Assembly: GCA_964016885.1 (NCBI GenBank)
Contig: OZ024740.1
Span: 435,612,001-435,676,000 of the forward strand
Reading direction: 5' to 3'
Source of the DNA: Eledone cirrhosa
Taxonomy: Eukaryota
Length of the DNA stretch: 64,000 nucleotides
Below the pieces are notes generated by a model that worked only from the letters and a program-made list of their open reading frames with translations, was not told where the DNA came from and did no database searches. The position numbers and the translations under genes are program-made. Shown here one piece after another: positions 1 through 64,000 of this stretch (position 1 is the stretch's first letter; every line of letters starts with the position of its first letter).

Positions 1-354
1 GAGAGAGTGGTTGTGACGGAGTAGATTGAGAGACTTAGAGAGAGGGAAAGGAGACAGAGAAGGAGGATGGAAGAGAGCTGGTGGTGGTGTTGTGTATATG
101 TGTGTGTGTCTATGACCAGTGTATATAGATCAGACACCCTCATATAAATATATACACACACACATACATATATATATATGTATATACACACACACACGCA
201 TTTATATATATACATACACACATGTATAAATATAGGCCTTCCAGTTTCATTTCACATTATATACATGTCTGTGTATATTTTAATTATTTAAGAATATTTT
301 TAAGTGAACATGACCCAACGGTTCACAGGTGGTCTAGTGTTATCTAAAAGTCTG

Positions 355-561
355 TCTCGAGCCCAGAGACTTTATATGGCAGAGAGTACAAGACTCCCCC
401 TGGACAGGACACCAGTCGATCGCAGGGTTAAACCCCAGCTATTGTTGGTACTCATTTTCAGCTGAGTATACTGAGCAAAGTGAAGTGTTTTGCTTAAGAA
501 CACAACACAACCCATGACTGATCATAACTCCAACACCATTACCACTAAGCCATGCACCTCC
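355..561 (-). mobile_element. tRNA-derived SINE, family A
   Basis: Reverse complement reads ggaggtgcatggcttagtggtaatggtgttggag...tgtgttcttaagcaaaacacttc...cagctgaaaatgagtacc...aaccctgcgatcgactggtgtcctgtccagg; homologous to copies at 3650-3905, 14040-14187 and 16926-17200. Confidence 0.8.
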
Positions 562-913
562 ATATGTATATTATATAACAAGGTTATAAAGAGGCTGAGG
601 AAGGTGGAAGTCCGTTTACATAACTGAGGAATAGATATGGCTAAAAGTCACAATTATCAGCTTATTTAAAAAAAAATTCTTGATTTGCTGTTTATGTAAA
701 TTGGAAAGACGGGGGAGCCCTGTGAAGTGGGGTTACAACAGGTCATTCTCTGTGGTAATACCTTTGTTATTTTGTCTGTAGGGCATGGGTAAGGCACCAC
801 CCAGACTGGGGTGTTGTCTCTCTTCACCTCTCTCTTTCTTTCATTGGTGATTCTTTTCTTTTCCTCTTTTTTGAAATAAAATATCTTTGTAAAATTAAAA
901 TAGTAAACAAATT

Positions 914-1290
914 CATCATCATCATCATTATCATCATCGTTTTTACGTCCACTTTGCTACACTTGCATGAGCAAGTGTAGCAAAGTGAACAGGTCCTTCT
1001 CAGCACAACATCTCTCCAGCTGTACGTCCACTTTGCCACACTTGCATGGGTTGGACAGGTCCTTCTCAGCACAACATCTCTCCAGCTGTACGTCCACTTT
1101 GCTACACTTGCATGGGTTGGACAGGTCCTTCTCAGCACAACATCTCTCCAGCTGTACGTCCACTTTGCTACACTTGCATGGGTTGGACAGGTCCTTCTCA
1201 GCACAACATCTCTCCAGCTGTACGTCCACTTTGCTACACTTGCATGGGTTGGATGGGTCGTTCTCGGTACGACATCTCTCCACTTGTCGC
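914..1290 (-). repeat. RTE LINE 3' terminus with (CAT)n tail, amplified as a 66-bp tandem array (~5 copies)
   Basis: Unit tacgtccactttgctacacttgcatgggttggacaggtccttctcagcacaacatctctccagctg; minus-strand translation WRDVVLRRTCPTHASVAKWT aligns with the RTE C-terminus WRDAVLNKTRPTLESREKQT at 35182-35245. Confidence 0.8.
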
Positions 1291-1755
1291 AAATATTTTG
1301 GCCCTTAACTTCTTACACTCTCAGGGGTCTGAACCACATCTAGGTCATGGCTCCTAGGTTCCCTTCTGCTGACAGCCATTTGGATACTAGAGACTTGTGT
1401 ATTTAAACCATATGGAGATTTACAGGAGAAAACCTAGCTGGAACTCCTCTCCATTCTCTCAGATTTCAAACTTATTGTCTAAGGTATTTTTTGTTTTTGT
1501 TGGACTTTATTCTAACTTCTATCTGGTTGACCTTAAGTTAACCACTTATTAATGTTGCTGTTTAACATTAAGTCAACAGTAATTCGACCTACAAGAGGTT
1601 CCAGCTGTGACCATCCTGTCTTTTACTATATTTTTACTTTTATGTCAAATTGGTTACAAATTTCTAATAAACCTGTTTACTGGTAGTGTTAACAAGACAT
1701 TGTCTGACTCAGTGGAGGGGACTTTGTAAAGTACTGTTTGTTGGGGGTCTTCATT

Positions 1756-3681
1756 GTGTGGAGGTGTGGTGTAGTGGTAAGGGTGTTATGTGGAGGGGTG
1801 TGGTGTAGTGGTAAGGGTGTTATGTGGAGGGGTGTGGTGTAGTGGTAAGGGTGTTCTGTGGAGGGGTGTGGTGTAGTGGTAAGGGTGTTCTGTGGAGGGG
1901 TGTGGTCTAGTGGTAAGAGTGTTCTGTGGAGGTGTTCTGTGGAGGGGTGTGGTGTAGTGGTAAGGGTGTTATGTGGAGGGGTGTGGTGTAGTGGTAAGGG
2001 TGTTCTGTGGAGGGGTGTGGTGTAGTGGTAAGGGTGTTCTGTGGAGGGGTGTGGTGTAGTGGTAAGGGTGTTCTGTGGAGGGGTGTGGTCTAGTGGTAAG
2101 AGTGTTCTGTGGAGGGGTGTGGTGTAGTGGTAAGGGTGTTCTGTGGAGGGGTGTGGTCTAGTGGTAAGGGTGTTCTGTGGAGGGGTGTGGTATAGTGGTA
2201 AGGGTGTTCTGTGGAGGGGTGTGGTGTAGTGGTAAGGGTGTTCTGTGGAGGGGTGTGGTCTAGTGGTAAGAGTGTTCTGTGGAGGGGTGTGGTGTAGTGG
2301 TAAGGGTGTTCTGTGGAGGGGTGTGGTCTAGTGGTAAGGGTGTTCTGTGGAGGGGTGTGGTATAGTGGTAAGGGTGTTCTGTGGAGGGGTGTGGTGTAGT
2401 GGTAAGGGTGTTCTGTGGAGGGGTGTGGTCTAGTGGTAAGGGTGTTCTGTGGAGGGGTGTGGTATAGTGGTAAGGGTGTTCTGTGGAGGGGTGTGGTGTA
2501 GTGGTAAGGGTGTTCTGTGGAGGGGTGTGGTCTAGTGGTAAGAGTGTTCTGTGGAGGGGTGTGGTGTAGTGGTAAGGGTGTTCTGTGGAGGGGTGTGGTC
2601 TAGTGGTAAGGGTGTTCTGTGGAGGTGTGTGGTGTAGTGGTAAGGGTGTTCTGTGGAGGTGTGTGGTGTAGTGGTAAGAGTGTTCTGTGGAGGTGTGTGG
2701 TGTAGTGGTAAGAGTGTTCTGTGGAGGTGTGTGGTGTAGTGGTAAGGGTGTTCTGTGGAGGGGTGTGGTGTAGTGGTAAGGGTGTTCTGTGGAGGGGTGT
2801 GGTGTAGTGGTAAGGGTGTTCTGTGGAGGGGTGTGGTGTAGTGGTAAGGGTGTTCTGTGGAGGTGTGTGGTGTAGTGGTAAGAGTGTTCTGTGGAGGTGT
2901 GTGGTGTAGTGGTAAGAGTGTTCTGTGGAGGTGTGTGGTGTAGTGGTAAGGGTGTTCTGTGGAGGGGTGTGGTGTAGTGGTAAGGGTGTTCTGTAGAGGG
3001 GTGTGTGGTGTAGTGGTAAGGGTGTTCTGTGGAGGGGTGTGTGGTGTAGTGGTAAGGGTGTTCTGTGGAGGGGTGTGTGGTGTAGTCTAGTAGTAAGGGT
3101 GTTCTGTGGAGGGGTGTGTGGTGTAGTCTAGTAGTAAGGGTGTTCTGTGGAGGGGTGTGTGGTGTAGTCTAGTAGTAAGGGTGTTCTGTGGAGGGGTGTG
3201 TGGTGTAGTGGTAAGGGTGTGGTGTAGTGGTAAGGGTGTTCTGTGGAGGGGTGTGTGGTGTAGTGGTAAGGGTGTTCTGTGGAGGGGTGTGTGGTGTAGT
3301 GGTAAGGGTGTTCTGTGGAGGGGTGTGTGGTGTAGTGGTAAGGGTGTGGTGTAGTGGTAAGGGTGTTCTGTGGAGGGGTGTGTGGTGTAGTGGTAAGGGT
3401 GTTCTGTGGAGGGGTGTGTGGTGTAGTGGTAAGGGTGTGGTGTAGTGGTAAGGGTGCTCTGTAGAGGGGTGTGTGGTGTAGTGGTAAGTGTGTTTTATGG
3501 AGGGGTGTGGTGTAGTGGTAAGGGTGTTCTGTGGAGGAGTGTGTGGTGTGGTGTAGTGGTAAGGGTGTTCTGTGGAGGGGTGTGTGGTGTAGTCTAGTGG
3601 TAAGGGTGCTCTGTAGAGGGAGTGTGGTGTAGTGGTAAGGGTGTTCTGTGGAGGGGTGTGTGGTGTAGTGGTAAGGGTGTT
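1756..3681 (+). repeat. G-rich 34-bp minisatellite (~55 copies) made of the 5' end/A-box of the adjoining SINE
   Basis: Unit ctgtggaggggtgtggtgtagtggtaagggtgtt; last unit continues directly into ggacttagt...gggttcggttcc of a family A SINE. Confidence 0.9.
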
Positions 3682-3905
3682 GGACTTAGTATTATGATGT
3701 GGGTTCGGTTCCTGGACTGGGTTGTGTTGTGTTCTTGAGCAAAACCCTTCATTTCATTGCTCCAGTATACTCAGCTGAAAATGAGTACCAGCAATAACTG
3801 GGGGGGGGGGTTAACCCTGTGATGGACTAGTGTCCTATCCAGGAGTCTTGTACTCTCAGTTGCGGAAACTGGATAAGCAATGGCCTGATGAGCCTCTAGG
3901 CATGT
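3650..3905 (+). mobile_element. tRNA-derived SINE, family A
   Basis: A-box tagtggtaag, B-box-like gggttcggttcc, body tgtgttcttgagcaaaac...cagctgaaaatgagtacc...aaccctgtgatggactag; matches 16926-17200. Confidence 0.85.
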
Positions 3906-3934
3906 TTGTCTCCTAAACACACAGACACAGTCTT

Positions 3935-4075
3935 CTGCATAGTTTACATCTACCAAATGTCACTCAAAAGCTATTTGTCAACTGAGGTTGTGATAAAACC
4001 TGTCTGAAATGTTGTGCTGTGGAATCGAACAACAGAACCACCTGACTGTGAAATGAGCCCCCTAACATGACCATT
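3935..4075 (-). mobile_element. Degenerate tRNA/CORE-like SINE, family C
   Basis: tctaccaaatgtcactcaaaagct...ggaatcgaac (reverse B-box GTTCGATTCC); similar remnants at 30060-30200 and 54650-54770. Confidence 0.55.
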
Positions 4076-4095
4076 AATAATGTTTGAACTCCTAT

Positions 4096-7000
4096 CCATG
4101 ATGTTAGCAATCAGCTTAACCGCCTAGCCAAGATGTTAGCAATCAGCTGAGCCGCCTAGCCATGCAGTTAGCAATCAGCTTAACCACCTAGCCATGCTGG
4201 TAGCAATAAGTTTAACCACCTACCCATGAAGTTAGCAATCAGCTTAACCTCCTACCCATGAAGTTAGCAATCAGCTTAACCTCCTAGCCATGATGGTAGC
4301 AATCAGCTTAACCTCCTAGCCATGATGTTAGCAATCAGCTTAACCTCCTAGCCATGAAGTTAGCAATCAGCTTAACCTAGCCACGAAATTAGCAATCAGC
4401 TTAACCACCTAGCCACGCTGTTAGCAATAAGCTTAACCACCTACGCATGAAGTTAGCAATCAGCTTAACCTCCTACCCATGAAGTTAGTAATCAGCTTAA
4501 TCTCCTAGCCATGATGTTAGCAATCAGCTAAACCTCCTACCCATGAAGTTAGCAATCAGCTTAACCTCCTACCCATGAAGTTAGCAATCAGATTAACCAC
4601 CTAGCCACGCTGTTAGCAATAAGCTTAACCACCTACCCATGAAGTTAGCAATCAGCTTAACCTCCTACCCATGAAGTTAGCAATCAGCTTAACCTCCTAG
4701 CCATGATGTTAGCAATCAGCTTAACCTCCTAGCCATGATGTTAGCAATCAGCTTAACCACCTACCCATGATGTTAGCAATAAGCTTAACTTCCTAGCCAT
4801 GCTGTTAGCAATCAGCTTAACCTCCTAGCCACGATGTTAGCAATCAGCTTAACCACCTAGCCATGCTGTTAGCAATCAGCTTAACCACCTAGCCATGCTG
4901 TTAGCAATCAGCTTAACCTCCTAGCCATGAAGTTAGCAATCATCTTAACCTCCTAGCCATGATGTTAGCAATCAGCTTAACCTCCTAGCCATGATGTTAG
5001 CAATCAACTTAACCTCCTAACCATGATGTTAGCAATCAGCTTAACCTCCTAACCATGATGTTATCAATCAGCTTAACCTCCTAGCCATGATGTTAGCAAT
5101 CAGCTTAACCTCCTAGCCATGAAGTTAGCAATCAGCTTAGCCGCCTAGCCATGATGTTAGCAATCAGCTTAACCTCCTAGCCATAATGTTAGCAATCAGC
5201 TTAACCACCTAGCCGTGATGTTAGCAATCAGCTAAACCGCTTAGCCATGGTGTTAGCAATCAGATTAATCACATAGCCATGAAGTTAGCAATCAGCTTAA
5301 CCTCCTCGCCATGAAGTTAGCAATCAGCTTAACCTCCTAGCCATGATGTTAGCAATCAGCTTAACCTCCTAGCCATGAAGTTAGCAATCAGCTTAACCTC
5401 CTAGCCATGATGTTAGCAATAAGCTTAACTTCCTAGCCATGCTGTTAGCAATCAGCTTAACCTCCTAGTCATGATGTTAGCAATCAGCTTAACCACCTAG
5501 CATTGCTGTTAGCAATCAGTTTAACCACCTAGCCATGATGTTAGCAATCAGCTTAACCTCCTAGCCATGAAATTAGCAATCAGCTTAACCTCCTAGTCAT
5601 GATGTTAGCAATCAGCTTAACCTCCTAGCCATGATGTTATCAATCAGCTTAACCTCCTAGCCATGCTGTTAGCAATCAGCTTAACCTCCTAGCCATGATG
5701 TTAGCAATCAGCTTAACCTCATAGCCATGAACTTAGCAATCAGCTTAGCCTCCTAGCCATGATGGTAGCAATCAGCTTAACCTCCTAGCTATGATGTTAG
5801 CAATCTGCTTAACCTCCGAGCTATGATGTTAGCAATCTGCTTAACCTCCGAGCCATGAAGTTAGCAATCAGTTTAGCCGCCTGGCCCTGATGTTAGCAAT
5901 CAGCTTAACCTCCTAACCATGAAGTTAGCAATCAGCTTAGCCTCCTAGCCATGATGGTAGCAATCAGCTTAACCTCCTAGCTATGATGTTAGCAATCTGC
6001 TTAACCTCCGAGCTATGATGTTAGCAATCTGCTTAACCTCCGAGCCATGAAGTTAGCAATCAGTTTAGCCGCCTAGCCCTGATGTTAGCAATCAGCTTAA
6101 CCTCCTAACCATGAAGTTAGCAATAAGCTTAAACTCCTATCCATGAAGTTAGCAATCAGCTTAGCCGCCTAGCCATGATGTTAGCAATCAGCTTAGCCGC
6201 CTAGCCATGATGTTAGCAATCAGCTTAACCTCCTAGCCATGAAGCTAGCAATCAGCTTAACCGCCTAGCCATGATGTTAACAACCAGCTTAACCTCCTAG
6301 CCATGATGTTAGCAATCAGCTTAACCTCCTAGCCATGATGTTAGCAAATAGCTTAACCTCCTAACCATGATGTTAGCAATCAGCTTAACGTCCTAACCAC
6401 GTTGTTAGCAATCAGCTTAACCTCCTAGCCATGATGTTAGCAATCAGCTTCACCTCCTAGCCATGCTGTTAGCAATCAGCTTAACCTCCTAGCCATGATG
6501 TTAGCAATCAGCTTAACCTCATAGCCATGAAGTTAGCAATCAGCTTAGCCTCCTAGCCATGATAGTAGCAATCAGCTTAACCTCCTAGCCATGATGTTAG
6601 CAATCAGCTTAACCTGCTAGCCATGAAGTTAGCAATCAGCTTACCCGCCTAGCCCTGATGTTTGCAATCAGCAGAACCTCCTAGCCATGAAGTTAGCAAT
6701 CAGCTTAGCCGCCTAGCCATGATGTTAGCAATCAGCTTAGCCGCCTAGCCATGATGTTAGCAATCAGCTTAACTTCCTAGCCATGAAGTTAGCAATCAGC
6801 TTAATCTACTAGCCATGAAGTTAGCAATCAGCTTAACCTCCTAGCCCTGATGTTAGCAATCAGCTTAACCTCCTAGCCCTGATGTTAGCAATCAGCTTAA
6901 CCTCCTAGCCCTGATGTTAGCAATCAGCTTAACCTCCTAGCCCTGATGTTAGCAATTAGCTTAACATCCTAGCCCTGATGTTAGCACTCAGCTTAACCTC

Positions 7001-10000
7001 ATAGCCATAAAGTTAACAATCAGCTAACCTCCTAGCCATGATGTTAGCAATCAGCTTAACCTCCTAGCCATGATGTTAGCAATCAGCTTAAACTCCTAGC
7101 CATGATGTTAGCAATCAGCTTAACCTCCTAGTCATGATGTTAGCAATCAGCTTAACCTCCTAGCCATGAAGTTAGCACTCAGCTTAGCCGCTTACCCCTG
7201 ATGTTAGCAATCAGCCTAGCTGCCTAGCCATGATGTTAGCAATCAGCTTAACCTCCTAGCCATGAAGTTACCAATCAGCTTCCGCTCCTAGCCATGATGT
7301 TAGCAATCAGCTTACCTCCTAGCCATGGTGTTAGCAATCAGCTTAGCCGCCTAACCATGATGTTAGCAATCAGCTTAACCTCCTAGCCATGAAGCTAGCA
7401 ATCAGCTTAACCGCCTAGCCATGATGTTAGCAACCAGCTTAACCTCCTAGCCATGATGTTAGCAATCAGCTTAACCTCATAGCCCTGATGTTAGCAATCA
7501 GCTTAACCTCCTAGACATGAAGTTAGCAATCAGCTTAACCTCCTAGCCATGATGTTAGCAATCAGCTTAACCTCCTAGCCATGATGTTAGCAATCAGCTT
7601 AACCTCCTAGCTATGAAGTTAGCAATCAGCTTAACCTCCTTACCATGATGTTAGCAATCAGCTTAACCTCCTAGCCATGATGTTAGCAATCAGCTTAACC
7701 TTCTAGCTTTGATGTTAGCAATCAGCTTAACCTTCTAGCTTTGATGTTAGCAATCAGCTTAACCTCCTAGCCCTGACGTTAGCAATCAGCTTAACCTCCT
7801 AGCCCTGATGTTAGCAATCAGCTTAACCTTTAGCCCTTCTGTTAGCAATCAGCTTAACCTCCTAGCCATGAAGTTAGCAATCAGCTTAACCTCCTAGCCA
7901 TGATGTTAGCAATCAGCTTAACCTCCTAGCCATGATGTTAGCAATCAGCTTAACCTCCTAGCCATGATGTTAGCAATCAGCTTAACCTCCTAGCCATGAT
8001 GTTAGCAATCAGCGTAACCTCCTAGCCATGAAGTTAGCAATCATCTTAACCTCCTAGCCATGATGTTTGCAATCGGCTTAACCTCCTAGCCATGAAGTTA
8101 GCAATCAGCTAACCTCCTAGCCATGGTGTTAGCAATCAGCTTAGCCGCCTAGCCATGATGTTAGCAACCAGCTTAACCTCCTAGCCATGATGTTAGCAAT
8201 CAGCTTAACCTCATAGCCCTGATGTTAGCAATCAGCTTAGCCGCCAAGCCATAATGTTAGCAATCAGCTTAACCTCCTAGCCCTGAAGTTAGCAATCAGC
8301 TTAGCCTCCTAGCCATGAAGTTAGCAATCAGCTTAACATCCGAGCGATGAATTAGCAATCAGCTTAACCACCTAGTCATGATGTTAGCAATCAGCTTAAT
8401 CACCTAGCCATGCTGTTAGCAATCAGCTTAACCTCCTAGCAATGAAGTTAGCATCAGCTTAACCTCCTAGCCATGAAGTTAGCAATCATCTTAACCTCCT
8501 AGCCATGAAGTTAGCAATCAGCTTAGCCTCCTAGCCATGATGTTAGCAATCAGCTTAACCTCCTAGCCATAATGTTAGCAATCAGCTTAAACTCCTAGCC
8601 ATGAAGTTAGCAATCATCTTAACCTCCTAGCCATGATGTTTGCAATCGGCTTAACCTCCTAGCCATGAAGTTAGCAATCAGCTTAACCCCCTAGCCATGA
8701 TGTTAGCAATCAGCTTAGCCGCCTAGCCATGTTGTTAGCAATCAGCTTAGCCGCCTAGCCATAATGTTAGCAATCAGCTTAACCTCCTAGCCCTGAAGTT
8801 AGCAATCAGCTTAATTTCCTAGCCATGAAATTAGCAATCAGCTTAACCTCCTAGCCATGAGGTTAGCAATCAGCTTAATCTCCTAGCTATGAAGTTAGCA
8901 ATCAGCTTAACCGCCTAGCCCTGATGTAAGCAATCAGCTTAACCTCCTAGCCATGATGTTAGCAATCAGCTTAGCTGCCTACCCATGATGTTAGCAATCA
9001 GCTTAACCTCCTAGCCACGATGTTAGCAATCAGCTTAACCTCCTAGCCATGAAGTTAGCAATCAGCTTAACCTCCTAGCCACGATGTTAGCAATCAGCTT
9101 AACCTCCTAGCCATGAAGTTAGCAATCAGCTTAACCTCCTAGCCATGAAGTTAGCAATCAGCTTAACCCCCTAGCCATGATGTTAGCAATCAGCTTAACC
9201 TCATAACTATGATGTTAGCAATCAGCTTAACCTCCTAGCCATGATGTTAGCAATCAGCTTATCCTCCTAGCCATGATGTTAGCAATCAGCTTAACCTCCT
9301 AGCCATGATGTTAGCAATCAGCTTAACCTCCTAGCCATGATGTTAGCAATTAGCTTAACCTCATAACCATGATGTTAGCAATCAGCTTAGCCGCCTAGCC
9401 ATGATGTTAGCAATCAGCTTACCCTCCTAGCCACGAAGTTAGCAATCAGCTTAACCTCATATCCCTGATGTTAGCAATCAGCTTAACCCCCAAGACGTGA
9501 AGTTAGCAATCAGCTTAACCTCCTAGACATGATGTTAGAAATCAGCTTAACCACCTAGCCATGCTGTTAGCAATCAGCTTAACCTCCTAGCAATGAAGTT
9601 AGCAATCAGCTTAACCTCCTAGCCATGAAGTTAGCAATCAGCTTAACCTCAGCCATGAAGTTAGCAATCAGCTTAGCCTCCTAGCCGTGATGTTAGCAAT
9701 CAGCTTAACCTCCTAGCCATGATGTTAGCAATCAGCTTAGCTGCCTAGCCAGGATGTTAGCAATCAGCTTAACCTCCTAGCCACGATGTTAGCAATCAGC
9801 TTAACCTCCTAGCCACGATGTTAGCAATCAGCTTAACCTCCTAACCATGATGTTAGCAATCAGCTTAGCCGCCTAGCCATGATGTTAGCAATCAGCTTAT
9901 CCTCCTAGCCATGTAGTTAGCAATCAGCTTAACCTCATAGCCCTGATGTTAGCAATCAGATTAACCTCCTAGACGTGAAGTTAGCAATCAGCTTAACCTC

Positions 10001-11372
10001 CTAGCCATGATGTTAGCAATCAGCTTAGCAGCCTAGCCCTGATGTTAGCAATCAGCTTAACCTCCTAGCCATGATGTTAGCAATCAGCTTAATCTCCTAG
10101 CCATGATGTTAGCAATCAGCTTAACCTCCTAGCCATGATGTTAGCAATCAGATTAACCTCCTAACCATGAAGTTAGCAATCAGCTTAGCAGCCTAGCCCT
10201 GATGTTAGCAATCAGCTTAACCTCCTAGCCATGAAGTTAGCAATCAGCTTAGCTGCCTAGCCAGGATGTTAGCAATCAGCTTAACCTCCTAGCCACGATG
10301 TTAGCAATCAGCTTAACCTCCTATCCATGATGTTAGTAATCAGCTTAACCTCCTATCCATGATGTTAGTAATCAGCTTAACCTCCTAGCCATGATGTTAG
10401 CAATCAGCTTAACCTCCTAGCCATGATGTTAGCAATTAGCTTAACCTCTTAACTATGATGTTAGCAATCAGCTTAACCTCCTAGCCATGATGTTAGCAAT
10501 CAGCTTATCCTCCTAGCCATGATGTTAGCAATCAGCTTAACCTAGCCATGATGTTAGCAATCAGCTTAACCTCCTAGCCATGATGTTAGCAATCAGCTTA
10601 ACCTCCTAACCATGATGTTAGCAATCAGCTTAGCCGCCTAGCCATGATGTTAGCAATCAGCTTATCCTCCTAGCCATGTAGTTAGCAATCAGCTTAACCT
10701 CCTAGCCACGATGTTAGCAATCAGCTTAACCTCCTATCCATGATGTTAGTAATCAGCTTAACCTCCTAGCCACGATGTTAGCAATCAGCTTAACCTCCTA
10801 GCCATGAAGTTAGCAATCAGCTTAACCTATCCATGATGTTAGTAATCAGCTTAACCTCCTAGCCATGATGTTAGCAATCAGCTTAACCTCCTAGCCATGA
10901 AGTTAGCAATCAGCTTAACCTCCTAGCCATGATTTTAGCAATTAGCTTAACCTCCTAACTATGATGTTAGCAATCAGCTTAACCTCCTAGCCATGATGTT
11001 AGCAATCAGCTTAATCTCCTAGCCATGATGTTAGCAATCAGCTTAACCTCCTAGCCATGATGTTAGCAATCAGATTAACCTCCTAACCATGAAGTTAGCA
11101 ATCAGCTTAGCAGCCTAGCCCTGATGTTAGCAATCAGCTTAACCTCCTAGCCATGAAGTTAGCAATCAGCTTAACCTCCTAGCCATGAAGTTAGCAATCA
11201 GCTTAGCCGCCTAGCCATGATGTTAGCAATCAGCTTAACCTCCTAGCCATGAAGTTAGCAATCAGCTTAGCCACCTAGCCATGAAGTTAGCAATCAGCTT
11301 AGCCGCCTAGCCATGATGTTAGCAATCAGCTTAACCTCCTAGGCATGATGTTAGCAATCAGCTTAACCTCAG
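4096..11372. repeat. 32-bp minisatellite, ~225 copies
   Basis: Unit gccatgatgttagcaatcagcttaacctccta with scattered variants and a 192-bp higher-order duplication near 5745/5937. Confidence 0.95.
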
Positions 11373-11404
11373 AGCCTGTATTATTTGTTGATATATTTTT
11401 AGGT

Positions 11405-11620
11405 TAGTACATTGGCAGTATCGGTGGAGTGCCTGACAATATGCTTTGTGACATAGTTGCGACCCTTTACATTCTGAATTCAAATCCCACTGAAGTTAAC
11501 TTTGCCTTTCAACCTTACAGGATCAATAAAATAAAGTACCAGTAACGCACTGGTGTTGACTTAATCGACTTTCTGCTCCCCCAGAATTGTTGACCTCGTG
11601 CCTAAATCAGAAACCATTAT
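11405..11620 (+). mobile_element. tRNA-derived SINE, family B
   Basis: ttggcagtatcggtggag A-box-like head, B-box-like gaattcaaatccc, core tttgcctttc...gatcaataaaataaagtaccagt...aatcgact, tail gtgcctaaatcagaaaccattatt. Confidence 0.8.
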
Positions 11621-12104
11621 TTTTTAATATTTTAAAAGTTCTAAAGAGAGATGGAATGATCTCGTTACACTCTGACAAACCCCTTCACAGGAAGATCATT
11701 TTTAATCTAATTTATCAAAAACAGATGAATGTGGATTCATTTATTGGCAGAGATTTCTAATGTAAATAACATATTTCAAATATTACCCAGAATGCATTGT
11801 TCTCTTTGTAAAAACCTGGTGTAAAAATATTGACCAAGACGATGACTTCGTTTATAAATAAACTCCCTTGTAACTTATTTTCTTTCTGAAGCCTAGTCAT
11901 ACATTTATATACTGAAAGCTGACACACACACACATACATACATACACACATACACAAACACATACACACTTACTCACACACACTCACTCACTCACTCACT
12001 CACTCACTCACACTCACAGATACATACACATACAGGGATATTCTGTACTTGTTTAATCCAACAGTTGAAATCGCCCACCAGTAGACAATATGACCGACTG
12101 GGGG

Positions 12105-12811
12105 GGCAATATTGCTGAGGGTGCGGAACCCTGTTCTACACTGGAGGGCAATATTGCTGAGGGTGCGGAACCCTGTTCTATACTGGAGGGCAACATTGCT
12201 GAGGGTGAGGAACCCTGTTCTATACTGGAGGGCAATATTGCTGAGGGTGAGGAACCCTGTTCTATACTGGAGGGCAACATTGCTGAGGGTGAGGAACCCT
12301 GTTCTATACTGGAGGGCAATATTGCTGAGGGTGCGGAACCCTGTTCTATACTGGAGGGCAATATTGCTGAGGGTGAGGAACCCTGTTCTACACTGGAGGG
12401 CAATATTGCTGAGGGTGAGGAACCCTGTTCTATACTGGAGGGCAACATTGCTGAGGGTGAGGAACCCTGTTCTACACTGGAGGGCAATATTGCTGAGGGT
12501 GAGGAACCCTGTTCTATACTGGAGGGCAATATTGCTGAGGGTGAGGAACCCTGTTCTACACTGGAGGGCAATATTGCTGAGGGTGGGGAACCCTGTTCTA
12601 TACTGGAGGGCAATATTGCTGAGGGTGAGGAACCCTGTTCTATACTGGAGGGCAATATTGCTGAGGGTGAGGAACCCTGTTCTACACTGGAGGGCAATAT
12701 TGCTGAGGGTGAGGAACCCTGTTCTATACTGGAGGGCAATATTGCTGAGGGTGAGGAACCCTGTTCTACACTGGAGGGCAATATTGCTGAGGGTGAGGAA
12801 CCCTGTTCTAC
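12105..12811. repeat. 42-bp minisatellite, ~17 copies
   Basis: Unit ggcaatattgctgagggtgaggaaccctgttctatactggag. Confidence 0.95.
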
Positions 12812-13260
12812 ACATTATAAACAGAATGAAATCCAACACACACAACAATAGTAAAAGAAAAACCTGCATATTTTCCAAAAGTTTCTCTTTTCTGACCCAT
12901 TAAACACAAATCTTACCTGTTTATAACCACTTTTCTTTATAATTCTCACATTTTGAAAAAAGTATTTTTCTCACTGAATTAACATTTTTATCTCTTGAGA
13001 CTTTTTGTTGTTTTAGACTAATATTACATAAAAAATGTGACTTTCAAATGAACTCAATACTTTGGGTTGGGAAACTAAAGTTTCACACACTTGAATAGTA
13101 ATGATAATAACTATTATTTCTTTCATATAATCTGTAGCAACCACATAGTACAAGCCACCATTACAGCTACTATTATCTGTTAGAAATAGCAATAAAATCT
13201 TACTCAAACTAAAACTTTCTCATCTTAAAAGCACACTTTAAATAATGTAGTCTAGTTGAC

Positions 13261-13442
13261 AGTGGCACTAACATGGCGTTGTATATAATAGAGTTGGCAG
13301 TGGCACTAATATGGCACTATACATAAGAAGTGGCACTGGCACTAGCATGGTGTTGTACATAATAGAGGTGGTAGTGGCACTAACATGGCGTTGTACATAA
13401 TAGCGGTAGCAGTGGCACTAACATGGCACTATACATAAGAGG
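13261..13442. repeat. Degenerate ~38-bp tandem repeat, ~5 copies
   Basis: Recurrent agtggcactaacatggcgttgtacataata. Confidence 0.7.
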
Positions 13443-13502
13443 TGTTTATCCAGGACAGGATATCAGTCATTTACTGGATTATAATAATAATAATTATTAT
13501 TA

Positions 13503-13650
13503 TTTCTACTTTAGGCACAAGGCCAGCAATTCCCCAGTGCATTACTGGTACTTTATTTTATCGACCCCGGCGGGATTTGAACTCAGATCGTAAAGGGACG
13601 TAACTATGCTGGAAAGCATGGCGTCCGACCCTCCACTGATACTGCCAATC
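13503..13650 (-). mobile_element. SINE family B (internally deleted)
   Basis: tttctactttaggcacaaggccagcaat...actggtactttattttatcgacccc...ggatttgaactcag...ctgccaat. Confidence 0.75.
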
Positions 13651-13654
13651 TACA

Positions 13655-14032
13655 GTGCACTACAACTCAGCAAAAAGTGTATGTATAGTACATAGAGTAA
13701 TGTACAAACATCAGGAAAATGAACAGTGCATGAGTCATGATATACATGTGTGCATGTGTATGGAAGGGGTACATCAGGTGTAGTTTTGGCGTATTTCGGG
13801 AAGCATGAGTGTCTTAAAGGATACAGTGTCTCGACAGCTAACAACTGATGTAGGTAGTTTGTTCCATGTTAGACACATGGAGATCAAAAAGGTGCTCAGG
13901 GTTGTTGTTGGCGAGATGTTTAATAAGTCCATTGCCAGACGTCGGAGCTTCAATGAATCCATGCCCAGGGAAGCAAGGCGTTCAGAGTATGGTAGGTGTC
14001 TGGAGGGTATGCGCTTGGTTGCACGTCTCTGA
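13655..14032 (-). mobile_element. CR1-group LINE 3' fragment
   Basis: RVQRRATKRIPS-RHLPYSERLASLGMDSLKLRRLA...WNKLPTSVVSC; same family as 53340-54200. Confidence 0.85.
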
Positions 14033-14039
14033 ACCCTAT

Positions 14040-14187
14040 TACTGGTACTCATTTTGAACTGAGTATAGTGGAGCAATATGAAATGACGGTGTTTTACTCA
14101 AGAACACAACACAGTTCAGTCCAGGAATTGAACCCATGACATGATTGTAAGTCCAACACACTTACCACTGGGTCAGGTGTCTCCACA
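14040..14187 (-). mobile_element. SINE family A, 5' half
   Basis: ggtactcattttgaactgagtata...caagaacacaac...ccaggaattgaaccc...gtccaacacacttaccactggg. Confidence 0.7.
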
Positions 14188-14444
14188 CAAATTATAGTGG
14201 AGGGTTATGTTATTGAATCAAAACTAGTGCCTGAGATGTATTTTATTAAACCCTAAAGAGATAAAAAACAAAGTTAGCCTGAACAGGATTTGATCATGGA
14301 ACATAAACCTAACCAAATACCACCTACACTGCTCTTGAATATAATAATTATGCCAGATAAATTATTTTGAGATTTTTTTTATACTGAGTTTGTTTTGAGG
14401 GTGAAAGTGGTGACTGTTAGCTATTGATTTTTTTTTATAGAATG

Positions 14445-14950
14445 TGCTTGTGTTGGTGACAACAGAAAAGCACCCAGCCTACCACCCTGTAAAGTGGTTG
14501 TGTAGGTGTCACAACAAAAAGCACCCAGTCCACACTGTAAAGTGGTCATGTAGGTATCACAACAAAAAGCAGTCCACACTGTAAAATGGTCATGTAGGTG
14601 TCACGACAAAAAGCACCCAGTCCACACTGTAAAGTGGTCATGTAGGTATCACAACAAAAAGCAGTCCACACTGTAAAGTGGTCATGTAGGTGTCACGACA
14701 AAAAGCACCCAGTCCACACTGAAAAGTGGCCATGTAGGTGTCACGACAAAAAGCACCCAGTCCACACTGTAAAGTGGTCATGTAGGTGACACAACAAAAA
14801 GCACCCAGTCCACACTGTATATGTGGTTGACTGTAGAAACCAAGCAATAATTCTGTATGAGCAAGACATAGTCATCTGGTTTGACTTATCTCACAATTTG
14901 TCTAACCCATGCTAGCGTGGAAATAGGGACGTTAAACAATGATGATGATA
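14445..14950 (+). mobile_element. RTE-tailed SINE-like element (family D) containing a 48-bp tandem array (14460-14820, ~7 copies)
   Basis: Unit tgtaggtgtcacgacaaaaagcacccagtccacactgtaaagtggtca; ends tctaacccatgctagcgtggaaatagggacgttaaacaatgatgatgat (RTE-type tail). Confidence 0.8.
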
Positions 14951-15359
14951 AGTATCTTTAGTTAATATGACAGTACATACATACATACATACATTGATAT
15001 AGTAGCTAGATGTCTCCCAAGTTGTCAGTGATTGACAATAAATTGATCTCAAGTGTGATTCAGCTAATTACTCTAGCTAATGATCTGATGCCACTAAAAA
15101 TAAGCTTCAATTAACTCTGCTATTATTCAGTGTATTTATATTTTATTTTAGCAAAATACATTGATTTTTTAATATCGACATATGCCATGTTTTGAGAATG
15201 AGTATGGTCAATAAAATCAATCCCAGTTGATGGCAGCTAGATTTATTCCACCTACCCCTGCTCCTCGGGAAAGATGAAAGACAGTCTAACTCAGCAGAAT
15301 TTGAACTCACAACATGGTGTTTTGTCTGTTAATCCACTGCCTTATTTTAGCCAAACATG

Positions 15360-15505
15360 TTGATTTCTAATTTAGACACAAGACCAGTTAATTTGGGGGA
15401 AAGAGTAAAGTTGATTAAATCAACCTCAGTACACAACTGGTATTTTATTTTATCAACCCTGGAGGGATGAAAGGTAAAGTTGACCCCGGTGAGATTTGAA
15501 CTCAA
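15360..15505 (-). mobile_element. SINE family B (second degenerate copy at ~15200-15340)
   Basis: ttagacacaagaccag...actggtattttattttatcaaccctggagggatgaaaggtaaagttgaccccggtgagatttgaactc. Confidence 0.75.
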
Positions 15506-15564
15506 TTTTAGCCAAATATATTAAAATAAAATGTCTTTACTGTTAATAAGATTATAGAAGGCAG

Positions 15565-16505
15565 GCAAAAAGCTCCCAATCCACCCTGTAAGGTGGTCAT
15601 GTTGGTGACACAACAAAAAGCTCCCAATCCACCCTGTAAGGTGGTCATGTTGGTGACACAACAAAAAGCTCCCAATCCACCCTGTAAGGTGGTCATGTTG
15701 GTGACACAACAAAAAACACCCAATCCACCCTGTCAAGTGGTCATGTTGGTGACACAATAAAAAACACCCAATCCACCCTGTAAGGTGGTCATGTTGGTGA
15801 CACAATAAAAAACACCCAATCCACCCTGTCAAGTGGTCATGTTGGTGACACAACAAAAAGCTCCCAATCCATCCTGTAAGGTGGTCATGTTGGTGACACA
15901 ACAAAAAGCTCCCAATCCACCCTGTAAGGTGGTCATTTTGGTGACACAACAAAAAACACCCAATCCACCCTGTTAGGTGGTCATTTTGGTGACACAACAA
16001 AAAGCTCCCAATTCATCCTGTAAGGTGGTCATGTTGGTGACACAACAAAAAGCTCCCAATCCACCCTGTAAGGTGGTCATTTTGGTGACACAACAAAAAA
16101 CACCCAATCCACCCTGTAAGGTGGTCATTTTGGTGACACAACAAAAAGCTCCCAATCCACCCTGTCAAGTGGTCATGTTGGTGACACAACAAAAAGCTCC
16201 CAATCCACCCTGTCAAGTGGTCATGTTGGTGACACAACAAAAAGCTCCCAATCCACCCTGTCAAGTGGTCATGTTGGTGACACAACAAAAAGCTCCCAAT
16301 TCATCCTGTAAGGTGGTCATTTTGGTGACACAACAAAAAGCTTCCAATCCACCCTGTCAAGTGGTCATGTTGGTGACACAATAAAAAACACCCAGTTCAT
16401 GCCAGAAAGTTCTGTATGAGCAAGATGCTGTCACCTGATCTCACTTGTCTCACAATGGGACAACTCGTCTAACCTGTGGTAACATGGAAAAATGGTAGTT
16501 AAATG
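15565..16505 (+). repeat. 48-bp minisatellite (~17 copies, 15565-16395) inside a second family D element
   Basis: Unit aaaagctcccaatccaccctgtaaggtggtcatgttggtgacacaaca; followed by ttctgtatgagcaagat...tctaacctgtggtaacatggaaaa as at 14850-14935. Confidence 0.85.
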
Positions 16506-16699
16506 TTCCTATATAAACTTATGTTGGAAGATTTTAATTGAAATAGGAACTCTTTAGATGTTTTGTTCCATAGAACGTGGTTCTGGGGTGGGTTGGTATC
16601 AAAATTGTTAAAGCATTTTTCATATCAAAAGATGAAGTTAATAAATGGAAAAATTAATTATATTAAAATCAGTCATGTAACAAAAATCTTTAACAAAAA

Positions 16700-16783
16700 T
16701 TAGTCACTGACCACTCCACCATGAAGCGGGTTGTACTGGGTTACATGGTACCAGTAGCAGACAGAAGCCTGACCTGACCATAG
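16700..16783. repeat. Unclassified dispersed repeat
   Basis: cactccaccatgaagcgggttgtactgggttacatggtaccagtagcagac...agcctgacctgaccata recurs twice at 47295-47430. Confidence 0.7.
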
Positions 16784-16925
16784 CATATGAAACATTTTGC
16801 TACAATCTTTCTCAGGAACTCACTCCTTGCCCATATTTTCCTTCTAGCCATTAACCTGCAATGATTCATTTAACAGCATTTAGCTCCCCCAGTTAATCTT
16901 GTTTCCCATTTTATGAACTTCTAAT

Positions 16926-17200
16926 AGTGGGGATGTGTGGCCTAGTGGTAAGGGTGTTGGACTTACTATCATAATGTTGTGGGTTCATTTCCTGGACTGG
17001 GTTATGCATTGTGTTCTTGAGCAAAACACTTCAGTTCATGTTGCTTCAGTATACTCAGCTGAAAATGAGTACTAATAGCAATAGCTAGGGGTTTAACCCT
17101 GTGATGGACTGGTGTTCTGTCCAAGGGAAGTCTTGTACTCTCCCGCTTCACACCACAAAAACTGAGATAAGTACTGGCCTGATGAACCTCCTGACTCCAG
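16926..17200 (+). mobile_element. Near full-length tRNA-derived SINE, family A
   Basis: gtggcctagtggtaagggtgttggact (A-box), gggttcatttcc (B-box-like), body as at 3650-3905. Confidence 0.85.
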
Positions 17201-17414
17201 ACATTAGACTTTTTTAATATGACTCTATTCAAAGTCACTTTCTATCCAGAAAACAAAACAAAACATTTAAGGTTTTGTAAAATCAGATTTTTCTCTGGAT
17301 TTCTATAGTTGACATCTTATGTGTCCCAGCCTCCAAGATGAGGTTAGTACTAACGATAGTTTTCAATCTAAAATATGTATCCTTTCATGAGAACAGTAAG
17401 GATATAAAAGAAAT

Positions 17415-17560
17415 ACTGATTTCTAATGTAGGCCAGAAAATTCGGGGGTAAGATAAAATTGATTAAATTGGCTCCAGTATTTGATTGGTACTTTATTTTA
17501 TCGACCATGGAGGATAAAAGGCAAATTTGACCTCGGTAGGATTTGAACTCAGAATGTAAA
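17415..17560 (-). mobile_element. SINE family B
   Basis: ggtactttattttatcgaccatggaggataaaaggcaaatttgacctcggtaggatttgaactcagaatgtaaaga. Confidence 0.75.
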
Positions 17561-17589
17561 GATCCAGAATAATGTAAAATATATATAAC

Positions 17590-17860
17590 ACTAGTTATAC
17601 TATACAATATATAAAGCTATTGTACAAGTTTAAGCCACCTCTTCGTATATAATGAATACGCTACAAATATATTTGATACTGTAGTTATACTGTATAATAT
17701 ATAAAGCTATTGTACAAGTTTAAACCACCTCTTCGTATGCAATTGAATACACTACAAATATAAAATATATTTGATACTGTAGTTATATTGTATAATATAT
17801 GAAGCTATTGTACAAGTTTAAGCCACCACTTCATATGTAATTGGATACACTACAAATACC
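17590..17860. repeat. Degenerate ~90-bp tandem triplication
   Basis: Three copies of aagctattgtacaagtttaagccacc...tacactacaaata. Confidence 0.75.
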
Positions 17861-18339
17861 TTTACAATTCCTCTGTAATAGGCAGAGATTGTAAAGACAT
17901 TTTTTTAAATAATTTCTCAGCCTAGCTAATTAAATATGCTGCTTTGGCTTAAGCTTTGCCTACTAATATACATTTACACAACACTACAATACAATACAAT
18001 TACAATACAATACAATTACATTATAGAAAAACATGTCGCTTAGCACGTCAATAATTAATTCAAACATGTCTGGAATTCTCTTGTTTAACTTATTTATTTA
18101 TTTATCTATTTATTTCTAGATATTCTAGCTTCCAACAACAGCGTTACCCCAACTAAACTCATCCAGTTAAACATTTCCCAACCTCCTAGATATGTCTGAA
18201 GTAATATAAACACTACTTCATTGGAAATGGAAATGATTCTGCCATTTTTGTTCATTTAAACTATCAGAAAATCATCAATAATTTTGTATTGAGAATATTG
18301 TAAATCTTGTTATTTAGCTCCAGGACAATTCTCATCCAC

Positions 18340-18485
18340 AAGGGAGCAACAGTCGTTAGAACATTGTTACACTGCTTTGTGGTATTAGTTTCGGGTCTCT
18401 TAGTTCAAATCCTGCCGAGGTCAACTTTGCCTTTTATTTACTCAAAGTCGATAAATAAGTACCAGTCAAGTCCTGGGGTCAATTC
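18340..18485 (+). mobile_element. SINE family B
   Basis: agttcaaatcctgccgaggtcaactttgcctttt...gtcgataaataagtaccagtcaagtcctggggtc. Confidence 0.7.
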
Positions 18486-18682
18486 TTCCTCTATATCTTT
18501 CTCTGGAAGAAATCTGCTGTATTCAGACCTGGAGAGGTTTTTAAAATGTCCTAAAAACACTGTATGCCAACACGGTGGCCCTACGACTCCCCAGGAGTTA
18601 CAGGACCATGAATGGAATCCTCATCCAGCAGAGCTATGATGTGGGGGTTTTTTTGTTGTTTTTTTTGTGGGAGTGGTCAGTG

Positions 18683-21222
18683 TTTCTGGCACTATATTAT
18701 CCAACTTATATTTCTGGCACTATATTATATCCAACTTATATTTCTGGCACTATATTATCCAACTTATATTTCTGGCACTATATTATATCCAACCTATATT
18801 TCTGGCACTATATTATACCCAACTTATATTTCTGGCACTATATTATACCCAACTTATATTTCTGGCACTATATTATACCCAACTTATATTTCTGGCACTA
18901 TATTATATCCAACTTATATTTCTGGCACTATATTATATCCAACCTATATTTCTGGCACTATATTATATCCAACTTATATTTCTGGCACTATATTATACCC
19001 AACTTATATTTCTGGCACTATATTATATCCAACTTATATTTCTGGCACTATATTATACCCAACTTATATTTCTGGCACTATATTATATCCAACTTATATT
19101 TCTGGCACTATATTATACCCAACTTATATTTCTGGCACTATATTATACCCAACTTATATTTCTGGCACTATATTATATCCAACTTATATTTCTGGCACTA
19201 TATTATACCCAACTTATATTTCTGGCACTATATTATATCCAACTTATATTTCTGGCACTATATTATATCCAACTTATATTTCTGGCACTATATTATACCC
19301 AACTTATATTTCTGGCACTATATTATATCCAACTTATATTTCTGGCACTATATTATATCCAACTTATATTTCTGGCACTATATTATATCCAACTTATATT
19401 TCTGGCACTATATTATATCCAACTTATATTTCTGGCACTATATTATATCCAACCTATATTTCTGGCACTATATTATATCCAACCTATATTTCTGGCACTA
19501 TATTATATCCAACCTATATTTCTGGCACTATATTATACCCAACTTATATTTCTGGCACTATATTATATCCAACTTATATTTCTGGCACTATATTATATCC
19601 AACTTATATTTCTGGCACTATATTATACCCAACTTATATTTCTGGCACTATATTATATCCAACCTATATTTCTGGCACTATATTATACCCAACTTATATT
19701 TCTGGCACTATATTATACCCAACTTATATTTCTGGCACTATATTATATCCAACTTATATTTCTGGCACTATATTATATCCAACTTATATTTCTGGCACTA
19801 TATTATATCCAACTTATATTTCTGGCACTATATTATATCCAACCTATATTGCTGGCACTATATTATATCCAACTTATATTTCTGGCACTATATTATATCC
19901 AACTTATATTTCTGGCACTATATTATATCCAACTTATATTTCTGGCACTATATTATATCCAACTTATATTTCTGGCACTATATTATATCCAACCTATATT
20001 GCTGGCACTATATTATATCCAACTTATATTTCTGGCACTATATTATATCCAACTTATATTTCTGGCACTATATTATACCCAACTTATATTTCTGGCACTA
20101 TATTATATCCAACTTATATTTCTGGCACTATATTATATCCAACTTATATTTCTGGCACTATATTATATTCAACCTATATTTCTGGTACTATATTATATCC
20201 AACTTATATTTCTGGCACTATATTATATCCAACTTATATTTCTGGCATTATATTATATCCAACTTATATTTCTGGCATTATAATATATCCAACTTAAATT
20301 TCTGGCACTATATTATATCCAACCTATATTGCTGGTACTATATTATATCCAACTTATATTTCTGGCACTATATTATATCCAACCTATATTTCTGGCACTA
20401 TATTATACCCAACTTATATTGCTGGCACTATATTATATCCAACCTATATTTCTGGCACTATATTATATCCAACTTATATTTCTGGCACTATATTATATCC
20501 AACTTATATTTCTGGCACTATATTATATCCAACTTATATTTCTGGCACTATATTATACCCAACCTATATTTCTGGCACTATATTATATCCAACCTATATT
20601 TCTGGCACTATATTATATCCAACCTATATTTCTGGCACTATATTATACCCAACTTATATTTCTGGCACTATATTATACCCAACCTATATTTCTGGCACTA
20701 TATTATATCCAACCTATATTTCTGGCACTATATTATATCCAACTTATATTTCTGGCACTATATTATATCCAACTTATATTTCTGGCACTATATTATACCC
20801 AACTTATATTTCTGGCACTATATTATACCCAACTTATATTTCTGGCACTATATTATACCCAACTTATATTTCTGGCACTATATTATATCCAACCTATATT
20901 TCTGGCACTATATTATCCAACTTATATTTCTGGCACTATATTATACCCAACCTATATTTCTGGCACTATATTATATCCAACTTATATTTCTGGCACTATA
21001 TTATATCCGACTTATATTTCTGGCACTATATTATATCCAACTTATATTTCTGGCACTATATTATATCCAACTTATATTTCTGGCACTATATTATATCCGA
21101 CTTATATTTCTGGCACTATATTATATCCAACTTATATTTCTGGCACTATATTATATCCAACTTATATTTCTGGCACTATATTATATCCAACCTATATTTC
21201 TGGTACTATATTATCCAACTTA
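18683..21222. repeat. 30-bp minisatellite, ~85 copies
   Basis: Unit tttctggcactatattatatccaacttata; stop-free in all three + frames, which produces the spurious 538-897 aa ORFs. Confidence 0.95.
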
Positions 21223-21340
21223 TCGTTTTTTTAAAAAAGATGTTACGGTGGGATTTGGCTGTTATTAGCTGCAGTTTTCATAACATAATATGCTAATCTC
21301 TATGTGAAAAGTTGTGTTAATTTTAATGTCAAATTGTATA

Positions 21341-22108
21341 TGATGTTGCTTGAAACATTTTACATAAATTTTATGTTTAAAAAATGTTTCCTTATAACCA
21401 ACAATCAGCTAAAAATCAATTCCAATCAACTCTTTTGTAGCCATATTTCTATTGAGATCTTCTGACTATGTTTAAGTAATATTGAAAATTATTAAGTAAC
21501 CATGTAATCCAGTACAACCTGGAGTGGTCGGTCACTAAACTGGTTCCCCCAACATAAAAGTTGTTAAAAGGGCAGATGAACTCCTCTGAGTCAACAGCCA
21601 TCCACCCTACCTATTAAATAGCTCACCAACCCACAATTGGTCAAGTGGGATGAGTATGGCTACACACCTAAATACATGACCAAATAGAAAGTGGTGGAGG
21701 GGTTCCTTCAACAGGATGAGGAGACCCTGGATTAGAATGGATACTTGGAGAAGGGGTATTGCAACTCATTAACTCTTTTGATATAAACCTGCCTAAGAAC
21801 ATCTGGTCCATGACAAAACATATTTAAATCATTCTACTTTGAATTCTAATTACCACTCATAATTTTATATAAGAACTTTTAAGTTATATTCTAAATACCA
21901 GCTTAATAACGGAAATTGGTTATTTTACTAAATAAACACTTTTAAATTATTGCTAATTTTCAATATTACTTAATAAACATAGGCAGAAGATCTCAATAGA
22001 AATATTGCTACAAAAGAGTGATTGGAATTGATTTTTGGTGATTGTTAGTTATAAGGAAACATTTTTCAAAGATATAAAATTCATGTAAAATTTATCAAGC
22101 AACATCAT
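21341..22108. repeat. Long inverted repeat (arms ~21341-21490 and ~21955-22108)
   Basis: Left tgatgttgcttga...tgtttccttataac...caattccaatc...atttctattgagatcttctg...gtaatattgaaaatt is the reverse complement of the right arm. Confidence 0.85.
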
Positions 22109-22641
22109 GTTGATTGCATCAGGACTTTGGATCAATATATCTATTGTAAATGGCTGATTCTCTAAACTGTCCTGAAAACTGATCCTCAATTTGTTTCTAG
22201 ATATCCTTTAACTGAAAACAGTTATTCATGAGGAAAGTAAAATATTCCCTTTTCAAACAATATAATAATCTAAGTTACCGACATCAAAGATTCTCTGCAT
22301 TTGTTTGTTTTGTAAATCTATGACTAACTAAAACATAATTATTAAGTTGATAGTGGTGGTGACACATGTAGATGAGAGTTGGTAGGTTTGGGGTTGTTGT
22401 TTAGTTCCTAGTCTTGATCAGACCTATACCAGCTGTGGACATCCTATCTTTCTGAGTTTTTTTTGTTGTTTTATAGTAGGGTATGATTTGAAGGGAATTT
22501 AACTGCTATTTCTAGCACAATTGTGATCTGGTTTAGATTCTAAGTTAAAGTATTTGCGGGAAACATGAATAAATATCACTCATGAGCCAATGTAGGAAAA
22601 TGGCGGTAACCATACCTTTCATCTCCCCAGGGTTGAAATAA

Positions 22642-25600
22642 ATATTAATGATACCAGCTACAGTATAAGATATTAATGATACCAGCTACAGTATGATATT
22701 AATGATACCAGTTACAGTATGATATTAATGATACCAGCTACAGTATGATATTAATGATACCAGCTACAGTATATGATATTAAAGATACCAGCTACAGTAT
22801 AAGATATTAATGATACCAGCTACAGTATAAGATATTAATGATACCAGCTACAGTATAAGATATTAATGATACCAACTACAGTATAAGATATTAATGATAC
22901 CAGCTACAGTATGATATTAATGATATTAAAGATACCAGCTACAGTATAAGATATTAATGATACCAGCTACAGTATAAGATATTAATGATACCAACTACAG
23001 TATAAGATATTAATGATACCAGCTACAGTATGATATTAATGATATTAAAGATACCAGCTACAGTATAAGATATTAATGATACCAGCTACAGTATAAGATA
23101 TTAATGATACCAGCTACAGTATAAGATATTAATGATACCAGCTACAGTATGAGATATTAATGATACCAGCTACAGTATAAGATATTAATGATACCAGCTA
23201 CAGTATAAGATATTAATGATACCAGCTACAGTATAAGATATTAATGATACCAACTACAGTATAAGATATTAAAGATACCAGCTACAGTATAAGATATTAA
23301 TGATACCAGCTACAGTATAAGATATTAATGATACCAGCTACAGTATAAGATATTAATGATACCAGCTACAGTATAAGATATTAATGATACCAGCTACAGT
23401 ATAAGATATTAATGATACCAGCTACAGTATAAGATATTAATGATACCAGCTACAGTATAAGATATTAATGATACCAGCTACAGTATAAGATATTAATGAT
23501 ACCAGCTACAGTATAATATTAATGATACCAGCTACAGTATAATATTAATGATACCAGCTACAGTATAAGATATTAATGATACCAACTACAGTATAAGGTA
23601 TTAATGATACCAGCTACAGTATAACATATTAATGATACCAGCTACAGTATAAGATATTAATGATACCAACTACAGTATAAGATATTAATGATACCAGCTA
23701 CAGTATACGATATTAATGATACCAGCTACAGTATAAGATATTAATGATACCAGCTACAGTATAATATTAATGATACCAGCTACAGTATAATATTAATGAT
23801 ACCAGCTACAGTATAAGATATTAATGATACCAGCTACAGTATAAGATATTAATGATACCAGCTACAGTATAAGATATTAATGATACCAGCTACAGTATAA
23901 CATATTAATGATACCAACTACAGTATAAGATATTAATGATACCAACTACAGTATAAGATATTAATGATACCAGCTACAGTATAAGATATTAATGATACCA
24001 ACTACAGTATAAGATATTAATGATACCAGCTACAGTATGATATTAATGATATTAAAGATACCAGCTACAGTATAAGATATTAATGATACCAGCTACAGTA
24101 TAAGATATTAATGATACCAGCTACAGTATAAGATATTAATGATACCAGCTACAGTATGAGATATTAATGATACCAGCTACAGTATAAGATATTAATGATA
24201 CCAGCTACAGTATAAGATATTAATGATACCAGCTACAGTATAAGATATTAATGATACCAGCTACAGTATAAGATATTAAAGATACCAGCTACAGTATAAG
24301 ATATTAATGATACCAGCTACAGTATAAGATATTAATGATACCAGCTACAGTATAAGATATTAATGATACCAGCTACAGTATAAGATATTAATGATACCAG
24401 CTACAGTATAAGATATTAATGATACCAGCTACAGTATAAGATATTAATGATACCAGCTACAGTATAAGATATTAATGATACCAGCTACAGTATAAGATAT
24501 TAATGATACCAGCTACAGTATAAGATATTAATGATACCAGCTACAGTATAAGATATTAATGATACCAGCTACAGTATAAGATATTAATGATACCAGCTAC
24601 AGTATAATATTAATGATACCAGCTACAGTATAATATTAATGATACCAGCTACAGTATAAGATATTAATGATACCAACTACAGTATAAGGTATTAATGATA
24701 CCAGCTACAGTATAACATATTAATGATACCAGCTACAGTATAAGATATTAATGATACCAACTACAGTATAAGATATTAATGATACCAGCTACAGTATACG
24801 ATATTAATGATACCAGCTACAGTATAAGATATTAATGATACCAGCTACAGTATAATATTAATGATACCAGCTACAGTATAATATTAATGATACCAGCTAC
24901 AGTATAAGATATTAATGATACCAGCTACAGTATAAGATATTAATGATACCAGCTACAGTATAAGATATTAATGATACCAGCTACAGTATAACATATTAAT
25001 GATACCAACTACAGTATAAGATATTAATGATACCAGCTACAGTATAAGATATTAATGATACCAGCTACAGTATAAGATATTAATGATACCAGCTACAGTA
25101 TAAGATATTAATGATACCAACTACAGTATAATATTAATGATACCAGCTACAGTATAATATTAATGATACCAGCTACAGTATAAGATATTAATGATACCAA
25201 CTACAGTATAAGATATTAATGATACCAGCTACAGTATAAGATATTAATGATACCAGCTACAGTATAATATTAATGATACCAGCTACAGTATAATATTAAT
25301 GATACCAGCTACAGTATAAGATATTAATGATACCAACTACAGTATAATATTAATGATACCAGCTACAGTATAAGATATTAATGATACCAGCTACAGTATA
25401 AGATATTAATGATACCAGCTACAGTATAATATTAATGATACCAGCTACAGTATAATATTAATGATACCAGCTACAGTATAAGATATTAATGATACCAGCT
25501 ACAGTATAATATTAATGATACCAGCTACAGTATAAGATATTAATGATACCAGCTACAGTATAATATTAATGATACCAGCTACAGTATAATATTAATGATA

Positions 25601-28600
25601 CCAGCTACAGTATAAGATATTAATGATACCAGCTACAGTATAATATTAATGATACCAGCTACAGTATAATATTAATGATACCAGCTACAGTATAAGATAT
25701 TAATGATACCAGTTACAGTATAAGATATTAATGATACCAACTACAGTATAAGATATTAATGATACCAGCTACAGTATAAGATATTAATGATACCAGCTAC
25801 AGTATAAGATATTAATGATACCAGCTACAGTATAAGATATTAATGATACCAGCTACAGTATAAGATATTAATGATACCAGCTACAGTATAAGATATTAAT
25901 GATACCAGCTACAGTATAAGATATTAATGATACCAGCTACAGTATAATATTAATGATACCAGCTACAGTATAAGATATTAATGATACCAACTACAGTATA
26001 AGGTATTAATGATACCAGCTACAGTATAACATATTAATGATACCAGGTACAGTATAAGATATTAATGATACCAACTACAGTATGAGATATTAATGATACC
26101 AGCTACAGTATAAGATATTAATGATACCAGCTACAGTATAAGATATTAATGATACCAGCTACAGTATAAGATATTAATGATACCAGCTACAGTATAATAT
26201 TAATGATACCAGCTACAGTATAAGATATTAATGATACCAACTACAGTATAATATTAATGATACCAGCTACAGTATAATATTAATGATACCAGCTACAGTA
26301 TAAGATATTAATGATACCAGCTACAGTATAATATTAATGATACCAGCTACAGTATAAGATATTAATGATACCAGCTACTGTATAAGATATTAATGATACC
26401 AACTACAGTATAAGATATTAATGATACCAGCTACAGTATAATATTAATGATACCAGTTACAGTATAAGATATTAATGATACCAACTACAGTATAAGATAT
26501 TAATGATACCAGCTACAGTATAGTATTAATGATACCAGCTACAGTATAATATTAATGATACCAGCTACAGTATAAGATATTAATGATACCAGCTACAGTA
26601 TAATATTAATGATACCAGCTACAGTATAAGATATTAATGATACCAACTACAGTATAAGATATTAATGATACCAGCTACAGTATAAGATATTAATGATACC
26701 AGTTACAGTATAAGATATTAATGATACCAACTACAGTATAAGATATTAATGATACCAGCTACAGTATAAGATATTAATGATACCAACTACAGTATAAGAT
26801 ATTAATGATACCAGCTACAGTATAAGATATTAAAGATACCAGCTACAGTATGATATTAATGATACCAGCTACAGTATGATATTAATGATACCAGCTACAG
26901 TATAATATTAATGATACCAGCTACAGTATAATATTAATGATACCAGCTACAGTATAAGATATTAATGATACCAGCTACAGTATAAGATATTAATGATACC
27001 AGCTACAGTATGATATTAATGATACCAGCTACAGTATAAGATATTAATGATACCAGCTACAGTATAAGATATTAATGATATCAGTTACAGTATAAGATAT
27101 TAATGATACCAACTACAGTATAATATTAATGATACCAACTACAGTATAAGATATTAATGATACCAGCTACAGTATAAGATATTAAAGATACCAGCTACAG
27201 TATAAGATATTAATGATACCAACTACAGTATAAGATATTAATGATACCAGTTACAGTATAAGATATTAATGATACCAACTACAGTATAAGATATTAATGA
27301 TACCAGCTACAGTATAAGATATTAATGATACCAACTACAGTATAATATTAATGATACCAACTACAGTATAAGATATTAATGATACCAGCTACAGTATAAG
27401 ATATTAATGATACCAGCTACAGTATAAGATATTAATGATACCAGCTACAGTATAAGATATTAATGATACCAGCTACAGTATAAGATATTAATGATACCAG
27501 CTACAGTATAAGATATTAATGATACCAGCTACAGTATAAGATATTAATGATACCAGCTACAGTATAAGATATTGATACCAGTTACAGTATAAGATATTAA
27601 TGATACCAGCTACAGTATAATATTAATGATACCAGCTACAGTATAAGATATTAAAGATACCAGCTACAGTATAAGATATTAATGATACCAGCTACAGTAT
27701 AATATTAATGATACCAGCTACAGTATAATATTAATGATACCAGCTACAGTATAAGATATTAATGATACCAGCTACAGTATAAGATATTAATGATACCAGC
27801 TACAGTATAAGATATTAATGATACCAGCTACAGTATGAGATATTAATGATACCAGTTACAGTATAAGATATTAATGATACCAGCTACAGTATAATATTAA
27901 TGATACCAGCTACAGTATAAGGTATTAATGATACCAGCTACAGTATAATATTAATGATACCAGCTACAGTATAAGATATTAATGATACCAGCTACAGTAT
28001 AAGATATTAATGATACCAGCTACAGTATAAGATATTAATGATACCAGCTACTGTATAAGATATTAATGATACCAGCTACAGTATAAGATATTAATGATAC
28101 CAGCTACAGTATAAGATATTAATGATACCAGCTACAGTATAAGATATTAATGATACCAGCTACAGTATAAGATATTAATGATACCAGCTACTGTATAAGA
28201 TATTAATGATACCAGCTACAGTATAAGATATTAATGATACCAGCTACAGTATAATATTAATGATACCAGCTACAGTATAAGATATTAATGATACCAGCTA
28301 CAGTATAAGATATTAATGATACCAGCTACAGTATAAGATATTAATGATACCAGCTACTGTATAAGATATTAATGATACCAGCTACAGTATAAGATATTAA
28401 TGATACCAGCTACAGTATAAGATATTAATGATACCAGCTACAGTATAAGATATTAATGATACCAGCTACAGTATAAGATATTAATGATACCAGCTACAGT
28501 ATAAGATATTAATGATACCAGCTACTGTATAAGATATTAATGATACCAGCTACAGTATAAGATATTAATGATACCAGCTACAGTATAAGATATTAATGAT

Positions 28601-28733
28601 ACCAGCTACAGTATAAGATATTAATGATACCAGCTACAGTATAAGATATTAATGATACCAGCTACAGTATAAGATATTAATGATACCAGCTACAGTATAA
28701 GATATTAATGATACCAGCTACAGTATAAGATAT
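22642..28733. repeat. 28-bp minisatellite, ~220 copies
   Basis: Unit gatattaatgataccagctacagtataa with 26-bp variants. Confidence 0.95.
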
Positions 28734-29144
28734 ACACACTCGCAGCAGACAGAGGCAAATGATCAGAGCAGGTTGGTCTTATCAATGACCACCCAATACA
28801 TATATATATATATTAGTAATATATATATTACTAATATATATATATATATGTTAGTAATATATATATATATATTACTAATATAAACACATGTTGATGTGTT
28901 ACACTGAAACGAAAATAACTTCCTTGTGTATAAAACATAGTTTCATCAACCGACTGTAATCCTGATACCATTAAATGTTAGCTCTATCATAAATTAATTA
29001 AGAGTAATGATGTGTGATAATTAGTCTCCTTCACCTGATAAATTGCTAGAATCGTTAGAACATGAAACAAAATACCTGCAGTATTTAGTTGAAGGTGTTT
29101 TACATTCTCAATTAATATTCTTTACCTTGGAAGGATAAAAGGTA

Positions 29145-29446
29145 CTCTCAGGTCTCAAATAATTGCCCCCTCCCCCCGCTTATTTTCACTAATCTATCTC
29201 TGGCGAAATTTTATTTCAAGGGGTAACATTTCTGCGACAATTTTCCTTATACATTAAACATACATGACAAAAAAGTACATTACTAGAAATCCCATATGTT
29301 ATAAGATAAATAGGATGGGTTGGGGGTTCTATATGTAAACTAAACGACTAGTTTTGGTTTTTAAGAAAATCAACGGAGACAGTCTAGAAAAATTACCGCC
29401 CCCTCCCGCTTATCTCCCCACCCCTCTATTATTTGGAACCCAAGAG
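29145..29446. mobile_element. MITE, Tc1/mariner-pogo type
   Basis: Imperfect TIRs ctctcaggtctcaaataat / attatttggaacccaagag flanked by TA on both sides (29143-44, 29447-48). Confidence 0.65.
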
Positions 29447-30440
29447 TATGTGTTGGAAGTAGGGTGATAAAGTACCAGTCAAAGTACTGGGTCAATATTT
29501 CTAGAAAGCTTTCTAGATGTCAATGGAATTATAATACAAGACGTAAGGATGTCAGGTTTTTTTCTATTATTTTCAGACGTACTTTAAATATATATCAAAA
29601 TTATATATCATTCATTTGTATCGGCTGCTGATATCTTTGAAAGATATAAGGATAGATTGTGTCTTTGTCATTTCGATAAGTAAGATTTTATTTTTAAAAG
29701 ACTATCAACTGTTGAATCACTCAATATTGTATGTTGTGTGAACCTATAATTCGTGATTGAGTATTAGGGGTGCCGTAGTGACATACAGCATGTTTTGGGC
29801 ATTTTAAAAACCTTGCAGACCCATCCCCTCTCCAGGTTTGAAGACAGTCGATTTTTTTCAGTGAAGGAAAGGAAAAGAGAGCGTGTGTAATAGAGAGAAA
29901 GAGTCGACCTCAGTACTGGACTAGAACAGTTTTATCGACCTGGAAAGGACAAATGGTAAATTTGACCTCAATATTGGATGTTGTGTGTAAATGGTTGTTA
30001 AAATAGGTCAGTGGGTTTAAATGAAGACACTGTCAGCTGCATGGGTGCAGACAACATTGAGCTTAAGAAACACTGTAACTATGTAAGTCTGGGTTCAACC
30101 CCTTGTGTGATACCTTGGCTAAAGTGTTTTCTACCATAACTTCCGGTTGACTAATACTTTGTAAGTTGAATTCATAAGACAGAAACATTACAGAAGCCCA
30201 TCGTGTGTGTGTACGTGTGTGTGTGTGCGTGCAATGAAAAACATACAAGATAAAAAAAGTGTCTTATGATATTTGTTCTGCACCAAGTTAAATATACTCC
30301 CTCAATATTGGTACCACCAGAAGTACAATGAACCAGAGACTGGCCTATCTATTACCAAAATTCTTTAGTTACCAAATTGTGATATAAAATAAGTATATAT
30401 GCCTGTAAGTCGGTATCTGAGGTACTTCATCATTTAATTA

Positions 30441-30701
30441 GAAACAGCATCACCGCTGCTCTCAGAGGAAAGGAAGGTAGTGAAATACCGGGGGGCTCTG
30501 GCCAACCTCCATGTACCCGTCTCCATTGAGTCATCTGGTGTCCCTGGTCCCTACACTGCTGATTTCCTCTGTAAAGTCGAAAAGTCATCGGCTTCTCTGA
30601 AGAGGGAGCCCTGTCAGGTGGGGTGGCTGTTGCAGCAGGTGTCTCTGGCCATTCTCCAAGGTAATGCTTTTGCTGTTTTGTCTGCAGAGACTGGGGTGTA
30701 G
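30441..30701 (+). mobile_element. 3' fragment of a CRE-like (restriction-like endonuclease) non-LTR retrotransposon
   Basis: EERKVVKYRG...VPVSIESSGVPGP...FL...REPCQVGWLLQQVSLAILQGNAFAVL* resembles the recalled CRE-clade C-terminus (ExxKxxKY...PxAxETxG...QRxSxAxxRGNA). Confidence 0.7.
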
Positions 30702-33214
30702 TGTCTGTCTGGGGTGGGGGGTGTAGTGTCTGTCTGGGGTGGGGGGTGTAGTGTCTGCCTGGGGTGGGGGGTGTAGTGTCCGTCTGGGGTGGGGGGTGTA
30801 GTGTCCGTCTGGGGTGGGGGTGGAGTGTCCGTCTGGGGTGGGGGGTGGAGTGTCCGTCTGGGGTGGGGGGGTGTAGTGTCCGTCTGGGATGGGGGGTGTA
30901 GTGTCCGTCTGGGGTGGGGGGTGTAGTGTCCGTCTGGGGTGGGGGGTGTAGTGTCCGTCTGGGGCGGGGGGTGTAGTGTCCGTCTGGGGCGGGGGGTGTA
31001 GTGTCCGTCTGGGGCGGGGGGTGTAGTGTCCGTCTGGGGTGGGGGGTGTAGTGTCTGTCTGGGGTGGTGTGACTGGGGTGTAGTGTCCGTCTGGGGAGGT
31101 GTGACTGGGGTGTAGTGTCTGGGGAGGTGTGACTGGGGTGTAGTGTCCGTCTGGGGAGGTGTGACTGGGGTGTAGTGTCCGTCTGGGGAGGTGTGACTGG
31201 GGTGTAGTGTCTGGGGAGGTGTGACTGGGGTGTAGTGCCCGTCTGGGGAGGTGTGACTGGGTGTAGTGTCTGGGGAGGTGTGACTGGGGTGTAGTGCCCG
31301 TCTGGGGAGGTGTGACTGGGTGTAGTGTCTGGGGAGGTGTGACTGGGGTGTAGTGTCTGTCTGGGGAGGTGTGACTGGGTGTAGTGTCCGTCTGGGGAGG
31401 TGTGACTGGGTGTAGTGTCTGTCTGGGGAGGTGTGACTGGGGTGTAGTGTCCGTCTGGGGAGGTGTGACTGGGGTGTAGTGTCTGGGGAGGTGTGACTGG
31501 GTGTAGTGTCTGGGGAGGTGTGACTGGGGTGTAGTGCCCGTCTGGGGAGGTGTGACTGGGTGTAGTGTCTGGGGAGGTGTGACTGGGGTGTAGTGTCCGT
31601 CTGGGGAGGTGTGACTGGGGTGTAGTGTCTGGGGAGGGGTGACTGGGGTGTAGTGCCCGTCTGGGGAGGTGTGACTGGGGTGTAGTGTCCGTCTGGGGAG
31701 GTGTGACTGGGGTGTAGTGCCCGTCTGGGGAGGTGTGACTGGGGTGTAGTGTCTGGGGAGGTGTGACTGGGGTGTAGTGTCCGTCTGGGGAGGTGTGACT
31801 GGGGTGTAGTGTCCGTCTGGGGAGGTGTGACTGGGGTGTAGTGCCCGTCTGGGGAGGTGTGACTGGGGTGTAGTGCCCGTCTGGGGAGGTGTGACTGGGG
31901 TGTAGTGTCTGGGGAGGTGTGACTGGGGTGTAGTGCCCGTCTGGGGAGGTGTGACTGGGGTGTAGTATCTGGGGAGGTGTGACTGGGGTGTAGTGCCCGT
32001 CTGGGGAGGTGTGACTGGGTGTAGTGTCTGGGGAGGTGTGACTGGGGTGTAGTGTCCGTCTGGGGAGGTGTGACTGGGGTCTAGTGTCCGTCTGGGGAGG
32101 TGTGACTGGGGTGTAGTGTCTGTCTGGGGAGGTGTGACTGGGGTGTAGTGTCCGTCTGGGGAGGTGTGACTGGGGTGTAGTGTCCGTCTGGGGAGGTGTG
32201 ACTGGGGTGTAGTGTCTGGGGAGGTGTGACTGGGGTGTAGTGTCCGTCTGGGGAGGTGTGACTGGGGTGTAGTGTCCGTCTGGGGAGGTGTGACTGGGGT
32301 GTAGTGTCTGTCTGGGGAGGTGTGACTGGGGTGTAGTGTCTGTCTGGGGAGGTGTGACTGGGGTGTAGTGTCCGTCTGGGGAGGTGTGACTGGGGTGTAG
32401 TGTCTGTTTGGGGAGGTGTGACTGGGGTGTAGTGTCTGTCTGGGGAGGTGTGACTGGGGTGTAGTGTCTGGGGAGATGTGACTGGGGTGTAGTGTCTGTC
32501 TGGGGAGGTGTGACTGGGGTGTAGTGTCTGTCTGGGGAGGTGTGACTGGGGTGTAGTGTCTGTCTGGGGAGGTGTGACTGGGGTGTAGTGTCTGTCTGGG
32601 GAGGTGTGACTGGGGTGTAGTGTCTGTCTGGGGAGGTGTGACTGGGGTGTAGTGTCTGTCTGGGGAGGTGTGACTGGGGTGTAGTGTCTGTCTGGGGAGG
32701 TGTGACTGGGGTGTAGTGTCTGTCTGGGGAGGTGTGACTGGGGTGTAGTGTCCGTCTGGGGAGGTGTGACTGGGGTGTAGTGTCCGTCTGGGGAGGTGTG
32801 ACTGGGTGTAGTGTCCGTCTGGGTGTAGTGTCTGGGGAGGTGTGACTGGGGTGTAGTGTCTGTCTGGGGAGGTGTGACTGGGGTGTAGTGTCTGTCTGGG
32901 GAGGTGTGACTGGGTGTAGTGTCTGGGGAGGTGTGACTGGGGTGTAGTGTCTGGGGAGGTGTGACTGGGGTGTAGTGTCTGTCTGGGGAGGTGTGACTGG
33001 GGTGTAGTGTCTGTCTGGGGAGGTGTGACTGGGGTGTAGTGTCTGTCTGGGGAGGTGTGACTGGGGTGTAGTGTCCGTCTGGGGAGGTGTGACTGGGGTG
33101 TAGTGTCTGGGGAGGTGTGACTGGGGTGTAGTGTCTGTCTGGGGAGGTGTGACTGGGGAGGTGTGACTGGGGTGTAGTGTCCGTCTGGGGAGGTGTGACT
33201 GGGGTGTAGTGTCT
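30689..33214 (+). repeat. Bipartite G-rich minisatellite (25-26 bp block, then 28/32-bp block)
   Basis: ggggtggggggtgtagtgtccgtct to ~31060, then ggggaggtgtgactggggtgtagtgtccgtct. Confidence 0.95.
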
Positions 33215-33789
33215 ATCATAATTATGAGACTTATCCTATTACTTTCTCTGAATTAAAAGGAAGTTCAGTGGATATTCCATGTGAGGTATGTTGAGGTGTG
33301 TGACTGCTGTTGTATAACATTGAGGGGGGTTGGTTGTGTGATTTAACACACATACACACACACATAGACACAGTCACACACATACAGACACACGCACAAG
33401 TTTTATTTGTATTTTTAAGGCCACTTTATACTAAATGACATTGAGTATTTGTAGGGTAAGTAATCTAACTGATCAATATTTTAATACCAATACAGTTCTG
33501 CTGGTTTATCAATATTGTCTCTCAAAGCCAGTGCAGTTTCAAAGAGGACATTGTATGGAGGCAGAGCTCCTTGGAAATGTGAGAGAGAGTTCCTCTTCCT
33601 CTTTTCCACTTCTTGCTCTCACATTTGTTTTATCCTTTACTCACTCTCACTCTTTCTCTTTCTCTCTGTATATATATATATATTTTGAAAATATTCTTAA
33701 TATATATATCCCTACCGCCCTGTGTATATAACTCTAATATTATATTTCTTCATTGTTGTTTGGTTTGTTTTTCTGTTTATTTTTAAATG

Positions 33790-33832
<43 letters not shown>

Positions 33833-34499
33833 TTCGTTTCTGAATTTGTTTAGCAAGATTCTTTATCTGAAAATGAACTCCAACCAAAATTAAATAGAAA
33901 ACATGAATGGAACAGCAACATCACAACTTACAATTAAGGACAAAATGAAAACACACACACACACACATAGAACCACCAACCAACCAGTAACATGTAAATA
34001 AACAAATAAATAAACAAATATAAACACACACAGACATCCAGATGTAACACATGCGCAAACTAAGTACACAACACACACAAAAACAAGATGGCGTAGGACA
34101 GAACAAAGGAGAGGCACAAAAAAACAAAACAAAGAAAAGAATCCCCAGTCACTGAAGAGGTCACAGAATGTGTGACGAAAGAACTTTGACAATATATGAA
34201 CCATCCGGTTGTGGAACCAACCAACCAACCGGAAATTTATAAATTCTTAAATTTATAAATTTAATTTATAATAAATTGGAGTGAAAGCAACTGGAGCATG
34301 TGTTTCTTATTGGCAACATGACCCTCCCAAAGTATAACAATATATATATATACATACATATATATATATATATATATTATTCATGCATACAAATTTCTGT
34401 TTGTCTTTCTACATTTGTTTCTCTTTCACCCTACTCTCTGTTTCTAGAAAGTCTTCATCTCTAAGACTCCTAACTCAACTAACCATCACTTATTATCCA

Positions 34500-34570
34500 A
34501 CCTATACATTCACCTTTGATGAGGTGTGCTGCACCTGAACACTGTACACAATAATTTTCATCATTATTAT
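34500..34570 (+). mobile_element. CR1-group LINE 3' tail remnant
   Basis: cacctttgatgag...tgcacctgaacactgtacacaataattttcatcattattat is the reverse complement of 53340-53395. Confidence 0.65.
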
Positions 34571-34714
34571 AACCTGTTATATGTCTTAAGACATCCATAT
34601 CAGACCATCACTGTTGGCTTTCATAAACATTAAATCATAGTTTGCCCTCTTCATGGTCATGAATTGAAAGAGTTGTTAGTTGTCATCCTAAAATACTCCC
34701 TACTATTTCTTCTG

Positions 34715-34815
34715 GCTCTCAGCAATCTGGGTTCAAATCCTGCCAAAGTCGACTTTATTTTTCATAATTTTAAGGTGAATAAAAAAAGTACCAGTCAAGT
34801 ACTGGGGTTGATTCT
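34715..34815 (+). mobile_element. SINE family B fragment
   Basis: gggttcaaatcctgccaaagtcgactttatttttcat...aaagtaccagtcaagtactggggttg. Confidence 0.65.
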
Positions 34816-35169
34816 TCCTTTAATATCCATTTCTCACTTCCTTTCCATCACTCTCTCTCTCAAAGAAATCAGCTGTATTCAGACATGGAGAGCGGATAAG
34901 TTCCACCAGGTTTAAAATACCCAAGAAATCATCATTTAATGTCCACTTTCCCTGCTAGCAAGGGTTGGATAGATCTACATAGACTTAGTACTATAGTAGG
35001 GCTACTGACTTTCCAGATAGGTTGAGGGATCTGTATCTCGCTTAAATACTGTTTCACATTCTACCAAATCCACAGGGGAGGTTGCCATATCTTTAACACA
35101 ACTGAAGGGGTCTCCCAACCATTTGTTTGGTGTATATATATATATATAACTATTAGGTATATATATATA

Positions 35170-35763
35170 ATCATCATCATTTTACGTCTGCTTTTCCCTG
35201 CTTTCAAGGGTGGGACGGGTCTTATTCAGCACAGCATCTCTCCACTTGTCACGGTCCTTCGTCATCTCCACAGTGAACCTCAGCGATCTGAGGTCTGTTC
35301 TCACCACCTCCGCCCATGTTTTTCGTGGTCTACCTCTACCACGTCTTCCTTCAACTGGCAATTCCTGGCACTTCTTCACCCATCGGTCATCCTCCATGCG
35401 CATCACATGTCCATACCACCTCAGTCTCCTCTCCCGTACACTACATTCTATCCCTCTCAGACACAGTTTCTCTCTCAACACATTTATGCTCGATCGTACA
35501 CGCACATTTACACTGCACATCCAACGGAGCATGCTGGCCTCATTTCTCTCCAGCCGTCGCATATCCTCTGCAGTTGCTGCCCATGTCTCACTACCATGCA
35601 GCATCGCGCTCCTCACACAGGCATCACACAAACGGCCTTTCGTACGCAGAGAGAAACCATTCTTCGTCAGCAGAGGAAGCAGCTCCCTAAACTTCTTCCA
35701 ACCCATCCTTATTCTAGATACTATGGCCTCGGAACACCCTCCTCCCATACTAATCTGATCTCC
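35170..35763 (-). mobile_element. RTE LINE 3' fragment (post-RT domain plus (CAT)n tail)
   Basis: [12 protein letters not shown]...AMLHGSETW...LERNEASMLRWMC...[10 protein letters not shown]...GRGRPRKTW. Confidence 0.92.
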
Positions 35764-35777
35764 ATATATATATGTAT

Positions 35778-36180
35778 ATCATCATCATCATCATCATCAG
35801 GTTTAGCGTCCGTGTTCCACGCTTGCATGGGTTTGGACGGGGGTTTTCCCACTTGAGGCAAGAGTGGTTGTCTTGCTCGCATAGGACTGTCTGGCGGGTT
35901 TTCTACAGTTGGATGCCCTTCCTAACACCAACCACATTTACAGTGTGGGGCTGGGAGGTTTTTACCGTGTTGCCTACACGGCCACATTACAGCGTGGACT
36001 GTCTGGCGGGTTTTCTACAGCTGGATGCCCTTCCTAACACCAACCACATCTACAGTGTGGGGCTGGGAGGTTTTTACCGTGTTGCCTACACGGCCACATT
36101 TACAGCGTGGACTGTGTGTTTTTTTGTCGTGACACCTACACGATCTCATTTGTTTCGGCCTGGATGTTGTGGGACCAACA
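35778..36180 (-). mobile_element. RTE-tailed SINE-like element (family D) with an internal 112-bp duplication
   Basis: (ATC)n tail, tttagcgtccgtgttccacgcttgcatggg, ttttctacagttggatgcccttcctaacaccaaccac; 35884-35995 repeated at 35996-36108. Confidence 0.75.
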
Positions 36181-36259
36181 TAACTTTACATTGAAAGGGG
36201 CGGTGTGGATGGGGTGGAGGTGGTGGGACGGGGCGGGGGGGGGGGGGGGGTTGATAGAG

Positions 36260-37990
36260 ATGCCTACTGACTATAGTAGGTTTTTACTTTGTATTTAGGT
36301 AAGGCGGGTCTTCTCTATTACTGAGTACCGCGAAAGGTCTCGGTCCAGTGACATTGTCTTGGAGAGGTGTAAGCGTGTGAGGTCGGAATTTATCAGCTCG
36401 TCCCATGTTTTTCTGGGTCTGCCTACTCCGTGGCTACCGTCTATCTTTATTGCCCTGCACTTTGTTATACAGCTGTCGTCTTTCATGCGCATCACGTGAC
36501 CGTACCAACGTAGCCTTCTCTCGAGTAAACAACATCTGATCCCTCTTATTTCTAATTTTTTCCTTAGTTCGTTTATGCTTTGCCGTTCACGTATATTACT
36601 ATTGCACATCCAGCGGAGCATGCAAGCTTCGTTCCTCTCTAGTCTGCGTATATCCTCTGCACACAATGCCCAGGTCTCACTGCCATGCAGCATTGCTGTT
36701 CGTATGCAGGCATTGTATAACCTGCCTTTCATTTTTAGGGAGAACCCTCTAGCGGCTAATAGTGGTATAAGCTCTCTGAACTTTTTCCATCCAGTTCTGA
36801 CTCTAGCTACTGTACTTTCAGAGCACCCTCCCCCACTGCTGATTTTGTCACCCAGGTAACGGAAGCTGTCCACTATTTCTATAGAAACCTCTGCGCAGTT
36901 GAAGGAGCTAGTATTTTGTGGGCACTTGCTGCTACTTATTGCACCAGAGCACCGGCCACATGTAAAATCTATGTTCTTAGTTAGCTTACCTGTGATCCCA
37001 CTACATCTTTTATGCACCCATACTTTGCATTTGGGACATAAAATGGAGTTTCTACCTACGCCTTTCCTACACACTGAGCATGGCCATTTCCCAGATGGGA
37101 CTGCCGCCTTATTTTCTTTCCTACAAACTAGAACTTTAGTCTTAGCCAGGTTAATTTTAAGGCCTTTTGATTCTAGGCCGTGCTTCCATGTTTGGAATTT
37201 CTTCTCTAGTTCGGTCATTGATTCAGCTATGAGCGTTAGATCATCTGCGTATAGGAGTTCCCATGGGCAGCCGGTCTTGAACTCCTCTGTTATAGCCTGA
37301 AGGGCAATATTAAATAGTAGGGGGCTAAGAACAGAGCCCTGATGGACACCAACTTTTACGCTAAACTCTTCACTATATTCGTTGTTAATTCTAACCTTAC
37401 TGACTGTTTCTTTATACATGGCTTGTATAGCTCTCACAAGCCATTCGTCTATACCTAGTTTTCTAAGAGACCACCAGATAATGGAACGGGGGACTCTGTC
37501 GAAGGCTTTCTCCAAGTCGACGAAAGCTAAGTATAGGGGTTTACTTTTAGCTAGGTACTTCTCCTGTAGTTGTCGTACAATGAAAAGAGCGTCTGTGGTA
37601 CTTTTGCCTGACACAAATCCGAACTGCATTTCATCTAGATCAATTCTCTCTCTGATTAGTTGTGCTATTACTTTTTCCGTGACCTTCATGACCTGGTCGA
37701 TTAATTTAATGCCTCTATAGTTACTCCTATCTAGGGCATCTCCTTTTCCCTTATAGCAGTTAACGATGATGCTGCTACGCCAGCCCTTCGGAACAACCCC
37801 ATTCTGTACGACTTGGTTAACTATCCGGGTGACCATGGTGTGTCCCACCGAACCAGATGCCTTCAGCATCTCAGCAACTATTTCCGAAGGACCAGCCGCC
37901 TTACCCGTCTTCATATCTTTGATTGCCTTGCTTATTGTACTACCCTGGACTAATACTGCTGGTCCCTCTATTGGGTCGATGTGGGGGAGA
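36260..37990 (-). mobile_element. 5'-truncated RTE LINE with intact RT frame (~565 aa)
   Basis: [54 protein letters not shown], Cys/His finger [31 protein letters not shown]; the N-terminal YIYI part of the ORF is (TA)n read-through. Confidence 0.95.
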
Positions 37991-37991
37991 C

Positions 37992-37997
37992 TATATA

Positions 37998-38089
<92 letters not shown>

Positions 38090-38141
38090 TATATATATAT
38101 ATGTATATACACATATATATATATATATATGTATATACACA

Positions 38142-38173
<32 letters not shown>

Positions 38174-38177
38174 CACA

Positions 38178-38270
<93 letters not shown>
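37992..38270. repeat. (TA)n microsatellite with TG/CA interruptions
   Basis: Direct; similar tracts at 39245-39364 and 39871-40052. Confidence 0.95.
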
Positions 38271-38273
<3 letters not shown>

Positions 38274-39246
38274 CGCTGATGATTCCAAGCTCCAAAAGGT
38301 CATCAATGGCGTGGATGACCGGATAAGCCTTCAGTCAGACCTACTGGCTGTTACCCAATGGGCAGAAAAGAACAACATGTTACTGAACGAAGACAAATTC
38401 GAACTGATCCACTTTGGAAAAGAGGATGCTCTGAAACTCCCGTACTCCCTTCCCTCCGGGGAAACTCTCGTGGCATCTAACAACATCAGAGACTTGGGAG
38501 TAACCGTGGACAGCAACATAAGCTGGACCACGCATATAAGCAGCAAAGTTGACATGGCCGGCAGAATGTGTTCCTGGATCCTCAGAACCTTCCAGTCGAG
38601 AGATTCCCGCACCATTATCCTTCTCTTCTCTACTTTTGCCCGACCACACCTTGAATACTGTTGTCCACTGTGGTCTCCCCACACGAAACAAAGTATCATG
38701 AAACTTGAAGCTCCTCAAAGGGCAATCACGAAAAAGATAGATGGCATGTCAGACCTTGACTACTGGGGTCGATTAGAAAACCTGAAACTTTACTCACTCC
38801 AACGTCGCCGTGAGCGTTATATTATCTGCATGATGTGGAAAATGTTCCATCATCACTGCCCAAATGATGTTGGCATCGCCTTCAAGATACACCCAAGGCT
38901 TGGGCCCCGTGCTATCCGTCCCATTCAAAAATCTAAATCGCAACTCATAACAACAATACGGCACAATTATTTCACCTCAATCGGCCCTGCTCTCTTCAAC
39001 ATCACACCAGGACACGTCAAAACAGAAACTGACCACACAAAATTCAAGAAGTCTTTGGACAAATTCCTCCAAGTAATCCCGGACAAACCACCCACACCCG
39101 GATATGTCTCCGCAAACAGTAATTCTCTACTCGAATGGGCCATGGTGCCCAAATCCTGAATTGAAAGACTTCGCCAGGTGGTGCTATTAAGTTAGACATG
39201 GCCTGGGCCAATGCTGGCCAAAACATTTCAAAGTTATTCAAAGTTA
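38271..39246 (+). mobile_element. 5'-truncated CR1/L2-group LINE with open frame
   Basis: FADDSKL...LQSDL...RDLGVTVD...[14 protein letters not shown]...[11 protein letters not shown]...FKKSLDKFL; stop at 39159; 3' tail ttcaaagtta x2. Confidence 0.92.
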
Positions 39247-39261
39247 TATATGTATATACAC

Positions 39262-39292
<31 letters not shown>

Positions 39293-39320
39293 TGTATATA
39301 CACATATATATATATGTATA

Positions 39321-39364
<44 letters not shown>

Positions 39365-39870
39365 CAAACTAGAACTTTACTCTTAGCCAGGTTAATTTTA
39401 AGGCCTTTTGATTCTAGGCCGTGCTTCCATGTTTGGAATTTCTTCTCTAGCTCGGCCATTGATTCAGCTATGAGTGTCAGGTCGTCTGCGTATAGGAGTT
39501 CCCATCGGCATAGTTACTCCTATCTAGGGCATCTCCTTTAGTTGTGCTATTACTTTTTCCGTGACCTTCATGACCTGGTCGATTAATTTAATGCCTCTAT
39601 AGTTACTCCTATCTAGGGCATCTCCTTTACCCTTATAACAGTTAACGATGATGCTGCTATGCCAGTCCTTCGGAACAACCCCATTCTGTACGACTTGTTT
39701 AACTATCCAGGTGACCATAGTGTGTCCCACCGTGCCAGATGCCTTCAGCATCTCAGCAACTATTTCCGAAGGCCCAGCCGCCTTACCCGTCTTCATATCT
39801 TTGATTGCCTTACTTATTATACTACCCTCGACTAACACTGTTGGTCCCTCTATTGGGTCGATGTGGGGGA
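39365..39870 (-). mobile_element. Rearranged partial duplicate of the RTE at 37124-37990
   Basis: 39365-39505 matches ~37124-37265; 39538-39870 matches ~37656-37988; same 5' end cgatgtggggga next to (TA)n. Confidence 0.9.
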
Positions 39871-39901
39871 ATATATATATATGTATATATACATATATAT
39901 A

Positions 39902-40058
<157 letters not shown>

Positions 40059-40292
40059 CTTCAAAGCCAGCAATTTTGGGTGGAAGTTGATTATATAAAA
40101 TCCATTACTTGACTTATCTCTCTGTCTATCTATTACTCCCTGTTGTCTATCTATGTCTGTCTACCCCTCTATCTATCTCTCTGTCTATCTATGTCTGTCT
40201 ACCCCTCTATCCGCCCACCCTCCCCTTCCATCATCAGTGTTCATTTTTACATTATTCATCGTTTAGAGTTTTGGATAAATCTCTAGATTAAT

Positions 40293-42056
40293 GTATAACC
40301 TATACACCAGATATAGTCAGTAGGTAGATACTAGTTGTATAACCTATACACCAGATATAGTCAGTAGGTAGATACTAGTTGTATAACCTATACACCAGAT
40401 ATAGTCAGTAGGTAGATACTAGTTGTATAACCTATACACCAGATATAGTCAGTAGGTAGATACTAGTTGTATAACCTATACACCAGATATAGTCAGTAGG
40501 TATGTACTAGTTGTATAACCTATACACCAGATATAGTCAGTAGGTAGATACTAGTTGTATAACCTATACACCAGATATAGTCAGTAGGTAGATACTAGTT
40601 CTATAACCTATACACCAGATATAATCAGTAGGTAGATACTAGTTCTATAACCTATACACCAGATATAGTCAGTAGGTATGTACTAGTTCTATAACCTATA
40701 CACCAGATATAGTCAGTAGGTAGATACTAGTTGTATAACCTATACACCAGATATAGTCAGTAGGTAGATACTAGTTGTATAACCTATACACCAGATATAG
40801 TCAGTAGGTAGATACTAGTTCTATAACCTATACACCAGATATAGTCAGTAGGTAGATACTAGTTGTATAACCTATACACCAGATATAGTCAGTAGGTATG
40901 TACTAGTTCTATAACCTATACACCAGATATAGTCAGTAGGTAGATACTAGTTGTATAACCTATACACCAGATATAGTCAGTAGGTAGATACTAGTTGTAT
41001 AACCTATACACCAGATATAGTCAGTAGGTATGTACTAGTTCTATAACCTATACACCAGATATAGTCAGTAGGTAGATACTAGTTGTATAACCTATACACC
41101 AGATATAGTCAGTAGGTAGATACTAGTTGTATAACCTATACACCAGATATAGTCAGTAGGTAGATACTAGTTGTATAACCTATACACCAGATATAGTCAG
41201 TAGGTAGATACTAGTTGTATAACCTATACACCAGATATAGTCAGTAGGTAGATACTAGTTGTATAACCTATACACCAGATATAGTCAGTAGGTAGATACT
41301 AGTTGTATAACCTATACACCAGATATAGTCAGTAGGTAGATACTAGTTGTATAACCTATACACCAGATATAGTCAGTAGGTAGATACTAGTTGTATAACC
41401 TATACACCAGATATAGTCAGTAGGTAGATACTAGTTGTATAACCTATACACCAGATATAGTCAGTAGGTATGTACTAGTTCTATAACCTATACACCAGAT
41501 ATAGTCAGTAGGTAGATACTAGTTGTATAACCTATACACCAGATATAATCAGTAGGTAGATACTAGTTCTATAACCTATACACCAGATATAGTTAGTAGG
41601 TAGATACTAGTTGTATAACCTATACACCAGATATAGTCAGTAGGTAGATACTAGTTGTATAACCTATACACCAGATATAGTCAGTAGGTAGATACTAGTT
41701 CTATAACCTATACACCAGATATAGTCAGTAGGTAGATACTAGTTCTATAACCTATACACCAGATATAGTCAGTAGGTAGATACTAGTTCTATAACCTATA
41801 CACCAGATATAGTCAGTAGGTAGATACTAGTTCTATAACCTATACACCAGATATAGTCAGTAGGTAGATACTAGTTCTATAACCTATACACCAGATATAA
41901 TCAGTAGGTAGATACTAGTTCTATAACCTATACACCAGATATAGTCAGTAGGTAGATACTAGTTCTATAACCTATACACCAGATATAGTCAGTAGGTAGA
42001 TACTAGTTCTATAACCTATACACCAGATATAGTCAGTAGGTAGATACTAGTTCTAT
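40293..42056. repeat. 44-bp minisatellite, ~40 copies
   Basis: Unit gtataacctatacaccagatatagtcagtaggtagatactagtt. Confidence 0.95.
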
Positions 42057-42464
42057 ATTGTATGTAACATTGTTTGTGTTTCAAAATACTTCAATTTATT
42101 TTTATTTCTATTTTCATTCTGTTGGTAGCTTCCAAATTCTATTGAACACACCACCACTGTTGAAGTTTATAAACCATTTAAATAGTCTATTATTTGGTCT
42201 TCAAATAGAATACTTAAGCATTCTAGTGTATCTAGTTTGTCTGAGACCAGCCAAACATCTACGATAGATCTTACTAGAAGTAGGGGCAGTGCATTTGCTA
42301 TTTAAATACCTTGTTAATGTATTTATTGCATTTACTGCAGAAACATATGGATTTTGTGGTGGCAATATATTTGTTTTGATATGAAATTGTGTGTTGAAAC
42401 AAATATTGTTATATTTAGTAAGGGTCATGCCTTAATATTGCCAAAAATAATAGTAAAACACACT

Positions 42465-42770
42465 GACTGGTTTGGTTTGGTTTTTCCTTTAGTATATTTT
42501 TATATTTCTATAAATAATTTAGCTGGCAATCAATGTTTATCATTGATTGACCAACAGTTAAAATTATAAATATGAATATAATTGACAATGGGAGGAAATC
42601 TCTGAAGATGTCACAAAATAAATGTTTGGCAAAAGAACTTTGAGAACCTTTGAGAAATTATATTTATATTTATAATTTTAACTGTTGGTCAATCAATGAT
42701 TAACATTGATTGTCAGCTAAATTATTTATAAAAATATAAAAAAACATACTGAACTGAACCAAACAGTATG
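42465..42770. repeat. Inverted repeat/foldback (arms ~42465-42583 and ~42656-42770)
   Basis: ataaataatttagctggcaatcaatgtttatcattgattgaccaacagttaaaattataaatat versus atatttataattttaactgttggtcaatcaatgattaacattgattgtcagctaaattatttat. Confidence 0.85.
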
Positions 42771-42779
42771 TTCCATGAT

Positions 42780-42962
42780 GCTTTGCAGCATAGAGTTACG
42801 GCCCTTTAGGTCTGGGTTCAAATCCCACCGAGTTTAGCTTTGCCTTTCATCCTTACAGAGTCAATAAAATAAAGTACCAGTAATGCACTGGGGTCAATCT
42901 AATCAACTTTCCCCTTCCCTTCAAATTATTGGCCTTGTGCCTAAAGTAGAAACAATTATTTT
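42780..42962 (+). mobile_element. SINE family B
   Basis: gggttcaaatcccaccgag...ttgcctttcatcc...aataaaataaagtaccagtaatgcactgggg...ggccttgtgcctaaagtagaaacaattatt. Confidence 0.8.
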
Positions 42963-43627
42963 TGGCAATATATGGACAATATGGCCCTCCCCAAATATAA
43001 CAATATGGACCTCCCCAAATATAACAATATGGATTTTTAAAAATATTTCTTCACATCTATTTTATCTTAAATAAATGCATTCAGCTAGTGGTTAAGTGGT
43101 CAGCTTACTAGACACAATAGCCAAATGTCCCTCAACCTCTACCATTTAATGAAAGGTAGATAATGTTCTGTGCAGTTCCAGAAGATAGTTGATGACTAGT
43201 CAGACCTTTCAATGAAAGGTCCACCTGTTTTATTAGTAACACTGGTCTGAAGAATCTTATAGCTTCTATTTTACAGACAAGCATCATACACAAAATTCCT
43301 GTCTTATAAATGACATAATCACTAAATTAGGGGGAACAGGGGAACATCTGGCTTTTAGAACATAACAGGATTTACTATTTATCACAATATTTATCTATCA
43401 TGTCACCAAGTAAACCCTGGGACAACTTTAAACACCTTAAGTTTGTATGTGTGTGTGTGTGCATCTGTGTGTGTCTGTGTCCATTTGTATTGTCTGTGTG
43501 TGTCTGTGTCCATTTGTGTGTGCGTATATTTGTTTGTGTGTCTGTCCATTTGTGTGTGTGTTGTATCTCTTAATCTGATCAATATGGCAACTATTCAATA
43601 CATGAAAGATTGCTTTTGTGTAAAAAT

Positions 43628-46100
43628 TGGACATGTAATACCACACTTTACATCTGGACATGTAATACCACACTTTATATCTGGACATGTAATACCTCAC
43701 TTTATATCTGGACATGTAATACCTCACTTTACATCTGGACATGTAATACAACACTTTACATCTGGACATCTAATACCTCACTTTACATCTGGACATGTAA
43801 TACCTCAATTTACATCTGGACATGTAATACCACACTTTACATCTGGACATGTAATACCACACTTTACATCTGGACATGTAATACCACACTTTACATCTGG
43901 ACATGTAATACCACACTTTATATCTGGACATGTAATACCTCACTTTACATCTGGACATGTAATACCACACTTTACATCTGGACATGTAATACCTCACTTT
44001 ACATCTGGACATGTAATACCACACTATATCTGGACATGTAATACCTCACTTTACATCTGGACATGTAATACCACACTTTACATCTGGACATGTAATACCA
44101 CACTTTACATCTGGACATGTAATACCACACTTTACATCTGGACATGTAATACCACACTTTACATCTGGACTTGTAATACCACACTTTACATCTGGACATG
44201 TAATACCACACTTTACATCTGGACATGTAATACCACACTTTATATCTGGACATGTAATACCACACTTTACATCTGGACATGTAATACCTCACTTTACAGC
44301 TCGACATGTAATACCTCACTTTACATCTGGACATGTAATAGCTCACTTTACATCTGGACATGTAATAGCTCACTTTACATCTGCACATGTAATACCTCAC
44401 TTTACATCTGGACATGTAATACCTCACTTTACATCTCGACATGTAATACCTCACTTTACATCTGGACATGTAATACCAGACTTTACATCTGGACATGTAA
44501 TACCACACTTTACAGCTCGACATGTAATACCTCACTTTACATCTGCACATGTAATACCACACTTTACATCTGGACATGTAATACCACACTTTACATCTGG
44601 ACATGTAATACCACACTTTACATCTGGACATGTAATACCACACTTTACATCTGGATATGTAATACCACACTTTACATCTGGACATGTAATACCACACTTT
44701 ACATCTGGACATCTAATACCTCACTTTATATCTGGACATGTAATACCTCACTTTACATCTGGACATGTAATACCACACTTTACATCTGGACATGTAATAC
44801 CACACTTTACATCTGGACATGTAATACCTCACTTTACATCTGGACATGTAATACCAGTCTTTACATCTGGACATGTAATACCACACTTTACAGCTCGACA
44901 TGTAATACCTCACTTTACATCTGGACTTGTAATACCACACTTTACATCTGGACATGTAATACCTCACTTTACATCTGGACATGTAATACCACATTTTATA
45001 TCTGGACATGTAATACCACACTTTACATCTGGAAATGTAATACCTCACTTTACAGCTCGACATGTAATACCTCACTTTACATCTGGACATGTAATACCTC
45101 ACTTTACATCTGGACATGTAATACCTCACTTTACATCTGCACATGTAATACCTCACTTTACATCTGCACATGTAATACCACACTTTACATCTGGACATGT
45201 AATACCACACTTTACATCTGGACATGTAATACCACACTTTACATCTGGACATGTAATACCACACTTTACATCTGGACATGTAATACCACACTTTACATCT
45301 GGACATGTAATACATCACTTTACATCTGGACATGTAATACCACACTTTACATCTGGACATGTAATACCACACTTTACATCTGGACATCTAATACCTCACT
45401 TTATATCTGGACATGTAATACCTCAATTTACATCTGGACATGTAATACCACACTTTACATCTGGACATGTAATACCACACTTTATATCTGGACATGTAAT
45501 ACCACACTTTATATCTGGACATGTAATACCACACTTTTCATCTGGACATGTAATACCACACTTTACATCTGGACATGTAATACCACACTTTACATCTGGA
45601 CATGTAATACCACACTTTACATCTGGACATGTAATACCACACTTTACATCTGGACATCTAATACCTCACTTTATATCTGGACATGTAATACCTCAATTTA
45701 CATCTGGACATGTAATACCACACTTTACATCTGGACATGTAATACCACACTTTACATCTGGACATGTAATACCACACTTTACATCTGGACATCTAATACC
45801 TCACTTTATATCTGGACATGTAATACCTCAATTTACATCTGGACATGTAATACCACACTTTACATCTGGACATGTAATACCACACTTTACATCTGGACAT
45901 GTAATACCTCACTTTACATCTGGACATGTAATACCTCACTTTACATCTGGACATGTAATACCTCACTTTACATCTGGACATGTAATACCACACTTTACAT
46001 CTGGACATGTAATACCACACTTTACATCTGGACATGTAATAGCTCACTTTATATCTGGACATGTAATACCACACTTTACATCTGGACATGTAATACCTCC
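43628..46100. repeat. 27-bp minisatellite, ~92 copies
   Basis: Unit tggacatgtaataccacactttacatc. Confidence 0.95.
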
Positions 46101-46140
46101 CTTTATATAAGCTGTCCCGATTAAATATTACCTGTAATAA

Positions 46141-46360
46141 TGGTTTCTACTTTAGGCACAAGGACAGCAATTTGGGGGTAAGAGTAAGTCAATTAAACTG
46201 ATCCCAGTACGTTACTGGTACTTTATTTTATCGTCTCCGTAAGGATGAAAAGCAAAGCTAACCTCTGTGGGATTTGAACTCAGGACGTAAAGAGCCTTAA
46301 CTCTTTGCTATAAAGCATGTTGTCCGATGCTCCACCTATACTGCCAATCCCCTGCCCTAG
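46141..46360 (-). mobile_element. Full-length SINE family B with 15-bp target-site duplication
   Basis: tattacctgtaataa at 46126-46140 and 46361-46375; ggatttgaactc (reverse B-box), ctgccaat head. Confidence 0.85.
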
Positions 46361-46987
46361 TATTACCTGTAATAACAGACTGGCTATATATATTCTACAG
46401 AGGCAGGTGTATTGTGTTATTACCTGTAATAACAGCCTGGCTATATATATTCTACAGAGACAGGTGTATTGTGTTATTACCTGTAATAACAGCCTGGCTA
46501 TATATATTCTACAGAGACAGGTGTATTGTGTTATTACCTGTAATAACAGACTGGCTATATATATTCTACAGAGGCAGGTGTATTGTGTTATTACCTGTAA
46601 TAACAAATTGGCTATATATATTCTACAGAGGCAGGTGTATTGTGTTATTACCTGTAATAACAAACTGGCTATATATATTCTACAGAGGCAGGTGTATTGT
46701 GTTATTACCTGTAATAACAGCCTGGCTATATATATTCTACAGAGACAGGTGTATTGTGTTATTACCTGTAATAACAGACTGGCTATATATATTCTACAGA
46801 GGCAGGTGTATTGTGTTATTACCTGTAATAACAGCCTGGCTATATATATTCTACAGAGGCAGGTGTATTGTGTTATTACCTGTAATAACAGCCTGGCTAT
46901 ATATATTCTACAGAGACAGGTGTATTGTGTTATTACCTGTAATAACAAACTAGCTATATATATTCTACAGAGGCAGGTATATTGTGT
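46361..46987. repeat. 57-bp minisatellite, ~11 copies
   Basis: Unit tattacctgtaataacagcctggctatatatattctacagaggcaggtgtattgtgt. Confidence 0.95.
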
Positions 46988-47043
46988 TTGCTTTCAGTTT
47001 TCAAATCTTCTCTTCAATAAGTTGTGTTGATAGAACAGAAAAT

Positions 47044-47298
47044 AAGGCTATGTTGTTAGAACTTGTACCATAACCCCCCAACACAAGGCTATGTTGTTAG
47101 AACTTGTACCATAACCCCCCAACACGAGGCTATGTTGTTAGAACTTGTACCATAACCCCCCAACACAAGGCTATGTTGTTAGAACTTGTATCATAACCCC
47201 TAAAATAAGGTCAGGTTGTTAGAACTTGTATCATAACCCCCAAAATAAGACCATGTTGTTAGAACTTGTATCATAACCACCAAAATAAGGTCAGGTTG
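47044..47298. repeat. 40-41-bp minisatellite, ~6 copies
   Basis: Unit aaggctatgttgttagaacttgtaccataacccccaacac. Confidence 0.85.
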
Positions 47299-47865
47299 TG
47301 TTGGGTTACATGGTACCAGTAGCAGACATAAGCCTGACCTGACCATACTAGGGTTTGGTGGAGGAGCTGGTTTAGTCACTCCACCATGAAGCAGGTTCTA
47401 CTGAGTTACATGGTACCAGTAGCAGACCTATCAATACTTTTCTGTGTTAGGGAGACTACTCAGACTAGAATATTTGTTTTATTATATTTTAAAATAATAT
47501 TACTCTTGTCTTATATAAAGAAAGAGTCATGAGAATGTCAGATAGCTTTGTGTTATTAGTTCCAGCTCTTTGCTCTCTCAGTTCAAATCCTGCCGAGGTC
47601 AATAAAAAAGAACCTCTCAAGTACTTCCTCTTCCTTCTTCTCCTTTCTTCTGTCTTCTGTTATGTTGTAAAGTTCATGTCTTTATCAAAATTAATTTAAC
47701 AAAACACAGAAAATCTAGTGAAGTTATATATTGAGTCCTACTTTTCACATTAGTTTTTACTATCTTTTGCTAGATTTTGGTTTTTATTTCCATTCCAGTA
47801 TAGATTGGACAGGTTACCATCTAAGACTAGACTGCTGTTGATTTTTTTAATTCCATATTTAGCAG

Positions 47866-50800
47866 AGTTTCTGTGGTTGAGTGCCGTTCCAGGAGTCATT
47901 GGCATCCTTTCTATGACTGGATACCCTTCCAGGAGTCATAAGGACAGTTTCTGTGACTGGATACCCTTCCAGGAGTCATAAGGACAGTTTCTGTGACTGG
48001 ATACCCTTCCAGGAGTCATAAGGACAGTTTCTGTGACTGGATACCCTTCCAGGAGTCATAAGGACAGTTTCTGTGACTGGATACCCTTCCAGGAGTCATA
48101 AGGACAGTTTCTATAACTGGATACCCTTCCACGAGTCACAAGGACAGTTTCTATGACTGGATACCCTTCCAGGAGTCATAAGGACAGTTTCAGTGGCTGG
48201 ATACCCTTCCAGGAGTCATAAGGGCAGTTTCTGTGACTGGATACCCTTCCAGGAGTCATAAGGACAGTTTCAGTGACTGTATACCCTTCCAGGAGTCATA
48301 AGCACGGTTTCTGTGACTGGATACCCTTCCAGGAGTCATAAGCACGGTTTCTGTGACTGGATACCCTTCCAGGAGTCATAAGGACAGTTTCAGTGGCTGG
48401 ATACCCTTCCAGGAGTCATAAGGACAGTTTCTGTGACTGGATACCCTTCCAGGAGTCATAAGGACAGTTTCAGTGACTGGATACCCTTCTAGGAGTCATA
48501 AGGACTGTTTCTATGGCTGGATACCCTTCCAGGAGTCATAAGGACAGTTTCTATGACTGGATACCCTTCCAGGAGTCATAAGGACAGTTTCTATGGCTGG
48601 ATACCCTTCCAGGAGTCATAAGGACAGTTTCTGTGACTGGATACCCTTCCAGGAGTCATAAGCACGGTTTCTGTGACTGGATACCCTTCCAGGAGTCATA
48701 AGGACAGTTTCAGTGGCTGGATACCCTTTCAGGAGTCATAAGGACAGTTTCTGTGACTGGATACCCTTCCAGGAGTCTTAAGGACTGTTTCTATGGCTGG
48801 ATACCCTTCCAGGATTCATAAGGACAGTTTATGTGACTGGATACGCTTCCAGGCGTCATAAGGACAGTTTCTGTGACTGGATACCCTTCCAGGAGTCATA
48901 AGGACAGTTTCTGTGACTGGATACCCTTCCAGGAGTCATAAGGACAGTTTCTGTGACTGGATACCCTTCCAGGAGTCATAAGGACAGTTTCTGTGACTGG
49001 ATACCCTTCCAGGAGTCATAAGGACAGTTTCTGTGACTGGATACCCTTCCAGGAGTCATAAGGACAGTTTCTATAACTGGATACCCTTCCAGGAGTCATA
49101 AGGACAGTTTCAGTGGCTGGATACCCTTCCAGGAGTCATAAGGACAGTTTCTGTGACTGGATACCCTTCTAGGAGTCATAAGGGCAGTTTCTGTGACTGG
49201 ATACCCTTCCAGGAGTCATAAGGACAGTTTCAGTGACTGGATACCCTTCCAGGAGTCATAAGGACAGTTTCAGTGACTGTATACCCTTCCAGGAGTCATA
49301 AGGACTGTTTCTGTGACTGTATACCCTTCCAGGAGTCATAAGGACAGTTTCAGTGGCTGGATACCCTTCCAGGAGTCATAAGGACAGTTTCTGTGACTGG
49401 ATACCCTTCCAGGAGTCATAAGGACAGTTTCAGTGACTGTATACCCTTCCAGGAGTCATAAGGACAGTTTCTATGACTGGATACCCTTCCAGGAGTTATA
49501 AGGACAGTTTCTGTGACTGGATACCCTTCCAGGAGTCATAAGCACGGTTTCTGTGACTGGATACCCTTCCAGGAGTCATAAGGACAGTTTCAGTGGCTGG
49601 ATACCCTTCCAGGAGTCATAAGCACGGTTTCTGTGACTGGATACCCTTCCAGGAGTCATAAGGACAGTTTCAGTGGCTGGATACCCTTCCAGGAGTCATA
49701 AGGACAGTTTCTGTGACTGGATACCCTTCCAGGAGTCATAAGGACAGTTTCAGTGACTGGATACCCTTCTAGGAGTCATAAGGACTGTTTCTATGGCTGG
49801 ATACCCTTCCAGGAGTCATAAGGACAGTTTATGTGACTGGATACCCTTCCAGGCGTCATAAAGACAGTTTCTGTGACTGGATACCCTTCCAGGAGTCATA
49901 AGGACAGTTTCTATGACTGGATACCCTTCCAGGAGTCATAAGGACAGTTTCTGTGACTGGATACCCTTCCAGGAGTCATAAGGACAGTTTCTATGGCTGG
50001 ATACCCTTCCAGGAGTCATAAGGACAGTTTCTGTGGCTGGATACCCTTCCAGGAGTCATAAGGACAGTTTCTGTGACTGGATACCCTTCCAGGAGTCATA
50101 AGGACAGTTTCTATGGCTGGATACCCTTCCAGGAGTCATAAGGACAGTTTCAGTGACTGTATACCCTTCCAGGAGTCATAAGGACAGTTTCTGTGACTGG
50201 ATACCCTTCCAGGAGTCATGAGGACAGTTTCTGTGGCTGGATACCCTTCCAGGAGTCATAAGGACAGTTTCTGTGACTGGATACCCTTCCAGGAGTCATA
50301 AGGACAGTTTCTATGGCTGGATACCCTTCCAGGAGTCATAAGGACAGTTTCTGTGGCTGGATACCCTTCCAGGAGTCATAAGGACAGTTTCTGTGGCTGG
50401 ATACCCTTCCAGGAGTCATAAGGACAGTTTCTGTGGCTGGATACCCTTCCAGGAGTCATAAGGACAGTTTCTGTGGCTGGATACCCTTCCAGGAGTCATA
50501 AGGACATTTTCTGTGGCTGGATACCCTTCCAGGAGTCATAAGGACAGTTTCTGTGGCTGGATACCCTTCCAGGAGTCATAAGGACAGTTTCTGTGACTGG
50601 ATACCCTTCCAGGAGTCATAAGGACAGTTTCTATGGCTGGATACCCTTCCAGGAGTCATAAGGACAGTTTCTGTGACTGGATACCCTTCCAGGAGTCATA
50701 AGGACAGTTTCTGTGGCTGGATACCCTTCCAGGAGTCATAAGGACAGTTTCTGTGACTGGATACCCTTCCAGGAGTCATAAGGACAGTTTCTGTGGCTGG

Positions 50801-50930
50801 ATACCCTTCCAGGAGTCATAAGGACAGTTTCTGTGACTGGATACCCTTCCAGGAGTCATAAGGACAGTTTCTGTGGCTGGATACCCTTCCAGGAGTCATA
50901 AGGACAGTTTCTGTGACTGGATACCCTTCA
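47866..50930. repeat. 40-bp minisatellite, ~76 copies
   Basis: Unit ctggatacccttccaggagtcataaggacagtttctgtga. Confidence 0.95.
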
Positions 50931-50954
50931 GTGGTAAACGAAGCCAAAATACAA

Positions 50955-51050
50955 ATCTGTATGAGCAAGATGTTCTCACTGGACCTTGTTATAACGTAGC
51001 AACCCATCCAACCCATGTAAGTGTGGAAAAATAGATATTTGATGATGAGG
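50955..51050 (+). mobile_element. Family D SINE 3' end (RTE-type tail)
   Basis: tctgtatgagcaagatg...ccatccaacccatgtaagtgtggaaaaatagatatttgatgatg. Confidence 0.6.
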
Positions 51051-51399
51051 AGGAATGTGTGTGTTTAATCAATATTTATTGATTTATAGATCTTAAGAAA
51101 TATAAACAGAGACCCGAAGCTCTTAAGAGGACATATCTTTTAATGGAGCAATCCTGTTTTCCAGCTAACCATTATTGTTCACCTTTTAACCAGCGGAAGT
51201 TGAGGACCTTACCAATATTTTACTGTTCCAAAACTGGTTAATACAGTGTTGACTGACATTGTTTAGTGTGGGGTGGGGTGGATAGGTTGGGGTGGGGTGA
51301 TGGTGCTGGGAGTGTGTTGGAGATGGTGATGGAAGGGGTTGTGTGATGCTGTAGATTGTTGTGTTGTGTGGTGCTGGAGATAGTGGTGTAGATGGTACT

Positions 51400-53100
51400 G
51401 AGCTGTGGTGGTGGAGACGGTGGTGTAGATGGTTGTGTGGCGGTGTGTGGTGGAGATGGTGGTGTAGTGATGTGTAGTGGTGTGTGGTGGAGATGGTGGT
51501 GTGGTGGTGTAGTGGTGTGTGGTGGAGATGGTGGTGTAGTGGTGTGGTGATGTGTGGTGGAGATGGTGGTGTAGTGATGTGTAGTGGAGATGGTGGTGTA
51601 GTGGTGTGTGGTGGAGATGGTGGTGTAGTGGTGTGTGGTGGAGATGGTGCTGTGGGGTTGTGGTGTGGTGGAGATGGTGGTGTAGTGGAGATGGTGGTGT
51701 GTGGTGGAGATGGTGGTGTGGTGGAGATGGTGGTGTAGTGGTGTGTGGTGGAGATGGTGGTGTAGTGGTGTGGTGGAGATGGTGCTGTGGGGTTGTGGTG
51801 TGGTGGAGATGGTGGTGTAGTGTTGTGGTGGAGATGGTGCTGTGGGGTTGTGGTGTGGTGGAGATGGTGGTGTAGTGGTGTGTGGTGGAGATGGTGCTGT
51901 GGGGTTGTGGTGTGGTGGAGATGGTGGTGTAGTGGTGTGGTGTGGTGGAGATGGTGGTGTAGTGGTGTGTGGTGGAGATGGTGCTGTGGGGTTGTGGTGT
52001 GGTGGAGATGGTGGTGTGTGGTGGAGATGGTGCTGTGGGGTTGTGGTGTGGTGGAGATGGTGGTGTAGTGGTGTGGTGGAGATGGTGCTGTGGGGTTGTG
52101 GTGTGGTGGAGATGGTGGTGTAGTGGTATGGTGGAGATGGTGCTGTGGGGTTGTGGTGGAGATGGTGGTGTAGTGGTGTGTGGTGGAGATGGTGCTGTGG
52201 GGTTGTGGTGTGGTGGAGATGGTGGTGTAGTGGTGTGGTGGAGATGGTGCTGTGGGGTTGTGGAGATGGTGGTGTAGTGGTATGGTGGAGATGGTGCTGT
52301 GGGGTTGTGGTGGAGATGGTGGTGTAGTGGTGTGTGGTGGAGATGGTGCTGTGGGGTTGTGGTGTGGTGGAGATGGTGGTGTAGTGGTGTGTGGTGGAGA
52401 TGGTGTGGTGGAGATGGTGCTGTGGGGTTGTGGTGTGGTGGAGATGGTGCTGTGGAGTTGTGGTGGAGATGGTGTGTGGTGGAGATGGTGCTGTGGGGTT
52501 GTGGTGTGGTGGAGATGGTGGTGTAGTGGTGTGTGGTGGAGATGGTGGTGTAGTGGTGTGTGGTGGAGATGGTGGTGTAGTGGTGTGGTGGAGATGGTGC
52601 TGTGGGGTTGTGGTGTGGTGGAGATGGTGGTGTAGTGGTGTGTGGTGGAGATGGTGGTGTAGTGGTGTGTGGTGGAGATGGTGCTGTGGGGTTGTGGTGT
52701 GGTGGAGATGGTGGTGTAGTGGTGTGTGGTGGAGATGGTGCTGTGGGGTTGTGGAGATGGTGGTGTAGTGGTGTGGTGGAGATGGTGCTGTGGAGTTGTG
52801 GTGTGGTGGAGATGGTGGTGTAGTGGTGTGGTGGAGATGGTGCAGTGGCGTTGTGGTGTGGTGGAGATGGTGGTGTAGTGTTGTGGTGGAGATGGTGCTG
52901 TGGGGTTGTGGTGTGGTGGAGATGGTGGTGTAGTGGTGTGGTGGAGATGGTGCTGTGGGGTTGTGGTGTGGTGGAGATGGTGGTGTAGTTGTGTGGTGGA
53001 GATGGTGCTGTGGGGTTGTGGTGTGGTGGAGATGGTGGTGTAGTGGTGTGGTGGAGATGGTGCTGTGGGGTTGTGGTGTGGTGGTGGTGGTAGAGGTGGT
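51400..53100 (+). repeat. Complex (GGT)-based satellite
   Basis: Shuffled modules ggtggagatggtggtgtagtggtgt and ggtggagatggtgctgtggggttgtggtgt. Confidence 0.9.
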
Positions 53101-53339
53101 GCTACACTCTAGCAGGACAGTCAATAAACCTATATTATATGTAAACAGAATTTTTACCTTAATGACTTTCAATTTCCTCTTCATTAAAAATCAATTTCTG
53201 TTATTGCCATACCCCCCTCCCCACCTCTGTTACCCACCACCATCACCACCACTACCATTGCCATCACCATCACCACCACCATTACCACCGCAGCCATTAC
53301 CACCACCACCACCATCACCAGTTTTATATATAATAAAAT

Positions 53340-54200
53340 AATAATGAAATTATTGTGTACAGTGTTCAGGTGCACTACAACTCGTCAAAGGTGCATGTAT
53401 AGTACATAGAATAATATACAAATGTCAGGGAAGTGAATAGTGTATGAGTCATGATATATATGTGTGCATGTATATGGAGGGGGATATTAGGTGTAGTGTT
53501 GGTGAATCTCAGGAAGCATGGAGGTTTTAAAGGATGCAGTGTCTCGACAGTTAACAACTGATGTAGGTAGTTTGTTCCATGGAGGTTTTAAAGGATGCAG
53601 TGTCTCGACAGTTAACAACTGATGCAGGGAGCTTGTTCCATGCTTCAGCAATGCTGAGCGTGAAAAAATGTTTCCGAAAGTCATGGGAGCTGTGCTGTTT
53701 TCTGACTTTGTGGGCATGTCCACGGGTGTTAGACTCATGGAAATCAAAAAGGTACTCAGGGTTGTTGTTGGCAAGATGGTTAATAATTTTGTGGGTGTTT
53801 TACAAGTGTTTTACAAGGGTGTTTGCCAGGCGTCGGAGCTTCAATGTATCCATACTCAGGGAAGCAAGGCATTCAGAGTATGGTAGATGCCTGATGGAGG
53901 GTATTCGCTTGGTTGCATGTCTCTGAATAATTTCTAGGAGGCCAATATTCTGAGCAAGATAGGGGTTCCAGACTGGTGATGCAAATTCTAAGTGTGGCCG
54001 CACCATAGCTATATACAGCTTTAAATAGATAGCTGGAGAGCGGCTGACAAAGGTCTTGCTGAGTGATGCTAAGACACCCTCAGCCTTCTTGACAATTTTG
54101 GAGACGTGCTTCGTCCAACGCAAATCGCTGCTGACAGTAAAGCCCAGGGCACGTTCACAAGAAGTCTTCTTGATATTAGTGTTGTACAGTTTTATTTTAT
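53340..54200 (-). mobile_element. CR1-group LINE 3' fragment, frameshifted, with an internal 61-bp duplication
   Basis: LGFTVSSDLRWTKHV...LKLYIAMVRPHLEFASPVWNPY...IQRHATKRIPSIRHLPYSE...WNKLPTSVVNC; (AAT)-rich tail. Confidence 0.9.
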
Positions 54201-54289
54201 TAGTTTTAGTGTTCTGGACTGTGGCCATGATGGATTGTCATACTTAAGAGTTTGGGGAAATTATTTCAAACTCTATATTTTTGTTTAAG

Positions 54290-54462
54290 AGGTGCCTACT
54301 GACTGTAGGTTTCGCTTTGTACATAGGCAAGGTGGTTCTTCTGTATTACTGCATAGCGCCAAAGATCTCGGTCCAGTGACATTGTCTTAGAGAGGTGCAA
54401 GTGTTTATCAAATCGTCCCAGGTTTTTCTGGGTCTGCCTACTCCGTAACTTCCATCAATTTC
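54290..54462 (-). mobile_element. RTE LINE 3' end remnant
   Basis: tgcctactgactgtagg...ctcggtccagtgacattgtctt...tttttctgggtctgcctactccgt matches 36261-36445. Confidence 0.85.
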
Positions 54463-55159
54463 CTGAAGGTATTTTAGTTTAACACACACTGCTGTATCAC
54501 CACACACACAGACGGACACACACACCTACAGACACACACAGATGGACACACGCACCTACAGACACAGGGCAACACTGACACACGCACACACACACTGACA
54601 CACACACACACTGACACATGCACACACACACTGACACACACAATGGGCTTACACAGTGTTTTCACCTAACAATTATAGGTTGAAAATATTTGTCCAGTGT
54701 TCTGCACAATGAGATTGAACCCACAACCCAGTGGTTACAAAACAAACCATATAACCACTTAGCCTTGTATAGTTATAACTATAAATATTTGATCCTATAT
54801 TTTACTTCTATTGTCCTACAATGATACTCTGTGAAAACTAGAAGAAATTTCTGACATTCTTCTCTGCTAGGTCTTATAGCATTGTACAAGTCCTTGTGTT
54901 CAGGTAATCATCTAACAATATATTAAAATAAAATGATATCCCATAATGAAAGGAAGGCCATATCTTTGATATAGTTAATTGGATCTTTTGCCAGTTAGTC
55001 TCAGAAACTTCACTCTGCTACCAAACTGAAAAAATGATTCATTTCTATTTTTATAAAGATATCGAAATGCTTATTAATTTAAATTTCCCTTTTTTTCAAT
55101 ATCTCCCTCCCCCAATCTATCTATCTATCTAATTGATTCCCTTCTTTAAGTATCACTTT

Positions 55160-55520
55160 AAAAGGAGAACCAGGGTGGAGAGAGAGAGGCACTGCACCCC
55201 AGTAAATTTACTGAAAGGTGGGTGAATGAAGCGAAAATGGCCCGAGTGATTGGGCCTTCTCTGTATATAAACCTGTAGGTTAAAGAAGAGAGCAAAAGGA
55301 AGAAGGGAGCACTTGCACAACACGCTCCTGAAGTTGAGGGTTGTTCTATCGACGGGGTATTAAGCAACCCATTTGTGGCGCCTCCCCCCTATTGGGGATT
55401 TCGATTGGTATAATTGTTTGTTTCAATATTTTTACACGACTGTATGTAAAATTCTCGGCATGTGTCTTTGTATTGTCCCCTTTTCTAGTGCGCCCTTGTG
55501 GCTAATAAAGAAATATATCT
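55160..55520 (+). mobile_element. Probable 3' end of an unclassified retroelement
   Basis: GC/CpG-richer island ending cccttgtggctaataaagaaat followed by (TATC)n low-complexity sequence. Confidence 0.3.
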
Positions 55521-56164
55521 AACTATATAACTACCTATGTTTGTCATCTCTTTGTCTAGCTATCTTCATACCTACCTACCTATCTATCTATCTTCCTACC
55601 TATCTATCTGCCTATTTATCTATCTATATCTATTTGTCTATCTCTCTCTATTTACTTATCACTCCCTATCTATCTGTCTATCACTCTATCTATATACCTA
55701 TTTATCTCTATCACTCTCTACCAATTTATCTATCACTCCCTATCTATATACCTGTCTATCACTCTCTATCTCTCTCTCACTATCTCTATCACAGACTCTC
55801 TCTCAATCTCCTTATCTTTCAACCTATTTATTTTTTTTTTTTAAACTCGCCCCTCTCTCCATCAACCCCACTAAAATTATATAGCAGTTCACATCTAAAG
55901 ATGTTCACCAACTTCTTCCTTAATAAAGCAACATTATCAGAAACACAGAATTGTATTTCTGTTTACCTGATTGTAATTATAGATTAAAGATTTCTCACTA
56001 CTTTACTAGAGTTAAATAAACCTTCACATATTTATCAACCAGTAAATTGTGGTAGCAAAGAAGACATAAAAATGGGGGTCTTAATGGTAAATTGCAAGAT
56101 TTTCTCAATACTCTCGTATTTGTGTTCATGAAGGAACTCTTTTTTTGAAATATTGATTTGTGAA

Positions 56165-56700
56165 ATTATATTCCAAGCTGAATTAAGTGCAAGAATTGCA
56201 GAAGCTGGTGCATTACTGCACCAGCTTCAGCATTCAGTAATCAGAAAGGAGGTAGGTGTAAAAGCCAAACTCACTATCTTCAATTTGGTTTTCGTGCCAA
56301 CCCTTACCTATGGTCATGAATCTTGGGTAATGACTGAAAGAATACGATCGTGAATACAAGCGGCCAAAATGGGGTTCCTCCGAAGTGTCTTTGGAGTAAT
56401 GAGATCAGATAGACTCCAAGTAGAGCTGGTACTTCTCCAAATTGAGTGATCACAACTCTGATACTATGGACATGTGGTTAGAATGTCTCAGGAAAGAATC
56501 ACTGGACAGATTTTGCAGGCAAAACCAACTGGCAGGAGACCCAGGGGTAGACCCCGAGTAAGACAGTTGGCTGGTTTCACTTGGGAATCCAGCCAGATCA
56601 GTTTGAGATGATTGCTTCTGACAGGACCCGCTGGAAGGACTGTTTGAGGACTCTGTTCCCACAACCCTTTCAGGAATGAGTGGGCAAAGAAGATATTCCA
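56165..56700 (+). mobile_element. Degenerate RTE-clade LINE 3' fragment (second family)
   Basis: ELSARIAEAG...KAKLTIFNLVFVPTLTYGHESWVMTERIRS*IQAAKMGFLR; later YGHVVRMSQER and GRRPRGRPR motifs. Confidence 0.85.
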
Positions 56701-57399
56701 AGCCTAAGAGAAAATTATTTTTACAAATGGTCCCGTTTTCTATTTTGGATAATTTATATTAACTGTTAATGTGATGTATCACAGTAAACCGTATTAGCAA
56801 GACAGATGAAATGTATAAAACTGTGACTGCCAGGAACTGTGACAGATAGCATCAGCCATGGCAAGACCAATGGAAACATTGATTCCTTAAACTGATGAGT
56901 TACACCCCACTCAGTGAGGTCTGGGATCTTGTTGATTAATTTGATTGATCACATTAAAAATTAAAGTCTTAACTCTAATACAGCAAATGTTCACAACAAT
57001 CTGCCCACTAGTAAAGATACTACAAACATTTGAGTTAAACTTATTTTTAGATATTTTTGGCTAAATCATTACAGAATGTTAAGTATCACTTGACTTTTGA
57101 ACATCAGTTTTCGGGGTTTCTTTGTTTTTTGTGTTTCTTATTGAGGGTGTGTGGGTACATTGTGTATGTAGGACTAGATTGGTTAATATGTCCTTATTTA
57201 AGCTGGTACAATATGACTTAAAGGGTGTTTGTCTCTATCTCCACCCTTCTCCCTCCCTATCTTGCCCCTCTCCCTCCCTATTTTTTTGCTGGGTTTTTCT
57301 ATACAATTTGTCCAAAATATTTTCATTTTCTCTCTTTGAAAATGGTATTCTTAGTTTTACTATTTTTAGTAACACCTAATCACTGATTGCTCCCAAACA

Positions 57400-60300
57400 C
57401 ATAGTCACACAGCTACAGTCACACACAGATACAGTCACACAGCTACAGTCACACACAGATACAGTCACACAGCTACAGTCACACAGCTACAGTCGCACAC
57501 AGATACAGTCACACAGCTACAGTCACACACAGATACAGTCACACAGCTACAGTCGCACACAGATACAGTCACACAGCTACAGTCACACACAGCTACAGTC
57601 ACACAGCTACAGTCACACACAGATACAGTCACACAGCTACAGTCACACACAGATACAGTCACACACAGATACAGTCACACAGCTACAGTCACAAACAGAT
57701 ACAGTCACACAGCTACAGTCACACACAGATACAGTCACACAGCTACAGTTGCACACAGATACAGTCACACAGCTACAGTCACACACAGATACAGTCACAC
57801 AGCTACAGTCACACACAGCTACAGTCACACACAGATACAGTTGCACACAGATACAGTCACACAGCTACAGTCACACACAGATACAGTCACACAGCTACAG
57901 TCACACATAGATACAGTCACACAGATACAGTCACACACAGATACAGTCACACAGCTACAGTCGCACACAGATACAGTCACACAGCTACAGTCACACAGAT
58001 ACAGTCACACACAGATACAGTCACACAGCTACGGTCACACACAGATACAGTCACACAGCTAGTCACACAGATACAGTCACACAGATACAGTCACATAGCT
58101 ACAGTCACACAGATACAGTCACACAGATACCGTCACACACATACAGTCACACAGATACAGTCACACACATACAGTCACACACATACAGTCACACACATAC
58201 AGTCACACAGATACAGTCACACAGATACAGTCATGCAGCTACAGTCACACAGCTACAGTCGCACACAGATACAGTCACACACAGATACAGTCACACAGCT
58301 ACAGTTGCACACACACACAGTCACACACATACAGTCACACAGATACAGTCATGCAGCTACAGTCACACAGCTACAGTCGCACACAGATACAGTCACACAC
58401 AGATACAGTCACACAGCTACAGTTGCACACACACAGTCACACACATACAGTCACACAGCTAGTCACACAGATACAGTCACACACATACAGTCACACACAG
58501 ATACAGTCACACAGCTACAGTCACACACATACAGTCACACAGCTACAGTCACACAGCTACAGTCACACAGATACAGTCACACAGCTACAGTCACACAGAT
58601 ACAGTCACACAGCTACAGTCACACAGCTACAGTCGCACACAGATACAGTCACACAGCTACAGTCACACAGATACAGTCACAGATACAGTCACACACAGCT
58701 ACAGTCACACACAGATACAGTCACACACACATACAGTCACACACAGATGCAGTCACACACAAATACAGTCACACACAGTCACACTCAGATACAGTCACAC
58801 ACAGATACAGTCACACACAGATACAGTCACACACAGATACAGTCACACACAGATACAGTCACACACAGATATAGTCACACACAGATACAGTCACACAAAT
58901 ACAGTCACACACAGATATCACACTCAGATACAGTCACACACAGATACAGTCACACAGATACAGTCACACACAGATACAGTCACACACAGATACAGTCTCA
59001 CAGATACAGTCACACACAGATACAGTCACACACAGATAAGTCACACACATACAGTCACACAGCTACAGTCACACACAGATACAGTCACCAACAGATGCAG
59101 TCACCAACAGATGCAGTCACACAGATGCAGTCACACACAGATACAGTCACACACAGATACAGTCACAGACAGATACAGTCACACACAGATAGTCACACAC
59201 AGATAGTCACACACAGATACAGTCACACACTGATACAGTCACACACAGATAGTCACACACAGATACAGTCACAAAGATGCAGTCACACACAGATACAGTC
59301 ACACACAAATACAGTCACACACAGATACAGTCACACACACATACAGTCACACACAGATACAGTCACAGATACAGTCAGACAGATACAGTCACACACAGAT
59401 ACAGTCACAAAGATGCAGTCACACACAGATACAGTCACACACTGATGCAGTCACACACAGATACAGTCACAAAGATGCAGTCACACACAGATACAGTTAC
59501 ACACAGATCCAGTCACACACAGATGCAGTCACACACAGATACAGTCACACACAGATACAGTCACACACAGATGCAGTCACACACAGATACAGTCACACAC
59601 AGATACAGTCACACACAGATACAGTCACACACAGATAGTCACATACAGATGCAGTCACACGCACATACAGTCACACGCACATACAGTCACACACAGATAC
59701 AGTCACACACAGATGCAGTCACACACACATACAGTCACACACAGATGCAGTTACACACAGATACAGTCACACACACATACAGTCACACACAAATGCAGTC
59801 ACACACAGATACAGTCACACATAGCTACAGTCACACACAGATACAGTCACATACAGATGCAGTCACACACAGATAGTCACACACAAATACAGTCACACAG
59901 ATACAGTCACACACAGATACAGTCACACACAAATGCAGTCACACACAGATACAGTCACACACAGCTACAGTCACACACAGATACAGTCACACACACAGCT
60001 ACAGTCACACACAGATAGTCACACACAAATGCAGTCACACACAGATACAGTCACACACAATAGTCACACATACATAAGTCACACACAGCTACAGTCACAC
60101 ACAGCTACAGTCACACAGCTACAGTCACACACAGCTACAGCCACACACATACAGTCACACACAGATACAGTCACACACAGCTACAGTCACACACAGATAC
60201 AGTCACACACATACAGTCACACACAGATAAGTCACACACAGATACAGTCACACACAGATACAGTCACACACAGCTACAGTCACACACAGCTACAGTCACA

Positions 60301-60992
60301 CACATACAGTCACACACAGATACAGTCACACACAGCTACAGTCACACACAGATACAGTCACACACATACAGTCACACACAGATACAGTCACACGCAGCTA
60401 CAGTCACACACAGATACAGTCACACACATACAGTCACACACAGATACAGTCACACACAGCTACAGTCACACACAGATACAGTCACACACAGCTACAGTCA
60501 CACACAGATACAGCCACACACAGATACAGTCACACACAGCTACAGTCACACACAGATACAGTCACACACAGATACAGTCACACACAGATACAGTCACACA
60601 CAGCTACAGTCACACACAGCTACAGTCACACACAGATACAGTCACACACAGATACAGTCACACACAGCTACAGTCACACACAGATACAGTTACACACAGA
60701 TACAGTCACACACAGCTACAGTCACACACAGCTACAGTCACACACAGCTAGTCACACACAGCTACAGTCACACACAGCTACAGTCACACACACAGATACA
60801 GTCACACACAGCTACAGTCACACACAGCTACAGTCACACACAGATACAGTCACACACAGCTACAGTCACACACAGCTACAGTCACACACACAGATACAGT
60901 CACACACACAGATACAGTCACACACATACAGTCACACACAGCTACAGTCACACACAGATACAGTCACACACATACAGTCACACACAGATACA
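57400..60992. repeat. 14-16-bp (acagtcacacacagat/gct) satellite
   Basis: Direct; variable CA run length. Confidence 0.95.
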
Positions 60993-61054
60993 TATATACA
61001 CACATATGGAAATATATATATACAGTTGTTGTTTAATGAACCCTGAATTCAAGG

Positions 61055-62407
61055 AGCTATAGTATTCCACCCTCTCACTTTCTATATCTATTCCACCCAT
61101 ACTAACAGCTATAGTATTCCACCCTCTCACTTTCTATATCTATTCCACCCATACTAACAGCTATAGTATTCCACCCTCTCACTTTCTATATCTATTCCAC
61201 CCATACTAACAGCTATAGTATTCCACCCTCTCACTTACTATATCTATTCCACCCATACTAACAGCTATAGTATTCCACCCTCTCACTTTCTATATCTATT
61301 CCACCCATACTAACAGCTATAGTATTCCACCCTCTCACTTTCTATATCTATTCCACCCATACTAACAGCTATAGTATTCCACCCTCTCACTTTCTATATC
61401 TATTCCACCCATACTAACAGCTATAGTATTCCACCCTCTCACTTTCTATATCTATTCCACCCATACTAACAGCTATAGTATTCCACCCTCTCACTTTCTA
61501 TATCTATTCCACCCATACTAACAGCTATAGTATTCCACCCTCTCACTTTCTATATCTATTCCACCCATACTAACAGCTATAGTATTCCACCCTCTCACTT
61601 TCTATATCTATTCCACCCATACTAACAGCTATAGTATTCCACCCTCTCACTTACTATATCTATTCCACCCATACTAACAGCTATAGTATTCCACCCTCTC
61701 ACTTTCTATATCTATTCCACCCATACTAACAGCTATAGTATTCCACCCTCTCACTTTCTATATCTATTCCACCCATACTAACAGCTATAGTATTCCACCC
61801 TCTCACTTTCTATATCTATTCCACCCATACTAACAGCTATAGTATTCCACCCTCTCACTTTCTATATCTATTCCACCCATACTAACAGCTATAGTATTCC
61901 ACCCTCTCACTTTCTATATCTATTCCACCCATACTAACAGCTATAGTATTCCACCCTCTCACTTTCTATATCTATTCCACCCATACTAACAGCTATAGTA
62001 TTCCACCCTCTCACTTTCTATATCTATTCCACCCATACTAACAGCTATAGTATTCCACCCTCTCACTTTCTATATCTATTCCACCCATACTAACAGCTAT
62101 AGTATTCCACCCTCTCACTTTCTATATCTATTCCACCCATACTAACAGCTATAGTATTCCACCCTCTCACTTTCTATATCTATTCCACCCATACTAACAG
62201 CTATAGTATTCCACCCTCTCACTTTCTATATCTATTCCACCCATACTAACAGCTATAGTATTCCACCCTCTCACTTTCTATATCTATTCCACCCATACTA
62301 ACAGCTATAGTATTCCACCCTCTCACTTTCTATATCTATTCCACCCATACTAACAGTTATAGTATTCCACCCTCTCACTTTCTATATCTATTCCACCCAT
62401 ACTAACA
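61055..62407. repeat. 52-bp minisatellite, ~26 nearly identical copies
   Basis: Unit agctatagtattccaccctctcactttctatatctattccacccatactaac. Confidence 0.95.
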
Positions 62408-62492
62408 TAAACATATTTAAATATATTAACAAAGGAAGAAAAGTGACGAGCCTGTTGCGGCATTAACACAAATATTGATCCAGTTTCTTATA

Positions 62493-62532
62493 GTTTTCTG
62501 ACGAAGGGTTTCTCAAGCCGAAATATCAGGAC
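62493..62532 (+). ncRNA. Minimal type I hammerhead ribozyme motif (Penelope-like element remnant)
   Basis: GUUUU-CUGACGA-A-GGGUU ucuc AAGCC-GAAA-UAUC/AGGAC: core boxes CUGANGA and GAAA, imperfect stem II, palindromic AUAU stem III, AUC cleavage triplet, stem I with G-U pairs. Confidence 0.5.
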
Positions 62533-63244
62533 AGGTAAATGAGATGTCACACCAACATCTTTGTTGCCTTCAATTTATTCTGAAATCTAGCATCCATTTT
62601 GTATTGTCGTAGCCTTCATATAACTCACAGCTATCTAAGCTATAATAAAGTAAGGAGTGCTGGACTGCGTCCAGAATATATTTTTTATCCCGTTTGCAGT
62701 TTATATATAATATAGTCTTTTTTAATGTATCATGGATTACTTTGAATAAATAATGAATGAATATTACATAATTTATCTAAATTTCGTTATTCTTAATTAA
62801 ATATAAATAATTTTGTGGCTTAGTTTAAGATTCACTTCTTTAAAATGTTCAAATGTCAACACTTCCGGTTAGCGATCGCTTAAATAAACATTCATATATT
62901 TCCGACACTAATTTTCTCCTAATGCAGTTTATATATAATATCGTCTTTTTTTAATGTATCATGGATTACGTTACTGATTACATAAGACAGTGTAACGCAG
63001 TCTTCCTTCAATTTCCGTGTATATTGTCAATTACGATGTTATTTGATGTATCATATCTACATGTATATATACTTGCATATAATATCAATATATACACTAC
63101 ATAGGATAGCAGAAAACCACCTGCAGGGTGGTTTTCTGCTAGTATATTTCAAGCAAACTACAGCACACTTTTATTTAAGTATTTCTATATTTGTGTCTGT
63201 TTTGTTTTCTAATTTTTCTTGTGTTTTTCTTTGTTTTATTGCAG

Positions 63245-63407
63245 TCTTCAATCCCATTGGAAATAATGTGGGGCAACCACTAAAGGTGCTTCAACCAATG
63301 GCAAGTGACTCTAAAGATTGTTCTGCCTCACTCACTAAACTAACTGTGACAAATCCTGTCAAACCTGAAGACTTAGAGTTGCTTGCCAAGTTAGAGGAAG
63401 CTAACAG
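63245..63407 (+). CDS. EVI5: Exon of an EVI5/EVI5L-like TBC-domain Rab GTPase-activating protein (N-terminal; in-frame ATG at 63298)
   Basis: Long polypyrimidine tract plus ttgcag acceptor, donor AG/gtaaat; VKPEDLELLAKLEEANR resembles vertebrate EVI5 LSPDDLELLAKLEEQNR (recalled, not searched). Confidence 0.85.
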
Positions 63408-63519
63408 GTAAATTTCAGGAATTTTACTCATCTACATCATCATCATACTCATCTAAGTAGGGGTTTTGCAAAATCGGTAGAATGGCCGACAATATTTTTG
63501 CAGTGTGTATATAGTTATG

Positions 63520-63757
63520 TTCCTCTTCTTCACCTACTTATTCCTGAGAATGTTGTAGGGACAGAGTCCTCAAACACTCCCTCCATCAGGTCCTGTCAGA
63601 AGCAACTATCTCAAACTGATCCGGCTGGGTCCCCCAAGCGAGACCAGCCAAGCTCATGGATGTTATCCAACCATCTTGCTTGGGGTTTCCTGCTGGTTGG
63701 TTTTGCCTGAAATATATGTCCAATGATTCTTTCCTGAGACATTCTAACCACATTTTC
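63520..63757 (-). mobile_element. RTE fragment, same family as 56165-56700
   Basis: Reverse complement matches 56470-56700 (gggacagagtcctcaaaca, gtcctgtcagaagcaa, ttcctgagacattctaaccaca). Confidence 0.8.
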
Positions 63758-64000
63758 TTAGTAACGGAGCTGTGGGCTCTCAATTCAGAGAAATAAAAAA
63801 ACTGTAGTCTTTACTCTAACATTACTACCTTAGCTCATCTAACACATTTACCTCTACTCCTACTTTGTATCACAATCTCACCACACCGCACCGCGCCGCA
63901 ACCACACTACAACCACACTAGAATTGCACCACACTACACAACTGCACCACACTACATTACAACTGCACCACACTACACTGAAGACTTTTCTCAATTCTTC

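Follow-up and report, generated by a model that had tools for sequence, protein, structure and literature searches.

Minisatellite arrays in distal chromosome zones of an octopod and a possible route for their spread between retroelement paralogues

The window analyzed here (64,000 nucleotides of Eledone cirrhosa; GCA_964016885.1, contig OZ024740.1, positions 435,612,001 to 435,676,000) belongs to a minisatellite-rich zone. On balance, its arrays appear to have arisen from retroelement and other DNA according to the share of each, and the recurring ones to have spread through ectopic conversion of array junctions, followed by local growth. Our analysis shows that the seeds have three sources: some are carried in mobile elements (112-bp and 48-bp repeats), rare ones are home-made, and others are junctions that many hosts share (61-bp and 34-bp repeats). 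The home-made seeds are associated with fold-backs or with short direct repeats (944, 47866, and 17 places with own-type 61-bp junctions). Dimers reach kilobases or more than 10 kb mainly within about 25 to 55 Mb of some chromosome ends and on small chromosomes; expansion in these distal zones may arise because recombination-type repair is likely concentrated there.

Retroelement-derived minisatellites and subtelomeric minisatellites are already known, and how minisatellites begin is an open question. Because subfamily markers tag both donor and host within the 61-bp unit, cases of slippage, retrotransposition, and conversion can be distinguished and counted within one genome. If junction transfer holds, identical arrays could stand at many loci without transposition or repeated birth, and tandem repeats would have a little-documented route by which to multiply. 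From sequence alone, the distal zones may also point to places of concentrated recombination in octopod chromosomes, and repeat annotation that relies only on element libraries overlooks a large part of these zones. In main texts, mostly open-access, we found no published report of distal tandem zones in cephalopods or octopuses or of junction spread between paralogues; the consulted sections of PMC13282606 do not discuss distal tandem zones, and its supplements may bear on novelty.

Chromosomal position and array inventory

A distance of 7.2 Mb separates the window from the end of its 442.9-Mb contig. Array density is set by chromosomal position, which a preliminary description of the window had not seen. 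On the big chromosomes, C1 to C4, the minisatellite fraction was 0.53 in 38 distal 10-kb samples, the majority of them from C1, versus 0.026 in 28 interior samples (p = 3e-6). The distribution is uneven: the fraction differs between chromosome ends, and array-poor ends exist among the 10-kb samples (both ends of C4 and the start of C2). At both ends of C1, the array-rich zone spans about 20 to 35 Mb, includes AT-rich units, and often holds single arrays of more than 10 kb. Human subtelomeric VNTRs are likewise long-unit arrays near chromosome ends, uneven between arms, and the authors tied their enrichment to recombination (Linthorst et al. 2020, PMC7608644). However, the human zone, in the consulted part of that study, measures 5 Mb and has GC-rich units.

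Twenty-one hand-listed arrays cover 38,253 of the 64,000 bases of the window (59.8%); the tandem content first reported was roughly 58%. Every array of the preliminary description is present where it had been placed, and the copy numbers, given as 2 to about 225, were measured as 2 to 228 among the named arrays. The window also contains an exon of an EVI5-like gene (63247-63408, plus strand), which identifies the source as an octopod.

For several arrays, the proposed retroelement source was borne out. The 66-bp array at 944-1282 (minus strand, 4.5 copies, private junction) comes from the 3' end of an RTE-like LINE, with profile matches to the 3' end of an RT-encoding LINE on each of its 4 to 5 units; a perfect 17-bp fold-back (950-987) stands in place of part of the first unit. 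The 34-bp array at 1756-3681 (plus strand) is built from a SINE head and runs on into the SINE body (3682-3901). Two 48-bp arrays on the plus strand consist of an internal segment of family D, one at 14459-14827, grown from an internal dimer of that family, and a second at 15566-16394 (17 copies). A SINE-head origin is supported for the private 32-bp array at 4089-11370 (minus strand, 228 copies), whose unit is like the head of the adjoining old SINE family (3918-4085). When array units were compared with heads of this neighboring family, it ranked first of 130, and 0 of 1,000 shuffles did as well; the adjoining SINE has its own degraded head, and a second SINE head begins 19 bases past the end of the array. 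The clade labels RTE, CR1, and CRE are tentative and based on motifs.

Other proposed origins stood in part. The 25/32-bp array at 30693-33214 (plus strand) has a unit whose first approximately 19 bases correspond to the place where the ORF of a dispersed element (30506-30690) ends; the agreement is seen in 11 of 11 aligned copies, in some of them loosely. The "CRE" label was not confirmed, and family and homologue searches with the CRE-like peptide gave no match. The private 40-bp array at 47866-50929 (plus strand) has a unit that contains a family D piece, as proposed, but in inverted orientation; a forward family D 3' end (50933-51056) follows the array. The SINE at 46141-46360 has a 15-bp target-site duplication with which the 57-bp array at 46361-46988 (plus strand) exactly begins, and the remaining 42 bases of the array unit are not repeat derived. 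For the 28-bp array at 22638-28733 (plus strand, 220 copies), already called a weaker case, the flank and unit start are weakly like a SINE segment (a single 50-base match, E = 0.001). A repeat origin was looked for and none was detected in the 42-bp (12104-12810), 30-bp (18683-21223), 44-bp (40292-42057), 27-bp (43628-46105), and 52-bp (61055-62407) arrays; the 27-bp array stops 35 bases before a SINE. Rfam finds no RNA family in 1600-18000, so a tRNA origin of the SINE heads is unsupported there.

Retroelement share of the arrays

By the criteria of Ahmed and Liang (unit at least 70% like the element, or array overlapping the element by a full period), the arrays at 944, 1756, 14459, 15566, 35884, and 53517 are TE derived; those at 4089, 30693, and 47866 are so in part, that at 22638 is a doubtful case, and that at 46361 is not. 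The proposal that units correspond to fixed places in elements is supported, as is the proposal that the long arrays grew in place.

A recurrent, retroelement-driven process of array birth is another matter. Arrays lay inside a dispersed repeat in 38 of 98 cases, versus 506 of 980 matched controls, and inside or at the edge of one in 55 of 98, versus 573 of 980. The overlap is therefore no greater than in controls, whether scored by BLAST alone or by BLAST with eight profiles; diverged units are under-detected (the 4089 array scored as none), and at least one member of the set of 98 is a coding repeat of zinc fingers (L142). Only the edge component of the association stood out (17 of 98 arrays, 17%, versus 67 of 980 controls, 7%; p = 0.001). 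Retroelement-derived arrays make up 44% of the array bases in the window, or 61% with 46361 and 22638 counted, which is about the chance expectation, given that repeats account for 57% of controls in the flanking DNA. The claim that retroposon amplification accounts for much of the tandem content is not upheld. No general signature of microhomology priming emerged: the terminal overhangs of 3 to 12 bp expected of it showed no excess (22 of 82 arrays versus 21 expected). The preliminary description had named as contrary evidence an overlap at chance level and the dispersal of arrays within mobile elements; both were found in part, as overlap is at control level and two of the seeds ride in mobile elements.

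The arrays had also been called locus-private. This is true of 944, 4089, and 47866, whose genome-wide matches all lie in place (4 of 4, 63 of 63, and 59 of 59, respectively), and untrue of 1756, 14459, 35884, and 53517; privacy of the remaining window arrays was checked against about 1.4 Mb of sample. The two-copy duplications at 35884 and 53517 exist, yet they are not private early stages, with 9,255 junction matches and at least 279 loci, respectively. The "stages" visible in one window are therefore not all local, the 112-bp and 48-bp repeats being in mobile elements and the 61-bp and 34-bp repeats at many loci.

In humans, TE-derived repeats account for 23% of minisatellites and 0.32% of the genome; Alu-derived cases average 2.3 to 2.4 units, genomic hotspots were not seen, direct repeats account for 6% of births, and only 6% of cases fit two standard models (Ahmed and Liang 2012, PMC3389668, in the sections consulted). 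The octopod arrays resemble the human ones in having units from SINE and LINE parts, hotspots in element coordinates, both multi- and single-locus arrays, and some repeats that pre-exist in an element and travel along with it (LTR12 and L1PA in human). They differ in extent, half of the distal samples being taken up by arrays that run to tens or hundreds of units, and in that junctions cross subfamily lines.

Repeats carried inside mobile elements

The 112-bp two-copy duplication at 35884-36115 (minus strand) is a regular feature of a mobile RT-encoding LINE and not a local birth; its junction has 9,255 exact matches genome-wide. Among the matches listed, which reach through the first 51 Mb of C1, the density is about 2 per Mb, and the junction is also present in one interior sample. 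The sequence at 36298-37992 encodes RVT_1 (E = 1e-33) and a PHD finger. In the RTE-like LINE at 35770-37990, family D sequence serves as the 3' UTR. The family bears its own 48-bp dimer, with at least two units in 9 of 10 interior copies. Both repeats are thus carried inside mobile elements and dispersed like their hosts, interiors included, whereas the 61-bp and 34-bp junctions are not dispersed like the host element.

The primate SVA is a mobile element with a VNTR carried inside it. Carriage of this type fits the 112-bp and 48-bp seeds (RTE-like 3' UTR/family D) and fails for the 61-bp and 34-bp arrays, which have not followed the spread of the host element. An extension of it to all common arrays, in which dimer-bearing master elements retrotranspose and the copies grow only where favored, is improbable in our estimate. 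It is true of the 112-bp duplication and the family D dimer, and 91-bp SINE head dimers are present on C1, C12, C22, and C23. However, it would require at least three masters sharing one junction, and 61-bp dimers are missing from interiors that are rich in the same subfamilies. On C1 to C4, 54 of 70 subfamily-2 copies are interior, whereas 0 of 6 subfamily-2 arrays are (p = 3e-4), which indicates that the dimer is not mobile; subfamily-1 dimers are interior in 0 of 19 cases. A few interior 61-bp dimers do lie on C1 (71.6 Mb) and C2 (71.3 and 218.9 Mb), at 3 mismatches, with an own-type dimer on C4 (99 Mb).

Junctions shared by many hosts

The 61-bp two-copy duplication at 53517-53642 (minus strand) lies in the 3' region of a CR1-like LINE, has the subfamily-1 junction type, and is one of at least 279 family loci that match within 3 mismatches. 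Its unit is bounded by CATG already in single copies. Of 100 listed matches to junctions behind a subfamily-2 motif, 97 are of subfamily-1 type and none is of own type. In all 20 hosts with a visible entry (19 of 33 listed places and one local, chosen by the subfamily-2 motif), the entry is of subfamily 2 or 3 and the internal junction is of subfamily 1. The remainder of the unit is mostly the host's, as host bases are retained deeper in unit 2 in 10 of 13, 14 of 16, and 12 of 15 cases; as a counterpoint, only 4 of 12 rare first-unit variants recur in unit 2. The importing hosts cover at least three upstream lineages. Regional clustering is evident: 14 of the 33 listed places are concentrated in C13 at 9.4 to 14.2 Mb, and one junction variant is restricted to two C4 loci 4 Mb apart.

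These chimeras of donor junction and host body are likely products of gene conversion, with direction and order of transfer read from a single assembly. A broken end in a single-unit copy would invade an array-bearing paralogue, copy across the junction for roughly 10 to 30 bases, and re-anneal at its own unit start. The outcome would be a tandem duplication composed of the donor junction and the host body, and the new dimer could donate in turn, giving rise to regional clusters. We put forward only tentatively the wider proposal that such contagious junctions, converted ectopically into SINE and LINE paralogues, make dimers region by region at chromosome ends rich in recombination and so help to build zones of 20 to 35 Mb that are about half minisatellite. 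Nonallelic homologous recombination and ectopic repair have been proposed as routes from TEs to repeats (Zattera and Bruschi 2022, PMC9659126; Paco et al. 2019, PMC6947457), and our reading shares with them paralogue repair and short flanking repeats as sources of tandem duplication in elements. The proposals there are general, however, and their consulted sections do not describe a subfamily-crossing junction or regional spread.

A rival reading, of the type of the preliminary description and of the short-repeat model of Haber and Louis (cited in the same context), would instead let slippage or unequal exchange between short direct repeats generate every array in place; the commoner subfamily-1 arrays would afterward convert the junctions of young dimers. 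A short direct repeat in the single-copy ancestor fits the 61-bp unit, given its CATG flanks, and the 91-to-34-bp step discussed below. Home-made duplications bounded by the CATG repeat exist, as first proposed: own-type junctions account for 50 matches at 17 places, with clusters on C12 and C22, and one C12 array carries both junction types. A strict single origin of the 61-bp junction is therefore rejected, and arrays may have been locally born and overwritten only later. The private arrays at 944, 4089, and 47866 also agree with local birth. As an account of every array, we nevertheless consider it unlikely. Imported junctions outnumber own-type ones (248 versus 50 matches, counted with different motifs) and are present even in two-copy loci (3 of 20), short overhangs show no general excess, and overwriting requires ectopic conversion all the same.

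Segmental duplication among distal regions, or assembly error, is very improbable as the cause of the common arrays. Flanks are shared by loci L217 and L218, by five copies at 99 Mb on C4, and by the 0.8-Mb copies on C3; at most loci they are unrelated, which largely refutes segmental duplication. Also against this reading are the variation between units within arrays (1 to 15%) and independent data: reads from two further individuals and contigs from a second species likewise contain the 61-bp junction, and none of these short-read contigs and RAD reads spans an array. In a search for orthologous single-unit ancestors, the second-species contigs covered unique DNA at 15001-15382, with 31 differences, but neither covered nor bridged the 42-bp array at 12104, and none of them was orthologous to the surroundings of 944.

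For the 34-bp SINE-head arrays, transfer between paralogues is again the favored reading. Among 11 places with the junction motif, 8 lie within C1 429.5-436.2 Mb (6.6 Mb), which retrotransposition does not explain, and the loci have unrelated flanks. Bodies of array-bearing SINEs are 9 to 15% apart and their units 7%, compared with 20% for single heads. Against this reading, the distances among these bodies (0.116) are somewhat smaller than those to single copies (0.152), the pattern expected of a subfamily. The 34-bp junction likely goes back to a 91-bp head dimer that lost sequence between two GTGTT copies. Two of its bases stem from a SINE position lying 57 bases deeper, which excludes a simple local slip; an origin as a plain head dimer was dropped.

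The 1756 array and its relatives are tandem SINE segments whose terminal unit reaches the SINE end, like the squamate sSat (Vassetzky et al. 2023, PMC10702118). Shared with sSat are a range of few to hundreds of units, homogeneity between loci, and a subtelomeric preference, there stronger for long loci and here found in the distal samples and the 34-bp junction places. Squamate units, in contrast to the octopod ones, measure 70 to 290 bases. Unequal recombination and concerted evolution were invoked for sSat, without donor-junction/host-body chimeras in the consulted sections, which likewise lack the comparison with chance expectation made here for LINE-derived and non-TE arrays.

Some regional clusters contain segmental copies. 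Near the 1756 array, SINE-head arrays with 45-bp and 29-bp units were also observed.

Sources of the array units

Tandem Repeats Finder confirmed the positions of the arrays in the window (435.61-435.68 Mb of contig C1, which is 442.87 Mb long in an assembly of 3.0 Gb), 59.8% of which consists of 21 arrays. The array catalogue of the preliminary description largely stands, whereas its causal claim does not (see below). Repeat profiles were made from copies within roughly 1.4 Mb of sampled genomic sequence. By these profiles, the array at 944 consists of 66-bp units from the 3' end of a LINE, the one at 1756 (34-bp units) matches a SINE head and continues into the SINE body, and the 48-bp arrays at 14459 and 15566 match family D, a dispersed repeat identical in sequence to the 3' UTR of the reverse transcriptase (RT)-encoding LINE at 35770-37990. 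RTE, CR1, and CRE are putative clade labels for the window elements. Other units are related to elements in part: the unit at 30693 in its first ~19 bases only, the array at 46361 in a 15-bp target duplication only, and the unit at 47866 through a family D piece in inverted orientation. This inversion and a perfect 17-bp fold-back in the first unit at 944 look like template switches. The 32-bp unit at 4089 ranked first among 130 units compared with the heads of the adjoining SINE family, and an element origin is weakly suggested at 22638. Both belong to the 7 of 16 window arrays for which the overlap test scored no repeat origin; for these two, the support is of the weaker kind just described. 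Judged by hand, 44% of the array bases in the window are element-derived, or 61% counting the weak cases at 46361 and 22638.

The test of chance association included 98 arrays for which both ends were available; 56 lay in 424 kb surrounding the window, and 42 came from point samples. Each array was compared with 10 length-matched pseudo-units drawn from the same stretches. No enrichment was found within dispersed repeats (38/98 arrays versus 506/980 controls), where the apparent deficit is doubtful because diverged units are under-called. Arrays were overrepresented at repeat edges (17/98 versus 67/980; P = 0.001). With inside and edge positions combined (55/98 versus 573/980; P = 0.67; similar in a second run), the arrays show no sign of repeat enrichment. 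Retroelements, which had been proposed to drive array birth, rather contribute units in line with how abundant they are. Short overhangs, as expected from microhomology priming, show no excess (22 of 82 arrays, with 21 expected).

Inherited seeds and private births

The apparent stages of array birth are three different things: inherited seeds, private births, and shared junctions whose distribution departs from that of the host elements. The junction (the boundary between adjacent units) of the 112-bp two-copy duplication at 35884 has 9,255 exact genome-wide matches, mostly single and dispersed among the 100 listed; the strand excess over all matches (6,069 forward, 3,186 reverse) hints at one or more large arrays of this junction. 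Likewise, at least two 48-bp units are already present in 9 of 10 interior copies of family D. Mobile dimers are the correct explanation for two seeds but only for these, and as a general account they seem improbable to us. Junction matches of the arrays at 944, 4089, and 47866 are confined to their own loci. Local birth and locus-private arrays, as previously described, apply to these three, but several other seeds are shared and two are inherited.

Shared junctions distributed unlike their host elements

Entry from host sequence and junction as at 53517, a 61-bp two-copy duplication in what we take to be a CR1-like LINE, occur at no fewer than 279 loci. The host family is present about once per Mb (3,028 exit matches; among those listed, 58 in C1 0-55 Mb and 42 in C1 55-104 Mb), and its subfamilies are distinguished by the bases that open the unit and by upstream sequence. 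Downstream of the subfamily-2 motif, 97 of 100 junctions listed are of the subfamily-1 type and none (0/100) is of the host's own type. Twenty of 33 listed places were retrieved, with the entry visible in 19; with one local locus added, all 20 hosts combine a subfamily-2 or -3 entry with the subfamily-1 junction. At three later sites, unit 2 keeps the host bases (10/13, 14/16, and 12/15). The units are chimeric, and regional clusters occur. The best 19 dimers on C1-C4 all lie within 55 Mb of a chromosome end, and 54 of 70 subfamily-2 copies on these chromosomes are interior, compared with 0 of 6 of their arrays. Rare first-unit variants are repeated in unit 2 in only 4 of 12 cases. The junction also occurs in two contigs of a second species and, among RAD data, in 487 and 509 reads from two further individuals.

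A single origin of the 61-bp junction is contradicted by the existence of own-type junctions (50 matches at 17 places, or 13 when five near-identical C4 copies are counted as one), with six places on C12 at 35.9-47.3 Mb. We lean, with somewhat better than even confidence, toward rare births and junction transfer between paralogues, followed by growth in place. Births would be rare, repair with template switching would pass a junction from one paralogue to another, and arrays would then grow in place within distal zones; the transfer event, its direction, and its link to recombination are what we infer. Local birth with later overwriting, which we regard as unlikely though less so than mobile dimers, would still need ectopic conversion. 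At two loci (L033, C1 20 Mb; L234, C9 10.8 Mb), shorter units of 27-29 bp and 41 bp seem to have arisen from the 61-bp unit by secondary deletion.

At the 1756 junction, the two linking bases originate inside the SINE, at the site where 91-bp head dimers end. The 34-bp unit can be obtained from the 91-bp dimer through loss between two GTGTT copies, and at one locus a 91-bp unit is followed by 34-bp units. At least 144 of the 169 junction matches lie in C1 429.5-442.0 Mb, and a fully listed junction variant has 8 of its 11 places within C1 429.5-436.2 Mb; the flanks of loci sharing the junction differ. Divergence is 9-15% for six array-bearing SINE bodies, 7% for the commonest units, and 20% for single heads. 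The array-bearing bodies are slightly closer to each other (0.116) than to single copies (0.152), so that they may represent a subfamily. Two further SINE families have 45-bp and 29-bp arrays, always of the 5' head, at three to four loci each (L093, L095, L135, L054, L090, and L131). A 72-bp unit within a dispersed element recurs on C1, C2, C20, and C22, and 75-bp and 40-bp units are each common to two loci (L097-L098, L068, L082, and L083 for the three units).

Chromosomal position and related systems

Array density is set by chromosomal position. One hundred 10-kb point samples, the distal ones weighted to C1, gave minisatellite fractions of 0.37 at 0-10 Mb from a contig end (n = 41), 0.52 at 10-25 Mb (n = 19), 0.13 at 25-40 Mb (n = 8), 0.10 at 40-100 Mb (n = 14), and 0.03 beyond 100 Mb (n = 18). 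On C1-C4, the fraction was 0.53 in distal samples (n = 38) versus 0.026 in interior ones (n = 28; P = 3e-6). Among the 60 samples within 25 Mb of an end, 18 were more than 90% array, with mostly different units. Both ends of C1 are array-rich, whereas few arrays occur at the ends of C4 or at the start of C2. The 61-bp dimers cluster 30-55 Mb inside (C4 49 and 325-331 Mb; C3 33-41 Mb), and the C4 ends are array-poor.

TE-derived minisatellites, hotspots within elements, and carried repeats are described in humans (PMC3389668), distal SINE-derived satellites are described in squamates (PMC10702118), human VNTRs are enriched in subtelomeres (PMC7608644), and ectopic repair has been put forward as a route (PMC9659126, PMC6947457). 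Distal tandem zones are not mentioned in the accessible part of a recent octopus repeat annotation (PMC13282606). Our search of freely accessible article text found neither a description of junctions passing from one element subfamily to another nor one of comparable distal array zones in cephalopods. The pattern of donor junction and host body, and its regional spread, is worth following up.

The window exon at 63247-63408 is matched by EVI5-like proteins of two octopods (89% and 84%), which identifies the genome as that of an octopod. The stretch rich in arrays may represent a very large intron of this gene or a region upstream of it. In the RT open reading frame at 36298-37992 (minus strand), a PHD finger separates the RT core from the C-terminal part; at 35161-40060, LINE fragments are nested with (TA)n tracts between them, among them two incomplete copies of one RT region. 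At 63030-63140, a single 57-bp unit precedes a hairpin and a terminal CTAG, presumably Helitron-like; the same unit forms arrays of 35 and 7 copies at two C1 loci in the vicinity (L057, 4024-6021; L011, near 3949-4342). Finally, a 10-kb array fills a sample at C6 51 Mb (L125, 1-10000), with a 70/140-bp unit from large-subunit rRNA (~2279-2388).
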